Shown here piece after piece: positions 1 to 64,000 of a stretch of DNA of 64,000 nucleotides. How positions within the stretch are numbered: the first letter of the stretch is position 1; every line of letters begins with the position of its first letter. A program made the position numbers and the translations under genes. This stretch comes from Candidatus Omnitrophota bacterium (lineage in GTDB: Bacteria; Omnitrophota; Gorgyraeia; JAGLLT01). The stretch spans positions 24,295-88,294 of the forward strand of contig JAGLLT010000002.1 of NCBI GenBank assembly GCA_023140385.1, read 5' to 3'. The notes beneath the pieces are model-generated. The model was not told the origin of the DNA and did not search any database. It saw nothing but the letters and a program-made list of their open reading frames with translations.

Positions 1-111
1 CTATTATGCACCTGGTTTTATTAAATTTTTTCAGACAGTCACTTTCTATGGTGATAAAGACGCTGGCTGTAAGCGGTGTAATTATATGCGCGGCGTTGTT
101 AATTTTTACTT

Positions 112-882
112 TTGGGCAAAAGAAGGCGCCGGAGTCAGATGAGAGACGTTAAGGATAAAATATCCATCATAATGCCCGCGTATAATGAAGGAGAGCATAT
201 AGTTTCAAGCATCAAGGAGACTATGCGCACCTTTAATGAGTTTGGCTGTGATTACGAAATAATTGTTATAGATGACGGTTCTAAGGACGACACCTATGAG
301 AAGATTAAAGAGCTGGCCGTTGATCATACCAATATCTGTGCCAAAAGAAACAGGGTGAACTTTGGAAAGGGCAGGGCGTTAAAAAAAGCCTTTCGCTATA
401 CGATAGGAGATTATATCGTGTTTCTGGACGCGGACTTAGACTTACATCCGGAGCAGGTTCAGCATTTGTTTAGCGCGATGAGAAAGCATAATTCAGATGT
501 TGTCATCGGGTCAAAGAGGCATCCTGATTCAGAGGTTAATTATCCTTTGAGCAGAAAGATTATGAGTAACGGCTATTATTATCTAATAAAGCTTTTATTT
601 GGCCTGCCGGTAAGAGATACACAGACCGGAATAAAACTTTTTAAGAGAAAAGTGTTAAAGGATACCTTCCCCAGGGTGCTTATAAAAAGATATGCTTTTG
701 ACCTGGAGCTTCTGGTAAATGCTCATCATTTAGGTTACAAGATAGTCGAAGCTCCCATAAAACTGCACTTTCAGAGAAGTTTTGGCAGGATAAAGATGAT
801 AGACGCCTGGCATACATGGCTTGATACACTGGCGGTTTTTTACCGCATGTACATCTTAAAATACTACGATAAGATTAAATGA
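112..882 (+). CDS. GT2 glycosyltransferase, DPM1/polyprenyl-phosphate sugar synthase-like (soluble, 256 aa)
   Basis: N-terminal 'ISIIMPAYNEGEHI' and 'VIDDGSKDDT' GT2 signatures, then 'LDADLDLHPEQV' (DxD region). No TM segments. The C-terminal 'DTLAVFYRMYILKYYD' is shared with the N-domain of the 3038-4762 protein. Start could be the internal ATG at 139 (MRDVKDK). Confidence 0.75.
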   Translation: MGKRRRRSQMRDVKDKISIIMPAYNEGEHIVSSIKETMRTFNEFGCDYEIIVIDDGSKDDTYEKIKELAVDHTNICAKRNRVNFGKGRALKKAFRYTIGDYIVFLDADLDLHPEQVQHLFSAMRKHNSDVVIGSKRHPDSEVNYPLSRKIMSNGYYYLIKLLFGLPVRDTQTGIKLFKRKVLKDTFPRVLIKRYAFDLELLVNAHHLGYKIVEAPIKLHFQRSFGRIKMIDAWHTWLDTLAVFYRMYILKYYDKIK

Positions 883-2003
883 AAATTCTTATACTGAACT
901 GGAGAGATATAAAAAATCCCAGGGCCGGCGGGGCAGAGGTTTTAACTCATGAAATGGCTAAAGGCTGTGTCCGGGCAGGACACAAAGTTACTTTTTTTGC
1001 CGCTTCATTTAAGGGCGCTAAACCGGAAGAAATCCTTGATGGAGTTAATATTATAAGAGCCGGTAATGCTATTACCGTTTACTGGCAGGCCTTTTTATAT
1101 TACAGGAGGCGCTTTAAAGGCAACGTCGATATAATAATTGATGAAATTAATACAATGCCTTTTTTCTCGAATTTATACGCGAAAGAAAAGGTTGTTTGTC
1201 ATATAAATCAGTTAGCCAGGGAAGTCTGGTTTTACGAATCAGTATTTCCAATTTCATTATTAGGTTATATCTTGGAGCCCTTTTTTCTTAAAAGCTACAG
1301 AAGTAACGATGTAATTACTATTTCCGAAAGCACAAAGAAAGATTTAATAAATTTAGGCTTTAAAGAAGATAAAATTAAAACAATACCTATGGGCATTGAC
1401 TTTAAGCCTTTGGATGCCCTGCCGAAAAAGGAAGAGACGCCAACTTTAATTTATGTAGGCAGATTAAAAAAATCTAAAAGAGTGGATCATATAATTGAGG
1501 CATATAAAAAGGCTAAAAATAAAGCAAAAAACCTTAATCTTTGGATAGTGGGGAATGGTGATTCTTCATATAAAAAGCATTTATATTCACTGGCTAAGGG
1601 TGAAAAAGGCATTAAGTTTTTTCATAATTTGAGCAATGAGGATAAGTTAAAACGGATGGCCCGTGTTCATTTAATTGTGGTAGCGTCTGTTCGGGAAGGC
1701 TGGGGCTTGATAGTGACTGAAGCCAATGCTATGGGTACGCCGGCTGTGGTGTATAATGTTACCGGACTTAGAGATTCTACCAAAGACGGCGTTACAGGTA
1801 TTATTGTCAAAGAAAATAATCCCAACTGTTTAGCGGAATCTATTTTAAGAATTCTTAGCGACGATGAGTTGAGAAATAAGCTTGCCGGTAACGCGCTGAT
1901 GTGGGCAAGGGAATTATCATGGGATAAGTCGGCTAGAGATGTTTTGGGATATATAGAAAAAGTGCTCAAGAAGCATAGAAATAGTTTAGCCAAAAGCAAT
2001 TAA
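879..2003 (+). CDS. GT4 (GT-B fold) glycosyltransferase
   Basis: C-terminal 'EGWGLIVTEANAMGTPAVV' is the classic GT4 E-x7-E region. N-terminal 'KILILNWRD...AGGAEV' is a Glyco_trans_4-like domain. There is a 4-nt overlap with the upstream gene. Confidence 0.85.
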   Translation: MKILILNWRDIKNPRAGGAEVLTHEMAKGCVRAGHKVTFFAASFKGAKPEEILDGVNIIRAGNAITVYWQAFLYYRRRFKGNVDIIIDEINTMPFFSNLYAKEKVVCHINQLAREVWFYESVFPISLLGYILEPFFLKSYRSNDVITISESTKKDLINLGFKEDKIKTIPMGIDFKPLDALPKKEETPTLIYVGRLKKSKRVDHIIEAYKKAKNKAKNLNLWIVGNGDSSYKKHLYSLAKGEKGIKFFHNLSNEDKLKRMARVHLIVVASVREGWGLIVTEANAMGTPAVVYNVTGLRDSTKDGVTGIIVKENNPNCLAESILRILSDDELRNKLAGNALMWARELSWDKSARDVLGYIEKVLKKHRNSLAKSN

Positions 2004-2025
2004 AAGAAAAATCGGTTTACCATAA

Positions 2026-3033
2026 ATGGGTACAGTTTCTGTTATTATAGCAAATTTCAATGGAAAAAAACATTTAGAGAAGTGCTTAGCTTCTTTAAAA
2101 AAACAGACATATTCCAATTGTGAGATTATTGTAGTAGATAATGGATCAACCGATGATTCTATAAGTTTTATTAAAGATAATTACCCGGATGTAGTAGTAA
2201 TTGAAAATAAAAAAAATCTTGGTTTTGCTGAAGCTAATAATATAGGGTATAAATCGGCTAAAGGTGATTACTTACTTTTTATTAATAATGATACTGAGGG
2301 AGAAAATTGTTTTATAGAAGAGTTAATAAAAACCCTTAAATCGGATAAAAAAATAGGCGTGTCATTCAGCAAATTGTTATTGATGGATGAACCTCAAAAA
2401 TATGATACATTTGGGTCATATTTTACAAAGACGGGTTTTATCTATCATGTAGGTTATCTTGAAGAAGATAAAGGCCAATATGATCACGTAAAAAAAGTTT
2501 TTTCTCCTAAAGGAGTTTCCTTCATGGTTAAAAGGGAGGTTGTCGCGAAAACCGGACTTTTTGATTCTGATTTCTTTTGCTATTTTGAAGAGACTGATTT
2601 TTTTTGGAGAGTCTGGCTGGCCGGGTATGAGATTTTGTTTTCCCCAAAGTCAGTAGTTTATCATAAAGGCAGCGGGACGTCATTAAAGCTTAATTCAGAT
2701 TTAATTGATTACCACTCTTTTAAAAATAGAATTTGCGCTCTTCTTAAAAATTTAGCCTTAGGCAGTATTATTCTAATTTTGCCTATACATATATTATTAT
2801 GTTTACTGATTAGCATGATGTTTCTTATTCTGGGAAAGTTGTCTAATGCCAAGGCTATAATAAAGGCGATTGGCTGGAACATAACTAATTTATCGTTAAC
2901 TTTAGAAAAAAGAAAAAAAGTACAAAAAAACATTAGAAAAATTGCTGATAGAGAATTATTTAAAGTTAATTTAAAAAAAATACCCTTTAATTACATCTGG
3001 AATTTTCTTAAAGCATATCTAAAAAGATGGTGA
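2026..3033 (+). CDS. GT2 glycosyltransferase with C-terminal membrane segment
   Basis: 'VSVIIANFNGKKHLEKCLASLKKQTYSNCEIIVVDNGSTDDS' is a GT2 Rossmann start. 'FEETDFFWRVWLAGYEI' is the GT2 C-region. A hydrophobic stretch 'LGSIILILPIHILLCLLISMMFLIL' lies near the C-terminus. Confidence 0.85.
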   Translation: MGTVSVIIANFNGKKHLEKCLASLKKQTYSNCEIIVVDNGSTDDSISFIKDNYPDVVVIENKKNLGFAEANNIGYKSAKGDYLLFINNDTEGENCFIEELIKTLKSDKKIGVSFSKLLLMDEPQKYDTFGSYFTKTGFIYHVGYLEEDKGQYDHVKKVFSPKGVSFMVKREVVAKTGLFDSDFFCYFEETDFFWRVWLAGYEILFSPKSVVYHKGSGTSLKLNSDLIDYHSFKNRICALLKNLALGSIILILPIHILLCLLISMMFLILGKLSNAKAIIKAIGWNITNLSLTLEKRKKVQKNIRKIADRELFKVNLKKIPFNYIWNFLKAYLKRW

Positions 3034-3037
3034 GGAC

Positions 3038-4762
3038 ATGAAAGAAAGTAAAATAAAAATCTCAATTATTATGCCCTTCTCTGTTGAAGGAAAACTGCTT
3101 TTATCTAAGATAAGTGAAATTATTGAAGTACTAAATGCGCTAGCTTATGAATATGAATTTATTGTTGTTACCAAAGAAGAACAGAACTTAAATTTAGGAA
3201 AGAGTGTGTCTGAACGCTTAATAGATTTAGACAAGATAAAAATAGTTAATTATGATCCGAAAATCGGAAAAGTTTTTACATTACTGAGGGGATTTCAATT
3301 TGCCTCGGGAAATTTGATTTTATTTATTGATCCGGCTTTAGATTTAAAACAAGCAGATATAAGAAAACTTATTGAAGGGCTTGATGAACAAGCCGCCGAT
3401 ATAATTGTAGCTTCAAAATTTCACCCGAAATCTAATGTTGTCTATCCAGCAGTTAGGCATTTGTTATCTAAGTTATATTATTGGGTTTTAAGGAAATTCT
3501 TTGATCTGAATATAAGAGATGTTAATACTGATTGTATGTTGTTTAAGAGAAACGCGTTAAAAAATATTGTAGAACGTATAATAACAAAAGAGTACGCTTT
3601 GAACCTCGAAATTTTTGTAGTGGCAAAGCACCTTAATTATAAAGTGAATGATATTCCGATAAAATTGGGAGCGCGCCAAAAATGGCAAATACTGAGATTA
3701 TTTCAGCTATATTATGTGTTGATTGATACACTTGCAATTTATTACCGCCTGCGTATTCTAAAATATTATGATCGTCTTAAGAAAAAACCTTCAAGATTTC
3801 CATTTGTTTCTATTATAATTCCGGTAAGCAGGATGAATGATTATTTAAAAGAGTCTATTAAGAAGTGCCTGCAATTAAATTATCCAAAATACGAAATAAT
3901 TGTTTTGCCTGATGAGAAATTTTCTTTCGATGAGGAACTGAGGGACGAAAAGATTAATATAGTGCCCACAGGTCAGATTACGCCTCCTGAAAAAAGAGAT
4001 ATTGGCATAAAACCGGCAAAGGGCGAAATTATTGCTTTTCTGGATGATGACACCCTGCCGACAAAAGACTGGATAATGAACGCGGTTGGTCACTTTGAGG
4101 ATGAGAGGGTCGCGGCTGTAGGCGGGCCGGCCGTAACTCCCGCGTCAGATAATATTAATCAAATTGCCAGCGGGGCCGTTTATTCTTCATGGTTAGTCGC
4201 GGGCATTAATACTTATAGATATATTCCTTATAAGGTCAGAGAAGTTGAGGATTACCCTACTTGTAATTTATTTGCCAGAAAAGAAGTGCTTGAGCAAATT
4301 AAAGGATTTAATACTAAATTTTGGCCGGGAGAAGATACCATTCTATGTTTAAAGATAAAGCTGCTAAATAAAAAAATTGTATATGATCCCGATGTAAAAG
4401 TTTATCATCATAGAAGAGAGTTGTTTAAGGCTCATTTAAATCAAATAAAAACCTACGCTCTGCATAGAGGGTATTTCGTAAAGAGGTATCCTGAAACTTC
4501 TTTTAAGATAAGCTATTTTATACCGTCCTTATTTGATATAGGACTCATCGCGGGCGGCTTTCTATCATATATTTTTCCATCTGTAAGAGGTTTTTATTTT
4601 GGTACAATAGCCTTTTATTTAAGCCTCTTGCTATTGAACAGCATTCCCGCAATGAAAATTAAATTGATGTACTTGGTTTTTTTTGGTATACTTTCGACGC
4701 ATATTATTTACGGTATTTATTTTATAAAGGGTTTATTCGCGAAAAAGTTAGCAGAGGAGTAA
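3038..4762 (+). CDS. Tandem double-GT2 fusion protein with C-terminal TM helices
   Basis: Domain 1 ('ISIIMPFSVEG...FIDPALDL...ASKFHPKS...LIDTLAIYYRLRILKYYD') is a paralog of gene 112-882. Domain 2 is 'VSIIIPVSRMNDYL...YPKYEIIVLPDEK...AFLDDDTLP'. Three hydrophobic helices lie at the C-terminus. Confidence 0.8.
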   Translation: MKESKIKISIIMPFSVEGKLLLSKISEIIEVLNALAYEYEFIVVTKEEQNLNLGKSVSERLIDLDKIKIVNYDPKIGKVFTLLRGFQFASGNLILFIDPALDLKQADIRKLIEGLDEQAADIIVASKFHPKSNVVYPAVRHLLSKLYYWVLRKFFDLNIRDVNTDCMLFKRNALKNIVERIITKEYALNLEIFVVAKHLNYKVNDIPIKLGARQKWQILRLFQLYYVLIDTLAIYYRLRILKYYDRLKKKPSRFPFVSIIIPVSRMNDYLKESIKKCLQLNYPKYEIIVLPDEKFSFDEELRDEKINIVPTGQITPPEKRDIGIKPAKGEIIAFLDDDTLPTKDWIMNAVGHFEDERVAAVGGPAVTPASDNINQIASGAVYSSWLVAGINTYRYIPYKVREVEDYPTCNLFARKEVLEQIKGFNTKFWPGEDTILCLKIKLLNKKIVYDPDVKVYHHRRELFKAHLNQIKTYALHRGYFVKRYPETSFKISYFIPSLFDIGLIAGGFLSYIFPSVRGFYFGTIAFYLSLLLLNSIPAMKIKLMYLVFFGILSTHIIYGIYFIKGLFAKKLAEE

Positions 4763-4773
4763 TCATATAAAAG

Positions 4774-6303
4774 GTGGCCATGACACTGCTATATAACATA
4801 TTTATTACTTTATTTATTGCCGGTATTGGTTTTTTAATACAGATATACCCCAGAATATATAATCGCTATTTTGGAGTTGATACATGGAAACTAATGGAAA
4901 TGGCTGATATTATTAGAAAGCACGGCAAACTCCCCAAGACAATGACCGACAAGTACTTAATTGATGGGCCCTTTGATTATCCGCCGGTGTTTTTATATAT
5001 ACTTTCTTTTTTTAAAAAAGATTTCCTGGAAAAAAATCAATGGTGGATTTCACCTTTTATAAGCGCCTTACACGGTATAATAGTTTTTGTTATTACCTAT
5101 TTTCTGACTCGTAATTTATTAATTGCTTCAATGGCTCAGTTGGTTTATTGTTTAACCCCAATAATTATTATCGAAAGTTCCCAACTTTCTGTTAGGACGT
5201 TTAGCCAGCTGATTTTTTCACTTACTCTTTTTACAATGCTTTTATCTGTCCATTATCAAAAACCATCACTTTTTTTATTAACCCTTTTTATGTCGGTTAT
5301 TTTAATATTATCTCATAAGTTTGCTTTGCAGGCTTTAATTTTCTTGTGCGTTGTTTTGTTCATTTGGAGTTTTAATTTTATATATATTAGCATACCTTTC
5401 TTGGCTGTTTTAATCGCGATTGTGATTTCAAAGGGATATTATTTAACCGTATTAAAGGGACATTTAGCTATATTAAATTTTTGGAGAGAAAATATAGATT
5501 ACAGGTTTGCTCATCAAATACGAGGAGTTAAAAGTAAGCAAAATAAAAACCCGGATTTTATAAATAAAGTTTGTAATTTACTGCAGAAAGTTCCTCTTCT
5601 ATCATTATTTGGTTCAAATCCATTTGTTTTTTTGCTGTTCTTAATGTTTCTTTTAATTGGAAAGACTACCGCTTTAGGTTTTGTTAATGTTTCCTCGACG
5701 GTTTATGATTTTCTTTTTGTGTGGTCCATTGGTCTTGTAGCAGCGGCAGTCTTTGTTAGTTTAATCAAACCCATAAGATTTCTTGGTGAAGCGGAAAGGT
5801 ATTTGGAATATTCAGCAGTTCCCACAGCGATTTTATTAGCTATTCTTTTTAATGGAGGTTTAAAAAGTCAAAATGGCTTAATTTATGGCGCGTTGTTTAT
5901 AGTTTGTGCGGTTGCTCTGGCGTATATACCGACTTTGTTAATTCAAAGGAGCCTGGTTTTAAAAGACGAGGAAAGGAGTATTCGTAAAGACCTATGGGAG
6001 ATGATGGATTATATTAATAACTTAGGTGAAAATGTGCGGATAGCTACTATACCGTTATATTTAATTTCGCCGGTATCATATTTTGTCAATTGTAAGATCC
6101 TTTCAACGGAGAGCGCTTTAGCTCACCCAGAGAAATTGAAAGACTTTTGTCCGATTTTAAGAAAACCGCTGGAGGACATTTTCGATAGCTATCAAATTAA
6201 TTATTTGCTTGTTAATAATCACTACGTATCAATAGAGGAGTTACCGCTGAAAAGAAAAAATATAGCCAAACATATAGGACAGTATTATTTACTTAAAGTA
6301 TAA
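4774..6303 (+). CDS. Polytopic membrane protein, putative GT-C (ArnT/PMT_2-like) glycosyltransferase; paralog of 14114-15640
   Basis: About 10-12 hydrophobic helices. The first loop 'YFGVDTWKLMEMADIIRK...GPFDYPPVF' resembles the ArnT/PMT_2 'DExRYAEI...KPP' region. 'AHQIRG' and 'GEAERYLEYSAVP' are shared with the paralog. The start is ambiguous (GTG 4774 or ATG 4780). Confidence 0.5.
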   Translation: MAMTLLYNIFITLFIAGIGFLIQIYPRIYNRYFGVDTWKLMEMADIIRKHGKLPKTMTDKYLIDGPFDYPPVFLYILSFFKKDFLEKNQWWISPFISALHGIIVFVITYFLTRNLLIASMAQLVYCLTPIIIIESSQLSVRTFSQLIFSLTLFTMLLSVHYQKPSLFLLTLFMSVILILSHKFALQALIFLCVVLFIWSFNFIYISIPFLAVLIAIVISKGYYLTVLKGHLAILNFWRENIDYRFAHQIRGVKSKQNKNPDFINKVCNLLQKVPLLSLFGSNPFVFLLFLMFLLIGKTTALGFVNVSSTVYDFLFVWSIGLVAAAVFVSLIKPIRFLGEAERYLEYSAVPTAILLAILFNGGLKSQNGLIYGALFIVCAVALAYIPTLLIQRSLVLKDEERSIRKDLWEMMDYINNLGENVRIATIPLYLISPVSYFVNCKILSTESALAHPEKLKDFCPILRKPLEDIFDSYQINYLLVNNHYVSIEELPLKRKNIAKHIGQYYLLKV

Positions 6304-6337
6304 CTTTATAATTGTACAAATAAGCTAAGGGGAAAAA

Positions 6338-7432
6338 ATGAGAATAGCGTATCCGGATTTATGTTTCGATGAGGTTTTAGATTTAAAGAAAGCCATTAAT
6401 TCAGGCTGGCTGACTAAGGGGCCGTATGTTGAAGAATTTGAAAATATGGCAAAGGATTATATAGGGGTTAAGTACGCGATTGCCGTGAATTCAGGCACGG
6501 CTGCTCTTCATTTAGCACTGATATCTCTAAATATATCAGATGGTGATGAGGTGATAGTGCCTGATTTTACTTTTGTGGCGACAGCCAACGCCGTTGAATA
6601 CACACGGGCAAAACCAGTATTCGCGGATATTGATTTAAAAACCTTTAATATAGATACAGAGGATATAAAGAGAAAAATAACGAATCGAACAAAGGCAATT
6701 ATGCCTGTTCATGGGCTTGGGCAGTCTGCCGATATGGATGAAATTAGAAAAATAGCAAGAGAGCGCAATCTATTTATTATTGAGGACGCTGCCTGCGCGA
6801 TGGGGGCAAAGTATAAAGGAGAATTTTGCGGGACTATGGGTGATTTGGGTTGTTTTAGTTTTCATCCGAGAAAAATAATTACCACCGCTGAGGGCGGCAT
6901 GATCATAACCAACAATGAGAAACATGCAAAAGCAATAGAGAGACTGCGTGATCACGGAAGCATAAAGAAGGACGGCAGAGTTTACTTTTACAATTGCGGT
7001 TACAATTATAGACTAAGTGAACTGCATTCAATCTTAGGAATCGCGCAGATGAAAAAATTAAAGAGTATAATAGCGCGAAGACAAGAAGCGGCAAAAAAAT
7101 TGAATACCTTGCTTTCAGGTATTGATTTTTTGCGGATTCCCGAAACGCGTAAGGATTGTGAACACATATTTCAATCATACGTTGTATTGCTCGACAGTGG
7201 ATCTGATAGAGATAAATTCATGACGTATTTAAAAAGCAAAAACATAGAAACAGTGGGTGGTAATCACGCGCTTCATAGCCAACCTTTTTATAAGAATAAA
7301 TACGGCTATAAGCCCGGCGAGGTTCCTAATTCATTTGAGGCAGGTGAAAGGAGCGCGGCTTTACCTCTTTATCCGCAAATGACCGATGAGGAAATAAATT
7401 TTCTTGCTCAGACGGTAAGAGGCGCTTTATAA
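6338..7432 (+). CDS. DegT/DnrJ/EryC1/StrS-family PLP-dependent sugar aminotransferase (ArnB-like)
   Basis: 'NSGWLTKGP', 'AIAVNSGTAALHLAL' and 'DLGCFSFHPRKIITTAEGGMIITNN' (Lys-containing PLP motif) are typical of UDP-4-keto-sugar aminotransferases. Confidence 0.9.
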   Translation: MRIAYPDLCFDEVLDLKKAINSGWLTKGPYVEEFENMAKDYIGVKYAIAVNSGTAALHLALISLNISDGDEVIVPDFTFVATANAVEYTRAKPVFADIDLKTFNIDTEDIKRKITNRTKAIMPVHGLGQSADMDEIRKIARERNLFIIEDAACAMGAKYKGEFCGTMGDLGCFSFHPRKIITTAEGGMIITNNEKHAKAIERLRDHGSIKKDGRVYFYNCGYNYRLSELHSILGIAQMKKLKSIIARRQEAAKKLNTLLSGIDFLRIPETRKDCEHIFQSYVVLLDSGSDRDKFMTYLKSKNIETVGGNHALHSQPFYKNKYGYKPGEVPNSFEAGERSAALPLYPQMTDEEINFLAQTVRGAL

Positions 7433-7446
7433 AGTGAAATAATGAA

Positions 7447-8430
7447 ATGGATAAGATAAGCTGTAATCTTTGTAATTCAAATAGATATACAAAAGTATAC
7501 GACATTAAGAACAGTGATACTAAAGAAACCTTTAATTTGGTAAAATGCTCTGATTGTCGATTAATTTATATTAATCCCCAGCCCTCACATGAGGAGTTAA
7601 GCAAATACTATTTTAGAGATGAATATTATTCATATGGAGAGGTCCTAAAAGAAGACCAAGGCCGGCTTAATTTCATTGAGAAAATTAAAAGAGTATTCAG
7701 AAAGCGGATATTTTTGACCTATGGAGTAAATAATCGTAGTGTTTTTCAAAAATTTAAGCAAATTCTTTTTTACCCTTTTAAAAGAAGATTCGGTGGAATT
7801 CCGGCATTTTTAAAAAATGGGAAAATATTGGATATTGGCTGTGGAGACGGCTTGTTTATAAGCCAGCTTAAAAGTATAGGTTGGCATGTTTGTGGTATAG
7901 AAATTGATCAAGAAGCCGTCAAAAGGGCGCAGAATCATGGTTTTGAGGTTTATCGCGGTAGATTTGAAGATTTTGATTTTAAGGATGAACGCTATGATGT
8001 CGCACGTTTATGGCATGTCTTGGAACATTTTAAAGACCCTTATTTTAATCTAAAAAAAATATATGGAATTTTAAAACCGGGGGGACGGGTAATATTAGGC
8101 GTACCCAATATGAATTCTTTATATAGCAAAATCTTTAAGCAAAATTGGACCGGACTCGATGTGCCGCGGCACTTATACCATTTTTCTCCACAAACAATAA
8201 AAGAAATATTAAAGCAAAGTGGTTTTTCAGAGATAAAGATATCGTATAATTCTGTGGGTACCGGTTTAGCCAGTTTGGTTTATGTGATGAATAGGAAAAT
8301 CAAAAATGAGGCGCTTGTAAATTTAGTTTTTAATAATGTTGTTTTTAGATTTGTTTCTATTTTTGTTGATGCTTTGCTTGACATGTTTAGAGTTGGTGGA
8401 TGTTTAGAAGTTAGAGCTATGAAAGAGTAA
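7447..8430 (+). CDS. Class I SAM-dependent methyltransferase with N-terminal Cys4 zinc ribbon
   Basis: 'CNLCNS...CSDCRL' is a zinc ribbon. 'ILDIGCGDGLF' is SAM motif I. 'LKPGGRVILGVPN' is the post-II region. Confidence 0.8.
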   Translation: MDKISCNLCNSNRYTKVYDIKNSDTKETFNLVKCSDCRLIYINPQPSHEELSKYYFRDEYYSYGEVLKEDQGRLNFIEKIKRVFRKRIFLTYGVNNRSVFQKFKQILFYPFKRRFGGIPAFLKNGKILDIGCGDGLFISQLKSIGWHVCGIEIDQEAVKRAQNHGFEVYRGRFEDFDFKDERYDVARLWHVLEHFKDPYFNLKKIYGILKPGGRVILGVPNMNSLYSKIFKQNWTGLDVPRHLYHFSPQTIKEILKQSGFSEIKISYNSVGTGLASLVYVMNRKIKNEALVNLVFNNVVFRFVSIFVDALLDMFRVGGCLEVRAMKE

Positions 8431-8436
8431 AATTAT

Positions 8437-11400
8437 ATGAATAGCAATATTGAAAAGAAAACCGATTTATTGCGGGATTTAGGTATAATTTTTTTATTAA
8501 GCCTTGTGCCCCTGATTTGGTTCAAAGGCGGAATAGCGGTGGCTGGTTCAGACGCTGTTTATCCGCTGTACAATCCCATCCAGTTTTATACAGCACGCTT
8601 TTTTATGTGGGATTCCCGCTATGGCGCCGGTATGCCATCTTCTATATACGCTACAAGTTTATTTTATTATTTGCCTCAGGTTATTTGCAATTTTTTCGGT
8701 ATGTCAGCAATCGCATCGCAAAAGATTCTTTTTGTTTTTTGGTTTTTTATGATGGGAGCGGCCATTTATTACATGGTTGCTGTTATTCAGGTAAAAGCGA
8801 ATCGCCTGCAAAGATTAATTGCTGTTTGTTTTTATACCTTTAATCCGCTGGTATTTAATATTTGGGAAGCGGGAAAAGCTGCCAATATTTCAGCTTATGT
8901 TGCTATGCCGGTAATATTAGCCTTTATAATTAAGGGATTAAGAAAAGATATAAGTTACTTTAAGGCTGCTATTTACATAGGACTATTTTCATTATTAGTG
9001 TCTGAAATGGGAGCCAGCCCTCCTATTTTTGCTATTCCTCTTTTGTTAATTACGTCTTACGCGATTTTCTATAGTATAAATAAACTGCTTTCAAAGAATG
9101 CGTTCAAAGACATAGGCAAAGCTATAAGCTTTTTTGTATTAATCATCTTGATTTTTGCGGGCCTAAACGCTTTTTGGTGGTTACCGTATTTGCGTGAAAT
9201 TTTTGTAAGGCTGATTGCCAGCGCGGAATCCGGGTTAGGGGCATTCAATTTGACTAACTGGCTTAAGGGTATAAGCACCCACACCTCTATTTTAAATGTT
9301 TCTCGTTTTCAGGGGGCGTGGGATTGGTACTATAATGCCAGAGATAATGTTCCTTATGTTCCTTATGCCAAAGTGTATTTTACTAATCCTTTTTTTATCT
9401 TTTGGAGCGTATTAATTCCCGCGACGGCTTATGCTGCGATTATTGTTAAAAAGAAATTTCATGAAGTTTTTTTTGTTGTTTTATGTGTAGTAGCCACGGT
9501 TTTAGGCTGCGGCGCTCATATGCCCACGGGTAAATTTTATTTGTGGATGACTGAAAATGTACCTTTTTTTCAGGTATTTAGAAGTCCGTACTATAAATTC
9601 GCGTTAATAATTTCCCTGGCATACGCGTATTTAATAAGTGTTACTTTGGCGTATGTGTATAAGAAAGTGAAAAACTCTTGCGAAAGAATCTTTTCGCGGC
9701 AAAAAAAGTATCTTATTAGGATAATACCCCCAACAGTAATAGTAATAATTTTATGCGGTAATTTTGTCTATAACTATCCAATGTTAAACGGACAGGTTAT
9801 TAGAATAAGAGAACCTGAAACATCTTTTTCTGTTGGCATAAAAGTTCCGGCTTATATAATTAATTTTGTCAAATACATGGATAGTCAAAAAAATGATTAT
9901 CGCGTTATCGCGTTGCCATCTTTACCGCTAAACGGATATAGATGGGGATATGTGGGGCCGCCGCATTTGCTCACCTTACTTTCATCAAGATCTATCCTGA
10001 GTGGTAGTGGTGGCGCTTCATATGCTGATAAGCTAAAAAATGTTTATTATAACGCGCTTTATGACAAAACTACACCATTAACTGCTCAAATATTAAAGGT
10101 TTTAAATGTAAAGTATATTTTAGTTCATAATGACGCCTGGTATGATTTCTTTAATTTCAAACTTTCTCCCGCTTTTCTGAAAAGTGCTTTATCTTATCAA
10201 GGAAAAATTGATTTATTAGGTAGTTTTGGAAAGTGGCAATTATATCAAAATCAGGATGATCCGGTTTATATTGGGGGAGCATTCGGTTTAGCTATGTTAG
10301 TCGGCGAGATGTCAGCTTTTGCTCCGTTAAGTTATATTAATGTTATGAATGACTTGCCCGTTATTTTATCCAGTCAAAAAATAAATCATGCTTTCATTAA
10401 AGAGGAACTTGATAGAGGAATTGAGAAAGTTTTCTTTTATAATGCTGATTTTTCTGATTTTGTATTTAATTTTATAGAGCCCGAACATAAAATTACTATA
10501 CTAAGTAACGATATACATAGTAATAACGGACTTATATTTAATTTTGAGGTAAGCATCGACGGTTTGTATCAAGTATGGATTGAACGGGATATATGCAGTA
10601 TATATAACCGCAATTTTAATGTAAAAATTGATGGACAAGCCGGGCAGGCCGGAAAGGATCTAATTCAGGACGATTTTTCTTTGAAATGGATTAACATCGC
10701 GAATTTTAATACAAAAAAAGGAAAACGCGTTATTGAACTAGGTTTAACCAATCAGGAAAAGAACTTGCTCGGAAATAAGGATATTAATTTAATTATATTG
10801 CCCAAATCTACTTTTGATACCTATAATGATTTATACCGTAATTTATTATTGACTTGCTTAAAAAGAAAAGGTAAAGGTTTGACATATTTTTTGTCATCAG
10901 AAAAAATGCAATCAGAGGTCAGATCCGAAGGTACTCAATGGAGCGGTGAATGCGATAGTCCAAAGTTAAGTAATGTTTTTAACTTTAAAAAAGATCCGGG
11001 AGAAGAGAAATGGAACTGGTTAATATTAGATAACGAAAAAACCATTAGTATAAGTAATAAAAGCAATGAAGAAGTTGTTACTAATGTTAAATTTGACGTA
11101 TTTTCATATGAAATAGATAGATATTTATATTACTATGTAAACGATATATATTTGTCAATGTGTTTTCTGCCGAAAGATAAGGCTCGTACAATAATTTTAA
11201 GGGGTATTAAATTAAAACCGGGTGATAATTATATTTCATTTTATTCTCCCGATAGAGGAAGTCGTAAATATGGAAGAAGTGTATCGTGCGCTTTTAAAGA
11301 TGTGGCTATAGGCAATGAATATTATAAAAGTGGCGTGTATATACCGAAATCGGGTGGTTACAATATTAGAATTTACCCTTATGATGACTTAGTTAGTGAA

Positions 11401-11952
11401 AACATTCAAACAAAGAATAAAAAGGTTTGTTTAGATGAAAAAGAAATATCATTTGGACTGAGAAATTTAAATGGTGTTAATTATTACGCGCATGAAAGCA
11501 TTTTTTTATCTGAAGGTTCGCATAATATTAACTTTAGGCAGATGAATATGGGTAAATGTTATCTTGAAATATCATCAAAAGTTAAGAATCAAGAATTTTT
11601 ACATCCTCTTAAGTACAAAAAAATTAATCAAACCAAATACAATGTTTCATGCGATAAAGATGAAATATCTTTTTTGTTTTTTCATGAAGCTTTTAACTCA
11701 CAATGGGAAGCACATATTATTAATCATGAATCAGGTAAAAAGTCTAAACTTAAACCCCATTTTATAATCGATGGCTACGCGAATGGATGGAAGGTTGACG
11801 GACCCGAGTATAAAAAAGGCTCAACTATAGTAATTAACTATAAGATACAAAACTTATTTTATTTAGGCCTATGTATTTCACTTGTTACTCTTGTTATATC
11901 TTTATCTTACCTATATTATAATTGCAAAAAGAAGGGACGTTGTAAAAAATGA
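8437..11952 (+). CDS. Giant (1171 aa) polytopic membrane protein, putative YfhO/GT-C-type extracytoplasmic glycosyltransferase (paralog family member 1)
   Basis: N-terminal ~13 TM helices with 'PLIWFK', 'SAIASQKILFVFWFF', 'NVSRFQGAWDWYY' and 'RSPYYKF'. A ~600-aa hydrophilic domain follows. The C-terminal 'FHEAFNSQWEA...DGYANGWKVDG' is followed by a final TM anchor. Four paralogs share these motifs. Confidence 0.55.
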   Translation: MNSNIEKKTDLLRDLGIIFLLSLVPLIWFKGGIAVAGSDAVYPLYNPIQFYTARFFMWDSRYGAGMPSSIYATSLFYYLPQVICNFFGMSAIASQKILFVFWFFMMGAAIYYMVAVIQVKANRLQRLIAVCFYTFNPLVFNIWEAGKAANISAYVAMPVILAFIIKGLRKDISYFKAAIYIGLFSLLVSEMGASPPIFAIPLLLITSYAIFYSINKLLSKNAFKDIGKAISFFVLIILIFAGLNAFWWLPYLREIFVRLIASAESGLGAFNLTNWLKGISTHTSILNVSRFQGAWDWYYNARDNVPYVPYAKVYFTNPFFIFWSVLIPATAYAAIIVKKKFHEVFFVVLCVVATVLGCGAHMPTGKFYLWMTENVPFFQVFRSPYYKFALIISLAYAYLISVTLAYVYKKVKNSCERIFSRQKKYLIRIIPPTVIVIILCGNFVYNYPMLNGQVIRIREPETSFSVGIKVPAYIINFVKYMDSQKNDYRVIALPSLPLNGYRWGYVGPPHLLTLLSSRSILSGSGGASYADKLKNVYYNALYDKTTPLTAQILKVLNVKYILVHNDAWYDFFNFKLSPAFLKSALSYQGKIDLLGSFGKWQLYQNQDDPVYIGGAFGLAMLVGEMSAFAPLSYINVMNDLPVILSSQKINHAFIKEELDRGIEKVFFYNADFSDFVFNFIEPEHKITILSNDIHSNNGLIFNFEVSIDGLYQVWIERDICSIYNRNFNVKIDGQAGQAGKDLIQDDFSLKWINIANFNTKKGKRVIELGLTNQEKNLLGNKDINLIILPKSTFDTYNDLYRNLLLTCLKRKGKGLTYFLSSEKMQSEVRSEGTQWSGECDSPKLSNVFNFKKDPGEEKWNWLILDNEKTISISNKSNEEVVTNVKFDVFSYEIDRYLYYYVNDIYLSMCFLPKDKARTIILRGIKLKPGDNYISFYSPDRGSRKYGRSVSCAFKDVAIGNEYYKSGVYIPKSGGYNIRIYPYDDLVSENIQTKNKKVCLDEKEISFGLRNLNGVNYYAHESIFLSEGSHNINFRQMNMGKCYLEISSKVKNQEFLHPLKYKKINQTKYNVSCDKDEISFLFFHEAFNSQWEAHIINHESGKKSKLKPHFIIDGYANGWKVDGPEYKKGSTIVINYKIQNLFYLGLCISLVTLVISLSYLYYNCKKKGRCKK

Positions 11953-13406
11953 AGATAATGATTTCATATCCGCCGATACCGAATGCTAAAGGAATACCTA
12001 TGCTTGGCCAGAACAGGCAGTTTCAATATTTTCACAATCCATCTTATATATACCCTATGGTACCCGCTTCCGCGGCTACTTTATTGCAGAGTCAAGGTTA
12101 TAAAGTTATCTGGAATGACTGTATTGCTAAAAGCATATCCTACGAACAGTTTATTGATATTTTTAAAAAGGAAAATTCCGATTTAATCGCGATTGAAACA
12201 AAGACACCGGTAGTAAAAAAGCATTACGCTATAGTAGATGAATTAAAAAAAATCAATCCAAAATGTATAGTTGTCCTGATGGGTGATCATATAACCGCGT
12301 TTCCGGATGAAGCTATGAACAGCTGTAGGGTTGATTACTGCATAACGGGTGGAGATTACGATTTTCTATTATTGAATATTTGCAAGTATATTGAAAATAA
12401 AAATTTACTTGAAAAGGGGATTTGGCATAGAGATGGAAAGCAAGTTGTTAATACAGGTAAATTTGAATTGAATCACGATTTGAATACATTACCCTTTATA
12501 GACAGGGAATTGACTCAGTGGAGTGATTATGGAGAGAAGCTTTATAAAGGAACCCCGTTTACCTATACAATGGTAGGCCGTGATTGCCCCTGGGCTAAAT
12601 GCACATTTTGTTCATGGACGACTCTTTTTCCGAAATTTAGGACACGTACTCCTAAAAGTCTTTTGGATGAAATTGGTTTTTTGATTGAACGTTACGGCAT
12701 AAAAGAGATATTTGATGATACCGGAACCTTTCCTTCGGGAAAATGGTTGGAAACTTTTGCTCAGGGTATGATTGAGAGAGGCTATAATAATAAAATATAT
12801 TTATCGTGTAATTTTAGATTTGATTATTTAACTCCGCAAAGAGCGGCACTAATGAAACAGGCGGGCTTTAGACTTATGAAGCTTGGGTTGGAGTCGGCGA
12901 GTGACGAAACTCTAAAACGCTTAAATAAAGGAAGCCGCGTTGATGATATAATAAATGGCTGCAAAATAGCCAAAAAAGCTGGCCTGACGGTTCATCTTAC
13001 TATGATGGTTGGCTATCCCTGGGAAACAAAGGAAGATATGTTAAAAACATTTAAATTAGCCAGGTATCTTATGCTAAACGGTTATGCCGATATGCTGCAG
13101 TCAACGACAGTAACAGCATATCCTGGTACTCCTTTATATGATCAGGCCTTGAAGAATGACTGGCTTAGGGTAGACCCGCGTGATTACGAAAGATTTGATA
13201 TGGGTGAGCCGGTATTCAAAAATCCAAATATCAAACCTGAAGAGATAACGCGAATTTGCAATCAAATATACAAGATTTTTTTGCATCCCAAATTTATATT
13301 TAATCATCTTAAAAAAGTTAGATCATTTGAAGATATTACCTATTTACTGAGAGGCGTAAAGCCGGTGCTGGGGCATATCAGAGATTTTATGAAAATAAGG
13401 AGATAA
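11949..13406 (+). CDS. B12-binding-domain radical SAM enzyme (class B), atypical Cx4Cx2C cluster motif
   Basis: N-terminal Rossmann-like B12-binding region ('YPMVPASAATLLQSQGYKVIWNDC'). The cluster motif is 'CPWAKCTFC'. The 'LGLESASDETL' region is radical SAM-like. There is a 4-nt overlap with the upstream giant gene. Confidence 0.75.
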   Translation: MKIMISYPPIPNAKGIPMLGQNRQFQYFHNPSYIYPMVPASAATLLQSQGYKVIWNDCIAKSISYEQFIDIFKKENSDLIAIETKTPVVKKHYAIVDELKKINPKCIVVLMGDHITAFPDEAMNSCRVDYCITGGDYDFLLLNICKYIENKNLLEKGIWHRDGKQVVNTGKFELNHDLNTLPFIDRELTQWSDYGEKLYKGTPFTYTMVGRDCPWAKCTFCSWTTLFPKFRTRTPKSLLDEIGFLIERYGIKEIFDDTGTFPSGKWLETFAQGMIERGYNNKIYLSCNFRFDYLTPQRAALMKQAGFRLMKLGLESASDETLKRLNKGSRVDDIINGCKIAKKAGLTVHLTMMVGYPWETKEDMLKTFKLARYLMLNGYADMLQSTTVTAYPGTPLYDQALKNDWLRVDPRDYERFDMGEPVFKNPNIKPEEITRICNQIYKIFLHPKFIFNHLKKVRSFEDITYLLRGVKPVLGHIRDFMKIRR

Positions 13407-13409
13407 TTT

Positions 13410-14102
13410 ATGCCGCGAATGAAATATTTGGATAATTTTGAAAAAACTGAACCCGACTTATTTCATAGTATTATCTTTGATTTTACTAAAGATCGCATAA
13501 AAGGTAAAAAAAGTTTAAATATCGGCTGTTGGACGGGAGGCTATGAGCAGATAGCAGATGAAAAAATAGATAATTTGTTTATGGCGAGTGTGGATATAGA
13601 TCATAAGGCTTTATGTACAGCCAAAGAAAATGTAAGAAATGTAAATTTTGTTGAAGCCGACACAGTAAGCTTACCGTTTAAAGATGAAACCTTTGATGTT
13701 GTTATGATGTTTTATGTAATTGAACACTTACCTTTAGAAAAAGAGAGAGAAATATTAAAGGAGATAAGTAGAGTAATTAAAACAGGCGGCGAATTTATAT
13801 GCGTAACCCATAATCATCAGTGGTTTGGCAATCTTTTTGATATTGCGTATTGGACGACAGGACATAGGCATTATAAAAAAAGTTATCTTGAAGAAATTTT
13901 AGAAAATTCAGGCATGAAAATTGACTTTTACGAACTGAGGGGAGGCATAATTTCTTCAATTTCTCCAATCTTTTTTTATCTCTTTAAGTACTGTTTTAAA
14001 AAAAACATATACAGGGATTCTAATTTTGTAAAAAGACTTTTAACTAATGAATTTAAGAAAAAAGGCTTTAGAGATATTTTTTTAATCGCGAAGAAAAAAT
14101 AA
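13410..14102 (+). CDS. Class I SAM-dependent methyltransferase
   Basis: 'LNIGCWTGGY' is motif I. 'FDVVMMFYVIEHL' and 'IKTGGEFICVTHN' follow. Confidence 0.8.
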   Translation: MPRMKYLDNFEKTEPDLFHSIIFDFTKDRIKGKKSLNIGCWTGGYEQIADEKIDNLFMASVDIDHKALCTAKENVRNVNFVEADTVSLPFKDETFDVVMMFYVIEHLPLEKEREILKEISRVIKTGGEFICVTHNHQWFGNLFDIAYWTTGHRHYKKSYLEEILENSGMKIDFYELRGGIISSISPIFFYLFKYCFKKNIYRDSNFVKRLLTNEFKKKGFRDIFLIAKKK

Positions 14103-14113
14103 AGGTTTAATTT

Positions 14114-15640
14114 ATGCTTAAAGATTATCTTATCGCGTTAGTTACCGCTTTGATCGGCCTATTTATACAAATAAGGCCCCGGCTTAGCAACCGGTATTTT
14201 GGTATTGATACATGGAGGCACTTATCGGTCGCTGACTATATAAGGAAGAATAAAAAATATCCAAAGTTAATGCCTGAACATTACCTTATTAATAAGCCTT
14301 CTGATTATCCTCCGTTTTTCCGTTTTTTATTAGCCTTGTTTCCAAAAAAAATGCTGGAAAAATATCAGTGGTTTGTTTCACCGCTCTTTGATTTCGCGCA
14401 CAATTTATTCCTTTTTAGTGTAGTTTATTGTTTTACGGGTAATTTTCTTATTTCGTTTTTTGCTCAAATAACCTATATGTTAAGTCCTATAGTTGTTATG
14501 GAAAATTCGAATCTGACAACTCGTTCCTTTGCTTCGCTGTTATTCAGCGGGTCTTTCTTTTCCCTTATCTGCTACACTACATTCGGAAATTATTTTTACT
14601 TGTTGATATCGGTTTTTCTCTTAACGATATTGTTATTGTCCCATCGGATGTCTATTCAGGCAATTTTTTTCCTTCTTGTAATTTTTTCACTAATTGAATA
14701 TAATTTCACATACATAGCCGTGTTAGCGGCTTCTATTATAATAGCCGCTCTTATCTCAAGAGGTTTTTATTTAAAAGTTCTTAAAGGGCACTTGGCTATG
14801 ATTAGATTCTGGTTCATGCATATTGATAATAGATACGCCCATCAGATAAGAGGATCTTTAGCAAAAGATCAAAAAAACCCCGATGCGGTCTTCAGAATAT
14901 ATCAGCTTGTCCAAAATATACCCTTCATAGCTGTTTTCGCCGCGAATCCTTTTATTATATTTGTTCTCGCGTATCTATATTTTGACAAAATCAAGTTTTA
15001 TAATTTAAATACATTCGGTATTCCGCAAATGCTATTTTCGAAATTTGTTATTTGGAGTATTTTGTTGTTTGTAATCGGTGTAATAGTCAGACAGATAAAA
15101 AAGTTAGGCTGTATTGGAGAAGGCGAGAGGTATCTGGAATATTCAGCGTTTCCCATAGCGATCGTTACGGCTGTATTTATTATAAATGGACTGACAAGAG
15201 GCCAATGGGGAATATTTTTAACGTTTTTGATTGTAGCTGTATTTGGAGCGCTGCTGCCAACGCTCTTTATACAACAGCAAGTTATAGTTAAAGATTCTAA
15301 GCGCTCTGTTAATAGCGATTTAAGAGGAATTTTCGATTATATAAATTGTATACAAGGTAAGGTGAACATTATGACGATACCTTTATATCTTGCTGATGCC
15401 GCGACATATTTTACTTCTGCCAGACTGCTTACAACCGACAATTCTATAGCCCACATAGTTGATTATAGCGATTTTTTTCCGGTTTTAAAAAAGCCCTTAA
15501 GTGAAGTTTTTAAAAGATATGATATAAATTATCTTTTTATTAATCAGGAGTATGTTAAACTATCTGAATTAAGTTTGCCTAAAAATAAAATAGTAAAAGA
15601 AAGTGGTTCCTATTGCTTAATTAAGGTACTATGTAAGTAG
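14114..15640 (+). CDS. Polytopic membrane protein, putative GT-C (ArnT/PMT_2-like) glycosyltransferase; paralog of 4774-6303
   Basis: Same architecture and motifs as 4774-6303 ('YFGIDTWRHLSVADYIRK...PSDYPPFF', 'AHQIRG', 'GEGERYLEYSAFP'). Confidence 0.5.
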   Translation: MLKDYLIALVTALIGLFIQIRPRLSNRYFGIDTWRHLSVADYIRKNKKYPKLMPEHYLINKPSDYPPFFRFLLALFPKKMLEKYQWFVSPLFDFAHNLFLFSVVYCFTGNFLISFFAQITYMLSPIVVMENSNLTTRSFASLLFSGSFFSLICYTTFGNYFYLLISVFLLTILLLSHRMSIQAIFFLLVIFSLIEYNFTYIAVLAASIIIAALISRGFYLKVLKGHLAMIRFWFMHIDNRYAHQIRGSLAKDQKNPDAVFRIYQLVQNIPFIAVFAANPFIIFVLAYLYFDKIKFYNLNTFGIPQMLFSKFVIWSILLFVIGVIVRQIKKLGCIGEGERYLEYSAFPIAIVTAVFIINGLTRGQWGIFLTFLIVAVFGALLPTLFIQQQVIVKDSKRSVNSDLRGIFDYINCIQGKVNIMTIPLYLADAATYFTSARLLTTDNSIAHIVDYSDFFPVLKKPLSEVFKRYDINYLFINQEYVKLSELSLPKNKIVKESGSYCLIKVLCK

Positions 15641-15672
15641 TTAAAATATAACAAGGCAGGCGGAGGAGTTAA

Positions 15673-16638
15673 ATGGCAAGAATATTGATTACAGGCGGAG
15701 CTGGTTTTTTAGGTTCATATTTGTGCGAAAAACTGTTAAAAAAAAGTAATAGTGTTATTGCCCTTGATATGTCAGACGGTTCAAAGGTAGAGCATCTTAT
15801 GGATAAGAAGGGTTTTCAATTCATTCAGGGCTCTGTTTTAGATAAAGACTTAATGGAAAGGGAGGTTTCTAAGGCAGATATGGTTTTTCATTTTGCGGCT
15901 ATTGCCGATCCAAAACGCTATATTCAGGAGCCATTAACCGTACTTGAGATAGATTTGCAGGCATCTTTAAATATTTTTAAAACGGCTGCCATGCATAAAA
16001 CAAAAGTTGTCTTTGCCTCAACCTCTGAATTATACGGGCGAAATCCCAATATACCCTGGAAAGAAGATGATGAGAGGGTTCTGGGTTCAACAGCTATAAA
16101 CAGATGGTGTTATTCTACGGCTAAGGCTGCTTCCGAGCATTACCTTTATGCTTACAATCAGCAAGAAGGTTTACCTTTTGTAGTGGTTAGGTTCTTTAAT
16201 GCTTACGGCCCCAGGTTGGATGATCTGGGCTCAGGACGTGTTATTCCTATATTCTTAAAGCAATTTTTAATGAATGAACCTATTACAATTCATGGAGACG
16301 GATCCCAGACCAGGACATTTATATATGTTGATGACGCGGTTGACGCGGTATTAAAAGTCGCGTTCTGTAAAAAGGCGGAGCAAGAAGCTTTTAATATTGG
16401 CTGTACGGATGAAATGTCCGTGTTAAATATTGCTAAGGTAATAAAAAAAGTAGGTAAATTTAATTCGAAATTCAAATTTATTCCGCATAAAAAAGTTTTT
16501 GGAAGTAAATATGAAGATATACCGCGAAGAGTGCCAAGCATAAATAAAATTAAAAGTTATTGCAATTGGCAGCCATCGACTTCTTTGGAAGACGGCTTAA
16601 TGAAGACTATTGAATATTATAGGAAAAAGGTTATTTAG
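15673..16638 (+). CDS. Extended SDR, ArnA C-terminal-domain/UXS-like UDP-glucuronate 4-oxidase/decarboxylase
   Basis: 'ILITGGAGFLGSYL' is the NAD motif. 'FHFAAIADPKRYIQEPL...VFASTSELYG' and 'RWCYSTAKAASE...RFFNAYGPRLDDL' closely parallel the ArnA dehydrogenase domain ('LVAIATPIEY...STSEVYG', 'RWIYSVSKQL...RPFNWMGPRLDNL'). Confidence 0.8.
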   Translation: MARILITGGAGFLGSYLCEKLLKKSNSVIALDMSDGSKVEHLMDKKGFQFIQGSVLDKDLMEREVSKADMVFHFAAIADPKRYIQEPLTVLEIDLQASLNIFKTAAMHKTKVVFASTSELYGRNPNIPWKEDDERVLGSTAINRWCYSTAKAASEHYLYAYNQQEGLPFVVVRFFNAYGPRLDDLGSGRVIPIFLKQFLMNEPITIHGDGSQTRTFIYVDDAVDAVLKVAFCKKAEQEAFNIGCTDEMSVLNIAKVIKKVGKFNSKFKFIPHKKVFGSKYEDIPRRVPSINKIKSYCNWQPSTSLEDGLMKTIEYYRKKVI

Positions 16639-16643
16639 GCGGC

Positions 16644-17654
16644 ATGAATATCGTCGAAATAGATAATTCAACTTTAAAAAAGCTCTCTCCGCTTTTAAAT
16701 AAATATAAGTTCAAAAATTTTTATAGTTGCGGGGAGATTTTGAACGAAGAGAAAGTAGATTATTTTCTGCGCAAGCTTTCAAAAATTAAAAAAAATGGCA
16801 GAATTATAGCCATAGAAATAAAAGATAAAATTCGAGCATTTGGGTGGATAGAACTTTCCGATTGGGACACCAGGCATTTTGGATTTAAAATGGCCAAGGC
16901 TGGTTTAGTTAGCCAATCGGGATATTCAGATGATAAGAAATATGCGTCTATTTTATTAAATGAAATAGAAATGTATTGTATTGGCCAACAAATAAAACAT
17001 ATTACTATACGTTTACCCTTAAATCAGATATCTTTGATACACGCGGCGGAGGAGAATGATTACTTATTAATGGCTCAAGCAAATGCTTATATCAAGAGTC
17101 TAAGGAATTATGCGATAGAAACTTGCAATTCAAGTATAAGGTTGAGATTTTGTCAGCCCGCAGATTTAAAAAAATTACGTGAAATTACAGAAAAGTCATT
17201 CCGGCCGCGAAGTGGATGGTTTGACAGGTTTCATAATGATCCCATGCTTTCAGATGAGAAAGCCGATCTTCTCTATAAAGAATGGATAAACAATTGCTAT
17301 AAAAATTATTTGAAAAAAGCGAATAATAAAATTATTGTTGCGACTTATAAAGCTAAAGTGGTTGGATATTTAAGCGGTGAATTAGATTCGGAAGCTACTA
17401 AGTCATTTGGGAAAAAAGTAGCATATATAACCTTAAATGCGGTTGATGAAGCATATCGCCGGCGTGGAATTTACGGTTTATTGGTTCAAGAAGTTCTTAA
17501 CTGGTTTAAGGAAAAAAATGTAGACTTAGTTCATATTCTTACTCAGAGCGGGACTATTGGAGTTCAAAAAGTATGGATAAAGCAAAAAGACGTATCTTCT
17601 GAAACGCAATGTGTCTATCATAAATATTTAGGAAAAACTAACCGAAAAATATAA
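16644..17654 (+). CDS. Putative GNAT-fold N-acyltransferase (duplicated domain), likely amino-sugar N-acetyltransferase
   Basis: C-terminal 'AYRRRGIYGLLVQEVLNWF' matches GNAT motif A (R/Q-x-x-G-x-G/A). At ~336 aa the protein could hold two acyl-CoA N-acyltransferase-like halves. Confidence 0.5.
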   Translation: MNIVEIDNSTLKKLSPLLNKYKFKNFYSCGEILNEEKVDYFLRKLSKIKKNGRIIAIEIKDKIRAFGWIELSDWDTRHFGFKMAKAGLVSQSGYSDDKKYASILLNEIEMYCIGQQIKHITIRLPLNQISLIHAAEENDYLLMAQANAYIKSLRNYAIETCNSSIRLRFCQPADLKKLREITEKSFRPRSGWFDRFHNDPMLSDEKADLLYKEWINNCYKNYLKKANNKIIVATYKAKVVGYLSGELDSEATKSFGKKVAYITLNAVDEAYRRRGIYGLLVQEVLNWFKEKNVDLVHILTQSGTIGVQKVWIKQKDVSSETQCVYHKYLGKTNRKI

Positions 17655-17716
17655 AGTTTATAACTGCAAAAGAAAAACCAGCCAAAATTGTAAAAATAGA
17701 AAATAGGGAGGCCTTT

Positions 17717-18664
17717 ATGACTAATAAACTTTATTTATCAGTGGTCATACCGGTATATAATGAGAAAGATAGCATTAGGCTGCTTTATGAGAAGTTGAAG
17801 AGTTCGCTATCAAATTTTAAGGATTACGAAATAATATTTATTGACGATGGCAGCAAAGATAACAGTTTTGAAGTAATAAAGCAAATAGCTATTAATGACA
17901 AAAGAGTAAAAGCTATTCAGCTAAAAAAGAATTTTGGCCAAACCATAGCTATTTCAGCCGGTTTTGATCATGCCGGAGGCAAAGTCATAGTTACTATGGA
18001 CGCGGATTTACAAAATGATCCGGAGGATATTCCAAAACTTATAACTAAATTGGAAGAGGGGTATGATGTTGTAAGTGGTTGGAGGAAAACTAGAAAAGAT
18101 CCGCTTAGTAAAAGAATGCCTTCCAGAGTAGCTAATAAAATTATTTCTTTAGTTACGGGAATTAAACTGCATGATTTTGGTTGTACATTAAAGGCGTATA
18201 GGAGTGAAATAATTAAAAATCTTAAGCTTTATGGAGAGATGCATAGATTCCTGCCGGCTTACGCGCAGTGGGCGGGAGCCAAAATCGCGGAAGTTGAAGT
18301 TAAACATCATCCTCGTTCATATGGACAAACAAAATATGGGCTTGCCAGAACCCCATCAGTAATTATCGATCTAATAACTACAAAGTTTTTAATCGCGTTT
18401 TCTACCAAGCCGAGTCATATTTTTGGTGCATTAGGCTTGATATTGATATTAACGGCAATGCTATTAAGTTTATTTATTACGATAAGGAAATTTTGTTTTG
18501 GCGGTGAATGGGTGAGTCCGCTTATATTTATTATAACCATATGCTTTATAACAGGAATTCAGTTCATCCTCATGGGGCTCTTGGGGGAGATATCCATTAG
18601 AACATATCATGAGTCTCAAAATAAATCTCCCTATTTAATTTCCCAATTTATTAATAAGGATTAA
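17717..18664 (+). CDS. GT2 polyprenyl-phosphate sugar synthase (GtrB/ArnC/CsbB-like) with C-terminal TM helices
   Basis: 'LSVVIPVYNEKDSI', 'IDDGSKDNS' and 'TMDADLQNDPEDI' are GT2 signatures. Two C-terminal TM helices are typical of the family. RBS 'agggagg' lies upstream. Confidence 0.85.
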   Translation: MTNKLYLSVVIPVYNEKDSIRLLYEKLKSSLSNFKDYEIIFIDDGSKDNSFEVIKQIAINDKRVKAIQLKKNFGQTIAISAGFDHAGGKVIVTMDADLQNDPEDIPKLITKLEEGYDVVSGWRKTRKDPLSKRMPSRVANKIISLVTGIKLHDFGCTLKAYRSEIIKNLKLYGEMHRFLPAYAQWAGAKIAEVEVKHHPRSYGQTKYGLARTPSVIIDLITTKFLIAFSTKPSHIFGALGLILILTAMLLSLFITIRKFCFGGEWVSPLIFIITICFITGIQFILMGLLGEISIRTYHESQNKSPYLISQFINKD

Positions 18665-18672
18665 ATAACACC

Positions 18673-20559
18673 ATGTGCGGAATTTCCGGTGTCGTTTATA
18701 GCCAGCCAAAAAGTCATTCAGATAAACAATTGCTAAAAAGCATGAGCGATTCCTTGTTGCATAGGGGGCCGGACGATGAAGGTATTTACGAGGATCAACT
18801 GGCAGGCTTATCTTTTAGAAGACTTAGCATAATTAGTTTAGATAATGGTCATCAGCCTCTTCATAATGAAGACGAAACTATCTGGGCAATATGTAACGGT
18901 GAAATTTATAATTATAGAGACCTGAAAAAAGATTTATCAAAAAGAAACCATAAATTTTATAGTGATTCAGATTGCGAAGTTATACCGCATTTATATGAAG
19001 AGTACGGAGAAAATTTCGTTGAGAAGTTAAACGGAATGTTTGCCCTGGCTATATGGGATAAGAAAGCTGGAAAATTAATTTTGGCCAGAGATAGAATGGG
19101 CCAAAAACCTCTTTATTACTCTTGTTTTAATGGGAAAATAATGTTCGCGTCTGAACTAAAAGCTTTGCTAAGATGCCCTGAAATCGGTAAGGAAATAAAT
19201 TTTGATTCATTGAATAAATATCTCACCTTTGAATATATACCAGCTCCAAATACCATATTTAAACAAATTAAGAAAATTTTGCCGGCTGAATTATTGATAT
19301 ATGAAAACGGCAGAATTAGTTTGAAAAATTACTGGCGGATTAATTACTCTTCAAAGAGTAAAATTTCAGAGCAAGAAGCTATCGTTGAAGTTAGAAGCAA
19401 ATTGATAGAAGCGGTAAGCAGAAGATTGATAAGCGACGCGCCCTTAGGCGCTTTTTTAAGCGGGGGTATAGATTCCGGTCTTATTGTTTCTTTGATGACG
19501 CAACTGAGTAATGAAAAAGTTAAATGTTTTAGTATTGGTTTTGATGAAAGGTCTTTTAATGAACTTGAATATGCCAAAATACTTTCAAAAAAGCTTAATG
19601 TTGAGCACTTGTACTTGAATATTAAAGCCAAAGATATGCTTGAATTGATACCGCAGATAACGTCCTTTCTGGATGAGCCGTTAGCTGACGCGTCAATCAT
19701 CCCCACGTATTTATTATCAAAATTTACCAGAAGACATGTCAAAGTGGCACTTTCAGGAGATGGGGGAGACGAATTATTCGCGGGCTATCCAACGTATAAC
19801 GCTCACAAGATAGCAAGATATTATAAACTTTGTCCTAAAAAAATTAGGAAGAACGTAATAGATAGATTGATAAATAAATTACCTGTTTCAACATCAAATA
19901 TAAGCCTGGATTTTAAACTCAAAAAGTTTATTTCAGTTATGGATTATGATCAGTATAAAAGGCACTATCTATGGTTGGGATCTTTTCAACCGCCGGAAAA
20001 AGATAAGCTGCTAAGCGATGGAGTAAAAAATGAGATAAATAATAAAAACGAATTTGAAGAAATTGATATGTATTTACGAGATTTCAAAAGCCCAAACCCA
20101 TTAGAAAATATTCTCTATCTGGATAGTAAATTGTATTTACAGGATGATATTTTAACAAAGGTTGATAGGGCAAGCATGGCCAACTCTTTAGAGGTTAGGT
20201 CACCATTCTTGGATCATACATTTGTTGAGTATGTAACTTCTTTACCTATGAGTTTGAAGTTAAAGGGCTACACCAATAAATATATATTAAAGAAAATGGC
20301 AGGGGAATATCTGCCAAAATGTATAATCAATAGGCCCAAAAAGGGATTTGGCCTTCCATTAGCTATGTGGTTCAAAAATGATTTAAAAAGTTTTGTATTA
20401 GATGTTTTAAGGCCGTCTAAAATTAATAGCCAAGGTTATTTTAACGCGAATTATGTACAGGAGTTACTAAACCAACACTTTAGCGGCAAAAAAGATAATC
20501 GTAAATTAATTTGGACATTGCTAGTTTTTCAGATGTGGTTTGATAAATACCTAAACTAA
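18673..20559 (+). CDS. Asparagine synthetase B-family glutamine amidotransferase (Ntn Cys2; PP-loop 'SGGIDS')
   Basis: N-terminal 'MCGISGV' is the Ntn nucleophile. 'FLSGGIDSGLIVSLM' is the ATP pyrophosphatase motif. Confidence 0.85.
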   Translation: MCGISGVVYSQPKSHSDKQLLKSMSDSLLHRGPDDEGIYEDQLAGLSFRRLSIISLDNGHQPLHNEDETIWAICNGEIYNYRDLKKDLSKRNHKFYSDSDCEVIPHLYEEYGENFVEKLNGMFALAIWDKKAGKLILARDRMGQKPLYYSCFNGKIMFASELKALLRCPEIGKEINFDSLNKYLTFEYIPAPNTIFKQIKKILPAELLIYENGRISLKNYWRINYSSKSKISEQEAIVEVRSKLIEAVSRRLISDAPLGAFLSGGIDSGLIVSLMTQLSNEKVKCFSIGFDERSFNELEYAKILSKKLNVEHLYLNIKAKDMLELIPQITSFLDEPLADASIIPTYLLSKFTRRHVKVALSGDGGDELFAGYPTYNAHKIARYYKLCPKKIRKNVIDRLINKLPVSTSNISLDFKLKKFISVMDYDQYKRHYLWLGSFQPPEKDKLLSDGVKNEINNKNEFEEIDMYLRDFKSPNPLENILYLDSKLYLQDDILTKVDRASMANSLEVRSPFLDHTFVEYVTSLPMSLKLKGYTNKYILKKMAGEYLPKCIINRPKKGFGLPLAMWFKNDLKSFVLDVLRPSKINSQGYFNANYVQELLNQHFSGKKDNRKLIWTLLVFQMWFDKYLN

Positions 20560-20570
20560 GAAAGGCAGAA

Positions 20571-21995
20571 TTGAAAGTAATTCTTATTAATCCTCCAAGA
20601 CTCCAAGAGAGGCCGTCTTTTTTGTCGGTACAGATGCCTCTTAACATTGCTTATATAGCGGCGTATTTAATACGCGGCGGTTTTGATGTTGAAATATGGG
20701 ATTTTGAAGTAGAGGAGTATAGTGATTCACTGTTAATTAAAAGGGTGGAGAATACCCAGCCATGTATTATTGGATTGAGCGCGTTCACCTCCACAGTATT
20801 ATGCGCCGATCGCTTAGCAGGGGTTGTAAAGAATAATTTTCCACACATTAGAATAGCTGTAGGCGGCGTTCATGTTTCCGCCTTGCCTCATCAAAGCTTA
20901 AAGGAGTTTGAAAGCTTTGATTGTGTAGTTGTCGGTGAAGGAGAGAGGACGTTTTTAGAGTTTTGTCAAAATACAAGAGACGGAAAGCCGGTTGATAATA
21001 TTGACGGTTTGCTTATTCGAGGTAAAGATGATTTTACCCCAAGAAAACCGATTGAGGATTTGGACGAATTGCCTTTTCCCGCAAGGGATTTGTTGAATCG
21101 TAAGCTATATACGGGGACCGTTCATAAGGGGTTTTCAAGGGATTATTTAAATATCTTAGAAGTTTTTACGGCGCGCGGTTGTCCTTATGAGTGCATATTT
21201 TGCGCTTCAAATGTAACCCTGGGACGCAAAGTGAGATTTAGAAGCATAAGCAATATTTGTGACGAAATTTCAGAAGAGATTAGAAAATGTAAGATAAATC
21301 ATGTGACATTTTTAGATGATACATTAACTCTCAAGCCGGAAAGAATAAAGAAGCTATGCGGATACTTAAAAAGTAACAACCTTACCTGGAACGCTACGGG
21401 CACGAGAGTTAATACCGTTACTAAAGAACTGCTTCAGGAGATGTCAGAATGCGGCTGCATAGGTATTGCTTTTGGCGTTGAGTCAGGGAGCCAGCGCATG
21501 CTTGATCTTATGAAGAAGGGGATTACTTTGAAACAAGTTAGGGATGCTTTTAAATGGGCCAAAGAGGCTAAAGTAAGAAGCATCGAGGCGGATTTTATAA
21601 TCGGCGCGCATCCTGATGAAACGGTTGAAGATTTAGAGTTAACGCGGAAACTTATAAAGGAATTGAAGCCTGATATTTTGTCGGTAGCCTACATTACGCC
21701 TTATCCAAAAACAGAGGTTAGCCGACTTATGAAAGAGAGAAACCTTATTGCGAATTCCAATGATTGGGGCAATTTCATGCTTTTTAGCAGCAAAAAGCCA
21801 TCTTGGAGAACTGTTAATTTTTCTTCCGATGATTTATTTAATACGCAAAGGCGCATGCTGAGAAACTACTATTACACTCCCGGTTACATTCTGAGAAAAA
21901 TAAGTAAAATGAAGAACTTAAATGAGTTTTTTTACTGGGCAAAATCAGCCATAGATTTTGCTAAGATAAGTATTTTTAGTTCTAATAGAAATTGA
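20571..21995 (+). CDS. B12-binding-domain radical SAM enzyme (class B)
   Basis: TTG start with RBS 'aaggcag'. N-terminal B12-like domain ('NIAYIAAYLIRGGFDVEIWD'). 'CPYECIFC' is the canonical CxxxCxxC motif. 'GVESGSQRML' follows. Confidence 0.8.
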   Translation: MKVILINPPRLQERPSFLSVQMPLNIAYIAAYLIRGGFDVEIWDFEVEEYSDSLLIKRVENTQPCIIGLSAFTSTVLCADRLAGVVKNNFPHIRIAVGGVHVSALPHQSLKEFESFDCVVVGEGERTFLEFCQNTRDGKPVDNIDGLLIRGKDDFTPRKPIEDLDELPFPARDLLNRKLYTGTVHKGFSRDYLNILEVFTARGCPYECIFCASNVTLGRKVRFRSISNICDEISEEIRKCKINHVTFLDDTLTLKPERIKKLCGYLKSNNLTWNATGTRVNTVTKELLQEMSECGCIGIAFGVESGSQRMLDLMKKGITLKQVRDAFKWAKEAKVRSIEADFIIGAHPDETVEDLELTRKLIKELKPDILSVAYITPYPKTEVSRLMKERNLIANSNDWGNFMLFSSKKPSWRTVNFSSDDLFNTQRRMLRNYYYTPGYILRKISKMKNLNEFFYWAKSAIDFAKISIFSSNRN

Positions 21996-22010
21996 AATCA
22001 ATATTTTAAA

Positions 22011-22742
22011 ATGGAAAAAAACCAGCGGCATTTAGAAGAAAAAGAGCATTTTCGAAGAAAGGCAGAGGCCTGCGGCCATTCTTGGTGGGGGCAGGCTACA
22101 ATAGCCGGCAGGGGACGCCTAAAAAGGAAGCAAAGAATTTTAAGTGATTTTTTAAAGAAAGGAAACTTAAAGACAGTTATACTGGAAATAGGCTGCGGCG
22201 CCGGAGAACTTACCTCGTCAGTTAAGAAGCATATACGGGTTGTGGGAATGGATCTCTCCCTGGATTTGCTTAGATTCGCAAAGGAAGCAAATAAGGGCGT
22301 TGAATATATTCAAGCAGACGCGTTAGCTATTCCATTTGAGGATCAGACATTTGATTTTGTTGTTGGTGATGGCATTCTTCATCATCTTGATCTGATAGCC
22401 GCTCTTAATGAAATCAAGAGAGTTTTAAAAGACAACGGCTCTATTTTATTTTTTGAGCCTAATATGCTTAATCCACAGATTTTTTTGGAAAGAAAGATTA
22501 GCTTTATTAGAAAGATTAACCAAACTCAGAATGAAACTGCTTTTTACAGGTGGAACCTCAAGAATATTTTGAAGCGGGATTGGCAAAATGCTGAAGTCAA
22601 GTCATTTGATTTTCTTCATCCTGCTACGCCTAAGTGTTTAATCTCGATAGTTGAATGTATCGGATTCGGGCTCGAGAAGGTGCCATTAATAAAAGAGTTT
22701 GCAGGTTCCATTTACATAGAAGCCGAGAAACGGAAAATATAG
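22011..22742 (+). CDS. Class I SAM-dependent methyltransferase
   Basis: 'LEIGCGAGEL' is motif I. 'FDFVVGDGILHHL' and 'LKDNGSILFFEPN' follow. Confidence 0.8.
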   Translation: MEKNQRHLEEKEHFRRKAEACGHSWWGQATIAGRGRLKRKQRILSDFLKKGNLKTVILEIGCGAGELTSSVKKHIRVVGMDLSLDLLRFAKEANKGVEYIQADALAIPFEDQTFDFVVGDGILHHLDLIAALNEIKRVLKDNGSILFFEPNMLNPQIFLERKISFIRKINQTQNETAFYRWNLKNILKRDWQNAEVKSFDFLHPATPKCLISIVECIGFGLEKVPLIKEFAGSIYIEAEKRKI

Positions 22743-22753
22743 GTACGATATAT

Positions 22754-25700
22754 ATGTTGAAAAGAAAAAAACTAATATACAATTTTATTTTAATCGTTTT
22801 CGGCTTAACACCTCTTTTGTGGTTTAAACCTCAAATGATGCTAAAGACTTCTGATTTACGCTTGCCTGTGAGTTGGGAGCAATGGAATAATTTGCTCTAT
22901 GTTTGGAATCATACGCTCGCGGCCGGCGCGAGCCGTTTGTTGGATACTTCTTTAATTCTATTTTGGACTCCGTCAGCTATTCTTAGCAAGTTCGGCGTTT
23001 CGTTGATTGCTACTCAAAGGATAATTTTTACCTTTTGGTTTATGCTTACAGCTTTTTGCTCATACTACATGTTTAGAAAGCTGCTTACCGGGAAGTGGCG
23101 TTTATTGGCGGCTCTTACCGCGACTAGTTTTTATCTATATAATCTTTGGCCTGAGTCTTATTGGGTTGGGTTTAAGCCGCCGCTTGTTGCCGGATACGCA
23201 GTGTTACCTGTTATTATTGCGCTTATTATTGCTACTTTCAATAAAGAGATAAATTACAAAAAGTCCGCTATGTATATCGCGCTCGTTTCTTTAGTTGCTT
23301 CAAGTATTGGTAATAATCCATCTGAATTTATCGGGCTAATTGCCCCTGTCGTTATTTTGTTTTTCTATTTTTTTACCAGAAAAAAATGCTGGAAAGAAAA
23401 AAAAGAGTTTCTTTTCTTTGCTAAGTTCAGCGGTTTAACACTTTTATTATTCATAATCTGTAATTCTTATTGGCTCGGATTACAAGCAAGCATGCTTTGG
23501 CAGAATATATCCAGCGGCGTGTATGCTTCAAGCGTGCCCACATCGCTTAATTGGTTAAGAGGTATTTCTACGCAGACAAGTTTTTTAAATGTAATGCGCT
23601 TGCAGGCTGATTGGTCATGGTATGGGGGATGCGTCGATCCCTATAGAAGTTACAGCGCTTTCTATAGATCAAATTTTATTTTCTTAGGCTTAAGCTATAT
23701 CGCGCCGCTCTTAGCTTGTTTGGGGGCCATTATTTCAAAGAACAAGAATAAGTTGTATTTTATTATCCTGGGGCTAATTGGAATTGTTCTGAGCATGGGC
23801 GCGCACTTTCCTTTTGAGGGATCTTACATATGGTTAGTTAGAAATATTCCGCTATTTTGGATTATCAGAAGCCCTTATTTCAAATTTGGACTGTTAATTT
23901 GCCTGGCGTATTCATTTTTAATTGGAGTAGCGTGTCAAAAAATGTGTCAATGGTTAGAGAGGATAAAAATATATAGAGCGCCATATTTTTTCGCGGCTAT
24001 TATTATCATAATAAACATAACTTACGCGTTTCCGGTAAGCCTCGGAAAAATGTTTCATGACGAAGAAATCAGATCGTTTTTAGCTGCTGATCATGTATCG
24101 GTCCCGGATTACGTTTTAGATACGGCAAACTGGTTAAATTCGAAGGAGGGATTCTTCAGAGTATATACGGTTCCCGGTGACAGTCCGTGGATAACGAGCT
24201 GGAATTATGTGGGCTATGGTTCAATAATTCAGAATTACATACGCATGCCGGTTGTTTTTAAATATACCTCTGATTACATACTATATTCTCAAGGCGCGGA
24301 AAATCAAAGCCGGCCGATAGTTGAAGCTCTGGAAAAAAGTATTTTTGGACAGTCTAATTATGATGTTGCAAAAATGTTAGCATTGCTTAACATTAAATAT
24401 GTAGTGCAGGAAAATGACGTACGCTTTGATTTTTATAAAGGTCCGGGTTTTGTTGAAGGGGATAGTCCCGAATTTATGAAAAATAAATTGAATAGCCTCA
24501 AAGACATTGAGTTTGAGAGAAGTTTTGGAAAATGGGATGTTTATAAGGTCAACAAAGAGATTCCATATATCTATTCGGCGTCAAAGATTAATCTGATAGT
24601 TGGAAAATTAAACAACCTTACTCCGAAATTATCTTCAGAGTTTCTTGATAAACCGGCGTTGCTTTTCACAGATAAAATTAACGATGACCATATAGAGTTA
24701 CTAAAAAATAATTTAGTAGAAAATTTAATTATTAACGGAAACGCTGAAAGCGCGGCAAGAGCATTGGAGAACGCGCGGGAAGTACTAAAAAAGAATAGCT
24801 TTCAATATCTGATTCATTCTTCAGACATCGTACCCACGTTGATAGATGAGCCGAATATTGCGTTAAATTTAGAAGGATTTAGCAAGCCTGAAGCTTTGTT
24901 TCAAAATCAAACGTGGCGATGGATAACAGCGTCCAACTTAGAGCCGAATATAATTTTAAATAATTCTACAAGCGAAAATAAATATGTCAACTTAAAATTT
25001 TTAGTTTATTCGTATAAGCGCAAGAGAACATTGCATCTATATTTAAACGAAGAAGCGCTCAAGATAGTTTATGTACCAAGGGATGAAGCCACCGAAGTTA
25101 TGATTGAGGGAATCAAACTAAAACCGGGAAAGAATATCATTGCCCATTATTCTCCCGACCAATGTGACGTAAGGAATGAGCGTAAAGTTCGTTTTGCTTT
25201 ATCGGATATTTCGTTTAAAGGCCGTAAGTTTACGAGCAAAATTATTATACCAAAAGATGGTAACTATTTAATTAGAGCCTCGTGGTTGATGGCTCCGGCC
25301 GCGCGGGTTAGTCGATTAGTCGCAATTGACGGCAAGGAATTAAAAACAAGTTTAAATAATGATGGAAAGGCGCTTGTCGCGCCAAAAAGTCATCTCAGTA
25401 AAGGCACCTATAATATAGAAGTAAAACAAAGCAATCAGCAAGACTATTATATTGAAATTATACCTATTTCTTGTCAAAAAGGCGAGATCCAAATTCAACC
25501 GCTGGAGTTTACCATGATAAATCCGACGAAGTATAAAATTAATAGCAGCATCAAGTATCCACTGATTTTCTTTAATGAATCTTATGGCGCGGCATGGCAG
25601 TTATATAGTAAAGGCGCTGATAAAAATGTGTACAAACATTTTGAAACTAACGGATTTTCTAATGGATGGTATGTTGATAAATCATTTGAGATATCGGACG

Positions 25701-25834
25701 AACATGATATAATAATATCTTATTTTCCGCAGAGACTTTTTATAATTTTAGCTTTGGTTTCATTATTGGCATGCCTTGGGTGTTTTTTTACATTATTTAT
25801 ATTGGGCAGGCGCTCTAAGTTTGCAAAAAGTTAA
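22754..25834 (+). CDS. Giant (~1026 aa) polytopic membrane protein, putative YfhO/GT-C-type glycosyltransferase (paralog family member 2)
   Basis: Motifs 'PLLWFK', 'SLIATQRIIFTFWF', 'NVMRLQADWSWYG', 'RSPYFKF' and C-terminal 'FNESYGAAWQLY...NGFSNGWYVDK' plus a terminal TM. The ORF track extends to 22655, but the ATG at 22754 (MLKRKK) avoids overlap with the upstream MT. Confidence 0.55.
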   Translation: MLKRKKLIYNFILIVFGLTPLLWFKPQMMLKTSDLRLPVSWEQWNNLLYVWNHTLAAGASRLLDTSLILFWTPSAILSKFGVSLIATQRIIFTFWFMLTAFCSYYMFRKLLTGKWRLLAALTATSFYLYNLWPESYWVGFKPPLVAGYAVLPVIIALIIATFNKEINYKKSAMYIALVSLVASSIGNNPSEFIGLIAPVVILFFYFFTRKKCWKEKKEFLFFAKFSGLTLLLFIICNSYWLGLQASMLWQNISSGVYASSVPTSLNWLRGISTQTSFLNVMRLQADWSWYGGCVDPYRSYSAFYRSNFIFLGLSYIAPLLACLGAIISKNKNKLYFIILGLIGIVLSMGAHFPFEGSYIWLVRNIPLFWIIRSPYFKFGLLICLAYSFLIGVACQKMCQWLERIKIYRAPYFFAAIIIIINITYAFPVSLGKMFHDEEIRSFLAADHVSVPDYVLDTANWLNSKEGFFRVYTVPGDSPWITSWNYVGYGSIIQNYIRMPVVFKYTSDYILYSQGAENQSRPIVEALEKSIFGQSNYDVAKMLALLNIKYVVQENDVRFDFYKGPGFVEGDSPEFMKNKLNSLKDIEFERSFGKWDVYKVNKEIPYIYSASKINLIVGKLNNLTPKLSSEFLDKPALLFTDKINDDHIELLKNNLVENLIINGNAESAARALENAREVLKKNSFQYLIHSSDIVPTLIDEPNIALNLEGFSKPEALFQNQTWRWITASNLEPNIILNNSTSENKYVNLKFLVYSYKRKRTLHLYLNEEALKIVYVPRDEATEVMIEGIKLKPGKNIIAHYSPDQCDVRNERKVRFALSDISFKGRKFTSKIIIPKDGNYLIRASWLMAPAARVSRLVAIDGKELKTSLNNDGKALVAPKSHLSKGTYNIEVKQSNQQDYYIEIIPISCQKGEIQIQPLEFTMINPTKYKINSSIKYPLIFFNESYGAAWQLYSKGADKNVYKHFETNGFSNGWYVDKSFEISDEHDIIISYFPQRLFIILALVSLLACLGCFFTLFILGRRSKFAKS

Positions 25835-25839
25835 ACCCG

Positions 25840-25856
25840 AAGGCGGTTGCGGCCTT
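25840..25856 (+). terminator. Weak hairpin (AAGGC-GGTTGCG-GCCTT) just after the stop of the giant gene; no T-tract
   Basis: A perfect 5-bp stem with a 7-nt loop lies 6 nt after the stop codon. No U-run follows, so at most it is a partial terminator or attenuator. Confidence 0.25.
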
Positions 25857-25913
25857 GAAATGGATAGTCTTACTTATAGCATCATTTATGGGAAATTTAG
25901 GTTTTTTTGCCCA

Positions 25914-25941
25914 TTGAAATATATTGTTGCAAAACTATAAA
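25914..25941 (+). promoter_or_regulatory. Sigma70-like promoter (-35 TTGAAA, 16-nt spacer, -10 TATAAA) upstream of the carbamoyltransferase
   Basis: The elements lie in the only >100-bp intergenic gap of the 52-kb array. RBS 'aaagggga' precedes the ATG at 25956. Confidence 0.4.
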
Positions 25942-25955
25942 TAAAGGGGATATTA

Positions 25956-27608
25956 ATGTATATTTTAGGCATTACAGCACCAATTTCCTGGAATAGCGCC
26001 GCCTGTTTGATTAAAGATGGAGAATTAATAGCGGCAGCGGAAGAAGAAAGGTTTACCCGCATTAAACACGCGCCTCGGATACCTCCCGTGAAAGCAACTA
26101 AATATTGCCTGAACGAAGCGGGTATAAATATGAATCAGGTTGATTATATTGCTGTAGGCTTTAGCTCACCCTTAGTATATGGCCTAAAGAACCTTATTGA
26201 TGAAACCAAAGAATTGAATTTTGATAGATATCTTCAGCAGATTGGCTCTGTATTTGAATATAAGATAATAATGTATAAATTAAAAGTTACCTTTAAAGAA
26301 ATTGATCCCAATATCGCGAATAAAAAGTTTGTTTTTTTCCCCCACCATGTTTCGCACGCGGCCAGTGCCTATAGAGTTAGTGGATTTGATAAAGCAAATA
26401 TTATAACTCTTGATGGAAGTGGCGAAGATGATTCCGGCATGTTAGCAGTAGGTGAAGGTAAAGATATGCGAATATTAAATAAAATCAAACTTAGAGACTC
26501 TCTTGGCGGTCTTTATAGTAATACCACGGATTTATTGGGTTTCGTTCGTCATAGTCAAGAAGGAAAAATAATGGGGCTTGCGGCTTATGGGAAGTTAATA
26601 CCGAAATTAGAAAAAAGTATACTTAGACAAAAAAATGATATGTATTATTTAAAAAAATGGTATTACAAATATCTTTGGAAAGAATTTGGCCCTCGTAGAA
26701 AGGAAAACGAAGAATTAACGGAGTTGCACAAGAACATAGCTTGTACCGTTCAGGATATTGTAGAAAAAGCGGGTATAATAGCCGCGAAGAAATTAAATAA
26801 AGAATCTAATGTAGATAAATTTTGTCTTTCCGGCGGCGTAGTTCTAAATTGCGATATGAACGCGAAAATATTAAATTTACCGTTTATTAAGGACATTTTT
26901 ATTCAACCGGCGGCTCATGATGCCAGTTCTGCTCTTGGAGCCGCCTTTGAGCTTTACGCAAGGCTTGGCGGTAAATCCAAGTTCGAAATGTCTCATGCGT
27001 ATTGGGGTCCTGAATATTCAAACGAAGGTATTTTGAAGGTTTTAAAAGAGGCGAAAACGAAGCACAAATATCATGAGAATATCGAAGAGGAAACGGCCCG
27101 CCTTATCGCGGAGGGTAATTTGATTGGTTGGTTTCAGGGCAGAATGGAATGGGGCCCGCGCGCGCTGGGAAATCGATCTATTCTTGCTCATCCGGCAAAA
27201 GAAGGTATAAAGGATAAAGTAAATCGCGAAGTTAAACATAGAGAAATGTGGCGTCCTTTTGCTCCCTCTATACTTGAAGAAGATGCTCCAAGGTACGTTG
27301 AAAATTACTACCCTTCTCCATTTATGCTGTTGACATTTAATGTTAAGCCGGAAATGAGAAAATATTTATCTCAAGCAATGCATGTAGATAATACTGTGCG
27401 ATTGCAAACCGTCAATAAACAAACGAATTCAAGATATCACGAATTAATTACCCAGTTTAAAAAGATGACTAATATACCGGCCTTATTGAATACCTCGTTT
27501 AATGATAGGGGAGAACCGTTAGTCGAGAGTCCTAAAGATGCTCTTAGAACATTTTATTCTACCGGTTTGGATTATTTAGTTCTCGGTAATTATATAATAG
27601 GAAAATAA
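25956..27608 (+). CDS. NodU/CmcH-family carbamoyltransferase
   Basis: 'MYILGI...SWNSAACLIKDG', 'FFPHHVSHAASAY' and the C-terminal Carbam_trans_C-like region ('WRPFAPSIL', 'NTSFN') fit the family. Confidence 0.85.
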   Translation: MYILGITAPISWNSAACLIKDGELIAAAEEERFTRIKHAPRIPPVKATKYCLNEAGINMNQVDYIAVGFSSPLVYGLKNLIDETKELNFDRYLQQIGSVFEYKIIMYKLKVTFKEIDPNIANKKFVFFPHHVSHAASAYRVSGFDKANIITLDGSGEDDSGMLAVGEGKDMRILNKIKLRDSLGGLYSNTTDLLGFVRHSQEGKIMGLAAYGKLIPKLEKSILRQKNDMYYLKKWYYKYLWKEFGPRRKENEELTELHKNIACTVQDIVEKAGIIAAKKLNKESNVDKFCLSGGVVLNCDMNAKILNLPFIKDIFIQPAAHDASSALGAAFELYARLGGKSKFEMSHAYWGPEYSNEGILKVLKEAKTKHKYHENIEEETARLIAEGNLIGWFQGRMEWGPRALGNRSILAHPAKEGIKDKVNREVKHREMWRPFAPSILEEDAPRYVENYYPSPFMLLTFNVKPEMRKYLSQAMHVDNTVRLQTVNKQTNSRYHELITQFKKMTNIPALLNTSFNDRGEPLVESPKDALRTFYSTGLDYLVLGNYIIGK

Positions 27609-30600
27609 TGGATAAATCAAATAAAAAGTACCTTCTATTATGTTTATTAATAATTTTCATATGGGGCTTGGTGCCCTTGCTGTGGTTTAATAAGGGCATG
27701 ATTATAACCTCGGATGATATGAGGTTACCTTTAACAATTAAACAATTTAACTTATCTTGGTATAGTTGGAATAGCCTGTATAATACAGGCCTAAATTATA
27801 ATGTTCAGTTTGCCGCTTTAACCTTTTTTATCCCACAGGCCTTTCTTAGATTATTTAATTTATCTGTTATTTCTATACAAAAAATTCAATTTATAATTTG
27901 GTTTATACTCCCCGGTTTTTCAATGTTTTATATGATGACCCAGTTATTAAAATGTAAAGCTAAGTATATTGCCTCTTTAGCGGCAGTTAGTTTTTATATG
28001 TTCAATCTATATTTAGATCCCATTTGGTTAGGATTTAATATGGCTAATATTGCTCTATATAGCGTTCTTCCTTTTGTAGTCGTAGTGTTTTTTAAAGGCT
28101 TAGAAGGGAAGTATAGCATTATAAAAGCGGCTGCTTTAATAGCTTTAGCCTCTCTCGCAGGTTCGGCCAGCGGAGCTAACCCGCCGTTATTATTAGCCGT
28201 CATACCAATACTTTTTTTATCTTTTTTTATTTATTACCTATACGCCGTCAAAACTAAAACTATTTCTATGTCCAAGGGCCTAAAATTCTTTTTTAGATAT
28301 CTATGCCTTGTAATACTCCCTGTGATTTTAATTAATTCATTTTGGTTGATACCAAGAATAGGTGAAGTGTTTTATAGTGTTTCTGATAGTGGTTTTTCCT
28401 TTCTCTCCAAGGATGACGCTTTGCAGTGGTTACAAGGCATAAGCGCTAATTCTTCTATATGGAATGTGGCGCGTCTTCAAGGTATGTGGACTTGGTATCA
28501 GGGGTGGAAAGAGCCTTATTGTCCTTATGCCAGTATTTTTAGGGAAAATATATTCTTTCTTGCCCTTAGCTGCCTTTTACCTTTAATGGTACTTATTGGT
28601 ATAGTCACCTGCAAAAATCGTTATAAGGTTTTTTTCGCGCCTCTTACCGTTTTAGCTTTAATTTTTAGTATGGGTGTTCACGCTCCTTTCGCGAATGTAT
28701 ATTTGTGGTGTGTTAAATACGTGCCTTTCTTCTGGATAATAAGAAGTCCCTGGTATAAGTTTACATTACTTACTTGCTTGGGATACGCGTTTTTTATTGG
28801 TGTAGCCGCCGTGAATATATATAAATTTATAAATAATAGAAAGTGGCGTCTGGTAATTTTTGCGAGGCGGGCTCTAATCGCCGGGTTCATTATTTTTAAT
28901 ATGGTTTATGCTTATCCGGTAGTATTCGGCAAATTTTTTGTTTCTCCCGAAGAGAGAAAATATTTGCCCCCAAACCATGCTGTTATACCCGACTATGTAC
29001 TTGAGTTTAGTAAGTATATAAATAGCAAAGATGAATACTTCAGAATTATGGATTTACCGGATAGTCAATATTGGGCTTATAATTGGGGCCTTTCGGGGGC
29101 AACACCTTTTGTAACTCAGATTTCTCTTAAACCGGTTCTGTTTAATATTTATACGCAATTAGCCGGAAGTGAAAGCAAGGATGTTACCACTGCTTTTTAT
29201 GACGTTTTGTATAATAAAGGATTTCCGGCGGTTAAACTGCTTAATATCCTCAATGCAAGTTATGTATTACAAGAAAATGATGTTAATTATATAATTCCGG
29301 ATAATGGAATCGATTCTCCGGAATTTGTTAAGGAGAGATTAAGCAGGCAGAGGGAAATCAAACTCGAGAAAAAATTTGGAAATTGGGATTTATATAAAGC
29401 TGATGTTGATTTACCTTATATATATATTAAAAACAAGGCGACTTTAATTAAAGGTGGATTGGGGGTTTTAGCCGCGTTAACTAATACAAATTTATTAGAT
29501 CAGCCTCTCTTAATATTTGAGGAGCGGCTCAACAAAGAACTTCGTAAAGAATTTTTTGAAAATAGTATGTTTAGCGAGGTTGTTTTTTATAATTACGATT
29601 TTGAAACTGGAGATAACAGTTTTATTGATATTCAAGAAAATTCGTTAAATTACTTTATATTTTTGGATAGTTCCCGGATGAATGTTGGTTTTGTAAACAA
29701 AACAGAAGGCAGGCAAAAACAGATAACAATTAAGTATAATACAGGTTTTTTTGATGAGACCGTAACCTTTGATGATGAGAATGCCTGGTATGTTTTGAGT
29801 GAAAATAATAAAGAGCATATTATTATAAACAATACGTCAGTCTCACCTCAAAAGATAAATTTGGCTTTTAACGCTCATGCTTTTGGTAGAGATAGAAATC
29901 TTTATGTTTATATTAATAATGAGTATATTAATTTTTTTCCTGTAGTAAATGAAGAAAGCAAGCAAATCATTTTAGAAAATATGTTACTTCAGCCCGGTGA
30001 AAATATCCTTTCTTTTGCTAATGTTGCCGCAAGCGATAATTATGACGGCAAACTAGTTAGCTTTGCCATAAAAGATGACGCCGCGTTAGGAAAATTTACC
30101 TTTAATAAGCCAATAGATTTAGCGGAAGAAGGTGAATATTCTATAAGGTTATATCCCTATCCTCTTGAAACTTACGATACGCTGCCTGAGCAATATGAAA
30201 TCTCTATCAATGGTGACTCTATAAAATTAGAAAAACATAGAAAAGACAATACAATTGTATATTCTAAAAAAACTAATTTAAAAAGCGGTATACAAGTAGT
30301 AAAAATAGAACAGGTGAATTCCGGCGAAAATTATGTAATAAGTATTTGCCCGCTTGATAATAAAAGAGATAATTCCCGCGTTTCAAAGGTGAATTTTGAA
30401 AAAATTAATCCTACGGAGCACAAAGTATTTGTTGATAAACCTGACTCATATTTTCTAGTATTTAATGAATCATATCATTCCCAATGGCGCGCTATTGAGG
30501 CTTCCGGTGATGAATTAACCAATCATTTTGTTGTTAATGGTTACGCGAACGGCTGGTATGTAGATAAAATAAAGAGTCAAGAGCTAACGATTCAATATAA

Positions 30601-30712
30601 GCCTCAAATTCTTTTTATAATAGGCTGCATTATATCTATTATAACCTTTTGTACTTTGCTTTGTTTGCCGATGATAATATCTAAGGTTGAGCGAGGGCAT
30701 GAGTCTAATTAA
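27608..30712 (+). CDS. Giant (1034 aa) polytopic membrane protein, putative YfhO/GT-C-type glycosyltransferase (paralog family member 3)
   Basis: Motifs 'PLLWFNKG', 'SVISIQKIQFIIWF', 'NVARLQGMWTWYQ', 'RSPWYKF' and C-terminal 'FNESYHSQWRAIE...NGYANGWYVDK' plus a terminal TM. The ATG overlaps the stop of the upstream gene. Confidence 0.55.
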   Translation: MDKSNKKYLLLCLLIIFIWGLVPLLWFNKGMIITSDDMRLPLTIKQFNLSWYSWNSLYNTGLNYNVQFAALTFFIPQAFLRLFNLSVISIQKIQFIIWFILPGFSMFYMMTQLLKCKAKYIASLAAVSFYMFNLYLDPIWLGFNMANIALYSVLPFVVVVFFKGLEGKYSIIKAAALIALASLAGSASGANPPLLLAVIPILFLSFFIYYLYAVKTKTISMSKGLKFFFRYLCLVILPVILINSFWLIPRIGEVFYSVSDSGFSFLSKDDALQWLQGISANSSIWNVARLQGMWTWYQGWKEPYCPYASIFRENIFFLALSCLLPLMVLIGIVTCKNRYKVFFAPLTVLALIFSMGVHAPFANVYLWCVKYVPFFWIIRSPWYKFTLLTCLGYAFFIGVAAVNIYKFINNRKWRLVIFARRALIAGFIIFNMVYAYPVVFGKFFVSPEERKYLPPNHAVIPDYVLEFSKYINSKDEYFRIMDLPDSQYWAYNWGLSGATPFVTQISLKPVLFNIYTQLAGSESKDVTTAFYDVLYNKGFPAVKLLNILNASYVLQENDVNYIIPDNGIDSPEFVKERLSRQREIKLEKKFGNWDLYKADVDLPYIYIKNKATLIKGGLGVLAALTNTNLLDQPLLIFEERLNKELRKEFFENSMFSEVVFYNYDFETGDNSFIDIQENSLNYFIFLDSSRMNVGFVNKTEGRQKQITIKYNTGFFDETVTFDDENAWYVLSENNKEHIIINNTSVSPQKINLAFNAHAFGRDRNLYVYINNEYINFFPVVNEESKQIILENMLLQPGENILSFANVAASDNYDGKLVSFAIKDDAALGKFTFNKPIDLAEEGEYSIRLYPYPLETYDTLPEQYEISINGDSIKLEKHRKDNTIVYSKKTNLKSGIQVVKIEQVNSGENYVISICPLDNKRDNSRVSKVNFEKINPTEHKVFVDKPDSYFLVFNESYHSQWRAIEASGDELTNHFVVNGYANGWYVDKIKSQELTIQYKPQILFIIGCIISIITFCTLLCLPMIISKVERGHESN

Positions 30713-33700
30713 GCGCGGATCAACTATAAATTCACTGATAATAGTAATTCTTGGATTATGTCCATTACTATGGTTTAAGAATGGTTATCTTATTAAAACC
30801 GAAGATATAGGGATTCCTTTAAGCTATAGCGAGTGGACTAATTATTTGTTTTCCTGGTTTAATCAAAGAGCTGCCGGCACATATCCCGTAGATAACTTCG
30901 CGGCCATATTTTTCCTTTCACTGCCAGCTGTATTGCAAAAAGCGGGGCTTTCCATAATTGCCTCGCAGAAAATACAATTTATTTTCTGGTTTATGCTCTC
31001 AGGTTTTTCCATATACTATCTGATAGTTGCCCTCAATAAGGGTAAGCACCCCAACTCTTTAATAGTCTTACCGGCTGTTATCTTTTATATGTTTAATTTA
31101 TATCTTGAGCCGGTTTGGCTGGGATTTAACATTGCAAATTTATCCGCGTACGCGGGTATACCTTTTTTGGCCGGTTTTGTAATTAATGCTATAAATTCAA
31201 AAAGGTATTTTAAGTATTTATCCCTTGCGGGCCTTCTTGGAATTATCTTATCGGGAGTAGGTGTTAATCCGCCCATTATGTATGTAGCTGTTTTGTTTAT
31301 GGTGCTTTGGCTGGCCTATTGTTTTATCGTACATGTCATTAAAATAAAAACAGTTACGTCCGCGAGATTTATCACTTTTGTTCTATCTTTGGTTTTAATA
31401 GTTACTTTGGTTAACGCGTTTTGGATTTATCCTCAGGCGAAGAGGCTCTTGCATTCAACTGAGTTAAAACCGCTTACGGAATATAAGGAAACTGTGGAGG
31501 AGGGGATAAAGGAGCGATCCAAGCATACCAGCCTTCTTAATGTCTCAAGATTTCAGGCGGCGTGGACCTGGTACGAGGATTATGAGGACGATCCTTATGT
31601 GCTGTATAGCGAGTTTTATAAGAAAAATAAGTTTTTTATCTTATTAAGTATTATCCCGGTTATAATAGTTTTTCTATCTTGTTTTAATTTAAAGGGGCAG
31701 GTTTATTTACCTTTTTATATTCTGCTTAGTTTGATGGGTATTATTTTTGCTACCGGTATACATGCTCCATTTTCAACTTTAAACACGTTTTTAGTAAAAT
31801 ATATACCAGGATTTTGGATGATAAGAAGCCCCTGGTATAAGTGGTCTCTTTTTACGGTATTGGGTTTCTCGGTATGTATATATTATTTGGCGAAAAAGGT
31901 TTTTAGGCTCTGGCCAAAGCAAAAGCTAACTTTTGGTTTTTTAAGTGTTTTTGTTTCTGCGTTGTTTCTTATTTATGCCTTTCCGATTGCAAGCGGCCGC
32001 ATGTTTACCTCTGAAGAGGAGCGCCATTACATACCTCCGCAGCATATAAAAATTCCCGCCTATGTTTTTGAAGCAGCTCAATGGTTTAACAATCAAAAAG
32101 ATTTTTGTAGAATTATGCTCCTGCATTCAAACGCGCGGCGCATAACTGATTGGGGATATTCCGGATATGAACCGGTTTTATCTTACTTCACACATAAACC
32201 GCTTATTGTTCCAATTGCAGCCGATTCATACGGTTCACCATACTCAATTCCTAATTTTAAAAATCTTCTTTATAGGTGGCTGTACATAAATAAAGAAGGC
32301 AAAAATGAGCGTGAGTCGTTAGTTAATGTTAAGAAACAAAATTCAGACAAAGTGGCAATATCTATTTTGCCCATGTTCAATGTTAAATATTTACTCTATG
32401 AAGGCGATATAAGATGGAGTTTTTATGACCATTATGAATCACCCGAATTCATAGAAGCTAAACTCGCTCTGCAGAAAGGGGTTAATCTTGTTAAGAAGTT
32501 TGGTAGATGGAAAATATATGAAATTGACAAGAAGCTCGATCATATCTATGCCGCGAGTAAGATAAATATTCTTGATGGTGATTTAGAAATGCTTGAAGCC
32601 CTAAGCCGGACAAATTTATTAAATTATAACAATGTATTTGCCCATGATATTGATGACTCTTTTTTTGCTTATATCAAAAAGCATAATTTAATAGACAAAA
32701 CCTTCTTTTATAACAGAGTTAATTTTGACAATGAGACGCGAAAAAATTCTTACATGCTATTATCCACTAAGGATGCTGATATTTTTTCAATTAAAGATGT
32801 GCCGGACGCGGCCGCCGGTAGAAATATTGAAATGAAGTTTAATAAAGATACTTATGAATCATACCAAATTAACGAAAGAAACTATTATTCTTTTAAAGCT
32901 GACGGCTCAGCCCTGGAAGCGGAAATTGTGAATAATGGCAATTCAGGAATGCTGATTAACATAAGGCTGAATTGCCTTAACGGTTCAGATAAATTTATTG
33001 ATGTTCATTTAAACGATCGTTTAATAAAAAGGTCTTTTGTAGAAAAGGGTGAAAATAAGTACATAAAGTTAGAATCATTAAATATTAAACCAGGGCATAA
33101 TTATATAACCTTTTCCGCGCCGCGCTCAGAAGACAATTCTATTACAGCTTTTTCTTCAAATGTTGGCTATTATTGTCATGAGTTTATAACTTCGCTGAAT
33201 TTTGCAAAAAATGGAAATTATTTAGTTGAGCTTTACGTCTTTCCCGTCAATCAAGTAGAAGATCTTAATAAGTCTAAAGATTTTTATATAAATGATGATG
33301 CTTTGCGTCTTGATTATAATGAATCGAATACCGCGTATACTTCTGCAGAAAACGCTAAATTTTTTGAAGGTAAGAATGTGATTAGATTCTTACGTCAAAA
33401 ACAAGAGGATTATTATGTTTTGATTAAACCATTGTCTTCACCTCAGGATAATGAGTTTTTTGAACTGAAATTTAATTTTTTAAATCCGGTTCAATATGAA
33501 GTTGAATTTGATGGAATAGACACCGAATGTTTATTTTTATTTTTCAACGAGGCTTATGATAGTAATTGGATAGCAGCCGAGAGGCAAACGAATAAGGTTA
33601 TTACTAATCATTTTACGGCCAATGGATATGCTAATGGATGGTTGCTCAGTGAGTTGCAAAACAATGGACAAACAAAATGCGTTATGTTAAAATATGAAAT

Positions 33701-33815
33701 TCAAGGTCAATTTTACGCGGGACTTATAATAAGTGGCTCCATTGTACTAATTTGTTTGATTCCAATAGTTGTAATAATTTTTAGTGGTTTGAATAATAAA
33801 AGGAAACGATTTTGA
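30699..33815 (+). CDS. Giant (~1038 aa) polytopic membrane protein, putative YfhO/GT-C-type glycosyltransferase (paralog family member 4)
   Basis: Motifs 'PLLWFKNG', 'SIIASQKIQFIFWF', 'NVSRFQAAWTWYE', 'RSPWYKW' and C-terminal 'FNEAYDSNWIAAE...NGYANGWLLSE' plus a terminal TM. The start is ATG 30699 or TTG 30687; either overlaps the upstream paralog by 14-26 nt. Confidence 0.55.
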   Translation: MSLIKRGSTINSLIIVILGLCPLLWFKNGYLIKTEDIGIPLSYSEWTNYLFSWFNQRAAGTYPVDNFAAIFFLSLPAVLQKAGLSIIASQKIQFIFWFMLSGFSIYYLIVALNKGKHPNSLIVLPAVIFYMFNLYLEPVWLGFNIANLSAYAGIPFLAGFVINAINSKRYFKYLSLAGLLGIILSGVGVNPPIMYVAVLFMVLWLAYCFIVHVIKIKTVTSARFITFVLSLVLIVTLVNAFWIYPQAKRLLHSTELKPLTEYKETVEEGIKERSKHTSLLNVSRFQAAWTWYEDYEDDPYVLYSEFYKKNKFFILLSIIPVIIVFLSCFNLKGQVYLPFYILLSLMGIIFATGIHAPFSTLNTFLVKYIPGFWMIRSPWYKWSLFTVLGFSVCIYYLAKKVFRLWPKQKLTFGFLSVFVSALFLIYAFPIASGRMFTSEEERHYIPPQHIKIPAYVFEAAQWFNNQKDFCRIMLLHSNARRITDWGYSGYEPVLSYFTHKPLIVPIAADSYGSPYSIPNFKNLLYRWLYINKEGKNERESLVNVKKQNSDKVAISILPMFNVKYLLYEGDIRWSFYDHYESPEFIEAKLALQKGVNLVKKFGRWKIYEIDKKLDHIYAASKINILDGDLEMLEALSRTNLLNYNNVFAHDIDDSFFAYIKKHNLIDKTFFYNRVNFDNETRKNSYMLLSTKDADIFSIKDVPDAAAGRNIEMKFNKDTYESYQINERNYYSFKADGSALEAEIVNNGNSGMLINIRLNCLNGSDKFIDVHLNDRLIKRSFVEKGENKYIKLESLNIKPGHNYITFSAPRSEDNSITAFSSNVGYYCHEFITSLNFAKNGNYLVELYVFPVNQVEDLNKSKDFYINDDALRLDYNESNTAYTSAENAKFFEGKNVIRFLRQKQEDYYVLIKPLSSPQDNEFFELKFNFLNPVQYEVEFDGIDTECLFLFFNEAYDSNWIAAERQTNKVITNHFTANGYANGWLLSELQNNGQTKCVMLKYEIQGQFYAGLIISGSIVLICLIPIVVIIFSGLNNKRKRF

Positions 33816-34915
33816 TGGGGAAAATGACTAAAATTACTATTTATATCATAGGCGCCTTATTAGTAGGTTTTTTACTTTCATTTTATTATCAAACCATAGT
33901 AGATTCAAATATAGACCCTTTTAGTATAAAGTATTCTTTTTTTTCCGTTGGAGGTAATAAGCAAGATAGTTTTTTGCTGCTTAAGGGCTGGCAATCAAGA
34001 AAAGTTGGCAATGATTATTACTCCTCAATGAAGGGTGAGCGAGCTTTACTTATAGTTGATGTTCCAAGCAAAAATGGTGTTTGCTTCGAGTTTAAATATA
34101 GGACAAGCGACCCGGATCAAGTAATACAAGTGTATTGTAAGCAGAAAATGGTGGGTATTTTAAAGGGAGGTAGAAATAAAAATTGGGAGTATGGATATAT
34201 AACGGTAAATAGCTCTTTAATAGATATAGGGTTAAATAAAGTCCATCTTATAAAATCGAAAGCCTCTGAACCTGATTTTGCTGATTTGACTATTTCGAAT
34301 TATAAAAACAAAAAGCTGATATTTATGCGAGCTTATGTAGTATGGGAATCAACCAAGTGGTTTAATAAAAGGGGGGATATCTCTGTTAATTGGAACAGGT
34401 GTTTTTATACTGCCTTAAGTTTTTTATGCGCCTGGTTAATTTATTCCGGCTTTTTCTGGTTATTTACTAAAAAGGGGTATCTTTTCATTGCTTACATGGA
34501 TTTATATTCATACTTACCCGCGATAATTTATTTCTCCATCTTGTTTGTAATTTCAAAAATTATTTCTTCTTATACTTTCTTTTATTATAAAATTGATTTT
34601 ATTTTAGCTTTTGTATTCCTTACGTCAATAGGTAAAATTTATCAGATTATTCATTATGGAAAAAAAGATATGCTTGTTTCGCGTTATCATCAGTTTCGCA
34701 GTTTCTTAAAAAATAAATATGACGCGATTGGTAATATTTTCATAGTAATCTACATTTTAACTATGATAACTTGCGCGATATTACTGATGTTTGATAATCG
34801 TGTAATCGCGGAAATGTTTTGTGATTATGGTTTTTTTGTACTGATAGCGGGTGTGGCGCTTAAGGTTATTAAATTTTTTAGGAGTAAAGAATATCTTGTG
34901 GAGGATAAGAATTGA
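33812..34915 (+). CDS. Hypothetical membrane protein (N-terminal TM, ~170-aa extracytoplasmic domain, C-terminal 4-5 TM)
   Basis: Only a hydrophobicity pattern and no recognisable catalytic motif. There is a 4-nt overlap with the upstream gene. Confidence 0.45.
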   Translation: MMGKMTKITIYIIGALLVGFLLSFYYQTIVDSNIDPFSIKYSFFSVGGNKQDSFLLLKGWQSRKVGNDYYSSMKGERALLIVDVPSKNGVCFEFKYRTSDPDQVIQVYCKQKMVGILKGGRNKNWEYGYITVNSSLIDIGLNKVHLIKSKASEPDFADLTISNYKNKKLIFMRAYVVWESTKWFNKRGDISVNWNRCFYTALSFLCAWLIYSGFFWLFTKKGYLFIAYMDLYSYLPAIIYFSILFVISKIISSYTFFYYKIDFILAFVFLTSIGKIYQIIHYGKKDMLVSRYHQFRSFLKNKYDAIGNIFIVIYILTMITCAILLMFDNRVIAEMFCDYGFFVLIAGVALKVIKFFRSKEYLVEDKN

Positions 34916-35838
34916 AGAGATTAATAACAAGAATTATTCTAGCGTCGTTAATTTCGACAGCTATAATTGTTTTTTCTATTTTGATATGGATTAATTTACC
35001 GTTGGATAATTATGATGCCCGGATTGATTTTAGCAAACACTGGTTATTTATGGGCTGCGATATTGCCGCGAAGGATGCGAGTCTAATTGATGAGGTTGTT
35101 AATCTTAAATTTAAAAACGAATATATAGTGAATGCCTGGTGGCGCCGCCGGATTATTAAATTTGTTAGCGGAAGATTGTTGCCATTGAGAATTAATTTTT
35201 ACCTTGACCCCGTGGATAATGGCAAGGATTTCGTATATACGATTGCTATACAATCTTCAAAAGTACAGCGTGCTTGCCAAATTTATATCCTTGGATGGAA
35301 AAAGACCCCATACTTTAAAAAGAATTATAGAATGCAATGCAAAAACGGGTGGCAGTTAATAAAACCCGCGAATTCATCCACAGAAAAAAGGTCTTTAGCG
35401 TCTTTCAAGGATTTATTAGTTTTTTCTAATGATATTGAAGGATTTGAAGCTGCTATAGATGACTTATCTTTAAAAGCCGCTAAAATAGAAGTTAGGCCTT
35501 GTTATACTATTCACGCTCAAGTGACAGATGATATAGGAATGCTGAATCATTATGTAGATAAAATTAAAGATGACGCTTCATATGATTTATTTCCTACTAT
35601 ATCAGATATTTCGCGAGTTAAATTATATTTGAATTATGATAACGAAAAGTCAGTACATAAAGGCTGTATTTCATTTAAAGTCGCGGATAATTGTAATGTG
35701 TCAAAGGTTAAGCGCGATATTAGATTTCTTATGCAATTTTTTAAAAGAGTAGCGGATGCTAATGGTTATAAAATAGAAAACCGGATGGAAGTTGATAAAA
35801 ATGCTATATTGGCTAAATTCAATGTATCAAAAAATTAA
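34912..35838 (+). CDS. Hypothetical membrane-anchored protein (single N-terminal TM, ~270-aa soluble domain)
   Basis: N-terminal 'IILASLISTAIIVFSILIWI' is a signal anchor. No recognisable motifs. Confidence 0.45.
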   Translation: MKRLITRIILASLISTAIIVFSILIWINLPLDNYDARIDFSKHWLFMGCDIAAKDASLIDEVVNLKFKNEYIVNAWWRRRIIKFVSGRLLPLRINFYLDPVDNGKDFVYTIAIQSSKVQRACQIYILGWKKTPYFKKNYRMQCKNGWQLIKPANSSTEKRSLASFKDLLVFSNDIEGFEAAIDDLSLKAAKIEVRPCYTIHAQVTDDIGMLNHYVDKIKDDASYDLFPTISDISRVKLYLNYDNEKSVHKGCISFKVADNCNVSKVKRDIRFLMQFFKRVADANGYKIENRMEVDKNAILAKFNVSKN

Positions 35839-35850
35839 GGAGGGTAAGCT

Positions 35851-37014
35851 GTGCCAAGATTGAGAATATTAAATTACATTTTTCTTATTTGTCTACAATT
35901 TTTAGGATTTTTGTACGTAACTTCAAATTGTGTTTTCGCGGCAACGGATGAGTTTAGTTTTATCGCGCGGGATGCCGATGTAATATTATCTGTTAGAAAT
36001 GACGCTGATGATGAAGGTTTAAGTTATGTAACTAACTTATGGCGAGACAGGTTTGATATAAGAGAAACAACCGTTAAGAACGATGCCATTACTAAATTGT
36101 ACAGTGAATTACCATCCACTACCATTGTTGGAGCGGTTTATTTACCTCAGGAAGCATTTGATAAAAAAGGTGATCCTGTATATCCTGATTTTGTAATTAT
36201 AATTAAAATTGAAGAAAGTGATAAAGTTGTCGCTGAAGCCATTGAAACACTTATTAAAAAAAGAAAACCTCTCAAAGAAGTAAAGTATAAGGGTTTTAGT
36301 ATTGTCTATCGTGATAAAAAGCTTGAACCATATCACGGTCAAAAAGATTTAGCGGCTTACGTAAAAATTGATAATTATTTCATAATCGCCATGAGTCCGG
36401 ATAAGCTCTACAAATCTATAGATTGTTTCAAGGGCAGCATAAAGAAATTTGATACAAAAAAAATTCTTCCATTTGTAAAAACATTTAAAAGCGATGTCTA
36501 TTTATACGCGAATAATAGATCAGGCCTTTTTTCTAAAAATTTAAAGAGATGGGAGGAAAATGAGGGCATAAGAGTACTACTGTCTTCCGCGTCTATTTCA
36601 TCAATATTTTTCTCATTAAACATAGCTACCGGTGACGCGATTAATGGCGAAATAATTTTTACACCCAGATATGAAAAGAACATTATAGATATTGAAGACG
36701 ATGCTTATTTCTTTCAAGAAGTAATTAGCCGCTCATTTATAAAACAAGATATTAATTGGATTAGTGATGTTAGAATTGAGGAGAAAAATGTTATCCTTGA
36801 TTTTAAAGGAACCGGCTTTGAAAAAATATGGGAAGAAGCGCTTCTTAGCAAAAAAATAGCTTTTTTAGAAAAGGAATCTAAAGAGGAAGAAAAAGATCAG
36901 GAAAATGATACTGATTTTAGTACATCTTCCGGTAGAATGGTTAAGATAATATTTATGACTCTTGTAATGCTTATAGTTATTGGAGTCATTACGTTCATCA
37001 AAAGGAAGAAGTAA
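35851..37014 (+). CDS. Hypothetical exported protein with cleavable-type signal peptide and C-terminal TM anchor
   Basis: 'LICLQFLGFLYVTSNCVFAATDEF' is signal-peptide-like. 'IIFMTLVMLIVIGVITFIKRKK' is a C-terminal anchor. An acidic linker lies before it. Confidence 0.45.
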   Translation: MPRLRILNYIFLICLQFLGFLYVTSNCVFAATDEFSFIARDADVILSVRNDADDEGLSYVTNLWRDRFDIRETTVKNDAITKLYSELPSTTIVGAVYLPQEAFDKKGDPVYPDFVIIIKIEESDKVVAEAIETLIKKRKPLKEVKYKGFSIVYRDKKLEPYHGQKDLAAYVKIDNYFIIAMSPDKLYKSIDCFKGSIKKFDTKKILPFVKTFKSDVYLYANNRSGLFSKNLKRWEENEGIRVLLSSASISSIFFSLNIATGDAINGEIIFTPRYEKNIIDIEDDAYFFQEVISRSFIKQDINWISDVRIEEKNVILDFKGTGFEKIWEEALLSKKIAFLEKESKEEEKDQENDTDFSTSSGRMVKIIFMTLVMLIVIGVITFIKRKK

Positions 37015-37016
37015 GC

Positions 37017-38798
37017 GTGAATTTATTTAATAAGTTTAAATTTGAAGCTGTTATATTTATATTATTTTTTATCCTTGCTTCTATATTTACATTCCCATTA
37101 ATTCTAAATATGCATACTTCTATCTATGATTATCAGGGGGATTTAATGGAGACGCTGTGGTACGCCTGGTGGGTAAAATACGCCTGGCAGCATGATTTGG
37201 ATTGTCAGTTTGTCTCTATTGTAGCCTGTCCTTACGGCATTGATTTATCAAGGGATATCGCAAAGAATATAGGCCTGCAATTTGCTAATTACCCGCTTTT
37301 ACTTCTGACTCTCATGCAGAATGAAATCTTTGCTTACAATTTTATAATGCTGGTTACTTTTCCAATAGCCGGCTTGGCCATGTACTTATTGGCTGTTTAT
37401 CTCACAAGAAACAAGTGGGCGTCGTTTGTAGCCGGCCTCGCCTATGCTTTTTGCCCTTATCACTTTGCCCACGCCAGCCATATAACTTTAGCTAATATTC
37501 AATGGATGCCGCTCTTTATATTATTTCTTTTTAAGCTTCACAAAGAAAGAACTTATTCTAATGCCGTATTATGCGGTTTATTTTTTGCTTTGACATTACT
37601 ATCCGATACTTATTACGGATATTTTATGTTGGTAGCGGCGGCCACGTTTTTTATATTCATGTTGGCAAGGAAGTTTTTCAGGAAGATTAAAAAGCTCCAT
37701 GAGATAAATTTTACGCCGCAGGTAGGCATAATAAAAAACATTAGTTTATTATGCGTTACAGTTTTTACCGCCTGTGTTGTTTGTTTCCCTTATATATTTC
37801 CCATACTTAATTCGTATTTATCCAATGATGGAAAACTGTCTATTTTAAAAAGTTACGAGAGAAATATAAAAGAGTTAAAAGAACCCTCAGCAACAGTTTT
37901 GAACTATCTTTTGCCTTCACCGAATCATCCCTTATTTGGAGCATTTACGTCTAGCTTTGAGGGCTCACTATTTTACGGAGAAAATTATCAGGAATATAAT
38001 CTTTTTTTAGGTTTTTTTGTAATTATCATGTCTATCTATACGCATCGGCTTTGGAGAAATTCTAAAAAAGCTGAGATTGCCGACGCGAAGAAGTCTGAGG
38101 AAATGGATTTTTCGATCAAGTTCTTTATTGCTTTAGCTGTAGTTGCTTTTTCGTTTTCTTTGTATCCGGTCTATAATCTTTTTGGAATGGAAATACATTT
38201 GCCTTCAAGTTTTATTTATAACATCGTACCTTTTTTTAGATCAATAGGGCGCTTCGGAATAGTTTTAATGCTGGCTTTATCAGTTTTAACAGCTTTTGGT
38301 ATTAGGTTTTTATTAGAAATTGACCGAATAGCTAAATTAAAAAAAGTTTTAGTCATTATGTTTTCGGTAATAATTTTATTTGAGTTTTTGTATATTCCGC
38401 CTAATAAAATAGCTAACACCGCGCCTACTGAAGAAGTATATTTTTGGCTTAAGGAGCAGCCGGCTGAAACCTTAATAGTTGAATACCCGATAGAGGAAGA
38501 TGACACAGTAATTTACTTATTTAACCAAAGGGTGCATCAGAAGAAATTAGTTAATGGTGCCCCAAAGGGCACTGAAGCTTATTCAACTAATGAAAAGATA
38601 AGGGATATTTTAAATCCTCAAACTAAAAATATTCTTAATAAATTGGATGTTTCATATGTGGTGATTCACTTTTCCAAGTATTCTCAGCAATCGGAAAGGG
38701 AAAATGTAAAAGCCATGTTGTTAAAATCACCCGAATCTTATAGCTTAATTGAAGAAAAAGATTTCGGGGACACAAAAGTGTACAGGATTAAAAAATGA
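37017..38798 (+). CDS. Polytopic membrane protein (593 aa), possible GT-C-like glycosyltransferase/polymerase
   Basis: About 11 N-terminal TM helices with a Trp/Tyr-rich first loop ('LWYAWWVKYAWQHD'). The C-terminal ~130 aa are hydrophilic. The architecture resembles GT-C enzymes, but no firm motif is present. Confidence 0.35.
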   Translation: MNLFNKFKFEAVIFILFFILASIFTFPLILNMHTSIYDYQGDLMETLWYAWWVKYAWQHDLDCQFVSIVACPYGIDLSRDIAKNIGLQFANYPLLLLTLMQNEIFAYNFIMLVTFPIAGLAMYLLAVYLTRNKWASFVAGLAYAFCPYHFAHASHITLANIQWMPLFILFLFKLHKERTYSNAVLCGLFFALTLLSDTYYGYFMLVAAATFFIFMLARKFFRKIKKLHEINFTPQVGIIKNISLLCVTVFTACVVCFPYIFPILNSYLSNDGKLSILKSYERNIKELKEPSATVLNYLLPSPNHPLFGAFTSSFEGSLFYGENYQEYNLFLGFFVIIMSIYTHRLWRNSKKAEIADAKKSEEMDFSIKFFIALAVVAFSFSLYPVYNLFGMEIHLPSSFIYNIVPFFRSIGRFGIVLMLALSVLTAFGIRFLLEIDRIAKLKKVLVIMFSVIILFEFLYIPPNKIANTAPTEEVYFWLKEQPAETLIVEYPIEEDDTVIYLFNQRVHQKKLVNGAPKGTEAYSTNEKIRDILNPQTKNILNKLDVSYVVIHFSKYSQQSERENVKAMLLKSPESYSLIEEKDFGDTKVYRIKK

Positions 38799-39601
38799 AA
38801 AAATTAATATCAAGGTTGTTCATAATTTTTTTAATTGTGTTTATTTCTGGTTATGCTTTTTATCAACTTTTCGGCTGGCAGCTTGCCGTTCGTCAGTATA
38901 AAAAACATGTCATCTCTGAATTAAAGGTTAACTCAACAACTGGAATACAAGCGCCCGAGAAACTTGTTTATACTCTTAGATATATGGGGCTTCCTTCGGG
39001 TAAGGCTATCTTAAGGGTTGATGATATTGGTGATTATGAAGGGAAAGAGGTTTGTTTTTTAAGCGGTAATGCCAGGACATCTGATTTTATATCGGTATTT
39101 TTTGAAATTGAAGGCTGGGTTAAATCAATACTTGATAAAAAAAAGCTGAATTCATTATATTTCCAGGAACATTCGCAGGCAACAGGCCATAGGCAGAACG
39201 ATAAAGTCGTTGTCTATAATCAGGATAAGCACTATCTGAAGGTTGATGGTGAGCAATTTAGGATATTGCCTGATACAGTTGATCCCCTGGGCAGCTTTTA
39301 TGTTATCAGATTAATTGATTTTGAGCTTCTTAAAGGCGGTTACAGCCTTAATGTTAAAAGCAGAAAAAGAGACAGGACACTCTATGTTAAGTATGAAGGT
39401 ACTGAAATATTAGATTCTCCTTTTGGTAAAATAGAAACTTATAAGATATATATGCATTTAAAGAGAGTTAAGGCGACTTCAAAGCATGAAATTAGCGGCA
39501 ATATGTGGGTTACGGCTGATGAGAAAAGAATACCTGTGAGTATTGATATTAACACCAAGGCCGGGCCGGTGAGCGTCAGACTACTTGACTTAGATTTGTA
39601 A
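38795..39601 (+). CDS. Hypothetical exported/anchored protein (possibly DUF3108-like beta-rich domain)
   Basis: N-terminal signal anchor 'LFIIFLIVFISGYAFY' followed by a beta-strand-rich ~230-aa domain. The assignment is weak. Confidence 0.35.
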   Translation: MKKLISRLFIIFLIVFISGYAFYQLFGWQLAVRQYKKHVISELKVNSTTGIQAPEKLVYTLRYMGLPSGKAILRVDDIGDYEGKEVCFLSGNARTSDFISVFFEIEGWVKSILDKKKLNSLYFQEHSQATGHRQNDKVVVYNQDKHYLKVDGEQFRILPDTVDPLGSFYVIRLIDFELLKGGYSLNVKSRKRDRTLYVKYEGTEILDSPFGKIETYKIYMHLKRVKATSKHEISGNMWVTADEKRIPVSIDINTKAGPVSVRLLDLDL

Positions 39602-39617
39602 TATAAAGGGCGCCTGT

Positions 39618-40490
39618 ATGAAGATTGCTTTAGTTTTTAACAAGGATCGGCCGGATACGACCGGTATATATTTTGAGAAGGCCTTAAAAGAATCTCAGGT
39701 AGATTTTGACCATTATCCGGTTGAAGGTTCCAAGAAACTAATTAACAAGAAATACGATTTATTTTTAAGGATAGACCACGGTGATTATAAGTTTGATTTG
39801 GATAAAAGCTTTAGGCCTTTAGCCTTTTTAGCAATCGATACCCACCTCAAGAAACCGTTTAAAAAGATTTGCCGCCAAATGAAGCATTGCGACTTTCTTT
39901 TTGCCGCTCAAAAAGAAGGCGCGAAAAGCCTCGCGAAGGTTTTAAGGCGTTCCGTCTATTGGATACCTCTGGCCTGTAATCCGGAAATTCATAAAAAACA
40001 GGATATTCCCAAAGTCTATGATGTTGGCTTTGTTGGTTCTTGCGGGGGAGAAGGCAGTTTAAGGCAGGAGACACTGCTTTATATTAAGAGTAAAATTAAG
40101 GATAGCTTTATAGGTAACGCGCCTTATAATGAAATGAGCCGCATATATTCAGCATCAAAAATTGGAATAAATTTTTCATTGAATAATGATATTAATATGC
40201 GTATTTTTGAAATTTTAAGCTGTGGGGCTATGTTAATAACCAGCCATGTTGAAAACAACGGTTTTAACGAACTCTTTATTGAGGGTAAGCATCTGGTGAC
40301 TTATAAAGATAAAGAGGAATTAGCCTCAAAGATAGAGTATTTTTTATTGCACGCGGATGAGCGTAAGCGTATTGCCCAAGAGGGCTACGAGTTGGCTGTG
40401 AATAAGCACACATATAAAAACCGTTTAGAGAAGATGTTTTCAATCATAAAAGGAAGCGCAGAAGGGCGGCTTGCGGGCCTTAAACTATGA
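39618..40490 (+). CDS. CgeB-family (DUF3880 + Glyco_trans_1_2) glycosyltransferase-like protein
   Basis: The C-terminal 'MRIFEILSCGAMLITSHV...LFIEGKHLVTYKDKEELASKIEYFLLHADERKRIAQEGYELAVNKHTY' matches the Glyco_trans_1_2 consensus. Confidence 0.6.
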   Translation: MKIALVFNKDRPDTTGIYFEKALKESQVDFDHYPVEGSKKLINKKYDLFLRIDHGDYKFDLDKSFRPLAFLAIDTHLKKPFKKICRQMKHCDFLFAAQKEGAKSLAKVLRRSVYWIPLACNPEIHKKQDIPKVYDVGFVGSCGGEGSLRQETLLYIKSKIKDSFIGNAPYNEMSRIYSASKIGINFSLNNDINMRIFEILSCGAMLITSHVENNGFNELFIEGKHLVTYKDKEELASKIEYFLLHADERKRIAQEGYELAVNKHTYKNRLEKMFSIIKGSAEGRLAGLKL

Positions 40491-41518
40491 GTTGCGATAT
40501 AATTATTGTCGTCTGGAATCAGGCTAAAATTACGCGCAGGTGCCTTGAAAGCGTTGTCAATAAGACAGAGGCGGGCTGCCACCTTATTTTAATTGATAAT
40601 GCCAGCAATGATGAAACAAGCAAGTATCTGGAAGATTTTACGAATGCCGCCGGCGATAAAGTAGTTTTATTAAAAAATAAGACTAATCTGGGTTTTCTAA
40701 AGGCCGCTAATCAGGGCCTGACGAAATCTACAGCTAAATTTACCTGTTTATTAAATAATGATACGGTTGTAACCAGGGGTTGGCTGCGGGAGCTTATGAG
40801 TGTGGCTGAAAGCAATCCGAGATTAGGTATACTTAATCCGTCGAGTACAACCTTAGGCCAAAAGGTGCCCTTAAAGGACATAGATAAATATGCCGGTGAA
40901 GTGAAAAAATATCAGGGTGAATATGTTGAAATGGCTCAGGCCAGCGGTTTTTGTATGTTTATAAAAAGGGAGGTTATTGATAAAATAGGCTTACTTGATG
41001 AACGTTATGGACAGGGCTACTTTGAGGATACAGATTATTCACGCAGGGCCAAGGATGCCGGTTTTATCATTGCCAAGGCTTGCGGCAGTTACGTTTATCA
41101 CCAGGAAAACGTTAGTTTTCTCAGGCTAAAGAAAAGAAACGATCTCTTTAATAGAAATAGAAAGATTTTCGAAGAGCGCTGGGGCAGGCCAAAAAGAGTC
41201 TTTGTTGAGTCTAAAGAAGGGTTGAACAAGAGAGAAAATGAGTTGTTTTTAATTGTTGCAAATAAGGCCAACTGGGTTATAATAGCAAGAAATAAGCATG
41301 CCGCGGGAGAGTTAAGGCATTCAAACATAAAATTTCTCTCCTATCCGGCATGGATGTTTTACGTGCTTGTTTTTTTTAAGATACTAAAGCGCGTCAAAAA
41401 AAAGTATGACATCTTAATAATCCGCTCCCGGCGGCTTAAGAATGTGCTTGAATTTTTTAAGTTTATACATAAAGCAAAGGTTGTTGCTTTTAGGCAGGCG
41501 GAAGAGGCGCTGAAATGA
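40487..41518 (+). CDS. GT2 glycosyltransferase
   Basis: 'CDIIIVVWNQAKITRRCLESV', 'LILIDNASNDETSKYL', 'LLNNDTVVTRGWL' and 'GYFEDTDYSRRA' are GT2 signatures. Confidence 0.8.
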   Translation: MSCDIIIVVWNQAKITRRCLESVVNKTEAGCHLILIDNASNDETSKYLEDFTNAAGDKVVLLKNKTNLGFLKAANQGLTKSTAKFTCLLNNDTVVTRGWLRELMSVAESNPRLGILNPSSTTLGQKVPLKDIDKYAGEVKKYQGEYVEMAQASGFCMFIKREVIDKIGLLDERYGQGYFEDTDYSRRAKDAGFIIAKACGSYVYHQENVSFLRLKKRNDLFNRNRKIFEERWGRPKRVFVESKEGLNKRENELFLIVANKANWVIIARNKHAAGELRHSNIKFLSYPAWMFYVLVFFKILKRVKKKYDILIIRSRRLKNVLEFFKFIHKAKVVAFRQAEEALK

Positions 41519-42333
41519 GTCAGGATAAAAAAATTCCTTTATCGGTTGTGATTGCGGCTAAGAACGAAGAAGATAATATCGGTGAATGCCTAAAATCAGT
41601 TAAAGAATGGGCGGATGAGCTTATAGTCATTGATGATGAAAGCACTGATAAAACGGCCATTATTGCCGCGGGAATAGCTGATAAGGTAGTTGTTAAAAAA
41701 ATGGAAGTTGAAGGAACCCACCGTAATTACGCGTACAATCTTGCGCGGAACGAGTGGGTATTGAGCCTGGATGCCGATGAGACGGTTACAGAGGAGCTTA
41801 AACGAGAAATAAGCGGGGAACTTGCTAAAGATGATAAATATGCCGCTTACAGTGTTCCCTTAAGGAATTATATCGGTAATTACTGGGTTAAATACGGCGG
41901 CTGGTATCCGGCGGCCAAGGTGCGGCTTTTTATGAAAAGTAAGTTTAAATATGAAGATGCCGGCGTGCACCCGAAGATATTTTTAGATGGGGAATGCGGA
42001 CATTTAAAACGTGATATTATTCACAAAGGTTACCCTGATATAGCGCACTTTTTAGGAAGCCTGAATTATCAGACAACAAAGGAAGCTGAAAAGTGGGCTG
42101 ATGATAAAAGGAAAATGTCTCTATTCAGGGCCCTACGTAAAACCGTAGATAGATTTTTCAGGGCTTATGTTTTGAAGAAAGGTTTTCGTGATGGGTTTAT
42201 CGGCTTAGTGACGGCCGTTTTCGCGGGGCTTTATCAGTTTTTAAGTTATGCTAAATACAGGCAATTAAAAATAGAAGCGGCCGCGGAAAAAGTGCCGGAC
42301 GCCGGGGCCAATGAAGATAAAAAAAGAGGTTGA
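41515..42333 (+). CDS. GT2 glycosyltransferase (WaaE/KdtX-like LPS-core type)
   Basis: 'LSVVIAAKNEEDNIGECLKSV...ADELIVIDDESTDKT'. 'SLDADETV' is the DxD region. Confidence 0.8.
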   Translation: MSQDKKIPLSVVIAAKNEEDNIGECLKSVKEWADELIVIDDESTDKTAIIAAGIADKVVVKKMEVEGTHRNYAYNLARNEWVLSLDADETVTEELKREISGELAKDDKYAAYSVPLRNYIGNYWVKYGGWYPAAKVRLFMKSKFKYEDAGVHPKIFLDGECGHLKRDIIHKGYPDIAHFLGSLNYQTTKEAEKWADDKRKMSLFRALRKTVDRFFRAYVLKKGFRDGFIGLVTAVFAGLYQFLSYAKYRQLKIEAAAEKVPDAGANEDKKRG

Positions 42334-43144
42334 CAGCGGCATATATCAACGCGGCTATTACGTAAAGGCCTTTGATGGTAAGGTGGAGAAGTATTTAGAG
42401 TCGCTCAGGGCCGGTGAAACGGGCAACCGCTTTGACGAGGTCTTTCGCAGGGCAGGGTTAAAGGAAGGCGAAAGGGTACTTGATGTCGGCTGCGGCAGAG
42501 GTGAGTTGATATATTTTTCCATACTCAGGGGAGCTTCGCGCGCCGTTGGAGTGGATTACAGCAAAGATGCTTTGGCTATTGCCGAAAAGGCTATCGGGCT
42601 TTTGCCGCCGGAGACGCGAAAAAGGGCGCTTCTTTTATGTAGTAATGTATCAAATTTAGGGCTTGATGAGCAGTTTGACTGCTGTTTTCTGACCGATATC
42701 GTTGAACATCTAACCGATGAACAGTTATCCGGGCTTTTTTTAGAACTCAAAAAGCGCCTGAGTGATAAAGGCAGGCTGATAATCCATACGGCGCCCAATG
42801 TTAACTGGATAAGGTTTGAGTATCCCATAAAGCGTTTTTTGACTATACCGTCAACGGTTATAAAAAGGCTGAGAGGTAAAAAGCCGTACAAAGCCCCCGA
42901 AGGCGCGGGTTTTTTCAGGAAAGTCCTTAATTTTCTGGATATGTATTACGCGCGTGATTATTACAGCTACAGCCTTGATATGCACATAAACGAGCAGTCG
43001 CCGGCTTCGCTAAAGAGGCATCTGCGCTGCGCCGGTTTTGATTATAAACTCTGGTGTGAGGATGGTTCCAGTAATATAATTTCGATAATATGTAAAAGAT
43101 TCTGGGGGCCGGATATCTGGGCGGTCGCCCGGAAGAAAAATTAG
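42311..43144 (+). CDS. Class I SAM-dependent methyltransferase
   Basis: 'VLDVGCGRGEL' is motif I. 'CFLTDIVEHL' and 'LSDKGRLIIHTAPN' follow. There is a 23-nt overlap with the upstream GT2. Confidence 0.75.
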   Translation: MKIKKEVDSGIYQRGYYVKAFDGKVEKYLESLRAGETGNRFDEVFRRAGLKEGERVLDVGCGRGELIYFSILRGASRAVGVDYSKDALAIAEKAIGLLPPETRKRALLLCSNVSNLGLDEQFDCCFLTDIVEHLTDEQLSGLFLELKKRLSDKGRLIIHTAPNVNWIRFEYPIKRFLTIPSTVIKRLRGKKPYKAPEGAGFFRKVLNFLDMYYARDYYSYSLDMHINEQSPASLKRHLRCAGFDYKLWCEDGSSNIISIICKRFWGPDIWAVARKKN

Positions 43145-43166
43145 CGATATATAACGGGGAGAAAAA

Positions 43167-44186
43167 ATGAGCGTAAAAAAAATAGTTAATACCGCGGTTA
43201 TAGGAGTAGGTAATTGGGGTAAGAATTTAGTTAGAAATTTCGCGGAGCTTTCGAACTCTAACTTAATAGCTTGCTGTGATTTAGATGAAAAGAAACTTGA
43301 GAAAATAAAAAAATCTTTTCCAAAAGTTTCAGTCACAAAAAACGTGAACGATGTTTTACGCGATCCGGAAATAGACGCGATTATTGTGGCAACTTCAGCG
43401 TCAACGCATTTTAAGATGGCGAAGAAATGTCTTTTAAGCGGTAAGCACGTGTTTGTAGAAAAACCTTTATGTTTACATGTAAAAGATGTAAATGAACTAA
43501 ATAAAATTGCAAAAGAGAAAAACAAAAAAATTATGGTTGGGCACTTGTTAGAATATCATCCCGCGGTAAATTACCTCAAAGACTTCATTAAATCCGGCAA
43601 GCTCGGAGACATTTATTATATATATTCACAAAGAGTGAATTTGGGTAAAATTAGGGATGATGAAAACGCGCTTTGGAGTTTGGCGCCGCACGATATTTCT
43701 GTTATTTTGTATTTGCTTAATGAAGAACCGGTCTCGGTTGCCGCCCGCGGAGAGTATTATTTACAAAAAGATTTGGAAGATGTGGTTTTTTTAAATTTAC
43801 AGTTTAAGGATAAAAAAATGGCTAACATTCATCTAAGTTGGCTTGACCCGCATAAAATTAGAAAGATAACGGTTGTCGGCAATAAAAAAATGGTGGTATT
43901 TGATGACATGGAAGCAACTGAAAAAATAAAAATTTATGATAAAGGCGCGGATCCAAAAGGCAAGTATGTATCGTACGAGGAGTCTATTACATTAAGAAAT
44001 GGTGACATATTAATTCCCAGTTTTACGTTAAAAGAGCCTCTTAAGTTAGAATGTCAGCATTTTTTAGACTGCATTATAAAAAATAAGAAACCGCTTAGCG
44101 ATGGATATGATGGATTAAGGGTAGTTCGTGTCTTAGAGGCTGCCAGGAAGTCTTTGAAGAAGAATGGTGTTCCCGTTAGATTGTAA
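43167..44186 (+). CDS. Gfo/Idh/MocA-family NAD(P) oxidoreductase (WbpB/WlbA-like UDP-sugar 3-dehydrogenase)
   Basis: 'NTAVIGVGNWGKNL' is the Rossmann motif. 'HVFVEKPL' is the Gfo/Idh/MocA signature (EKP). Context: followed by an LbH acetyltransferase and a DegT. Confidence 0.85.
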   Translation: MSVKKIVNTAVIGVGNWGKNLVRNFAELSNSNLIACCDLDEKKLEKIKKSFPKVSVTKNVNDVLRDPEIDAIIVATSASTHFKMAKKCLLSGKHVFVEKPLCLHVKDVNELNKIAKEKNKKIMVGHLLEYHPAVNYLKDFIKSGKLGDIYYIYSQRVNLGKIRDDENALWSLAPHDISVILYLLNEEPVSVAARGEYYLQKDLEDVVFLNLQFKDKKMANIHLSWLDPHKIRKITVVGNKKMVVFDDMEATEKIKIYDKGADPKGKYVSYEESITLRNGDILIPSFTLKEPLKLECQHFLDCIIKNKKPLSDGYDGLRVVRVLEAARKSLKKNGVPVRL

Positions 44187-44199
44187 TGGAGATTGAAAA

Positions 44200-44784
44200 A
44201 TGAAGAAAAAATATTATGCCCACCCATCAGCCTTTATAGACGCGGGAGTCAATATTGGGGTGGAAACGCAAATATGGCATTGCTCGCATATTTTTAAAGG
44301 AGCTCATATAGGAAAAAAGTGTAAAATTGGCCAAAATGTAGTTATTCATGGAAGCGTTGTAGTCGGAGACAATGTTAAAATACAAAATAATGTTTCCGTA
44401 TATGATGGCGTAATTTTGGAAAATGATGTTTTTTGCGGGCCCTCAATGGTCTTTACGAATATTATCAATCCGCGTTCCGCGTATCCTAGAAATACATCCG
44501 ACTCCTATATGAAAACTTTAGTTAAGGAGGGCGCGTCTATAGGAGCTAATGCTACCATTATTTGCGGTAATACCATAGGGAAATATGCTTTTGTCGGAGC
44601 CGGCAGCGTAGTTACTAAAGATGTGCCGGATTATGCTTTAGTCTTTGGATCTCCCGCCGGAATAAAAGGATGGATGTGCCGGTGCGGTGAAAAATTACAT
44701 TTTAAAAAAAATATCGCGCACTGTAAAATATGCGAAAAGAGTTTTGTTCTTAAAAATAGAATTAAATGCGAGGAGACAAAGTGA
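44200..44784 (+). CDS. Hexapeptide-repeat (left-handed beta-helix) acetyltransferase, WbpD/WlbB-like, with C-terminal Cys4 zinc-ribbon tail
   Basis: Hexapeptide repeats 'IGKKCKIGQNVVIHGSVVVGDNVKIQNNVSVYDGVILE'. The C-terminal tail is 'CRCGEKLHF...CKICEKS'. Confidence 0.8.
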   Translation: MKKKYYAHPSAFIDAGVNIGVETQIWHCSHIFKGAHIGKKCKIGQNVVIHGSVVVGDNVKIQNNVSVYDGVILENDVFCGPSMVFTNIINPRSAYPRNTSDSYMKTLVKEGASIGANATIICGNTIGKYAFVGAGSVVTKDVPDYALVFGSPAGIKGWMCRCGEKLHFKKNIAHCKICEKSFVLKNRIKCEETK

Positions 44785-45902
44785 AATCTATACCATTGCT
44801 TGATTTACAAAAACAATATTTGAGTATAAAAAAAGAAATTAAAGGCTCAATTGATGAAGTGTTTAATAAGGGTAGATTTATTTTAGGTGATAATGTATGT
44901 AAGTTGGAGGAAGAAATAGCGCGCTATTGCGGCGCGAAACACGCGGTTGGTGTCGCTTCCGGAACAGACGCTTTAGAACTGTCATTAGCAGCATTGAATA
45001 TAGGCAGGGGAGATGAAGTTATAACGACACCCTATACTTTTGTGGCAACAACCGAATCAATTTGCAAAGTTGGCGCAAGACCCGTTTTTGTAGATATTGA
45101 CGAAAAAACATACAATATTGACCCGCGTAAAGTTGAAAAAAAAATAAATAAAAAAACAAAAGCCATAATACCGGTTCATTTATATGGACAAACCTGCGAT
45201 ATGGCCCCAATAATGAAATTAGCAAGAAAATATAATTTAAGAGTTATAGAAGACACCGCTCAATCAATGGGAGCTGAATATAAAGGAAAAAAAGCCGGCT
45301 CTTTTGGGGACACCGGAACCTTTAGCTTTTTTCCAAGCAAAAATTTAGGCGGTTATGGAGATGGAGGCATGATAATAACTAACAATAGAAAGATTTATAA
45401 TACACTTCGTAATCTCAGATCGCACGGATGCAAAAAGAAATACTACCATCTTATCAATGGATATAATAGCCGTTTGGACGAAATTCAGGCGGCTGTATTA
45501 AGGGTAAAGCTGCGATATTTAGGTGATTGGAACGATGCTCGAGAGAAAAATGCTCAGTATTATAACTTACTTTTTAAAGATTTGACTGATAAATGTATAA
45601 TTCCTTTTAAACCTGAAGAAAATAAGCATGTTTATTGCCTATATACAATCCGAGCTTCCTTGAGAAATAAATTGAGCGTTTATCTTAAAACGAAAAGTAT
45701 TTCAAGCGCGATATATTACCCCATTCCGCTGCATTTGCAAAAAGTTTATAAATATTTAGATTACAAAAAAGGCAGCATGCCTGTAAGTGAAAAGGTTTCA
45801 AGGGATATTTTATCTTTACCTATGTATCCTGAATTGACTAAAAGCGAACAAGAAAGAGTTGTAACAGAAATAGCTAATTTTTACAGAAAGGCAGCCAAAT
45901 GA
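44781..45902 (+). CDS. DegT/DnrJ/EryC1-family PLP-dependent sugar aminotransferase (WbpE/WlbC-like)
   Basis: 'IPLLDLQKQY', 'AVGVASGTDALELSL' and 'FSFFPSKNLGGYGDGGMIITNN'. The likely start is GTG 44781 (RBS 'aggag' 6 nt upstream). The ORF track ATG at 44766 would overlap the acetyltransferase. Confidence 0.9.
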   Translation: MKSIPLLDLQKQYLSIKKEIKGSIDEVFNKGRFILGDNVCKLEEEIARYCGAKHAVGVASGTDALELSLAALNIGRGDEVITTPYTFVATTESICKVGARPVFVDIDEKTYNIDPRKVEKKINKKTKAIIPVHLYGQTCDMAPIMKLARKYNLRVIEDTAQSMGAEYKGKKAGSFGDTGTFSFFPSKNLGGYGDGGMIITNNRKIYNTLRNLRSHGCKKKYYHLINGYNSRLDEIQAAVLRVKLRYLGDWNDAREKNAQYYNLLFKDLTDKCIIPFKPEENKHVYCLYTIRASLRNKLSVYLKTKSISSAIYYPIPLHLQKVYKYLDYKKGSMPVSEKVSRDILSLPMYPELTKSEQERVVTEIANFYRKAAK

Positions 45903-46867
45903 CAGTAAAAAATAAAATAATATTTATTAGTGGAGGCGCCGGTTTTATAGGCACACACTTGACTCAACGACTGGCCAGTAATAACAAGATTATTATATAT
46001 GATAATTTCCATAGAGATGCTCTATCCAAATCCAGCATTTTTTCACATAAAAATGTTGAAATTATCAACGGTGATATTTTAGATCTGGAATTATTGAAAA
46101 AATCATTGCCTAAAGCTGATTATATTATACACCTGGCCGCTATTGCCGGCATAGACTCTGTTGTAAAAGATCCGGTTAAAACAATTGAAATAAATGCTAT
46201 CGGAACATATTATATGCTTGAAGCGGCAAAAAGATTGAAATGTTTAAAAAGATTTCTATATTTTTCAACGAGTGAAGTATTTGGATCAAAAGCGTATCAG
46301 GTCACAGAGGACGATGATGCCGTTTTGGGCAAAGTAGGTGAACCAAGATGGGTATATGCTACAGGAAAATTCTTTAGTGAACATATGATAGCGGCCTACG
46401 CCAAAAAGTATAAAATGCCCTATTCCATTATAAGGCCCTTTAATGTTTACGGCCCGCAGCAGGTTGGTGAGGGGGCTGTCCAGGTATTTATTAAAAAGGC
46501 TTTGCGCGATGAAAATATAAAAATTATCGGTGATGGCGGCCAAATACGGACATGGACATATATAGATGATTTATTAGAAGGTGTTTTTTTGTGCCTAACA
46601 AAAAAGACATCTAAAAACCAGGTATTTAATATAGCTAACGCTCAATCTCAAATTACTATTTTGAATTTAGCTAAAAAAATCATAAGCTTAGCGCGTTCAA
46701 AATCGAAAACTATACATCTTCCGCAAAAAGAAGTAGATGTTTATTTAAGAGTGCCTAAAATAGATAAGGCAATAAAGCTACTGGGCTTTAAACCTAAGGT
46801 TGACTTAGAGGATGGCCTGGCGCGGACAATTAAATGGTTTAGAAAAAACGCGAAACAATTTGTGTAA
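45899..46867 (+). CDS. Extended SDR NAD-dependent epimerase/dehydratase (UXS/ArnA-DH-like)
   Basis: 'IIFISGGAGFIGTHL', 'FSTSEVFG', 'PRWVYATGKFFSE' (YxxxK) and 'RPFNVYGP'. Confidence 0.8.
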   Translation: MTVKNKIIFISGGAGFIGTHLTQRLASNNKIIIYDNFHRDALSKSSIFSHKNVEIINGDILDLELLKKSLPKADYIIHLAAIAGIDSVVKDPVKTIEINAIGTYYMLEAAKRLKCLKRFLYFSTSEVFGSKAYQVTEDDDAVLGKVGEPRWVYATGKFFSEHMIAAYAKKYKMPYSIIRPFNVYGPQQVGEGAVQVFIKKALRDENIKIIGDGGQIRTWTYIDDLLEGVFLCLTKKTSKNQVFNIANAQSQITILNLAKKIISLARSKSKTIHLPQKEVDVYLRVPKIDKAIKLLGFKPKVDLEDGLARTIKWFRKNAKQFV

Positions 46868-46884
46868 GGAGGATAATAATAAAT

Positions 46885-47655
46885 ATGAAGAAAATATCTG
46901 ATTATTGGGACAAAAAAGCTAAGCAATTAAAGCAGGACCCCGCGGCTACAATGGGCGATGTTTGCTTGCGGGAATTAGAAATTAATTCGATTGTAAGACA
47001 ATTAAAAAAGACCGATGAAGTGCTTGATGTTGGCTGCGGTAACGGATTTACGACTGCTATATGCGCGGAAAAAGTAAAGAGTATAATCGGTATTGATTTT
47101 TCAGAAGAGATGATTAATCAGTCAAATCAAGTAATGAATTCTCTAAAAAAGAAGTTAAAGAACATAAAATTTCGCCAAATGGATATATTAAATCTTGAAT
47201 TTGAAAAAAATAGTTTTGATGCCGCGATAAGCGAAAGGTGTCTAATTAATGTCCAAAGTTGGCAAAACCAAAAAAAAGCTTTACTGCAGTTAAAGAAGGT
47301 CATTAAACCAAAAGGATTTCTTTTAATGATAGAAGGTACAACGCAGGGCTTAGCATGCTTGAATAAAGCCAGAAAAAAAATTGGTTTACACGAAATAAAA
47401 AAACATTGGCACAATGTTTTATTTGATAAAAAATTATTTAACAGATTCATTAAACGACACTTTAAAGTAATTGATATTCAATCTTTTGGATCTTATTATT
47501 TCATTTCCCGAATAGTTCATCCATTATTAGTCATGCCAAAAGAACCGCGATTTAAAGCGAAAATTAATCAAATAGCACGGAAGATAGCTTTGGAGATGCC
47601 CGCTTTTAATGATATTTCTATCAATAATCTTTACATACTACAACCAAAAAAATAA
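46885..47655 (+). CDS. Class I SAM-dependent methyltransferase
   Basis: 'VLDVGCGNGFTT' is motif I. 'FDAAISERCLINV' and 'IKPKGFLLMIEG' follow. Confidence 0.75.
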   Translation: MKKISDYWDKKAKQLKQDPAATMGDVCLRELEINSIVRQLKKTDEVLDVGCGNGFTTAICAEKVKSIIGIDFSEEMINQSNQVMNSLKKKLKNIKFRQMDILNLEFEKNSFDAAISERCLINVQSWQNQKKALLQLKKVIKPKGFLLMIEGTTQGLACLNKARKKIGLHEIKKHWHNVLFDKKLFNRFIKRHFKVIDIQSFGSYYFISRIVHPLLVMPKEPRFKAKINQIARKIALEMPAFNDISINNLYILQPKK

Positions 47656-47676
47656 TTTATTCCGGATAATATAGCT

Positions 47677-48222
47677 ATGAAACTTATTTTTTTAGACAGG
47701 GACGGTGTAATAAATAAAGATACCCAGGGTTACGTGGCAAGCTGTGAAGAGTTTGAATTTATTCCCGGCTCTCTTGAAGCCATATTAAAGCTTAACACGA
47801 GCGGATATGAGATAAATATTATTTCTAATCAGGCAGGCATAGCCAAGGGCATCTATTCGGTAGAGGATCTCGAAAAAGTTAATAATAAAATGATGCGCGA
47901 GATCGAGAAGGTAGGTGGAAAAATAAATTCAGCTCAATATTGTATCCACGAGGACGAAGATAACTGCTTATGCCGTAAGCCGGCAACGGGTATGTTTAAA
48001 AAAGCGGTTAAAGGGCGCGATGTTGAATTTATGAAGTGTTACTTTATCGGGGATAAGATAAGCGATATTGCGGCCGGCAGGGCGATAGGCTGTAAGACGA
48101 TTTTGGTTTTATCAGGTAAGACAAAAAAAGAGGACGTTGCCTGCTGGAAAATTAAACCGGACTACATAAAAGAAAACCTGAAAGAGTCGGTTGACTGGAT
48201 ACTGCGTAAGGAAAAGAAATGA
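47677..48222 (+). CDS. HAD-IIIA phosphatase, GmhB (D,D-heptose-1,7-bisphosphate phosphatase)-like
   Basis: 'IFLDRDGVIN' is the DxDGT-type motif I. The zinc-binding 'C...HEDEDNCLCRKP' is typical of GmhB/HisB-N. 'IGDKISDIAAGRAIGC' is motif III. Confidence 0.75.
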   Translation: MKLIFLDRDGVINKDTQGYVASCEEFEFIPGSLEAILKLNTSGYEINIISNQAGIAKGIYSVEDLEKVNNKMMREIEKVGGKINSAQYCIHEDEDNCLCRKPATGMFKKAVKGRDVEFMKCYFIGDKISDIAAGRAIGCKTILVLSGKTKKEDVACWKIKPDYIKENLKESVDWILRKEKK

Positions 48223-49349
48223 AAATTTTAATTGTCTATGCTTCTGCCGGGGTTGGCCACAAGAAAGCGGCTGAGGCGGCCTATGAAGCCTTTAGCAAGG
48301 ATAAAGCCGGTTGTGAAGTTAAATTAGCCGATATACTGGACTACACTAATTCGGTAGTAAAGCGCGCCTATCCGGCTCTTTATCTTTTTACCATAAAGTA
48401 TATTCCCTCTGTCTGGGGGCTTATCTTTAAAATTACCAATAACAGAAAGTTTTACAAAATAATAATACCGCTAAAACTCCTGCTTGAGAGGCTGAACAGC
48501 CCGCGTTTTCAGGAGTATCTAAAAAAGGAAAAATTTGATGTTATTATATCTACCCATTTTTACTCATCGGCTATAGCAGGGATTTTAAAAAGAGTTAAAG
48601 CTATTAATAGTAAACTGATTACCGTTGTAACCGATTACCTGGTGCACTCATTCTGGCTGACGGCCGAAAATGACTATTTTGTTGTAGCTTCATCTAAAGC
48701 CCGGGAAGAGCTTTTAAGGGATGGGATAGCCGATGAAAAGATAAAGGTTCTGGGTATTCCTGTCGGAGGGAAGTTTCTGCTTAAGAAGGATAGCGCCCGG
48801 ATAAAAGATAAGCTTAACCTGCGGCCGAAAAAAATAACCATGCTGATTATGGGAGGCGGTTTTGGTGTAGGGCCCTACGAATATCTTTTGAAAGAGCTTT
48901 CACCTTTTAGTGAAAAGGTGGAGTTAATCTTTGTCTGCGGCTATAACGAAGGGCTTTATAAGAAGCTTAAGCTTCTTTCGGCCGCGCTCAAGACTGATGC
49001 CAAAATATTTAAGTACGTTGACAATATAGATGAGCTGATGGAGGCAAGCGACATACTTGTTAGCAAAGCCGGCGGCATAACTGTGAGTGAAGCCTTGGTT
49101 AAAGGAGTTCCTATACTGGCTATCAGGCCTATACCGGGGCAGGAAGAGTCAAATGCCAGGCTTATGCAGGAGCTAAAGGTTTTAAAAAACACCTCCAATA
49201 AGGAGGAAGCTCTCAGCTTTTTAAAAAACGTAATTGAAGAGCCGGATATCCTGGAAAAGATGAAAGAAAACGCCGGCCGGGCAGCCCGGCCAAAAGCGGC
49301 AGAGGAGTTGGTTAATCTTGCGGGAAGAATTGAGCGGGACTATAAATAA
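48219..49349 (+). CDS. GT28-family glycosyltransferase (MGDG synthase/UgtP/MurG-like)
   Basis: N-terminal 'KILIVYASAGVGHKKAAEAAYEAF' is the MGDG_synth-type G-loop. The C-terminal GT-B half is 'LIMGGGFGVGP...VSKAGGITVSEALVKGVPIL'. Confidence 0.7.
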   Translation: MKILIVYASAGVGHKKAAEAAYEAFSKDKAGCEVKLADILDYTNSVVKRAYPALYLFTIKYIPSVWGLIFKITNNRKFYKIIIPLKLLLERLNSPRFQEYLKKEKFDVIISTHFYSSAIAGILKRVKAINSKLITVVTDYLVHSFWLTAENDYFVVASSKAREELLRDGIADEKIKVLGIPVGGKFLLKKDSARIKDKLNLRPKKITMLIMGGGFGVGPYEYLLKELSPFSEKVELIFVCGYNEGLYKKLKLLSAALKTDAKIFKYVDNIDELMEASDILVSKAGGITVSEALVKGVPILAIRPIPGQEESNARLMQELKVLKNTSNKEEALSFLKNVIEEPDILEKMKENAGRAARPKAAEELVNLAGRIERDYK

Positions 49350-50007
49350 GATAAAGCTATTGATTGAGACTGATGTTAATCTGGGTATAGATGAGTATTA
49401 TCTTATGGATAATGATTCAAGAGCTCTTAAGGTACGGCGGCTTGAGGAGTTGAGGGGCGAGGTCTTGAAGTGCCGGAAGTGCGCCCTTTCTAAAACCAGG
49501 AATAACGTGGTTTTTGGTGAAGGTGATCCGGATGCTGACTTACTCTTTGTCGGAGAGGCTCCCGGTAGGGACGAGGATTTGGCGGGCCGGCCCTTTGTCG
49601 GCCGCGCGGGAAAGCTTCTCACTAAAATTATAAATGCTATGGGGCTTACCAGAGAAAAGGTTTTTATTGCCAACATCTTAAAGGACAGGCCTCCCGCTAA
49701 CAGAAATCCCAAAGAGGAGGAGATTGACGCCTGCCGGGGATATCTGTTACGCCAAATTGAAATCATTGAACCAAAAGTAATCTGTGCTCTGGGAACTTTT
49801 GCCGCTCAGGTATTACTGAAGGTGGATACTCCAATCTCAAGGCTCAGAGGCAAATTCTACGATTACCATAATATCAAATTTATGCCCACCTATCATCCAG
49901 CTTATCTGCTTCGTAACTCTGAAGGTAAAAAGCCGGTCTGGGAAGATATGAAAAAGATAATGAACGAACTCGGCCTTAAAAACAATGATAGCTCAAGTTG
50001 TAGTTAA
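49318..50007 (+). CDS. Family 4 uracil-DNA glycosylase (Fe-S type)
   Basis: 'CRKCALSKTRNNVVFGEGDPDADLLFVGEAPGRDEDLAGRPFVGRAGKLL' carries the family-4 motifs A and B. 'HPAYLLRN' is present. The annotated start overlaps the GT28 gene by 32 nt; the true start may be further downstream (for example the ATG at 49405). Confidence 0.85.
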   Translation: MREELSGTINKIKLLIETDVNLGIDEYYLMDNDSRALKVRRLEELRGEVLKCRKCALSKTRNNVVFGEGDPDADLLFVGEAPGRDEDLAGRPFVGRAGKLLTKIINAMGLTREKVFIANILKDRPPANRNPKEEEIDACRGYLLRQIEIIEPKVICALGTFAAQVLLKVDTPISRLRGKFYDYHNIKFMPTYHPAYLLRNSEGKKPVWEDMKKIMNELGLKNNDSSSCS

Positions 50008-51982
50008 CAGGCCATTAAGAAAAGTCTTTGATTATGAAGTTCCCGCGGAGTTTCTTAATCTCTTAAAAATAGGCCATAGAGTTGAGATTATTTTCGCCGG
50101 TGTCCGCTTGGCCGGTTATGTAGTGGGTTTAAAGAAAGAGAGCCGGATAAAAAATTTAAGAAAAATTGAAAAGATTATTGACGAGGATCATCCTTTTAAC
50201 TCCAGACTGCTTACTGTCACCAGAGAAGTTGCCCGCTATTATCTTTGCGGCTGGGGAGAGGTGCTGGAGGCGGCTCGAGGCGTATGTTACAGCGGCAAAA
50301 AAATTAAATTAAAACCGGATGAACCGTTTCATAGGCAGGCCGGTCTTCATAAAAAACTTAAGACCACGGATTTAAAAGACACGCATAAAAAAGAACGCGA
50401 AGATATAATAGGCAAAATATCCGGGGGAGAATTTGAAGCCTTCCTTTACCAGCCGTCAAACCCGAAAGAAAAGATAGATTTTTATCTTCGGTTAATTCGC
50501 GAAATTTTAAGGTTGAAGAAAAGCATTATGCTTTTGGTGCCGGAGATTATGGCGGCAGACAGTATGCTTAAAAGACTGGAGCTAATTTGCCCCGAAGAGA
50601 CGGTGATGCTCCATAGCCGGCTTACGCAAAGGGAAAAAGATTATAATCTGCGCTTATTAAAAGAGCAAAAGGCGCGCCTTGTTATCGGTACGCGCTCGGC
50701 CATATTTGCTCCGCTAAACAATTTAGGCCTGATAATCGTTGATGAAGAAGAGTCAGGGCTTTTTAAAAAGCCTGACGCGCCCAAATTCAACGCTCAAAAA
50801 GCCGCCTTAATAAGGGCGGAGGTTGAATGTTGCCCCATTGTTCTATCCAGCCTGACGCCTTCCGTAGAGTCGTATTACTACGCCGCGAAGAAAAAATATA
50901 TTTTTATCGGAGAAAAAGAAAAAGCGCCTGTTTCTTCAAAGAGGGCGGTTATCGTAAACTTAAGAGATGAAGAGGATATCTACCGGAAAAAGAACCTTCT
51001 CTCATTTACTCTGAGAGAAAAGATTGAGAAGTCGTTAAAAAATAAAAAGAGTGTTGTTCTTTTATATAATCGCCGGGGTTTTTCAACCTTTGTCAGATGT
51101 AGTAAGTGCGGTTATAGCGCCGCTTGTCCCAAGTGCCGGATGAACTTGATTTATCATTACGACAAGAAAAAACTTCTCTGCCATTATTGCGGTTATAAGG
51201 CGGAGCCTCCAAAGCTATGTCCGGAGTGCAAAGGTTCTTACATTAAATATTCAGGCTTTGGCACGGAGAAGTTTGAGAGCGTTTTAAGACGTCTATATCC
51301 GGCGAGCAGAGTAGAGCGCCTTGATGTTGATACCGCCCGCCCAAAAGGCCGGAGGCAGAAAATTTTATCCAGCTACAATAAAGGGGATATTGATATTCTT
51401 ATCGGAACCAGGATTTTATCAAGAGGGGTTGATTTCAAAAATACCGGCCTGATAGGAATAATATCGGCTGATACTTTTATGCAGACAACTGATTTCAGGG
51501 GGCAGGAAAAGCTATTCAGACTTCTTTTTATGATAATAAATCGGGCTGCTTCTATGAAAGAAATTGAGATAGTTGTTCAGACTTTTTTGCCGACTCATTT
51601 TGTTATAAGGGACGCCGTTAAAATGGACCGCGCGGGATTTTACGAGCGAGAGTTAAGAGAAAGAGAGGAGCTGGAACTTCCTCCTTTTTATCACTTTAAT
51701 TGTATAAACCTACGCGGCAAAGATGAAGAGAAACTTATCAGGAAAATTAAAGAATTAAATAAGATTATCCTGCAGGAGGTGAAGAATTACAAAAACCTGA
51801 GTGTGATTGAAGCTGATCCGCTTAATATTATAAAGCAAAGAGGAAGTTACAGGCAGAATATAATTTTAAAAGGGAAAAAATTAACCGATATCTACGAAGT
51901 GATTAACAAAGGCCTTAAACTTTTTAAAAAGGGTTCTGATATTTTTGTAACTGTGGATATTGACAGCTTGGAGTACGCTTGA
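49985..51982 (+). CDS. priA: Primosomal protein N' (PriA) homolog with degenerate Walker A and DExH motifs
   Basis: N-terminal 3'-end-binding-like region. The helicase core is aligned by 'LLVPEI' and 'VIGTRSAIF'. The Cys-rich Zn domain is 'CSKCGYSAACPKCRMNLIYHYDKKKLLCHYCGYKAEPPKLCPEC'. In place of GxGKT the sequence is 'YQPSNPKEK'. In place of DEEH it is 'DEEES'. Confidence 0.8.
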   Translation: MIAQVVVNRPLRKVFDYEVPAEFLNLLKIGHRVEIIFAGVRLAGYVVGLKKESRIKNLRKIEKIIDEDHPFNSRLLTVTREVARYYLCGWGEVLEAARGVCYSGKKIKLKPDEPFHRQAGLHKKLKTTDLKDTHKKEREDIIGKISGGEFEAFLYQPSNPKEKIDFYLRLIREILRLKKSIMLLVPEIMAADSMLKRLELICPEETVMLHSRLTQREKDYNLRLLKEQKARLVIGTRSAIFAPLNNLGLIIVDEEESGLFKKPDAPKFNAQKAALIRAEVECCPIVLSSLTPSVESYYYAAKKKYIFIGEKEKAPVSSKRAVIVNLRDEEDIYRKKNLLSFTLREKIEKSLKNKKSVVLLYNRRGFSTFVRCSKCGYSAACPKCRMNLIYHYDKKKLLCHYCGYKAEPPKLCPECKGSYIKYSGFGTEKFESVLRRLYPASRVERLDVDTARPKGRRQKILSSYNKGDIDILIGTRILSRGVDFKNTGLIGIISADTFMQTTDFRGQEKLFRLLFMIINRAASMKEIEIVVQTFLPTHFVIRDAVKMDRAGFYERELREREELELPPFYHFNCINLRGKDEEKLIRKIKELNKIILQEVKNYKNLSVIEADPLNIIKQRGSYRQNIILKGKKLTDIYEVINKGLKLFKKGSDIFVTVDIDSLEYA

Positions 51983-52017
51983 TGAGGTCTGGCGGCAGAA
52001 CAGCCGCGGGAGGCCAT

Positions 52018-53427
52018 TTAGTGTTTCTCTTTATTGCGATAGGCCTGTTCGATTTTTTGAGATACGTCTTTATAGTTTATGTCGACTTCGTAGATTTTCT
52101 TAAACTCATTTATAGCTTCAGAAAATTGCTCCATCGTTTCATAGGCGCATCCCAGATTATAAATTATATCTTTGGTTTTATCCGAAATCTCAGGAGTCAG
52201 GGAAAGAGCCTTTTTAAACTGGGTAATGGCCAAATCAAGCATATTCTTTTCTTTGAAGCACAGCCCCAGCATATTTAGCGAAGCACTTCTGCGGCCGGGG
52301 TCTTTTACAGATTCCTGAAACTGGCCGATGGCTTCATCAAACACACCTTTTTCTTTAAGTAAAAGCCCGTATTTGTAGCGAAGAGACATATCATTGGGTA
52401 GCTTTGCAACGCTTTCTTTTATTCGTTCAAAGTGGATATCGTTTTTACATTTTTCCAGCTCGTCAATTTTTTCCTTAAATGCCCGGTTTTCAGGGTCATC
52501 GGCTTGATTTTGCTTAAGGCGTGAGAGCTCTTTTTCAATTTTTTTTATTTTAAGACTTTCAATATTCCTTAAGGCTACTTCATTATTAGGTTTAAAAGAG
52601 AGAATTTTTGTATATAGTTCATTAGCTTCATCAAAAAACTTTTTAACTTTATAGTAGTCCGCCAATCTGAATAACATAGAGGTATTTTCAGGGTCGCCTT
52701 TCAGTTTTTCTTTGAGGTTTTGAATAAGGTAATCAATGTCTTCATCGCTCTTAGCTATTCTTGCTTCTTTTTCGAGTTTACTTGCTTCATCTTTATCCTG
52801 AATTTTGCTTCTGAAGGTATCCTGATCCGCCCAGCCGTCTTTTTCTATCGTTTTTAAAGCTGCCAGGTCCTTTAAGCCTTTTTGAACATCCGCGTCATTA
52901 GAAGATAGTTGGTGTGCTCTTAAGTAGTAACTTTGTGATTTATTAAAATCTTCCTTATCTTTATACAGCATGCCTAACTTTTTGAGCGCTTCAAGGTTGT
53001 TTTCATCCAGGCTCAAGCCTTCCTGATAGGTTTTTAGGGCGCTTTCTTTCATTTCCAGATTTAAGAATACTGCCCCCAGCTTAATGAATATTTTGGCGTT
53101 TAGCGGGTCAAAACTTAGAGCTTTTTCGTACTCTTCGAGGGCTTCATTCATCTTGCCGCGCAGCTCTAACTTTTTCGCGTTTAGCATATAGGTTTGCGCT
53201 TTTACTTTGTTCGCGCCGGCGCTAAGAAAGGAGGGAGGATTTTCCTGGAATTTTTTCATCTTGGTCAGGTGGAGGAAGTGGCGAGTATCAGCCAGTTTTA
53301 CGTCTAACAAGAGAGCATGGCTGAAGAGTTCAACGGCGTAATCGTAATTACGCCTTCTAAAAGCCTCCTCGCCCTTTTTTACGTATTGTTCTATCTCTTT
53401 TGGCAGTGCCTTTTCATTTTCACTCAT
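52018..53427 (-). CDS. Tetratricopeptide-repeat (TPR) protein
   Basis: Multiple 34-aa repeats with the W-LG-Y / A-F-A-P pattern ('AIGQFQESVKDP...', 'ALEEYEKALSFDPLNAKIF'). It is convergent with priA. Confidence 0.8.
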   Translation of the reverse strand: MSENEKALPKEIEQYVKKGEEAFRRRNYDYAVELFSHALLLDVKLADTRHFLHLTKMKKFQENPPSFLSAGANKVKAQTYMLNAKKLELRGKMNEALEEYEKALSFDPLNAKIFIKLGAVFLNLEMKESALKTYQEGLSLDENNLEALKKLGMLYKDKEDFNKSQSYYLRAHQLSSNDADVQKGLKDLAALKTIEKDGWADQDTFRSKIQDKDEASKLEKEARIAKSDEDIDYLIQNLKEKLKGDPENTSMLFRLADYYKVKKFFDEANELYTKILSFKPNNEVALRNIESLKIKKIEKELSRLKQNQADDPENRAFKEKIDELEKCKNDIHFERIKESVAKLPNDMSLRYKYGLLLKEKGVFDEAIGQFQESVKDPGRRSASLNMLGLCFKEKNMLDLAITQFKKALSLTPEISDKTKDIIYNLGCAYETMEQFSEAINEFKKIYEVDINYKDVSQKIEQAYRNKEKH

Positions 53428-53516
53428 TCCAAAACTCCCTTTTTCTTAGGCTGACCATATTATAAATTACCACCCGCCCTTTGTCAATAAAAGAAAAAAA
53501 GAGGCGGATTTATTTT

Positions 53517-53545
53517 TTGACTTTAGGGTTTATTCTTGATATACT
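53517..53545 (+). promoter_or_regulatory. Sigma70-like promoter for fmt (-35 TTGACT, 17-nt spacer, -10 TATACT)
   Basis: It sits in the divergent 166-bp intergenic region, about 50 nt upstream of the fmt ATG. Confidence 0.5.
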
Positions 53546-53593
53546 CATCCTGAACGGGAAAAGCGTAAAGTGTAAAAATTCCCCCCTTGGAGA

Positions 53594-54538
53594 GTGGATA
53601 TGAAAGTGGTTTTTTTTGGTACCTCGGTGTTTGCTCTTAAAACAGCTGATTATCTAAAAAACTCAGACTATGAGCTATTAGCTGTGGTAACACAGCCTGA
53701 CCGGCACGGAGGTCGTAGTATGCGTGTTGTCCAGTCTCCGATTAAGGAGTGGGCGCTTGAAAACAAAGTGGTTTTGCATCAGTTTGAAGACTTAAATGAA
53801 GCCGGGCCGCTGTTAAGAAGCCTGGTGGCGGACGTGTTTGTGGTGGCGGCTTACGGGACATTTCTGCCGGTTAGTATTATAAATATTCCAAGTCTACTTT
53901 CGATAAACGTACATCCTTCTCTCTTGCCTGAATATAGAGGGGCGGCGCCGGTAAACAGGGCTATTATCGACGGCAGAACGGAAACGGGAGTGACAATTTT
54001 TAAGATAAGTGAACAAATGGATGCCGGTGATATAATATGCCGGCAAAAGGTAAAAATTGATGAGGGGGAGACCAGCTTAATGCTGGACAAAAGGCTTTCA
54101 GATATTGGCGGCCGGATGGTTATTGAAGCCCTGGACATGATTCGGGATAACAGGTTAAAGCTTATTTCTCAAGACAACTCTCTGGCTACTTTTGCTCCAA
54201 AGCTGAAGAAAGAGGACGGGCGCATAGACTGGATGAGAGACGCGGGGGACATTTACAATCATATAAGAGGAGTCTCCGGCTGGCCGGGCGCTTTTTGCGG
54301 GCATAAAGGCAGGCTTCTTAAAATATACGAGAGCAAACCGGTGACAGGTGAAGGAGTTGAGAAGGGCGGCAAGCCGGGTGAAGTTGTATCTTTAGAAAAA
54401 GGTAAGGCTATTACGGTTAAGGCCGCTAATGGCTATCTCAGAATTCTTAAGCTTCAGCTGGAAGGAAAAAAAGTCCTTAACTCAGAGCAGTTCATCATCG
54501 GCTATGATATGAAGGAAGGTGATGTGCTAACCTCTTGA
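53594..54538 (+). CDS. fmt: Methionyl-tRNA formyltransferase
   Basis: 'KVVFFGTSVFA', 'VVTQPDRHGGRSMRVVQSPIK' and 'INVHPSLLPEYRGAAPVNRAI' are Fmt signatures. A C-terminal beta-barrel domain is present. Confidence 0.9.
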   Translation: MDMKVVFFGTSVFALKTADYLKNSDYELLAVVTQPDRHGGRSMRVVQSPIKEWALENKVVLHQFEDLNEAGPLLRSLVADVFVVAAYGTFLPVSIINIPSLLSINVHPSLLPEYRGAAPVNRAIIDGRTETGVTIFKISEQMDAGDIICRQKVKIDEGETSLMLDKRLSDIGGRMVIEALDMIRDNRLKLISQDNSLATFAPKLKKEDGRIDWMRDAGDIYNHIRGVSGWPGAFCGHKGRLLKIYESKPVTGEGVEKGGKPGEVVSLEKGKAITVKAANGYLRILKLQLEGKKVLNSEQFIIGYDMKEGDVLTS

Positions 54539-54567
54539 TTTAAAAGAGGTTATCTATTGTTGGGTAT

Positions 54568-54596
54568 AAGCCCGAAGCTCGCGGAAGGCTTTTTTA
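54568..54596 (+). terminator. Rho-independent terminator candidate after fmt (AAGCC...GGCTT stem + TTTTTT)
   Basis: A 5-bp GC-containing stem with a long loop is followed immediately by a 6-T run. Confidence 0.4.
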
Positions 54597-54606
54597 GTAA
54601 ATTTAG

Positions 54607-56881
<2,275 letters not shown>

Positions 56882-56892
56882 GGATATTAAAT

Positions 56893-57666
56893 ATGCCGAG
56901 ACGCTTACTTATCGCGGGTAACTGGAAGATGAACAAGACGGCCACTGAGGCTATCCAGTTGGCAGCGGAAATAAAACGCGAACTTTTTGATGTAGACGGG
57001 CTTGATATTCTGGTTTGTCCGCCGTTTACAGCTTTAGTGGCGGTACAGGATGTATTAGGCAGTTCAATAATAGAGCTGGGCGGCCAGAACATGCACTTTG
57101 AAGAAAAAGGCGCTTATACCGGCGAGATATCAGGGCCTATGCTTAAAGATGCCGGCTGTAAGTATGTTATTCTGGGGCATTCGGAAAGAAGGCATGTCTT
57201 TGGTGAGTTGGATGAGGAGATAAATAAGAAGGTAAAAACGGCCATTTCCGACAGGCTGATACCGATACTGTGTGTCGGTGAAAAATTAGAAGAGCGGGAG
57301 GCCGATAGGACTTCTGATGTGGTCCGCGGCCAGCTTGAGGCCGGTTTGATTGACATTGATTTAACGGATAGCGCGAAGCTTGTGATTGCCTATGAACCTG
57401 TCTGGGCTATAGGAACCGGAAAGACGGCTACCAGCCAACAGGCTCAGGAGGTTCATCTGTTTATCAGAGGTTTATTGAATGATAGGTATGGTGTTGATAT
57501 ATCACAGGGTATCCGTATTCTCTACGGCGGCAGTATAAAGCCCGCCAATATCGAGGAGCTGATAAAGGAGCCCGATGTTGACGGCGGTTTGATAGGAGGA
57601 GCAAGTTTGGAGGCCGGCTCTTTTTGTGAGATAGTGAAAAAATCCAATACGGCCCCTAATATCTAA
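56893..57666 (+). CDS. tpiA: Triosephosphate isomerase
   Basis: 'IAGNWKMN', 'ILGHSERR', 'AYEPVWAIGTG' and 'YGGS'. Confidence 0.95.
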   Translation: MPRRLLIAGNWKMNKTATEAIQLAAEIKRELFDVDGLDILVCPPFTALVAVQDVLGSSIIELGGQNMHFEEKGAYTGEISGPMLKDAGCKYVILGHSERRHVFGELDEEINKKVKTAISDRLIPILCVGEKLEEREADRTSDVVRGQLEAGLIDIDLTDSAKLVIAYEPVWAIGTGKTATSQQAQEVHLFIRGLLNDRYGVDISQGIRILYGGSIKPANIEELIKEPDVDGGLIGGASLEAGSFCEIVKKSNTAPNI

Positions 57667-57714
57667 AGTTTACACATAAGGTTCAACCTTGTGTGTAGGG
57701 TTAGAGGAGGTAAG

Positions 57715-58044
57715 ATGTTTACAGTTCTTATAATAGTACATGTTATTGTTAGCCTTATTTTAATTGCCTTGGTTTTATTACAGCCGGGTGAGGGGAAGGG
57801 GCTTTCTGAGACTTTTGGCGGGGGAGTTGCCGAGTCAATCCTGGGTTCAAAAGCAAATAGCTTTTTAATTAAGGCTACCGGAGTGATGGCCGCTGTTTTT
57901 TTCGTTATCTGTGTAACTCTAACGATTATGACTGCCGGTAGAAGCAGGTCACTGCTTGAAAATGAAAGTATTGTGACTGAAGAGTCTCAGAAAATACAGG
58001 CAGCTGAACCTGAACCTTCTCAAGATGAACCGACTCAAAAGTAA
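57715..58044 (+). CDS. secG: Preprotein translocase subunit SecG
   Basis: 'LILIALVLLQPGEGKGLSETFGGG' is the SecG signature (LLQ-GKG...FGGG). RBS 'ggagg' lies 5 nt upstream of the ATG at 57715. The ORF track start at 57691 adds 8 unlikely residues. Confidence 0.75.
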   Translation: MFTVLIIVHVIVSLILIALVLLQPGEGKGLSETFGGGVAESILGSKANSFLIKATGVMAAVFFVICVTLTIMTAGRSRSLLENESIVTEESQKIQAAEPEPSQDEPTQK

Positions 58045-59668
58045 AGCGTCTGTTTATCTAAATAGATTAATTAAAAAAAAGGCACTGTTTATCACAACAG
58101 TGTCTTTTTTTATTTTTAGCGTTCCTCTAGCCGGCGCCCAGGAGATACTCAGCTACGGAGATGCCTATGTATCCGGCTCTATCGCCGATGCCATAACCCT
58201 TATCCCGTTTTTAGCTACTGACAGTACATCGGGCAATATTAACTCGATGATTTTTAACGGCCTCACCAAGGTAGACAAAGATTTAAATATAACCGGCGAC
58301 CTGGCGGAAAGCTATGATGTCTCGGATGATAAGCTGACCATAACTTTTCATTTAAGAAAAAACGTCTTATGGCAGGATGGTGTTAAGTTTACCGCTGACG
58401 ATGTTAAGTTTACCTTTGACATTATCCTTGACCCGCGAAACGCGGCTCCCTATGCCGCGAACTTTCAGGACATAGAGGAGATTAAGGTTGTTGATAAGTA
58501 TACCGTCCAATTTAAGTACAGGAAGCCTTATGCCCCGGCTCTGTTAAAATTAGGTACCGCGATTATACCCAAACATCTTTTAAAAAATATAGATATTAAA
58601 AATTGTAATTTTGCCAGAGACCCCGTTGGTACAGGCCCTTATAAATTAGCCGAGTGGAAAACAGACCAGCATATAATATTAGACTCTTTTTACAATTATT
58701 TTGAAGGGCGGCCTTTCATTGACAAGTACGTTGAACGTGTTATTCCTAATCAGGCGGTTCAATTTTTAGAGCTGATTACAGGAGGCATAGACTCTATGGG
58801 CCTTACTCCATACCAATATAAATACCGCACAGACACAAAAAAGTTTAAAGAGCGATTTGTTAAGTATAAATATTTAAGCCGTTCCTATACCTACATCGGC
58901 TATAATCTTAAAGACCCCCTATTTGAGGACAAAAGGGTCAGGCAGGCCTTGTCATACGCGGTAGATAGGAAAGCTATAATAGATGGTGTTTTAATGGGGA
59001 TGGGAGAGGAGTGCACCGGCCCTTTTATAAAAGGTACGTATGCCTACAATGAAGAGGTTAGGAAGTATCCTTATAATCCCCAAAAAGCAAAGGAACTATT
59101 GAAGGAAGCCGGCTGGATTGATAGGAATAACGACGGTATTTTGGAAAAGGATGGGCTGAAGTTTTCTTTTAAATTAATTACTAATCAGGGCAATAAACAA
59201 AGGGAGGACGTAGCTACCATTATCCAGCAGAACTGGCGGGAGATAGGGGTTGAAGTTGAGATACAGGCTATCGCCTGGGCGGCTTTTATAACCGAGTTTG
59301 TAGATAAAAGGAACTTTCAAGCCTTGATTTTAGGCTGGACTATGCCCATAGACCCGGATAACTATAACGTCTGGCATTCAGACTCAATGAAAGACGGCGG
59401 GCTTAATTTTATCAGCTACCGGAATAAAGAGGTTGACTCTCTAATTGAGAGGGGAAGAGAGACTTATAATCAAGACGAAAGGCAGAGGATATACCGCAAA
59501 ATTCACGAGATAACGGCTGAAGAACAGCCCTACACCTTTTTATATTTTCCCTATGCCCTGCCCGCGGTTTCAAAAAGGTTTAAAGGTATAGAGCCGGCGC
59601 CGGCAGGTATCAGTTACAACTTTATTAAATGGTATGTTCCCGAAGTTGAACAAAAATATACCCGTTAA
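58025..59668 (+). CDS. ABC transporter substrate-binding protein, family 5 (oligopeptide/dipeptide/nickel type)
   Basis: N-terminal signal peptide. Length and motifs ('GTGPYKL', 'W..D', 'ILGWTMPIDPD') fit SBP_bac_5. Confidence 0.85.
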   Translation: MNRLKSKASVYLNRLIKKKALFITTVSFFIFSVPLAGAQEILSYGDAYVSGSIADAITLIPFLATDSTSGNINSMIFNGLTKVDKDLNITGDLAESYDVSDDKLTITFHLRKNVLWQDGVKFTADDVKFTFDIILDPRNAAPYAANFQDIEEIKVVDKYTVQFKYRKPYAPALLKLGTAIIPKHLLKNIDIKNCNFARDPVGTGPYKLAEWKTDQHIILDSFYNYFEGRPFIDKYVERVIPNQAVQFLELITGGIDSMGLTPYQYKYRTDTKKFKERFVKYKYLSRSYTYIGYNLKDPLFEDKRVRQALSYAVDRKAIIDGVLMGMGEECTGPFIKGTYAYNEEVRKYPYNPQKAKELLKEAGWIDRNNDGILEKDGLKFSFKLITNQGNKQREDVATIIQQNWREIGVEVEIQAIAWAAFITEFVDKRNFQALILGWTMPIDPDNYNVWHSDSMKDGGLNFISYRNKEVDSLIERGRETYNQDERQRIYRKIHEITAEEQPYTFLYFPYALPAVSKRFKGIEPAPAGISYNFIKWYVPEVEQKYTR

Positions 59669-59677
59669 GGGGCAGAT

Positions 59678-60649
59678 ATGTTTAAATACATAGTTAAAAG
59701 ATTATTTTTGATACCCCCCATGCTTATGGGCATCTCCCTGATTGCGCTTCTGGCTATGCACCTTACTCCGGGCGATCCGGCAAGTATGCGCTACGGGCTT
59801 AATCCTGAAGTCTCGGGTTCGGCGAGGGCGCATCTAAAGGAGCTTTACGGCCTGGATAAGCCGGTTATTGTTCAGTATGGAGGATGGCTTAAAAGAATAG
59901 TAACCCTGGACTTTGGAGATTCATTCATTGACGACCGGCCTGTGATAGAGAAAATAAAAGAGCGCCTGCCGGCTACACTTATCCTGCAAATTTCGGCGCT
60001 TATCCTTATTTTTTCAATTGCTCTGCCCATCGGTGTAATGTCGGCCGTCAAACAAAACTCGTTTTTTGATAAGGCGACCACCTTTTTAGTTTTTGTAGGT
60101 TTTGCCACACCGACCTTCTGGCTGGCACTGCTATTGATGAGGTTTTTTGGTTTTCAACTGGAGTGGCTGCCGATTTCAGGGATGAGCCCCTGGTATGCTC
60201 AGGATTACTCCTTGCCGCATAGAATTCTGGATTTATTATGGCATCTAATTTTACCGCTTTTCACCCTGGCCTTTACCGGCCTGGCCGGCATATCACGCTA
60301 TACGCGTTACAGTATGCTGGAGGTTATCAGGCAGGATTATATCAGGACCGCCCGGGCTAAAGGGTTAAAAGAAAACAAAATTATATACCATCACGCCTTA
60401 AAAAACGCGCTCCTGCCGGTTATAACAATTCTGGGATTGACCTTGCCGGCTTTAATCGGCGGAAGTTTTATCTTTGAAACGATATTTGCCTGGCCCGGCA
60501 TGGGAAGGCTGATGTATACGGCTATTTTGCAGTACGACTATCCGGTGGTTATGGGGGTAGGCATAATAAGTGTTTTTCTGACATTAACCGGAATTTTAAT
60601 CTCCGATATTTTGTATGCCGTAGTAGATCCAAGGATTAGATATGAATAA
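59678..60649 (+). CDS. ABC transporter permease (DppB/OppB-like)
   Basis: Six TM helices. The BPD_transp_1 EAA-like loop is 'RTARAKGLKE'. Confidence 0.85.
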   Translation: MFKYIVKRLFLIPPMLMGISLIALLAMHLTPGDPASMRYGLNPEVSGSARAHLKELYGLDKPVIVQYGGWLKRIVTLDFGDSFIDDRPVIEKIKERLPATLILQISALILIFSIALPIGVMSAVKQNSFFDKATTFLVFVGFATPTFWLALLLMRFFGFQLEWLPISGMSPWYAQDYSLPHRILDLLWHLILPLFTLAFTGLAGISRYTRYSMLEVIRQDYIRTARAKGLKENKIIYHHALKNALLPVITILGLTLPALIGGSFIFETIFAWPGMGRLMYTAILQYDYPVVMGVGIISVFLTLTGILISDILYAVVDPRIRYE

Positions 60650-61487
60650 GAAGAAAAGAGACTGGAGAAAAAGATACGCCTTTGTCGGATTGAGCGTCAT
60701 TATCGTGATGTTTGCCGCGGCAATCTTTGCCGGTTTTATTACGGCCTATTCGCCGAATGAGACAAACCTTGCTCCTGAGGCAAAGTTACAGCCTCCCTCA
60801 AGAGAGCATCTTTTGGGTACAGATGACCTGGGGCGCGATGTCTTTTCGCGTATGGTTTACGGCGCCAGAATTTCTTTGAGTGTAGGTTTTGTGGCGGTTA
60901 TCATTTCCGTCGTAATAGGGGTGGTTCTGGGAGCGATCTCCGGTTATTACGGCGGCTGGGTTGACATTCTCATTATGCGTGTAGTGGAAATCGTTATGTG
61001 TTTTCCGCGAATATTTTTAATATTAATGTTTCTGGCTTTTTTAGGGCCGAGCATTATTACGGTGATGGTGATTATTGGAGTAACCGGCTGGACAGGACTA
61101 GCGAGGCTGGTGAGGGCGGAATTTCTTTCCTTAAAAGAAAGGGACTATGTGCAGGCGGCCAGGGCGCTGGGGGCTTCGGACTTCAGGATAATTTTCAGGC
61201 ATATACTGCCTAATGCTCTCTCGCCCGTCTATGTCAGCGCGATTTTAGGTGTTGGCGGGGCCATACTAATTGAGTCTGCGCTTAGCTTTTTAGGGCTGGG
61301 AGTTCAGATTCCAATGGCTAGCTGGGGCAATATTTTGACATCGGGTATGCACTACATTGAAAGCGCCTGGTGGCTGATGCTCTTTCCGGGACTGGCAATA
61401 CTGATTACCGTTTTAAGCTATAACATTTTAGGAGAGGCCCTGAGAGATTTGCTTGACCCGAGGCTTAAAGGGTACGGACAAAAATAA
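60642..61487 (+). CDS. ABC transporter permease (DppC/OppC-like)
   Basis: TM topology. 'QAARALGASDFRIIFRHILPN' is the EAA motif. Confidence 0.85.
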   Translation: MNKKKRDWRKRYAFVGLSVIIVMFAAAIFAGFITAYSPNETNLAPEAKLQPPSREHLLGTDDLGRDVFSRMVYGARISLSVGFVAVIISVVIGVVLGAISGYYGGWVDILIMRVVEIVMCFPRIFLILMFLAFLGPSIITVMVIIGVTGWTGLARLVRAEFLSLKERDYVQAARALGASDFRIIFRHILPNALSPVYVSAILGVGGAILIESALSFLGLGVQIPMASWGNILTSGMHYIESAWWLMLFPGLAILITVLSYNILGEALRDLLDPRLKGYGQK

Positions 61488-61488
61488 G

Positions 61489-62439
61489 ATGCTTAAAGTC
61501 AGAAACTTAAAAACCTATTTTTATACCCAGCGCGGTACGGTTAAGGCGTGTGACGATATCAGCTTTGACATTGACCACGGCAGAAACCTCGGGCTAGTGG
61601 GTGAGTCCGGCTGCGGCAAGAGTATGTGCTGTCTTTCTATATTAAAACTAATACCGCCTGAAGGAAATATTGTATCGGGTGAGGTTTTATATAAGGGTAG
61701 AGATATCCTTTCTATGGATAATAAAGAGCTGAGAAAGATAAGAGGCAATAAGATATCAATGATTTTTCAGGAGCCGATGACTTCTTTAAATCCGGTTCTA
61801 AGTATTGGGGAGCAGATGACAGAGGCTGTTCTTGCTCACAAAGATATAAATTATAAGGAAGCAAAGGCCTTATCAATTGAACTGTTAAGTAAGGTAAAAA
61901 TAGACAGGCCCAAAAGCCGCTTCAGCGAATACCCGCATAATTTAAGCGGCGGGATGAGGCAGAGGGTGATGATTGCTATGGCAATATCCTGCCGGCCGGA
62001 TATCCTGATTGCCGATGAGCCGACAACGGCGCTTGATGTGACTATACAGGCGGGAATTCTCGAACTGCTCGATGAACTGCAGAATGAATATAATATGTCG
62101 GTTTTGATAGTCAGCCATGACTTTGGAGTAATCGCACGCCTGGCAGACAGGGTGGCGGTAATGTATGCCGGAGAAATTGTTGAGTACGCCGGCGCGGAGG
62201 ATCTCTTTAAAAATCCGCTTCATCTTTACACAAAGGGGTTGTTATCTTCCATTAAACAGATAGACAAGAGAGACAAAAGATTGTCCACCCTTAAAGGGGC
62301 TGTATGCGAATTGGATAATCTGCCGAAAGGATGCAGATTTTCACCCCGCTGTGATTTGGCCTCTTCAGAGTGCCGGGAGGCTTTGCCCGAACTAAAAGAG
62401 ATTAGCGCGGGGCATTTTGTCAGATGTGTAAAAAGTTAG
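61489..62439 (+). CDS. ABC transporter ATP-binding protein (DppD/OppD-like)
   Basis: 'GLVGESGCGKS' is Walker A. 'LSGGMRQRV' is the ABC signature. 'LIADEPTTALD' is Walker B. It ends in the oligopeptide_C Cys-rich tail. The likely start is ATG 61489, abutting the upstream stop. Confidence 0.9.
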   Translation: MLKVRNLKTYFYTQRGTVKACDDISFDIDHGRNLGLVGESGCGKSMCCLSILKLIPPEGNIVSGEVLYKGRDILSMDNKELRKIRGNKISMIFQEPMTSLNPVLSIGEQMTEAVLAHKDINYKEAKALSIELLSKVKIDRPKSRFSEYPHNLSGGMRQRVMIAMAISCRPDILIADEPTTALDVTIQAGILELLDELQNEYNMSVLIVSHDFGVIARLADRVAVMYAGEIVEYAGAEDLFKNPLHLYTKGLLSSIKQIDKRDKRLSTLKGAVCELDNLPKGCRFSPRCDLASSECREALPELKEISAGHFVRCVKS

Positions 62440-62449
62440 GAATTTAGAT

Positions 62450-63358
62450 ATGAAGGTTATTGTTGAGGTAAAAGGCTTAAAAAAACAGTACTTCGCGGGT
62501 AGAGGCCTGTTCAGGAAGGAAGCGGATATTATAAGGGCCGTTGACGGCCTGGACTTGACCTTATATAAAGGCAAAAACCTTGGGCTGGTGGGTGAGTCCG
62601 GCTGCGGCAAGACTACGGCGGGCAAACTTATTCTGGGGCTTATAAGGCCTGATAGCGGCAGTGTGAAGATAAACGGTACTGATGTCTTTGATAAGTGTAA
62701 AAAGAAGCGGCTTTTGTTAAAGAAGTCGGCCCAGATAATATTTCAGGATCCCTATGGTTCGCTTAACCCCCGAATGAAAATTGGAGATATTGTATTAGAG
62801 GGTGTTGATATATTCAGACTGGCAAAAAAAGAGGGTAGAGAGAAAAGGTTAAAAAAACTACTTGGGCTTGTCGGACTGCCTTATTTTGCTAAAGACAAAT
62901 ATCCCCATCAGTTTTCAGGCGGGGAACGCCAGAGAATAGCTATTGCCAGGGCGCTTTCAACCGAGCCGGAGTTTATCGTTTGCGATGAGGCGGTTTCCTC
63001 CCTTGATATGTCAATCAGGGCGCAGATTTTAAATCTTCTCAAAGACCTTCAGGACAACCTCGGCCTGAGCTATCTCTTTATCAGCCACGACTTAAATGTT
63101 GTTAAATATATCTCTGACCAAGTGGCGGTGATGTACAGGGGAAGGATAGTAGAGTACGCGGAAAGCAGCCTTCTCTACCAAAACCCCCGCCATCCATACA
63201 CAAAACTTCTATTATCAGCCAACCTCTCTGCCAATCCGGATGAGAGAAAAAGAAAGTTTATCCTGCCCGAACTGGATGATAAATTAACAAAAGAGTACAA
63301 AGAAACACCCCCACCCTTAGAAGAGGTAGAACCCAACCACTTTGTCCAACCCTGTTAA
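62450..63358 (+). CDS. ABC transporter ATP-binding protein (DppF/OppF-like)
   Basis: 'GLVGESGCGKTT' is Walker A. 'FSGGERQRIAIARAL' is the ABC signature. 'FIVCDEAVSSLD' is Walker B. Confidence 0.9.
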   Translation: MKVIVEVKGLKKQYFAGRGLFRKEADIIRAVDGLDLTLYKGKNLGLVGESGCGKTTAGKLILGLIRPDSGSVKINGTDVFDKCKKKRLLLKKSAQIIFQDPYGSLNPRMKIGDIVLEGVDIFRLAKKEGREKRLKKLLGLVGLPYFAKDKYPHQFSGGERQRIAIARALSTEPEFIVCDEAVSSLDMSIRAQILNLLKDLQDNLGLSYLFISHDLNVVKYISDQVAVMYRGRIVEYAESSLLYQNPRHPYTKLLLSANLSANPDERKRKFILPELDDKLTKEYKETPPPLEEVEPNHFVQPC

Positions 63359-63369
63359 AAATAGTAGTA

Positions 63370-63393
63370 CGTATCGCGTCGCGCGTATCGCGC
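63370..63393. repeat. GC-rich direct repeat / hairpin element (CGTATCGCG-TCGCG-CGTATCGCG), possible bidirectional terminator between convergent genes
   Basis: A two-copy 9-mer with internal GCGCG-TAT-CGCGC and CGCG-TCG-CGCG stem options. It is a GC island in an AT-rich intergenic region. An A-run follows on the plus strand, which is a T-run for the minus-strand gene. Confidence 0.35.
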
Positions 63394-63420
63394 AGGAAAG
63401 AAAAAATGAGTGAAATTAGG

Positions 63421-63876
63421 TCAGGCGGATTGGGTTGATATATCGATTTTCCTTATAAAAAAAACATATATCAAGCTTAGAACATAAATAGCGGCTACCC
63501 ACCAGTAGGGATATGAAGTGATTTTGAACGTTATTGCGGCGTTATCATTTTGCATCATAATCTGAGCTTCTTTTATTAATTTTATATATTGTTCTGTGTT
63601 GGGATCAATCTTCCATAACGCTACAGATAGGGTAATTCCCAAATATCCAGATAGCGCCCATTTTGCCTTAGGCGAGTTTCTAAAAAAGAAAATAGCAGCT
63701 ATTATCCCCATTAAAAAAAGCAATATTATCCTAAGGGTAATCAGGAGGAAGGGGATTCCAGTATAATAGTTAAATGTAGTCTCGTAAATAACTGCGTCGA
63801 AAAAGAATAATAGAAGAAAGAGCAGCTCCATAGTTATTAAGTATGCTATAATTCTATCTACGATTTTATACTTCAT
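63421..63876 (-). CDS. Hypothetical small membrane protein (4 predicted TM helices)
   Basis: A 151-aa ORF with good RBS 'aggagcg' upstream on the minus strand. Four hydrophobic helices. No recognisable motifs. Confidence 0.5.
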   Translation of the reverse strand: MKYKIVDRIIAYLITMELLFLLLFFFDAVIYETTFNYYTGIPFLLITLRIILLFLMGIIAAIFFFRNSPKAKWALSGYLGITLSVALWKIDPNTEQYIKLIKEAQIMMQNDNAAITFKITSYPYWWVAAIYVLSLIYVFFIRKIDISTQSA

Positions 63877-63904
63877 TTATCGCTCCTAAATGTTGATGCA
63901 ATTA

Positions 63905-64000
63905 CTCTCCATAATGAGTTTTAGTCCTGTGAACATAAATTATCTTTTTCTTCTCATCTACGGAATAAATAATCCTATCTTTATATGTAAGCCTGATGGA
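63905..64000 (-). CDS. C-terminal fragment of a RelE/ParE/YoeB-superfamily type II toxin (gene continues beyond window end)
   Basis: Minus-strand translation of the last 96 nt gives '...SIRLTYKDRIIYSVDEKKKIIYVHRTKTHYGE*'. This matches the C-terminal R-x-IY-x-VD...(V/I)-x-I-x-(V/I)-x-HR-x-x-x-Y pattern of RelE/ParE toxins. The stop is at 63902-63904. Confidence 0.4.

Follow-up and report, generated by a model that had tools for sequence, protein, structure and literature searches.

A putative Arn-like lipid-carrier glycosylation module with an orphan GT-C family in a glycan-biosynthesis gene array of an Omnitrophota bacterium

We analysed a 64,000-nt stretch of DNA from a Candidatus Omnitrophota bacterium (the window) that carries a large glycan-biosynthesis gene array. 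The reading that we favour, with modest confidence, is that an Arn-like lipid-carrier glycosylation module sits within this far larger array, and that it builds an N-acylated amino-pentose that is loaded onto a lipid carrier and attached extracellularly through an orphan GT-C family. The strongest evidence for the module is a gene order that is conserved across loci.

Results

Gene order in the window and in related loci

All ORFs named in the original prediction were present on the + strand at the predicted coordinates (Table 1), and neighbouring ORFs were closely packed with 5-62 nt between them. The predicted order also held, with one 508-aa-type protein preceding the DegT gene and the other preceding the SDR, GNAT and ArnC-like genes in succession, and the pathway genes were indeed divided between two sub-modules, with 8 kb between DegT1 and SDR1. 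The predicted family memberships were far beyond chance (E-values of 2e-119 for DegT, 3e-56 for the Epimerase/SDR domain, 2e-11 for GNAT and 4e-38 for GT2), and every module component scored under the Arn equivalog cutoffs of NCBIfam.

Table 1. Genes of the module and neighbouring or related genes in the window
Feature	Coordinates	Strand	Length	Description
GT2a256	112..882	+		soluble DPM1-like GT2, DADLD motif
M508A	4774..6303	+	509 aa	second GT-C paralog, immediately 5' of DegT1
DegT1	6338..7432	+	364 aa	PLP-dependent sugar aminotransferase
M508B	14114..15640	+	508 aa	polytopic membrane protein, GT-C fold, small C-terminal alpha/beta domain
SDR1	15673..16638	+	321 aa	predicted NAD-dependent UDP-uronic acid C4-oxidase/decarboxylase
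Tandem GNAT	16644..17654	+	336 aa	acyl-CoA N-acyltransferase; role on 4-amino-pentose proposed
ArnC-like GT2	17717..18664	+	315 aa	polyprenyl-phosphate glycosyltransferase, ArnC/GtrB/PgfS type
AsnB-like glutamine amidotransferase	18673..20559	+		Pfam Asn_synthase, 344 bits
fmt	53594..54538			housekeeping formyltransferase, 267 bits (cutoff 201.5)

The comparative set consisted of 32 M508-related loci, of which 14 bear SDR1. An SDR1 ortholog directly followed M508 in 13 loci from four phyla. Of the 14 loci with SDR1, 10 had an N-acyltransferase, either a GNAT or a formyltransferase-GNAT fusion, as the very next gene. The fusion was found in locus L011, where the formyltransferase part is of the Arn type, and in L014 and L022 a formyltransferase domain was found just 5' of M508, the one in L022 being scored as Arn-type. 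Two further loci, L009 and L017, had the order SDR1-GNAT-DegT, and there the DegT protein had ArnB as its top model (450 and 424 bits) and was 44% identical to ArnB. The GT-C/SDR/N-acyltransferase core also occurred in Chloroflexota, Actinomycetes and Patescibacteria.

M508 proteins have a GT-C fold

M508A and M508B are paralogs with 42% identity over their full length (E 1e-139), and neither had a sequence match in Pfam, NCBIfam or the PDB; the M508A ortholog in L007 was 79% identical. The AF2 model of M508B was confident (pLDDT 94.1, pTM 0.92), and a Foldseek search with it returned exclusively GT-C enzymes at ranks 1-39 (STT3, AglB, PglB, DPY19, ArnT, AftA, ALG9, PMT and Emb; E from 4e-7, TMq up to 0.60). 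D32, positioned right after TM1, was invariant. The proposed resemblance to ArnT/PMT_2 transferases thus stood at the level of the predicted fold and not of sequence, where searches found no relationship to GT83 or GT39. M508 appears to be an orphan GT-C family, so far unrecognised by sequence databases. M508B is proposed to be an extracytoplasmic transferase of a lipid-linked sugar, and M508A probably serves a different amino sugar or a different acceptor.

The Campylobacter pgl locus (PglF/E/D and PglB) is built on the same plan, with an SDR, DegT aminotransferase and N-acetyltransferase that make an N-acetylated amino sugar beside a GT-C enzyme. By analogy, SDR1, DegT and GNAT could make a soluble nucleotide-linked N-acyl-aminopentose that Leloir glycosyltransferases build into a polyprenyl-diphosphate oligosaccharide in the cytoplasm; a Wzx-type flippase would export it, M508 would be an oligosaccharyltransferase-, ligase- or polymerase-type GT-C, and the ArnC-like enzyme would supply other GT-Cs of the array. 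The best Foldseek matches of M508 were the oligosaccharyltransferase catalytic subunits STT3, AglB and PglB (TMq 0.5-0.6, compared to 0.43 for ArnT), a Wzx-like protein was its commonest unlabelled neighbour (17 loci, with one just upstream of the window), and there are several GT2 and GT4 genes around the module. However, Foldseek cannot discriminate M508 donors because the E-values among GT-C classes are too similar. Moreover, M508 has a C-terminal domain of only ~110 aa, without the large periplasmic domain or the WWDYG (WWDxG-type) motif of PglB, and its SDR neighbour is a predicted decarboxylase where that of pgl is a 4,6-dehydratase. A polyprenyl-monophosphate sugar synthase gene lies two genes from M508B, and among the window ORFs neither a Bac_transf-type nor a MraY/WecA-type phosphoglycosyl transferase was found, nor was a PglC-type initiating transferase seen. 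We consider this arrangement unlikely.

SDR1 is closest to the ArnA-type decarboxylases

SDR1 contained all decarboxylase residues (T-S-E, Y, K and the R619 equivalent) and the ArnA-type loop F-G-x-x-Y-x-D that is missing from the UXS clade. Its best NCBIfam model was NF008872 (U4kpxs) with 221 bits (cutoff 294), followed by ArnA with 188; on the same two models UXNAcS scored 130/130 and hUXS1 108/107. The whole SDR1 clade had U4kpxs (182-221 bits) and ArnA (162-188 bits) as its top curated models, compared to U4kpxs scores of 108-116 bits for UXS and 130 bits for UXNAcS. In the phylogenetic placement, the SDR1 clade stood on its own; it was monophyletic in 99% of neighbour-joining bootstraps, and grouped with ArnA/U4kpxs in 56% and with UXS in 0%. 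By these criteria SDR1 is a separate clade closest to ArnA-DH/UDP-4-keto-pentose synthase, distinct from the epimerases and from canonical UXS. The assignment to the UDP-uronate C4-oxidase/decarboxylase type was therefore upheld by the catalytic residues and best models; kinship with ArnA also held, but a "close" alignment was too strong a wording for 28% identity (28-33% across ArnA/U4kpxs). SDR1 is not simply the UXS of the organism, because another SDR, which falls in the UXS clade with 98% bootstrap, is encoded upstream on the same scaffold.

A source of the uronate was found: a nucleotide-sugar 6-dehydrogenase lies ~5 kb upstream of the window on the same scaffold (TIGR03026, 430 bits), but UDP-ManNAc/GlcNAc dehydrogenase models outscored the Ugd models. 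This enzyme was 43% identical to the Bacillus cereus dehydrogenase that is paired with a UXNAcS ortholog, and the highest identity of SDR1 was to the characterised UDP-XylNAc synthase (UXNAcS, 40%; sequence from the supplement of PMC5078965), then to hUXS1 (36%). SDR1 also resembles the B. cereus/cytotoxicus UXNAcS in its TSE/Y/K/R residues and in having a C-terminal loop insertion, and in L010 and L012 the M508-SDR1 pair had no adjoining acyltransferase. SDR1 might accordingly be a complete synthase that keeps its NADH and yields UDP-xylose, or UDP-XylNAc from UDP-GlcNAcA, with M508 transferring a plain pentose and the GNAT acting on another substrate. In contrast, SDR1 grouped with UXS or UXNAcS in only 0-2% of bootstraps, its top HMMs were 50-100 bits above the UXS/UXNAcS scores (~90 bits above UXNAcS on the U4kpxs model), and it departed from UXNAcS at positions 393, 394 and 398 (ArnA numbering); at the Y398 equivalent SDR1 shares Tyr with the GlcA decarboxylases, where UXNAcS has Thr. 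No GNAT, DegT or GT-C partner accompanies UXNAcS in its loci, and a UXS-clade gene is already present upstream. With an N-acyltransferase after SDR1 in 10 of 14 loci and an ArnB-like DegT in two, a non-amino pentose makes little sense, and we rate a complete synthase as improbable, a little below the pgl-type arrangement.

Transamination, acylation and lipid loading

DegT1 scored 399 bits on Pfam DegT and was 35% identical to ArnB. The expectation that it is ArnB-like was not borne out, as PseC (309 bits) and LegC (291) scored above ArnB (266) among the NCBIfam models, each under its cutoff, and its orthologs in L007 and L008 adjoin SDRs other than SDR1. DegT1 is by default the only unassigned candidate for the transamination in the window, and it is the weakest link of the scheme.

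The tandem GNAT matched Pfam Acetyltransf_1 with 44.8 bits (cutoff 20.7). Its AF2 model was poor (pLDDT 60) and gave structure matches no more specific than "tandem GNAT". The best NCBIfam model was WecD (43 bits, under cutoff); WecD is a dTDP-4-amino-4,6-dideoxygalactose acyltransferase. From gene context and the 43-bit WecD match, we propose that the GNAT acylates the amine of a nucleotide-linked 4-amino-pentose. That it substitutes for the formyltransferase drew independent support from the orthologous loci, in which this position was filled variously by a GNAT, by a formyltransferase-GNAT fusion of the Arn type or by a formyltransferase. The absence of the formyltransferase domain of ArnA and of ArnD was confirmed: the single formyltransferase in the window was the housekeeping fmt, and tblastn found no ArnD homolog in the window, the 9 kb upstream or the 32 related loci. 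ArnT, ArnE and ArnF homologs were also looked for, and none were found.

A "stably" N-acylated sugar is suggested by the lack of a deacylase among the genes searched. Alternatively, the pathway could run as we favour but with a deacylase that frees a cationic surface amine after flipping, as in canonical Arn and with Francisella NaxD and Bordetella LgmC. To our knowledge, all characterised lipid-carrier aminosugar systems of this type deacylate before transfer. The ArnC system is one cited case (PMC12690121). Several window ORFs (33812-37014) have no family assignment, but neither the ArnD searches nor the locus neighbours yielded a candidate, as no conserved unlabelled deacetylase-like family was found among the latter, and transient protection is the least probable of the alternatives.

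The predicted ArnC/GtrB-like nature of the GT2 was supported by an alignment with E. coli ArnC that covers 310 aa at 36% identity (E 1e-72) and by its DXD motif, DADLQN, the same as in ArnC (PMC12690121). A GT-A domain is followed by a hydrophobic C-terminal stretch that aligns to the ArnC transmembrane region, and the NCBIfam scores were 244 bits for ArnC (cutoff 529) and 187 for PgfS. Orthologs adjoin SDR1 in L007 (61%) and L014 (45%), so that SDR1 was accompanied by an ArnC-like ortholog in just 2 of the 14 other loci. GT2a256 is a candidate second polyprenyl-phosphate sugar synthase, since its best NCBIfam models are enzymes of this type (PgfS 76, ArnC 72 and PpgS 55 bits); homologs lay within 10 kb of M508 in ~20 of 32 loci. 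Ten of the 14 loci with SDR1 also encoded the AsnB-like protein (TIGR03108, 617 bits, under cutoff), and uronate amidation is our guess at its role.

Discussion

The enzyme families, catalytic residues, GT-C fold and conserved gene order observed here can be assembled into a route to an N-acylated amino-pentose. The upstream nucleotide-sugar 6-dehydrogenase would make a UDP-uronic acid (GlcA or GlcNAcA), which SDR1 would oxidise at C4 and decarboxylate, releasing UDP-4-keto-pentose. A DegT aminotransferase, by default DegT1, would convert this to UDP-4-amino-4-deoxy-pentose, and the tandem GNAT would use acyl-CoA to N-acylate the amine. Acylation would lock an unfavourable transamination and provide an amide substrate for the next enzyme, as formylation does for ArnC, an enzyme that takes the sugar solely in its N-acylated (formylated) form (PMC12690121). 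The ArnC-like GT2 would then load the N-acyl-aminopentose onto polyprenyl phosphate and, after flipping, M508B would move it, with the acyl group presumably retained, to an extracytoplasmic acceptor. M508A is possibly an equivalent transferase for a second sugar.

The nearest system compared is Arn (PmrHFIJKLM), which places L-Ara4N on lipid A in E. coli and Salmonella and has a split-ArnA form in Ralstonia and Burkholderia. Both combine a UDP-uronate oxidative decarboxylase (in the module, nearest to ArnA-DH/U4kpxs) with a DegT aminotransferase, an amino sugar N-acylated ahead of lipid loading, an ArnC-type polyprenyl-phosphate glycosyltransferase and a GT-C-fold transferase that works outside the membrane, although parts of this are predicted for the module. 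In contrast to Arn, the module has a tandem GNAT in place of the formyltransferase, no ArnD, ArnE/F or ArnT homologs, a GT-C without a sequence link to GT83 and genes in two separate sub-modules.

Analogues of Arn that use N-acetylhexosamines are Francisella FlmF2/NaxD/FlmK (GalN), Bordetella LgmA/B/C (GlcN) and Mycobacterium PpgS/Rv3779 (GalN on arabinogalactan). In these systems an ArnC/DPM1-like GT2 loads the N-acetylated amino sugar onto polyprenyl phosphate and a GT-C transfers it outside the membrane, so the N-acyl group is acetyl and not formyl. They start from ready-made UDP-HexNAc, with a dedicated deacetylase and without a decarboxylase, aminotransferase or GNAT, whereas in the proposed Omnitrophota route a pentose is synthesised de novo, and a deacetylase was not found.

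The core also occurs in phyla without lipid A, so that lipid A is probably not the acceptor; a surface glycan or protein is the likeliest candidate. The module would thus be a rewired relative of the polymyxin-resistance (Arn) pathway, with an orphan GT-C family.

The gene module and its setting

The module could act as a pathway of five steps. SDR1 would convert a UDP-uronate to UDP-4-keto-pentose, a DegT aminotransferase would turn this into UDP-4-amino-pentose, and the GNAT would acylate it to UDP-4-acylamido-pentose. An ArnC-like GT2 would then place the sugar on polyprenyl phosphate and, after flipping, M508B, one of two 508-aa paralogs of the M508 family, would move it to an extracytoplasmic acceptor. 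Taken as a whole, the scheme is on balance probable; the confidence attached to it and to its rivals is a set of rough, separate estimates that do not sum to one. The ORFs named in the original prediction, which proposed an Arn-like N-acyl-aminopentose pathway with a GNAT replacing the formyltransferase and deformylase, were all present where predicted on the + strand with gaps of 5-62 nt. With the ORFs, their families and the absences described below verified, that observation was therefore confirmed.

Positions and assignments of the features discussed (window coordinates unless a related locus is named)
Feature	Position	Strand	Assignment
Upstream stretch of the same scaffold	L039 1-10000		9 kb upstream of window position 1
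GT2a256	112-882		soluble DPM1-like GT2
M508A	4774-6303	+	GT-C fold
DegT1	6338-7432	+	Pfam DegT, 399 bits
Giant membrane paralog	8437-11952
Radical SAM/methyltransferase pair	11949-14102		B12-binding radical SAM enzyme, class I SAM methyltransferase
M508B	14114-15640	+	GT-C fold
SDR1	15673-16638	+	Pfam extended SDR 'Epimerase', 191 bits
GNAT	16644-17654	+	Pfam PF00583 Acetyltransf_1, 44.8 bits (cutoff 20.7)
ArnC-like GT2	17717-18664	+	Pfam GT2, 131.5 bits
AsnB-like gene	18673-20559		glutamine amidotransferase
Radical SAM/methyltransferase pair	20571-22742		B12-binding radical SAM enzyme, class I SAM methyltransferase
Giant membrane paralog	22655-25834
Carbamoyltransferase	25956-27608		NodU/CmcH type
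Giant membrane paralog	27608-30712
Giant membrane paralog	30687-33815
Four consecutive ORFs	33812-38798		367/308/387/593 aa
Second amino-sugar module	43167-46867		GFO/UDP-GlcNAc 3-dehydrogenase-like gene, hexapeptide acetyltransferase, DegT2, then SDR2
DegT2	44766-45902		WbpB/D/E type
fmt	53594-54538		fmt equivalog, 267 bits (cutoff 201.5)
GNAT-formyltransferase fusion	L011 10875-13037		Chloroflexota MAG CAYRCL010000054, 721 aa
UbiA-family prenyltransferase	L017 11463-12404		Actinomycetes MAG JAJCYG010000065

The window matches a 116-kb metagenome scaffold (ENA ERZ23498475, scaffold_43). Co-directional glycan-biosynthesis genes enclose the module in an array that begins 9 kb or more before the window and ends at ~49,300 within it, and housekeeping genes (udg, priA, fmt, gap, pgk, tpi and secG) lie beyond it. 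The upstream stretch holds rmlA/B/D, a nucleotide-sugar 6-dehydrogenase, an SDR of the UDP-xylose synthase (UXS) clade, a Wzx-like flippase and two TviC/GalE-like SDRs, with six SDR genes in total in two runs of three that flank the dehydrogenase; the array therefore starts upstream of the window. Each of the four giant membrane paralogs (1034-1171 aa, 27-32% identical over their full length) begins with ~9 TM segments, continues into an outside domain of ~550 aa and ends in a TM anchor; their matches to Pfam GT-C_AftD are weak. None of the four ORFs in 33812-38798 matched Pfam or NCBIfam, and their homologs were absent from the 32 related loci described below; the 593-aa protein, with ~8 TM segments, could be another GT-C-like enzyme. 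The GT-C-type proteins of the array would number up to seven: the four giants, the two M508 proteins and perhaps 37017-38798. At 22655-22753, 20571-20621 and 4774-4779 the ORF starts are probably set too far upstream, since gene calls made on this scaffold yielded a 1026-aa protein starting at ~22754, a radical SAM product of 457 or 474 aa and an M508A of 507 aa; with the start at ~22754, the overlap with 22011-22742 disappears.

An orphan family with a GT-C fold

M508A and M508B are paralogs (42% identity, E 1e-139), and neither matched Pfam or NCBIfam. None of 48 family members had a relevant Pfam match even at E <= 1, searches of the PDB sequences with a single sequence and with the family profile returned no related or GT-C chain, and a BLASTP comparison of M508B with ArnT gave only noise (E 2.6). 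An AlphaFold2 model of M508B built from the 48-sequence alignment (pLDDT 94.1, pTM 0.92) was compared to the PDB with Foldseek, and ranks 1-39 were all GT-C enzymes, with E from 4e-7 and TMq <=0.60, among them STT3, AglB, PglB, DPY19, ArnT, AftA, ALG9, ALG12, PMT and Emb. D32 is invariant in the 48 sequences and lies within the motif Y-F-G-x-D-x-W directly after TM1 (helix 2-25), which is the site of the catalytic acid in GT-C enzymes, and we infer that D32 is the catalytic residue. The model, the Foldseek matches and D32 together make the relationship to GT-C real at the level of the fold. The proteins had been predicted to resemble ArnT/PMT_2 transferases: the GT-C fold holds, the sequence likeness to ArnT/PMT_2 does not, and GT-C family searches gave no sequence membership in PMT_2/GT83, GT39, GT66, AftD or other described families. 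Judged by the model, M508 is GT-C by fold and an orphan family by sequence, and its fold places it no nearer to ArnT or PMT than to other GT-C enzymes. Among 1.84 billion representatives, clustered at 50% identity, a full HMMER scan gave 1,293 M508 cluster representatives at E <= 1e-10. This orphan family is the most original element of the finding.

Oligosaccharyltransferase (OST) subunits are the best structural matches of M508, and a Wzx-like gene is its commonest extra neighbour (17 loci), which fits a pgl-like route where M508 acts on a Wzx-flipped, diphosphate-linked oligosaccharide. However, M508 has only a small outside domain, a monophosphate sugar synthase lies two genes from it, and the window showed no initiating phosphoglycosyl transferase; we regard this route, the main rival of the five-step scheme, as unlikely.

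SDR1 resembles uronate decarboxylases

In the five-step scheme the pathway opens with SDR1, which had been described as aligning closely with ArnA. The alignment does span the entire dehydrogenase domain of E. coli ArnA, although 'closely' is too strong for 28% identity, and a single-sequence search of the PDB placed human UXS1 (180 bits) before ArnA (150 bits). The nearest annotated plasmid relatives of SDR1 are B. cereus proteins (40%) that adjoin a nucleotide-sugar dehydrogenase. The sequence of the characterised UDP-XylNAc synthase (UXNAcS) was rebuilt from the supplement of PMC5078965 and was, by inspection, a near-identical ortholog of the B. cereus relative.

SDR1 and 13 orthologs were aligned using MAFFT with ArnA, the Ralstonia UDP-4-keto-pentose synthase (U4kpxs), human UXS1, two bacterial UXS-family proteins, UXNAcS, RmlB and GalE/TviC-like SDRs. 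ArnA residues T432, S433, E434, Y463, K467 and R619 were all conserved in SDR1, and all 13 orthologs likewise carried T-S-E, Y, K and the arginine equivalent to R619. The T-S-E site reads S-S-A or S-S-S in epimerase-like proteins and T-D-E in RmlB; these catalytic residues ruled out SDR1 as a 4-epimerase. SDR1 also has an insertion, F-G-x-x-Y-x-D, aligned to ArnA 609-615, that the UXS clade lacks. A match on S. meliloti pSymB was discarded as a clear UXS reference because it carries S-S-E.

In a neighbour-joining tree of 29 sequences with 300 bootstraps, the SDR1 clade was monophyletic (99%) and grouped with ArnA/U4kpxs at 56%, while grouping of SDR1 with UXS reached 0% and with UXNAcS 0-2%. 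The SDR in the UXS clade (98%) was another protein, encoded upstream on the same scaffold. A decarboxylase super-clade excluded the GalE/TviC-like proteins (84%), in line with the original reading of the SDR as a decarboxylase. The top NCBIfam models for SDR1 were U4kpxs (221 bits, cutoff 294) and ArnA (188 bits, cutoff 777), both below cutoff, and as a control the reference proteins were scored on the same two curated models, which were the top models for every member of the SDR1 clade tested.

Scores on the curated U4kpxs and ArnA models (bits)
Protein	U4kpxs	ArnA
SDR1 clade	182-221	162-188
UXNAcS	130	130
Human UXS1	108	107
Rhizobial UXS-family protein	116
Upstream UXS-clade SDR	86	81
True U4kpxs	692	473

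The residues, the tree and the model controls together place SDR1 as a uronate decarboxylase in a clade of its own, with the ArnA dehydrogenase and U4kpxs as its closest neighbours and a score below the equivalog cutoff. We know of no sequence feature that tells release of the 4-keto product from its retention.

The pathway needs a source of uronate, and a search for one found a same-strand nucleotide-sugar 6-dehydrogenase of 436 aa (TIGR03026, 430 bits) ~5 kb before the window begins; an objection from a missing uronate source therefore fails. The UXS-clade SDR and the two TviC/GalE-like SDRs flank the dehydrogenase. Among equivalog-level models it scores best on UDP-ManNAc/UDP-GlcNAc dehydrogenases (271, 227 and 223 bits) and lower on UDP-glucose dehydrogenases (186 and 159 bits), and it shares 43% identity with the B. 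cereus dehydrogenase that is the partner of the UXNAcS ortholog. The substrate of SDR1 could be UDP-GlcA or UDP-GlcNAcA. In the alignment, the position of ArnA Y398 is Tyr in SDR1 and all GlcA decarboxylases and Thr in UXNAcS, a weak hint that UDP-GlcA may be the substrate, given the structural role that we take Y398 to have.

Comparative loci link the decarboxylase to N-acyltransferases

The decisive evidence came from comparative genomics. When one genome per species was scanned with a pattern, 32 loci with M508 relatives emerged, and ORFs called in their 10-kb flanks were compared to the window proteins. The loci came from Omnitrophota, Chloroflexota, Actinomycetes, Nitrospinaceae, Nitrospirae, Patescibacteria/Levybacteria and Gammaproteobacteria MAGs, the closest (L007) being an Omnitrophota MAG with 78-82% amino-acid identity. 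Immediately downstream of M508, 13 loci representing four phyla encode an SDR1-clade ortholog (48-82% identity), which often overlaps the M508 gene; in L014 the ortholog lies 6 kb from M508. An N-acyltransferase was the next gene in 10 of the 14 SDR1-bearing loci: SDR1 was followed by a 336-aa tandem GNAT in L007, L009, L017, L020 and L036 and by a 406-aa GNAT in the Chloroflexota loci L011, L013, L015, L016 and L019. Directly 3' of the SDR1 ortholog in L011, the GNAT is fused to Formyl_trans_N and Formyl_trans_C, and the formyltransferase part matched NF005414 (stand-alone Arn-type) best, then ArnA, ahead of fmt. The fusion places two different N-acyltransferases in one protein. Directly upstream of M508, L022 has an Arn-type formyltransferase and L014 a short formyltransferase domain. 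The order SDR1-GNAT-DegT was found in L009 and L017, whose DegTs have ArnB as top model (450 and 424 bits) and are 44% identical to E. coli ArnB, compared to 38% between the E. coli and Ralstonia ArnB proteins. In the more distant Levybacteria and Gammaproteobacteria loci, M508 pairs adjoin a small GNAT and a DegT.

The hypothesis predicts such an arrangement: a decarboxylase with an amino-sugar N-acyltransferase after it, both linked to a single GT-C family, and with GNAT and formyltransferase exchangeable or fused. The same pattern of decarboxylase, N-acyltransferase and GT-C genes fits poorly with plain UDP-xylose as the SDR1 product, and that SDR1 makes UDP-Xyl or UDP-XylNAc seems quite unlikely.

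Other genes recur at these loci. ArnC-like orthologs accompany SDR1 in L007 and L014 only, and the soluble GT2a256 is near M508 in ~20 of the 32; it is a candidate for the lipid-loading enzyme where an ArnC-like ortholog is missing. Homologs of the giant membrane proteins accompany M508 in Chloroflexota, Actinomycetes and Nitrospinaceae loci. The two radical SAM/methyltransferase pairs lie inside the array, and an ortholog of the radical SAM enzyme rSAM485 adjoins M508 in many loci (50-73% identity). Of the 14 SDR1-bearing loci, 10 have the AsnB-like gene near SDR1, and the carbamoyltransferase adjoins SDR1/GNAT in L020 and L036 and lies just upstream of SDR1 in L014; these two genes hint at amidated and carbamoylated sugars. 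In L017, the UbiA-family gene sits between the M508 and SDR1 orthologs and is reminiscent of the decaprenyl-phosphate phosphoribosyltransferase that supplies the GT-C arabinosyltransferases of mycobacteria.

The remaining enzymes and the comparison to Arn

The ArnC-like GT2 has 36% identity with E. coli ArnC across 310 residues, with the C-terminal TM region of ArnC aligned to its own hydrophobic C-terminal stretch, and shares the DADLQN motif, the metal-binding motif in the ArnC structure paper (PMC12690121). Its top NCBIfam model is ArnC (244 bits, cutoff 529), ahead of PgfS (187 bits); the predicted assignment as an ArnC/GtrB-like polyprenyl-phosphate sugar synthase is upheld for the wider polyprenyl-phosphate glycosyltransferase class, with a score below the ArnC equivalog cutoff. 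The GNAT is a two-domain protein with the acyl-CoA motif R/Q-x-x-G-x-G/A in the form RRRGIYG, and its best curated match is WecD (43 bits against a cutoff of 219), a nucleotide-4-amino-sugar acyltransferase. Its AlphaFold2 model was poor (pLDDT 60), being built from 4 close sequences, all that the word-indexed homolog search returned, and the Foldseek matches to tandem GNATs (TM ~0.3) were weak and say no more than 'tandem GNAT'.

DegT1, in contrast to the prediction, is not ArnB-like: PseC (309 bits) and LegC (291 bits) score above ArnB (266 bits, cutoff 631), and identity to E. coli ArnB is 34-35%. It lies 8 kb from SDR1, the orthologs from L007 and L008/L018 adjoin other SDRs (a T-G-G type in L007, SDR2 in L008), and the slot of the ArnB-like DegT in L009 and L017 is occupied by the ArnC-like gene in the window and in L007. 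Thus, DegT1 is the aminotransferase only by default. DegT2 was rejected as a partner of SDR1 because it is part of the GFO/hexapeptide/DegT module. That module has WbpB/D/E-like logic, SDR2 has the decarboxylase-type T-S-E/Y/K/R residues in the alignment, and the combination suggests a second, different decarboxylated diamino sugar.

The predicted absence of a formyltransferase (ArnA-N) and of ArnD was confirmed. The only formyltransferase gene in the window was fmt, which passes the fmt equivalog, sits among housekeeping genes and was rejected as an ArnA-N surrogate; in place of a formyltransferase the module has the GNAT. A tblastn search at E <= 1e-3 with queries from E. coli and Ralstonia gave no match to ArnD in the window, the 9 kb upstream or the 32 loci, and the same search found no ArnT, ArnE or ArnF there. 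That the N-acylation is stable has these negative search results as its only basis, and a variant of the five-step scheme, where a deacylase that went unrecognised takes the acyl group off, is improbable in our estimation.

Arn is known as a polymyxin-resistance device of Proteobacteria that is specific to lipid A. In contrast to Arn, the module lacks ArnA-N, ArnD, ArnE/F and ArnT, its DegT1 is not ArnB-like, and SDR1 and the GT2 score below the equivalog cutoffs; it works like Arn, yet fails most tests of Arn membership. Lipid A is unlikely as the general acceptor since the core of M508, SDR1 and N-acyltransferase occurs in Chloroflexota, Actinomycetes and Patescibacteria MAGs. Acetyl replaces formyl in the hexosamine systems of Francisella, Bordetella and Mycobacterium, but these start from UDP-HexNAc and include a deacetylase. 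A literature search, incomplete in coverage and so not proof, gave no report of an N-acetylated Ara4N-type sugar (Ara4NAc, 4-acetamido-4-deoxy-arabinose) and no paper on the M508 family or on GT-C enzymes in Omnitrophota.

Implications

We tentatively propose, as a serious possibility that falls somewhat short of probable, that the 508-aa proteins are an undescribed GT-C family specialised in passing amino sugars with an N-acetyl or N-formyl group from a lipid carrier to surface acceptors other than lipid A in monoderm and diderm uncultivated phyla, with a new ArnA-like decarboxylase clade as core partner and an N-acyl-4-amino-4-deoxy-pentose as product. The value of the finding is moderate, since all the steps are read from sequence and gene context, the organisms being uncultivated, and the overall scheme was established before. 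If the five-step scheme is true, Arn chemistry, in which a UDP-uronate is decarboxylated, aminated, N-acylated, loaded on polyprenyl phosphate and transferred by a GT-C enzyme, would extend far outside Proteobacterial lipid A and would run in Omnitrophota, Chloroflexota, Actinomycetes and Nitrospinaceae and, in variant form, in Patescibacteria. Acetyl-type and formyl-type N-acylation would be interchangeable and would be coupled to a GT-C family that the databases do not recognise. This would give a functional handle on ~1,300 clusters of orphan membrane proteins and predict a new surface sugar, and the natural series of loci with a GNAT, a formyltransferase-GNAT fusion or a formyltransferase would allow one to ask why N-acylation precedes lipid loading.

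Follow-up and report, generated by a model that had tools for sequence, protein, structure and literature searches.

Four AftD-like GT-C membrane proteins in a sugar-polymer gene cluster of an Omnitrophota bacterium

The window analysed here, by which we mean the whole 64,000-nucleotide stretch from an uncultured Omnitrophota bacterium, carries a gene cluster for a sugar polymer of ~49 kb that holds four giant paralogous membrane proteins together with at least two more membrane glycosyltransferases (Table 1).

Table 1 Features of the sugar-polymer gene cluster.
Feature	Coordinates	Strand	Remarks
memA1, Pfam-orphan GT-C-fold membrane protein	4774..6303	+	509 aa; fold inferred from memA2 model
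DegT/PseC/ArnB-type sugar aminotransferase	6338..7432	+	Pfam DegT_DnrJ_EryC1 at 2e-119
SAM methyltransferase MT1	7447..8430	+	Directly upstream of paralog 1; Pfam Methyltransf_23/11
AftD-like GT-C paralog 1 (probable)	8437..11952	+	1171 aa; extra ~130-aa insertion in soluble region
B12-binding radical SAM enzyme	11949..13406	+	Overlaps paralog 1 end; Pfam Radical_SAM, B12-binding; HpnJ/BchE-like class
memA2, Pfam-orphan GT-C-fold membrane protein	14114..15640	+	508 aa
SDR like UDP-4-keto-pentose/UDP-xylose synthase and ArnA C-terminal domain	15673..16638	+	
GNAT acyltransferase, weakly WecD-like	16644..17654	+	Putative amino-sugar N-acylation; Pfam Acetyltransf_1
ArnC/GtrB/PgfS-like GT2	17717..18664	+	Putative polyprenyl-phosphate sugar synthase (donor maker)
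AsnB-type glutamine amidotransferase	18673..20559	+	Like EPS-associated XrtA/PEP-CTERM amidotransferase
Second B12-binding radical SAM enzyme	20571..21995	+	Pfam, NCBIfam
AftD-like GT-C paralog 2 (probable)	22754..25834	+	1026 aa
NodU/CmcH-type carbamoyltransferase	25956..27608	+	Between paralogs 2 and 3; Pfam Carbam_trans_N, Carbam_trans_C
AftD-like GT-C paralog 3 (probable)	27608..30712	+	1034 aa; protein chosen for modelling
AftD-like GT-C paralog 4 (probable)	30699..33815	+	1038 aa from ATG; ORF open from 30687
Three conserved membrane or anchored proteins	33812..37014	+	367/308/387 aa; after paralog 4
mem593, probable short GT-C related to AftD-like TM core	37017..38798	+	

An earlier sequence-only reading had described the four giant ORFs as paralogs, and alignment agrees: paralogs 2–4 are 27–32% identical to paralog 1 over their full length, far above chance, with 30–37% identity in the TM core and 20–32% in the beta-sandwich region. 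The proteins are indeed giant, although their lengths span 1026–1171 aa rather than the 1034–1171 aa first given; the ORF of paralog 2 is open from 22655, and its ATG at 22754 is backed by the N-terminal alignment. The genes of paralogs 3 and 4 overlap by 14 nt. An AF2 model and hydropathy place about 11 TM helices at the N terminus instead of ~13, and the hydrophilic part noted earlier is present at ~550 aa, not ~600 aa. The motifs that had been quoted, the acidic residue of the first loop and the C-terminal box with its TM helix were all recovered. All four paralogs carry PL(L/I)WF(K/N), ..Q(K/R)I.F..WF, NV.R.Q..W.WY and RSP(Y/W)(Y/F)K(F/W), as well as the box FxE..//H...(N/D)G(Y/F)(A/S)NGW followed by a TM helix. 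The Asp of the first outside loop is invariant (D37 in paralog 3, whose numbering we use), in line with the GT-C fold that had been proposed and that the structural comparisons support, and R379-S-P-W-Y-K384 is conserved at the membrane interface. The family-invariant residues, D37, R379 and K384 among them, are without exception kept in all four copies, which we count in favour of catalytic competence. Outside the membrane lie a mixed alpha/beta domain and CBM-like beta-sandwiches, and each protein ends with the C-terminal strand box and then one TM anchor.

Both profile and structure searches lead to AftD (Rv0236c / M. abscessus AftD; PDB 6W98, 6WBX, 6WBY; PF11847, formerly DUF3367), the closest characterised relative, and the DUF3367/AftD profile suggested earlier as one of several checks turned out to be that of the correct family. 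The Pfam profile GT-C_AftD (PF11847) is matched by 22 of 46 family members (best 3e-16), among them paralog 1 (E = 1.1e-6, 27.4 bits against a cut-off of 26, residues 45–509); paralog 4 falls under the cut-off (E = 7e-4), and the Pfam search gave paralog 2 only a weak DUF6541 match. The family profile matches the AftD structures 6W98/6WBX at E = 2.6e-17, collinearly across the periplasmic domain, C-terminal box and TM helix, and hhalign against a reconstructed full-length Rhodococcus AftD gave a probability of 98.7% (E = 1.6e-15, 1041 columns). In the TM core the sequence relationship to AftD is weak (TM-only profiles, hhalign E = 9e-4, probability 23%), and the TM-only family profile had no match in the PDB. 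AftD is also the best structural match, followed by the oligosaccharyltransferases STT3, PglB and AglB; AftA, AftB and Emb proteins are among the further matches. We therefore consider it likely that the four ORFs are GT-C-fold membrane glycosyltransferases of an AftD-like clade within the GT-C_AftD/DUF3367 superfamily.

The family and AftD have in common an 11-TM GT-C core, the invariant first-outside-loop Asp, the same domain order with a periplasmic alpha/beta domain and CBM-like beta-sandwiches, an R..W loop motif (AftD R267/W272, family R289/W294) and an R/P/K motif before TM10 (AftD R357-K361-P364, family R379-P381-K384). The C-terminal box 'ES..W.A...NG..(N/Q)GW' recurs in both, as does the TM helix that follows it; the NGYANGW box, once put forward as a clade marker, aligns with its TM helix to AftD '...ES.N.GW.A....VNGWQQGW...' and thus defines no distinct clade. 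Identity to AftD is only 11–15%, however, and for three of the five essential AftD residues (K39, E251 and D474) no equivalent is conserved, so the active-site chemistry may differ. The family has one C-terminal TM helix where AftD has five, and hence lacks the ACP-binding four-helix bundle; the alignment stops ~106 residues short of the end of AftD, and the proteins are shorter (1026–1171 aa here and ~1000–1250 aa in most relatives, against ~1400 aa). Homologs of AftD were confined to Actinobacteria according to the 2019 AftD study, whereas members of the present family occur in Omnitrophota, Chloroflexota, Nitrospinaceae, Planctomycetia, Patescibacteria and others. Their partner genes (carbamoyltransferase, ArnC-like GT2, memA) likewise differ from the TmaT and DPA pathway of AftD. 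The family occurs as arrays in which two to four ancient paralogs sit together, in contrast to a single aftD in the one Rhodococcus locus examined (L024); mycobacteria, too, have a single aftD.

The paralogs are anciently diverged. In the tree each clusters not with its neighbours but with orthologs found in other genomes and phyla: paralog 1 with L004_5060 (a Planctomycetia MAG) and L008_7589; paralog 2 with L001_4291, L007, L003 (Nitrospinaceae) and L016 (an Actinomycetes MAG); and paralog 4 with L001_13071 and L004_9244. At least two copies are present in 19 of 23 related loci, which, with the grouping of orthologs across phyla, we count in favour of distinct roles. Partner genes recur across phyla as well, with a carbamoyltransferase and MT1 in 13 of the 23 loci each, and memA in seven. 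The carbamoyltransferase is 52–57% identical in nine loci not labelled Omnitrophota and 82% in L001.

The cluster encodes further GT-C candidates. memA1 has no Pfam or NCBIfam match but is 42% identical to memA2, whose AF2 model (pLDDT 93, pTM 0.92) assigns memA a GT-C fold: Foldseek returned STT3, AglB, PglB, DPY19 and ArnT (E ~1e-6, TMq 0.5–0.6), with oligosaccharyltransferase catalytic subunits as best matches. memA2 has an invariant Asp32 in 'YFGVDTW', and none of its 73 homologs has a Pfam domain. mem593, with no Pfam match, is probably a further short GT-C, as judged from its hhalign match to the family TM-domain profile (probability 85%, E = 5.8e-6, 321 columns); it is kept downstream of paralog 4 in L001 (79%) and L004 (54%). 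The 367-, 308- and 387-aa proteins lack Pfam and NCBIfam matches yet are syntenic in the same two loci, and the 367-aa protein has no similarity to TmaT.

The GT2, previously called CsbB/GtrB-type, proved to be an ArnC/PgfS-like enzyme: it matches NCBIfam ArnC end to end (7–314 of 316; E = 1.8e-72, under the equivalog cut-off) and PgfS at 5.7e-55, and is full length with two C-terminal hydrophobic/TM segments. Its homologs adjoin the paralog arrays in 9 of the 23 loci. The SDR matches PRK11908 (E = 2.3e-65; 220.9 bits, cut-off 294) and the ArnA C-terminal domain (2.1e-55), with relatives in 9 of the 23 loci, 50–57% identical in six (L002, L003, L007, L011, L014, L019). The aminotransferase matches PseC (2.8e-92) and ArnB (4.2e-79), the GNAT the NCBIfam dTDP-4-amino-4,6-dideoxygalactose acyltransferase (E = 4e-11), and the amidotransferase TIGR03108 (E = 5.7e-185; 616.6 bits, cut-off 816.9). 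We count the ArnC-like GT2, SDR, DegT and GNAT genes in favour of a donor supply. In the window we recognised neither a flippase (Wzx, GtrA, ArnE/F) nor an initiating phosphoglycosyltransferase, a polymerase or a ligase, and the pathway is thus incomplete within it.

Several other functions could be assigned to the paralogs. The next-best structural matches to STT3, PglB and AglB, and the fit of memA to oligosaccharyltransferase catalytic subunits, would suit enzymes that glycosylate proteins (e.g., S-layer or pilin) instead of elongating a glycan, which we regard as unlikely. True AftD orthologs, that is, arabinofuranosyltransferases building arabinan from decaprenyl-phospho-arabinose, would account for AftD being the closest characterised relative, for the arabinofuranosyltransferase name that NCBI gives some members and for the resemblance of the adjoining SDR to a pentose-forming UDP-GlcA decarboxylase; with the low identity, the unconserved AftD residues, the missing ACP-binding bundle and four ancient paralogs in place of one gene, and with no UbiA- or DprE1-like gene and no TmaT-like partner in the window, this is quite improbable.

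It is also conceivable that catalysis is confined to one or some of the copies, the rest serving a hetero-oligomer as non-enzymatic scaffolds or glycan-binding subunits. Tight or overlapping genes and a fixed order in several phyla fit a complex, and AftD itself functions in a complex with TmaT, but the invariant residues kept in every copy make this very improbable, and a complex of active enzymes is compatible with our preferred explanation too. Under the earlier assignment to YfhO (PF09586), whose members belong to the GT-C superfamily, have an N-terminal TM bundle and rely on a GtrB/CsbB-type donor synthase, the paralogs would glycosylate teichoic-acid-like polymers with CsbB/GtrB-made donors. 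The paralogs resemble YfhO in superfamily and TM bundle, a GtrB/ArnC-like GT2 lies in the cluster, and one of the 46 family members has a marginal YfhO match (E = 0.001). None of the four window proteins matches PF09586 at E <= 0.1, GT-C_AftD being matched by many members instead, and AftD is by far the best match in both sequence profile and structure; Omnitrophota, moreover, are not known as teichoic acid makers. We consider this assignment extremely improbable.

The best explanation keeps the multi-step extracytoplasmic glycan elaboration suggested in the first reading: the AftD-like paralogs most likely carry out several extracytoplasmic, polyprenyl-phosphate-sugar-dependent steps of glycan elaboration, for which we infer a donor, acceptor, linkage and division of labour as follows. 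The ArnC-like GT2 would make a polyprenyl-phosphate-sugar, its sugar possibly derived from the neighbouring Arn-like UDP-4-keto/amino-pentose route. On the outer face of the cytoplasmic membrane, the paralogs would move sugar from the polyprenyl-phosphate-monosaccharide to a growing envelope glycan, each forming a different linkage or acting at a different step, with the R379–K384 motif as putative polyprenyl-phosphate contact and the alpha/beta domain and CBM-like beta-sandwiches as putative binders of the glycan acceptor. With the two memA GT-Cs and probably mem593, they would form a multi-GT-C extracytoplasmic assembly line in a cluster that would also methylate, carbamoylate, amidate and N-acylate its sugars. 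The concept is that of the mycobacterial arabinan/mannan line (AftA-D, EmbA-C, PimE and others), in which several GT-Cs, also fed by polyprenyl-phosphate monosaccharide, elaborate one extracytoplasmic glycan; the two differ in organisms, in sugars and in accessory chemistry (carbamoyl, methyl and amide here), and, unlike there, the GT-C genes lie in one co-directional locus, four of them from one family. The cluster resembles the Arn pathway (ArnA/ArnB/ArnC/ArnT; L-Ara4N on lipid A) in its ArnA-C-terminal-like UDP-GlcA decarboxylase/UDP-4-keto-pentose synthase, ArnB-like aminotransferase, full-length ArnC-like GT2 and GT-C enzymes as final extracytoplasmic transferases. Its matches, however, are all under equivalog cut-offs, the GNAT stands where the ArnA formyltransferase would be, no ArnD, ArnE/F or ArnT was recognised, and six or seven GT-Cs (AftD-like and memA), carrying CBM-like domains, replace one.

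The system had been called undescribed, which holds insofar as our literature search turned up no publication covering the non-actinobacterial clade or its arrays, but not for the superfamily, which is already in Pfam and numbers ~23,000 cluster representatives; a few members carry the NCBI name 'alpha-(1->3)-arabinofuranosyltransferase family protein'. The four paralogs point to a large, unstudied AftD-type branch outside Actinobacteria.

We recovered all four large membrane-protein ORFs that the sequence-only reading had placed in one locus, and every sequence motif quoted for them was present. Translated from their ATG starts, these proteins (paralogs 1-4; coordinates in the table) showed 27-32% identity to the first sequence over their full length, with ~110 invariant columns in a MAFFT alignment; broken down by region, the identities were 30-37% (membrane core), 24-36% (first periplasmic domain), 20-32% (beta-sandwich region), and 23-38% (C-terminal box and anchor). 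Hydropathy and an AlphaFold2 model of paralog 3 (pLDDT 89.6, pTM 0.86) gave ~11 N-terminal transmembrane (TM) helices and one C-terminal helix, in place of the ~13 N-terminal helices counted before. A single hydrophobic segment follows the soluble domain in all four paralogs, corresponding to the last helix of the paralog 3 model (residues 998-1032). Each paralog retains every residue that is invariant in the family, which we define by a 46-member profile and number according to paralog 3. The acidic residue of the first extracytoplasmic loop, D37, which the model places in the loop following TM1, was conserved across relatives as had been anticipated, occurring in all four paralogs and in 45 of the 46 members, the remaining one having a gap; K384 is likewise lysine in 45 of 46. 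Paralog 1 carries an insertion of ~130 aa in its soluble region (approximately residues 700-860) that is missing from paralogs 2-4; it matched Golvesin_C weakly (E = 0.007) and possibly represents a further beta-sandwich or CBM module. KAJ66_00310 (P0001), an 890-aa protein of a Candidatus Omnitrophica MAG, is 100% identical to paralog 3 and covers 86% of the ORF, and the public gene call therefore appears to be N-terminally truncated and would miss the first TM helices and Asp37.

Coordinates and lengths of the genes and proteins discussed; locations without a locus name are in the window, and L and P names denote related loci in other genomes and relative proteins, respectively
Feature	Location	Strand	Length (aa)	Remarks
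memA1	4774-6303	+	~509	membrane protein; 42% identical to memA2
MT1	7447-8430	+		SAM methyltransferase
Paralog 1	8437-11952	+	1171	AftD-like GT-C
Radical SAM enzyme	11949-13406	+		class B (B12-binding); overlaps paralog 1 stop codon
memA2	14114-15640	+	~509	membrane protein
SDR	15673-16638	+
ArnC-like GT2	17717-18664	+
Radical SAM enzyme	20571-21995	+		class B (B12-binding)
Paralog 2	22754-25834	+	1026	AftD-like GT-C
Carbamoyltransferase	25956-27608	+		NodU-type
Paralog 3	27608-30712	+	1034	AftD-like GT-C
Paralog 4	30699-33815	+	1038	AftD-like GT-C
Three conserved proteins	33812-37014	+	367/308/387	membrane or anchored; no domain match; syntenic in L001 and L004
mem593	37017-38798	+	593	membrane protein; no Pfam match
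Extra Chloroflexota ORF	L006 15137-17929	-	~900	weak family-profile match
Extra Chloroflexota ORF	L009 16207-19074	-	~900	weak family-profile match
Extra Chloroflexota ORF	L011 18397-21066	-	~900	weak family-profile match
Extra Chloroflexota ORF	L014 19533-22265	-	~900	weak family-profile match
Extra Chloroflexota ORF	L013 15410-18199	-	~900	weak family-profile match
Long relative	L021 3779-9658
Long relative	L018 2-5440
Long relative	P0295		1932
Long relative	P0282		1756
Long relative	P0319		1705
Rhodococcus aftD	L024 6001-10430		309 + 1180	two gene calls; Rhodococcus sp. MTM3W5.2, CP019572.1

The architecture of these proteins had been likened to that of YfhO-type enzymes, an identity that we reject since the YfhO model (PF09586) matched none of the four paralogs at E <= 0.1 and only one of the 46 family members (E = 0.001). 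The GT-C_AftD model (PF11847) instead matched 22 of the 46 at E <= 0.1 (best 3e-16), and seven of ten sampled relatives narrowly passed its gathering threshold. Paralog 1 scored 27.4 bits against this threshold of 26, paralog 4 scored 18.1 bits and fell below it, paralogs 2 and 3 had no PF11847 match in Pfam, and no NCBIfam model matched any of the four; DUF6541 matched five of the 46 members. In an hmmsearch of the PDB, the 46-member profile matched the cryo-EM structures of Mycobacterium abscessus AftD (E = 2.6e-17) over the first periplasmic domain and the C-terminal box with the TM helix that follows it; profile positions 906-1022 aligned to chain positions 1161-1281 (domain E = 1.8e-8), a stretch that takes in ES..W, NG..GW, and AftD TM12. 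The 46-sequence profile was required for this result, as a 4-sequence profile and a profile of the TM domain alone each found nothing in the PDB. Aligned by hhalign to a full-length Rhodococcus AftD, which we reconstructed from a frameshifted gene by bridging the frameshift with five consensus residues, the family matched over 1041 columns (probability 98.7%, E = 1.6e-15). A large-database search with an AftD fragment returned only N-terminal fragments of <=345 aa, to which the TM-only family profile aligned collinearly and weakly (E = 9e-4, probability 23%).

Structural comparison agreed with the profile searches. Foldseek ranked three AftD entries first for the paralog 3 model, matching over its full length (E = 2e-23 to 9e-20, TMq 0.52-0.61), followed by STT3, PglB, DPY19, ArnT, and AftA, and the helix arrangement of the N-terminal membrane domain agrees with that of solved GT-C enzymes. 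The soluble domain of AftD contains three carbohydrate-binding modules, which the beta-sandwich region of the paralogs may parallel. Tests for membership of the STT3/PglB/AglB oligosaccharyltransferases were negative: the structural resemblance is second-tier, the STT3 Pfam model matched none of the four paralogs or 46 members, and the paralog segment corresponding to the STT3 WWDYG motif reads W-(G/N)-(Y/L)-x-G, with the Asp absent. Tests for ArnT/PMT_2 membership with the PMT and PMT_2 models (PF13231, GT83/GT39) were also negative. Given the family-level profile matches and the AftD-first Foldseek ranking, it is near certain that the paralogs are GT-C enzymes of the AftD/DUF3367 superfamily rather than YfhO proteins.

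The family shares much with AftD, an essential mycobacterial cell-envelope enzyme whose homologs were placed within Actinobacteria only (2019 structural study). Both have the same module order and, in the first outside loop, an invariant Asp that is followed by 'W-N/D' and Gly motifs; the R289/W294 loop motif of the family aligns to AftD R267/W272, and its RSPWYK motif aligns to AftD 'PLRNxHKLEP'. Because the C-terminal 'ES..W.A...NG..GW' box and TM12 are also common to both, the 'NGYANGW' box, which had been proposed to mark a distinct clade, is a feature of the AftD superfamily and carries no clade-defining novelty.

Other comparisons separate the family from AftD. Mutagenesis has shown AftD residues K39, D41, E251, K361, and D474 to be essential (2019 structural study). 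The invariant D37 aligns not to D41 but to the other invariant Asp of AftD, in 'PDTKLD', four residues upstream, making it ambiguous from the alignment whether D37 is the exact equivalent of D41, and the conserved K384 sits one to five positions away from K361. K39 has no conserved equivalent in the family, nor does E251, which falls in a variable, low-confidence loop, and D474 ('WGLTRDE') pairs with a position of the family's 'WG(Y/F/L)xGxxP' that is not conserved. These mappings come from a sequence-profile alignment, and the equivalences in the TM core are approximate because the TM-only alignment is weak. The AftD C-terminal four-helix bundle (TM13-16), which binds acyl carrier protein, is missing from the family, as follows from the single TM helix after the soluble domain and from an hhalign alignment that ends at AftD residue 1370 of 1476, ~106 residues short of the C-terminus. 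TmaT (Acyl_transf_3) was recently reported as an obligate AftD partner in a 1:1 complex; an Acyl_transf_3 gene, likely a TmaT homolog, adjoins aftD in the Rhodococcus locus, whereas Acyl_transf_3 had no match among the scanned ORFs of the window. Nor did these ORFs include a UbiA-type PRPP prenyltransferase or DprE1/E2 of the decaprenyl-phospho-arabinose route. Given these differences in essential residues, acyl carrier protein-binding bundle, and, within the window, TmaT and donor-pathway genes, we assign the paralogs to the AftD superfamily and not to AftD orthologs or arabinofuranosyltransferases. The 367-aa membrane protein after paralog 4, considered as a TmaT analogue, has no similarity to TmaT. 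The frameshift that splits the Rhodococcus aftD lies inside the conserved 'SPPFLDxIES' segment, and is either a sequencing error or the mark of a pseudogene.

Relatives at 25-75% identity came from uncultured genomes only, namely those of Omnitrophota, Nitrospinaceae, Planctomycetia, many Chloroflexota, an Actinomycetes MAG, Saccharibacteria, Berkelbacteria, other Patescibacteria, and a gammaproteobacterial MAG. In an exhaustive HMM search, the 46-member profile matched 23,085 cluster representatives at E <= 1e-3, presumably including classical AftDs, 11,496 at E <= 1e-10, and 4,683 at E <= 1e-30. Four neighbouring paralogs could have arisen by recent tandem duplication, an explanation ruled out by a neighbour-joining tree built from 50 full-length members of the family, drawn from the window and 23 related loci, in which each paralog clustered with proteins of other genomes, including those of other phyla, and not with its neighbours. 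Two or more copies lay within ~23 kb in 19 of the 23 related loci, often overlapping or 4 bp apart, and the Chloroflexota hold three subfamilies in fixed gene order. This ancient divergence, the conservation of the arrays, and the retention of family-invariant residues in all four paralogs argue for non-redundant catalytic roles. Chloroflexota loci also keep a ~370-aa ORF between the first and second paralogs, and their extra opposite-strand ORF, with E-values of 2e-9 to 2e-20 against the family profile, could be a paralog of more remote origin. Some Patescibacteria-group relatives have ORFs nearly twice as long (~1700-1960 aa) and may be fusions or contain large extra domains.

The locus appears to encode GT-C enzymes beyond the four paralogs. 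Neither memA1 nor memA2 had a Pfam or NCBIfam match, and none of 73 memA homologs had a Pfam domain. A confident AlphaFold2 model of memA (pLDDT 93) matched STT3, AglB, PglB, DPY19, and ArnT, and Asp32 in the first-loop 'YFGVDTW' is invariant, so that memA looks like a GT-C family that domain libraries have missed and that co-occurs with the AftD-like arrays. The mem593 protein showed no similarity to the memA profile; it aligned with the TM core of the AftD-like proteins (hhalign, 85% probability, E = 5.8e-6), and also lies downstream of paralog 4 in L001 (79%) and L004 (54%). By this alignment it is probably a short GT-C, which with the four paralogs and two memA proteins would bring the count in the locus from six to seven.

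These genes lie in a long, tightly packed run of ORFs from 112 to ~49,350, all on the + strand. The glycan cluster (~49 kb, window 1-49350) has roughly 40 genes, with housekeeping genes (UDG, PriA, Fmt, GAPDH, PGK) starting after ~49,318. Scans for promoters and terminators found no excess over shuffled sequence and were uninformative on operon structure; the window has no tRNAs. The match of the ArnC-like GT2 to the ArnC model runs from end to end (E = 1.8e-72, short of the equivalog cut-off), and the protein carries two hydrophobic segments at its C-terminus, features by which we class it as a predicted polyprenyl-phosphate glycosyltransferase of the ArnC/GtrB/PgfS type. Directly upstream are a GNAT gene and the SDR, which best matched UDP-4-keto-pentose/UDP-xylose synthase and the ArnA C-terminal domain (E = 2e-65); farther upstream is a DegT aminotransferase. 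Together the four look like a putative route of the Arn type that would yield a lipid-linked (amino)pentose. The cluster also encodes GT2 and GT4 cytoplasmic transferases, at least five SAM methyltransferases, two B12-radical-SAM enzymes, an AsnB-type amidotransferase, and the carbamoyltransferase. Homologs of the radical SAM enzymes were seen in L005, L008, and L014, and the pair may point to a radical modification of the sugar or lipid carrier, such as C-methylation. No flippase (Wzx, GtrA, ArnE/F), polymerase (Wzy), ligase (WaaL), ABC exporter, or initiating phosphoglycosyltransferase was recognisable in the window, and the pathway as seen is therefore incomplete; the window begins inside the cluster, which may continue upstream of position 1.

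Partner genes recur with the arrays. Among the 23 related loci, homologs of the carbamoyltransferase and MT1 were each found in 13, of the SDR and the ArnC-like GT2 in 9 each, and of memA in 7. A Planctomycetia MAG (L004 5060-22382) is syntenic across phyla with window ~7447-45902 over an unbroken run of more than ten genes: paralog 1, MT1, paralog 4, the three conserved proteins after it, whose stops and starts overlap in the window, mem593, DUF3108, GT1_2, GT2c, GT2d, MT4, and DegT2. Most are 38-72% identical to their window counterparts, the 308-aa protein only ~23%. This synteny and the carbamoyltransferase, 52-57% identical in nine loci not labelled Omnitrophota, suggest that the cluster was transferred horizontally or that contigs were mis-binned.

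Multi-step extracytoplasmic glycan elaboration, as first proposed for this locus, is the best-supported mechanism, and we consider it likely. Several GT-C enzymes would act outside the cytoplasmic membrane with polyprenyl-phosphate sugars, each adding or branching a sugar on one envelope glycan, which would itself undergo methylation, carbamoylation, amidation, or N-acylation. In this scheme the fold, the residue conservation, and the association of the genes are shown, and the donor, acceptor, and linkages are predicted. More tentatively, as a possibility we do not favour strongly, the arrays, memA as a new glycosyltransferase family, the ArnC-like GT2, carbamoyltransferase(s), and methyltransferases might form a conserved and probably horizontally mobile multi-GT-C extracytoplasmic assembly line for a methylated or carbamoylated polysaccharide in many uncultured lineages (Omnitrophota, Chloroflexota, Nitrospinaceae, Planctomycetia, Patescibacteria). 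Its product would be a so-far undescribed envelope polysaccharide, possibly with pentose or aminopentose sugars, and the system, if real, a functional counterpart of mycobacterial arabinan synthesis beyond Actinobacteria.

The earlier description of the system as undescribed holds in part: we found no account of non-actinobacterial AftD-like enzymes or their arrays in the literature searched, but neither the fold nor the family is new, Pfam includes the superfamily, and the NCBI pipeline names a few members arabinofuranosyltransferase-family proteins. The locus reveals a large AftD-related radiation, possibly a sister to AftD, that Pfam barely detects, and its recognition should help to annotate thousands of giant membrane proteins now labelled 'hypothetical' in metagenomes. 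The invariant D37, R379/K384, and the ArnC-like donor synthase are targets for finding the glycan. Since fixed sets of ancient paralogs and conserved accessory genes recur across several phyla of uncultured bacteria, our findings suggest that Actinobacteria are not alone in using many GT-C enzymes to assemble complex envelope glycans on the outer side of the membrane.

Follow-up and report, generated by a model that had tools for sequence, protein, structure and literature searches.

Two probably independent radical SAM-methyltransferase pairs in a cell-surface glycan locus of an uncultured Candidatus Omnitrophota bacterium

Related Systems

The HpnI-HpnJ(-HpnK-HpnL) system of the hopanoid side chain (bacteriohopanetetrol cyclitol ether) couples a GT2 glycosyltransferase genetically to a class B (B12-binding) radical SAM enzyme (rSAM), which alters the lipid-linked sugar after the GT2 has acted. 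In moenomycin, the MoeF5, MoeM5 and MoeK5 trio (amidotransferase, carbamoyltransferase and rSAM, respectively) tailors the first sugar, a lipid-phosphoglycerate-linked uronic acid. MoeK5 is a class B methylase (PMC12931638, PMC11214058), and the moenomycin-type locus of S. clavuligerus shows the order epimerase, AsnB, 411-aa protein, AsnB-like protein and B12-rSAM. The Arn system (ArnA, ArnB, ArnC, ArnT) and the mycobacterial AftD/Emb enzymes provide the model of a cytoplasmic aminopentose-type branch, an ArnC-like GT2 and a periplasmic GT-C. In addition, the aminoglycoside rSAMs include the C-methylases GenK and GenD1 and the diol dehydratase AprD4, the latter of which does not bind cobalamin (PMC12931638).

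The window, defined as the whole 64,000-nucleotide stretch of DNA analyzed, holds a ~49-kb cell-surface glycan locus of an uncultured Candidatus Omnitrophota bacterium, ordinary though exotic, with two class B rSAMs (rSAM1 and rSAM2). Of the four references compared with rSAM1, HpnJ is the closest, and some rSAM1 loci also contain LPG_synthase_TM and deacetylase genes; nevertheless, rSAM1 scores far below the HpnJ cut-off, its partner GT2 is MftF/AglG-like and not HpnI-like, the window is devoid of hopanoid genes, and the rSAM1 family has members in DPANN and CPR organisms. The likeness to moenomycin lies in the presence of a class B rSAM (rSAM2), an AsnB-type amidotransferase and a carbamoyltransferase in one locus, both in the window and in the related locus L013, as well as in the AsnB genes beside the B12-rSAM of S. 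clavuligerus. However, rSAM2 is only 26% identical to a MoeK5-like protein (116 bits), with BchE and HpnR matching it at least as well, and the window is a surface glycan locus whereas moenomycin derives from an antibiotic cluster. Compared to the Arn and AftD systems, the latter matched in fold by the giant GT-C protein giant1, all matches in the window fall below equivalog cut-offs, a GNAT stands in place of the formyltransferase, and the window displays four giant paralogues and four conserved genes without Pfam match. The aminoglycoside rSAMs share the same architecture, with a carbohydrate substrate plausible and AprD4 among the closest solved structures, but the AprD4 score is 96 bits against a cut-off of 500 and the window is without aminoglycoside genes.

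Organization of the Glycan Locus

As originally predicted, open reading frames were found on the + strand, as for all genes described here, for rSAM1 (11949-13406; 485 aa) and the methyltransferase MT1 (13410-14102; 230 aa), and for rSAM2 (20571-21995; 474 aa; TTG start) and MT2 (22011-22742; 243 aa). The predicted domains were likewise recovered: both rSAMs comprise B12-binding and Radical_SAM domains (Pfam; 37.7 bits, cut-off 32.1, and 75 bits for rSAM1; 74.6 and 76 bits for rSAM2, which belongs to a second, looser family), and MT1 and MT2 are small class I SAM methyltransferases matching Methyltransf_11/25/23 (Methyltransf_11 E-values of 3e-17 and 2e-21, respectively), with MT1 matching no specific family in the NCBIfam profile search. 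The rSAM2 start at 20571 is supported by homologues that align over 98-100% of the long form. Predicted transmembrane (TM) helices are absent from the four proteins, except for one hydrophobic stretch in MT2. The 3' end of giant1 overlaps the start of rSAM1 by 4 nt, and giant2 comes after MT2, beginning at 22754 in public gene calls, with the first ATG of its ORF at 22655.

The giants were correctly anticipated to be GT-C-like; they are GT-C enzymes of the AftD-like and not, as had been suggested, of the YfhO-like type, and carry a large extracytoplasmic domain. Giant1 (8437-11952; 1171 aa; a DUF3367 protein at NCBI) matches the Pfam family GT-C_AftD at 27.4 bits (cut-off 26), and its AF2 model (pLDDT 85) finds AftD as the best Foldseek match (6w98, E 1e-23). 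The hydropathy scan delineates a soluble domain of ~600 aa between ~10 TM helices at the N-terminus and a single one at the C-terminus; D39 in the first loop is invariant. Where two paralogues had been reported, the window contains four, including giant2 (22754-25834; 1026 aa from the called start), giant3 (27608-30712) and giant4 (30687-33815; weak GT-C_AftD match), with pairwise identities of 27-32%; giant1 and giant2 share 29-32% identity in both of their halves. The orthologues of giant3 and giant4 in locus L179 are 71% and 58% identical.

The conserved neighbours of the giants comprise no rSAM. They are (i) a ~320-327-aa Methyltransf_23-type class I methyltransferase (7447-8430; Pfam; 327 aa in the window), which adjoins the giant1-type gene in the window, L017, L179 and L180; (ii) a NodU/CmcH-type carbamoyltransferase (25956-27608; Pfam Carbam_trans_N and Carbam_trans_C), beside the giants in L179 (84% identical) and L180 (58%); and (iii) four genes that invariably follow giant4 (33812-38798; 367, 308, 387 and 593 aa), without Pfam match in the window proteins and with their order preserved in L179 and L180, where the 384-395-aa orthologues of the third (387 aa) carry DUF3352.

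An Arn-like branch comprises (i) a short-chain dehydrogenase-type sugar enzyme resembling UDP-GlcA decarboxylase/UDP-4-keto-pentose synthase, the ArnA C-terminal domain (15673-16638; NCBIfam PRK11908 220.9 bits, cut-off 294; ArnA 188 bits); (ii) a DegT/ArnB/PseC-type sugar aminotransferase (6338-7432; Pfam DegT_DnrJ_EryC1 2e-119; NCBIfam PseC 309 and ArnB-type 266 bits, both below cut-off); (iii) a WecD-like GNAT N-acyltransferase (16644-17654; Pfam Acetyltransf_1; NCBIfam dTDP-4-amino-4,6-dideoxygalactose acyltransferase 43 bits, below cut-off); and (iv) an ArnC/GtrB-type GT2, candidate polyprenyl-phosphate sugar synthase (17717-18664; NCBIfam ArnC 244 bits, cut-off 529; PgfS 187 bits), with C-terminal TM helices seen as three hydrophobic segments in the hydropathy scan. 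The AsnB-type amidotransferase, the carbamoyltransferase, five class I methyltransferases and the four AftD-like GT-C enzymes accompany this branch. Two polytopic membrane proteins are also encoded, one of 509 aa (4774-6303; ~8 TM by hydropathy scan; no Pfam or NCBIfam match), conserved in L017, and another of 508 aa (14114-15640; ~11 TM; no family match), which is the first of four consecutive genes in a conserved block and is kept next to or near rSAM1 in L009, L017 and L018.

The original proposal is correct in its general outline, in which SAM-dependent enzymes of the cytoplasm tailor a glycan that giant GT-C proteins help to build. The sugars would be tailored on the cytoplasmic side, as nucleotide sugars or polyprenyl-phosphate-linked sugars, and then flipped, after which the GT-C paralogues would attach them to the lengthening glycan in the periplasm; the SAM-dependent steps would accordingly precede flipping. 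We infer that substrates are lipid-linked from the GT2 types and the DPANN context.

Divergence of the Two Pairs

The two pairs were originally described as a duplicated cassette, a reading that the sequence comparison contradicts. rSAM1 and rSAM2 share only 24% identity (85 bits), and therefore each is nearer to characterized enzymes of other function, rSAM1 to HpnJ (129 bits) and rSAM2 to BchE (130 bits), HpnR (116 bits) and MoeK5-like (116 bits) references. Over 112 aa, MT1 and MT2 show 30% identity (51 bits), a score only slightly higher than those of either protein against the other three class I methyltransferases of the locus (28-42 bits). The duplicated cassette was consequently rejected, and the two pairs probably represent independent, non-paralogous sugar-tailoring steps in one glycan locus, with no giant-centred duplicated unit; against this best explanation counts the lack of a cobalamin riboswitch and of cob or btu genes within the window.

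Genomic Partners of rSAM1 and rSAM2

Gene neighbourhoods identify a GT2 glycosyltransferase as the conserved partner of rSAM1, represented here by the C-terminal half of a fused double GT2 of 574 aa (3038-4762). A homologue of the fusion lies directly upstream of rSAM1 in 28 of 83 loci and at position -2 in nine more, and adjacency of rSAM1 to any GT2 was observed 32 times, a number reached in none of 2000 shuffles (18.4±3.3). This adjacency spans Bacteria and Archaea, including DPANN AglB loci, 11-13 of which place the GT2-rSAM1 pair beside AglB/STT3, a WecA-like GT4 and an LPG_synthase_TM gene. The partner is found in both fused and split forms, with single-domain partners mapping to residues ~255-566 of the 574-aa protein and GT2_a-type proteins to residues 1-248. 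GT2_a itself is a small, polyprenyl-phosphate sugar synthase-like (ArnC/PgfS/AglJ) GT2 (112-882; Pfam Glycos_transf_2 5e-35; best NCBIfam matches PgfS, ArnC, AglJ and PpgS, none of which reaches its cut-off) that shares 35% identity with the N-terminal half of the fusion and has homologues at most five genes from rSAM1 orthologues in 24 of the 83 loci. The C-terminal half has MftF and AglG as its best NCBIfam matches, below cut-off.

The rSAM1 family is tightly conserved and displays an invariant CX4CX2C motif; the best 120 relatives listed are 59-87% identical and carry source names from several candidate phyla, and a genome scan recovered bacterial and archaeal members that are 40-74% identical. 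The AF2 model (pLDDT 87) has AprD4, MgmA, TsrM and OxsB as fold neighbours. Two observations count against GT2 coupling: the ~50%-identity clade from Myxococcota and deltaproteobacterial MAGs (L023-L056) shows no GT2 neighbour, and the partner GT2 stands 7 kb from rSAM1 in the window. The neighbours in that clade are other genes or genes without identification. The ancestral order would place rSAM1 directly downstream of the fused GT2, as is still the case in L009. rSAM1 may work with the fused GT2 and target, by radical chemistry, an unactivated carbon in the sugar transferred by the GT2 to a lipid-linked acceptor; MT1 would add a conventional O- or N-methyl group, in this lineage alone. The cross-domain GT2-rSAM1 module is the single point worth pursuing.

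rSAM2 carries the canonical CX3CX2C motif, and its homologues (40-65% identical) are mostly from Omnitrophota and Patescibacteria. Its NCBIfam scores are 166 bits for HpnJ (cut-off 578), 153 bits for BchE and 115-143 bits for several methylases, none at cut-off. Directly upstream lies the AsnB-type glutamine amidotransferase (18673-20559; Pfam Asn_synthase 1e-102; NCBIfam XrtA/PEP-CTERM amidotransferase 617 bits, cut-off 817), a candidate for uronic-acid amidation, whose orthologue in L013 is located 3.4 kb upstream of the rSAM2 orthologue. rSAM2 may act in a uronic-acid branch with this enzyme and the carbamoyltransferase, C-methylation being its likeliest reaction, a proposal made with middling confidence.

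Alternative Explanations

Each rSAM in the window precedes a methyltransferase and touches a giant, which had suggested a functional unit in which a duplicated rSAM and methyltransferase cassette, bound to each giant GT-C, yields doubly (C- and O/N-) methylated sugars transferred by the adjacent giant. In its favour, the methyltransferase part of this arrangement has p ~0.016 under random order (5 methyltransferases, 37 genes; our own arithmetic), L009 and L017 again have MT1 after rSAM1, as L013 has MT2 after rSAM2, and L180 has a third, unrelated B12-rSAM and methyltransferase pair ~6 kb upstream of the giants. The proposal is nevertheless very improbable, and already largely refuted because the adjacency is not conserved in relatives. 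The MT1 orthologue follows rSAM1 only in L009/L010 and L017, with no giant adjoining the pair in L009; L018 keeps giant and rSAM1 without MT1; and the syntenic locus L017, where rSAM2 is absent, has a class I methyltransferase in its slot and retains the MT2 orthologue before giant2. L177 and L178 are without methyltransferase, and every pairwise separation of rSAM, methyltransferase and giant is found across L009, L013, L017, L018 and L177-L180; the conserved unit was accordingly rejected. Across 166 related loci, in which ORF calling is crude where GC is high, a class I methyltransferase adjoins 15 of 201 B12-rSAM genes, with no enrichment over shuffles (14.7±3.0), and no methyltransferase figures among the 25 commonest Pfam families of 64 downstream neighbours without match to window proteins. 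Besides the low identities between the two rSAMs (24%) and between the two methyltransferases (30%), the giants co-vary with the 327-aa methyltransferase and the carbamoyltransferase and not with the rSAMs; beyond this Omnitrophota clade, rSAM1-family genes lie in loci devoid of giants, a giant being nearby in only 2 of 83 rSAM1 loci, and giant relatives number only 29 in 5.8 billion proteins.

Independent tailoring steps leave several chemistries to weigh. The class B assignment on which C-methylation had been predicted holds; the step from class B to methylase is unsafe because the best profile matches of both rSAMs, HpnJ and BchE, are non-methylases, the nearest solved structures are one methylase (MgmA) and one non-methylase (AprD4), and according to reviews neither sequence nor fold separates methylating from non-methylating members (PMC9204698, PMC12931638). 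In the profile search, both rSAMs fall short of every curated NCBIfam cut-off. C-methylation of a sugar by the rSAMs is plausible, the chemistry not being readable from sequence; for rSAM1, an HpnJ-like rearrangement or other non-methylating reaction might well apply, and C-methylation is possible, a little less so. That one or both rSAMs, most strongly rSAM1, are non-methylating class B enzymes is a somewhat doubtful reading, encompassing contraction of a lipid-linked (amino)hexose ring to a carbocycle in the manner of HpnJ/calditol synthase, AprD4-like dehydration or deoxygenation, epimerisation and oxidation. The methylases Fom3 and MoeK5 cluster with HpnJ in similarity networks (PMC9204698), which argues against it, although HpnJ is the top profile for both rSAMs (163 and 166 bits, far from the cut-off of 578) and, among the four references, scores highest with three members of the rSAM1 family (129, 129 and 119 bits). 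AprD4 has the top TM-score to the rSAM1 model (0.72-0.76), but MgmA is equally close structurally. The GT2-rSAM coupling resembles HpnI-HpnJ, and the LPG_synthase_TM gene and polysaccharide deacetylase of DPANN loci parallel HpnL and HpnK, an LPG-synthase-domain gene also lying ~1.2 kb upstream of hpnJ in Caballeronia; however, HpnI is not among the GT2 matches listed for the MftF/AglG-like partner, and the window contains neither deacetylase nor LPG_synthase gene. Least probable is modification of a lipid, be it the polyprenyl carrier or the chain of a membrane lipid (Gmm, HpnP/HpnR, ladderane-type): the rSAM family is present in CPR and DPANN organisms, which have little lipid biosynthesis, HpnR is the weakest reference for rSAM1, and identifiable rSAM neighbours are mostly glycosyltransferases and sugar-nucleotide enzymes, with no lipid-synthesis genes seen beside the rSAMs. 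Yet lipids are substrates of several class B enzymes (PMC13459092), the two rSAMs reach 97 and 104 bits against the ladderane-type model, and a DPANN rSAM2-like protein is MoeK5-like at 198 bits, a likeness also reported for the GMGT methylase Gmm (PMC11214058).

Organization of the Glycan Locus

The window is a contig from a Candidatus Omnitrophota metagenome-assembled genome: NCBI proteins MCK5305547-82 are exact matches to its proteins, and its DNA is also present on several ENA metagenome scaffolds. A co-directional glycan-biosynthesis locus of 37 genes spans positions 1 to ~49,350 and is followed by housekeeping genes (49350-64000) encoding uracil-DNA glycosylase, PriA, Fmt, GAPDH/PGK/TPI, SecG, and Opp. 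The GC content of the locus is mostly 30-38%, rising to ~40% at 40-44 kb, and reaches 41-45% in the housekeeping flank; the step at ~49,350 may mark a glycan island that is horizontally exchanged or hypervariable. Promoter and terminator scans of the window gave a signal no higher than the shuffled level.

ORF and Pfam checks confirm the positions and domains originally predicted for four genes, all on the + strand, encoding two radical SAM enzymes, rSAM1 (11949-13406) and rSAM2 (20571-21995), and two class I SAM methyltransferases (MTs), MT1 (13410-14102) and MT2 (22011-22742). The start of rSAM1 is overlapped by 4 nt by the very large membrane-protein gene giant1 (8437-11952), with 3 nt separating the end of rSAM1 from MT1, and the second group reads AsnB-type amidotransferase, an 11-nt gap, rSAM2, MT2, and giant2, the latter starting at 22754, not 22655, according to the public gene calls.

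The locus is a large modular surface-glycan cluster. Its soluble, presumably cytoplasmic, enzymes would tailor the sugars: the two class B rSAMs, which are unrelated to each other, the amidotransferase, the carbamoyltransferase, the five class I MTs, and the enzymes of an Arn-like branch. Four AftD-like GT-C paralogues would then most likely receive these sugars on a polyprenyl-phosphate carrier.

The Giant Membrane Proteins

The original prediction described two giant paralogues as YfhO-like; the window contains four, giant1, giant2 (22754-25834), giant3 (27608-30712), and giant4 (30687-33815), sharing 27-32% identity with each other, and none shows a YfhO Pfam match (at E up to 0.01 for giants 1-3 and at 0.001 for giant4). 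The only Pfam matches are GT-C_AftD (PF11847) and a weak DUF6541. Giant1 passes the PF11847 threshold (27.4 bits versus 26), and the individual matches of giants 2-4 are sub-threshold, so that their membership relies on paralogy. Giant1 displays ~10 N-terminal transmembrane (TM) helices, with an invariant aspartate, D39, in the first loop, then a ~600-residue soluble domain, and an anchor helix at the C-terminus. Searching the PDB by sequence with giant1 returned no match; nevertheless, its AlphaFold model (pLDDT 85) identifies mycobacterial AftD (PDB code 6w98, E 1e-23, TM-score 0.44-0.50) as by far the best fold match in Foldseek, ahead of the STT3 oligosaccharyltransferases. Taken together, the Pfam match, TM layout, invariant aspartate, and fold match establish the giants as AftD-like GT-C glycosyltransferases. 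DPA-pathway genes were not seen in the window.

The giants are the center of a conserved block that comprises the carbamoyltransferase, the giants, a ~320-aa Methyltransf_23 enzyme, giant4, and four genes devoid of Pfam matches, represented in the window by 25956-38798 and 7447-11952. In each of the four genomes examined, a giant1-type gene has the Methyltransf_23 enzyme as its neighbor, which makes this enzyme more constant at the giants' side than either rSAM; the window version (7447-8430, 327 aa) displays an N-terminal extension of ~120 residues and lies outside the gene grouping first proposed. The four genes without a Pfam match (33812-38798) encode proteins of 367, 308, 387, and 593 aa with 6, 1, 2, and 10 predicted TM helices, respectively; they invariably follow giant4, in the same order, in two relatives (loci L179 and L180), where the 384-395-aa orthologues of the third protein carry DUF3352, and are probably part of the giant GT-C machinery. 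The four giants and their fixed companions, the 327-aa MT, the carbamoyltransferase, and these four genes, constitute a rare, Omnitrophota-restricted block for periplasmic glycan assembly.

Two Unrelated Class B Radical SAM Enzymes

Both rSAMs display the sequence hallmarks of class B enzymes, a three-cysteine [4Fe-4S] motif and an N-terminal Rossmann-type B12-binding domain, with PF04055 radical SAM core scores of 75 bits (rSAM1) and 76 bits (rSAM2), and PF02310 B12-binding domain scores of 37.7 and 74.6 bits, respectively, against a cut-off of 32.1. The cluster motif of rSAM2 is canonical, C204-X3-C-X2-C, and that of rSAM1 is a variant, C213-X4-C218-X2-C221, invariant across 42 family members. 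A second signature of the rSAM1 family is an invariant loop of low model confidence, residues 15-37, in the B12-binding domain; it runs between the first strand and helix and includes G15, P17, L19, Q21-N22-R23-Q24, Q26, F28-H29, P31, and Y35-P36-M37. The AF2 model of rSAM1 (pLDDT 87) aligns over its full length with MgmA, TsrM, OxsB, CysS, and TokK, and likewise aligns with AprD4, which has a similar domain and yet binds no cobalamin (PMC12931638). An Rfam scan of the window revealed no cobalamin riboswitch, and no cob/btu genes occur among the window genes.

The best 120 rSAM1 relatives listed share 59-87% identity, and full-length orthologues 60-74%, in both cases with source names from several candidate phyla; a genome scan added orthologues from Archaea and CPR bacteria at 40-54% identity. 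Judged from these sequences, rSAM1 represents an old and distinct, very strongly conserved class B radical SAM family with no characterized function.

The two rSAM-MT pairs had been considered a duplicated cassette. The reference enzymes HpnJ, HpnR, BchE, and a MoeK5-like protein were recovered from annotated plasmids, the last from the megaplasmid of S. clavuligerus, where it was picked by its moenomycin-type gene order (epimerase, AsnB, 411-aa protein, AsnB-like protein, B12-rSAM). The two rSAMs share 24% identity and score only 85 bits against each other, below the 129 bits of rSAM1 against HpnJ and the 130, 116, and 116 bits of rSAM2 against BchE, HpnR, and the MoeK5-like protein. MT1 and MT2 share 30% identity over 112 residues (51 bits), and their scores against the three other class I MTs of the locus, 28-42 bits, are hardly lower. 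Since each rSAM is nearer to enzymes of other function than to its supposed copy, they are not duplicates, and the reported cassette is a gene-order coincidence within one lineage.

Gene Neighborhoods of the Radical SAM Enzymes

The grouping of rSAM, MT, and giant does not hold as a conserved unit either, every pair among the three being separated in some close relative (L009, L017, L018, L177, L178, L179). L009 (rSAM1 73% identity) shows the order double GT2, rSAM1, MT1, and DegT with no giant adjoining, the giants of this genome forming a separate array (L179) on the same 489-kb contig; L018 (69%) carries giant1, rSAM1, and a 508-aa membrane protein without MT; L178 (rSAM2 57% identity) has a GT1 downstream in place of the MT; and L177 (rSAM2 48%) contains six radical SAM genes, five of which encode a B12-binding domain, dispersed among GT2s with no MT. 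The rSAM2-MT2 order is retained in L013 (rSAM2 65% identity). In L017 (rSAM1 74% identity), the closest syntenic Omnitrophota genome and fully collinear with the window, the order is AsnB, a 198-aa class I MT, MT2, and giant2, the 198-aa MT (L017:19098-19694) occupying exactly the slot of rSAM2; this change may represent a swap of methylating enzymes or serotype-like variation.

Across 166 fetched loci, in which ORFs were called mechanically, a procedure noisy on high-GC contigs, and labeled by jackhmmer, a class I MT adjoins 15 of 201 B12-rSAM genes, equal to the level of within-locus shuffles (14.7±3.0). Moreover, no methyltransferase appears among the 25 commonest Pfam families of the 64 downstream neighbors of rSAM1 orthologues unmatched to window proteins. 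A metagenome scan with rSAM2 provided few informative neighborhoods, the matches, for the most part distant paralogues, dropping fast to 31-35% identity, beyond the orthologous family. The idea that the adjoining MT re-methylates cobalamin for the rSAM was dropped because the MT is missing from most family loci. There is therefore no ground for treating the rSAM-MT-giant grouping as a new functional unit.

The Moenomycin Comparison and the Arn-like Branch

During moenomycin synthesis, MoeF5 and MoeM5 help to tailor the first uronic acid. Together with MoeK5, they are resembled by the trio of AsnB-type amidotransferase, located directly before rSAM2, NodU-type carbamoyltransferase, located after giant2, and rSAM2 itself; in L013 the order is AsnB, carbamoyltransferase, two small genes, rSAM2, and MT2. 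MoeK5 is a class B methylase (PMC12931638, PMC11214058). A specific relationship between rSAM2 and MoeK5 was considered and rejected, the score against the MoeK5-like protein (116 bits) being no better than those against BchE (130) and HpnR (116), and the moenomycin analogy thus depends on gene context.

The Arn-like set (15673-18664) lies between the two rSAM-MT pairs and comprises a UDP-GlcA-decarboxylase-type enzyme (221 bits against the UDP-4-keto-pentose synthase model, cut-off 294), a GNAT protein, and a GT2 of the ArnC type that has TM helices near its C-terminus (244 bits, cut-off 529), with a DegT/ArnB-type aminotransferase encoded upstream (6338-7432). The block is kept in L009 and L017, and probably makes a polyprenyl-phosphate-linked N-acyl aminopentose as donor for the GT-C enzymes.

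The GT2-rSAM1 Module

The real genomic partner of rSAM1 is a GT2 glycosyltransferase. Homologues of the 574-aa GT2 encoded at 3038-4762 occur directly upstream of rSAM1 in 28 of 83 family loci and one gene further away in another 9; rSAM1 lies next to any GT2 in 32 cases, compared with 18.4±3.3 after shuffling, and none of 2000 shuffles attained 32. Two GT2s are fused in the 574-aa protein: residues 1-248 are ArnC/AglJ-like, with 35% identity to the small ArnC/PgfS/AglJ-like GT2 encoded at 112-882, and residues ~255-566, MftF/AglG-like, are the rSAM1 partner proper. The fused form precedes rSAM1 in Omnitrophota, Actinomycetota, Lentisphaerae, Gemmatimonas, and Latescibacterota, and a split form, in which small GT2, partner GT2, and rSAM1 are separate adjacent genes, occurs in CPR bacteria and DPANN archaea. 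The GT2-rSAM1 order is uninterrupted in L009; in the window and L017, an inserted block of four or five genes, giant1 among them, separates the fused GT2 from rSAM1.

In DPANN archaea, the module resides inside the locus of the oligosaccharyltransferase AglB: in 11-13 loci from Woese-, Pace-, and Nanoarchaeota, the pair stands beside AglB/STT3, a WecA-like GT4, and an LPG_synthase_TM protein, often with a polysaccharide deacetylase and a second, MoeK5-like B12-rSAM. This LPG_synthase/GT2/rSAM/deacetylase set parallels HpnL/I/J/K. A Pacearchaeota locus (L074, 3868-14630) reads AglB/STT3, WecA-like GT4, LPG_synthase_TM, GT2, rSAM1, polysaccharide deacetylase, small GT2, and MoeK5-like B12-rSAM, placing, as in 10-12 DPANN loci like it, two class B rSAMs inside an archaeal N-glycosylation locus. 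In Latescibacterota and relatives (L011, L012), GT2 and rSAM1 stand alone as a two-gene operon away from any glycan locus, in both cases near SMP-30/gluconolactonase-like (SGL) genes. The module is conserved in Bacteria as well as Archaea and, within the searchable literature, undescribed: our searches found no account of such B12-rSAM/GT2 modules, whether from glycan loci or from Omnitrophota.

Possible Chemistry

Neither rSAM reaches the cut-off of any NCBIfam model. The top matches of both are non-methylases, HpnJ (TIGR03471; rSAM1 162.6 and rSAM2 165.6 bits, cut-off 577.6) and BchE (TIGR02026; 133 and 153 bits, cut-off 481), with methylase models close behind for rSAM2; the HpnR model scores 57 and 115 bits (cut-off 650), and the MoeK5-like protein 106 and 116 bits by BLAST. 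Subfamily assignment by this route is consequently uninformative. No hopanoid context (shc, hpnH, hpnI, hpnK) was found among the ~60 window genes scanned, nor were bacteriochlorophyll genes found in the window. By both PDB sequence search and fold search, the nearest solved structures are, about equally, MgmA, a C-methylase (PMC11796369), and AprD4, a cobalamin-free diol dehydratase, a pairing that does not discriminate between functions. Fom3, MoeK5, and HpnJ cluster together, and methylating and nonmethylating class B members are indistinguishable by sequence or structure (PMC9204698, PMC12931638), which makes C-methylation by the two rSAMs a reasonable guess. It is somewhat better supported for rSAM2, given the class I MT found in its slot in L017 and the genomic company of AsnB and the carbamoyltransferase; for rSAM1, an HpnJ-like rearrangement of a sugar installed by the GT2 is at least as likely as C-methylation.

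A tentative reading, which we consider rather less probable than its negation, is that rSAM1 and its GT2 partner, often with the second ArnC/AglJ-like GT2, form a module of Bacteria and Archaea that installs a radical-derived change on a lipid-linked sugar. Candidates for this change are a C-methyl branch and an HpnJ/calditol-like carbocycle, and the modified sugar would be used for surface or N-linked glycans. If so, Omnitrophota, CPR bacteria, DPANN archaea, Latescibacterota, and Bathyarchaeia would each carry a cobalamin-dependent, chemically unusual surface sugar, and uncultured, often symbiotic, microbes might depend on cobalamin to build their cell surface. The GT2-rSAM1 module is the part of the locus worth following; its two or three genes offer a well-defined target in the search for a new radical sugar modification.

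Several class B rSAMs per glycan locus seem to be common in Omnitrophota: L177 (GCA_043825275.1), which also carries Wzy_C, a WecA-like GT4, and a GT9, and L098 contain five or six radical SAM genes interspersed with GT2s, and most of these radical SAM genes include a B12-binding domain. The most practical organism for genetics is the cultured Desulfosarcina cetonica JCM 12296 (L075), in which small GT2, partner GT2, and rSAM1 are followed by a cytidylyltransferase-like gene and, further downstream, by AsnB, an MT, and a second B12-rSAM.
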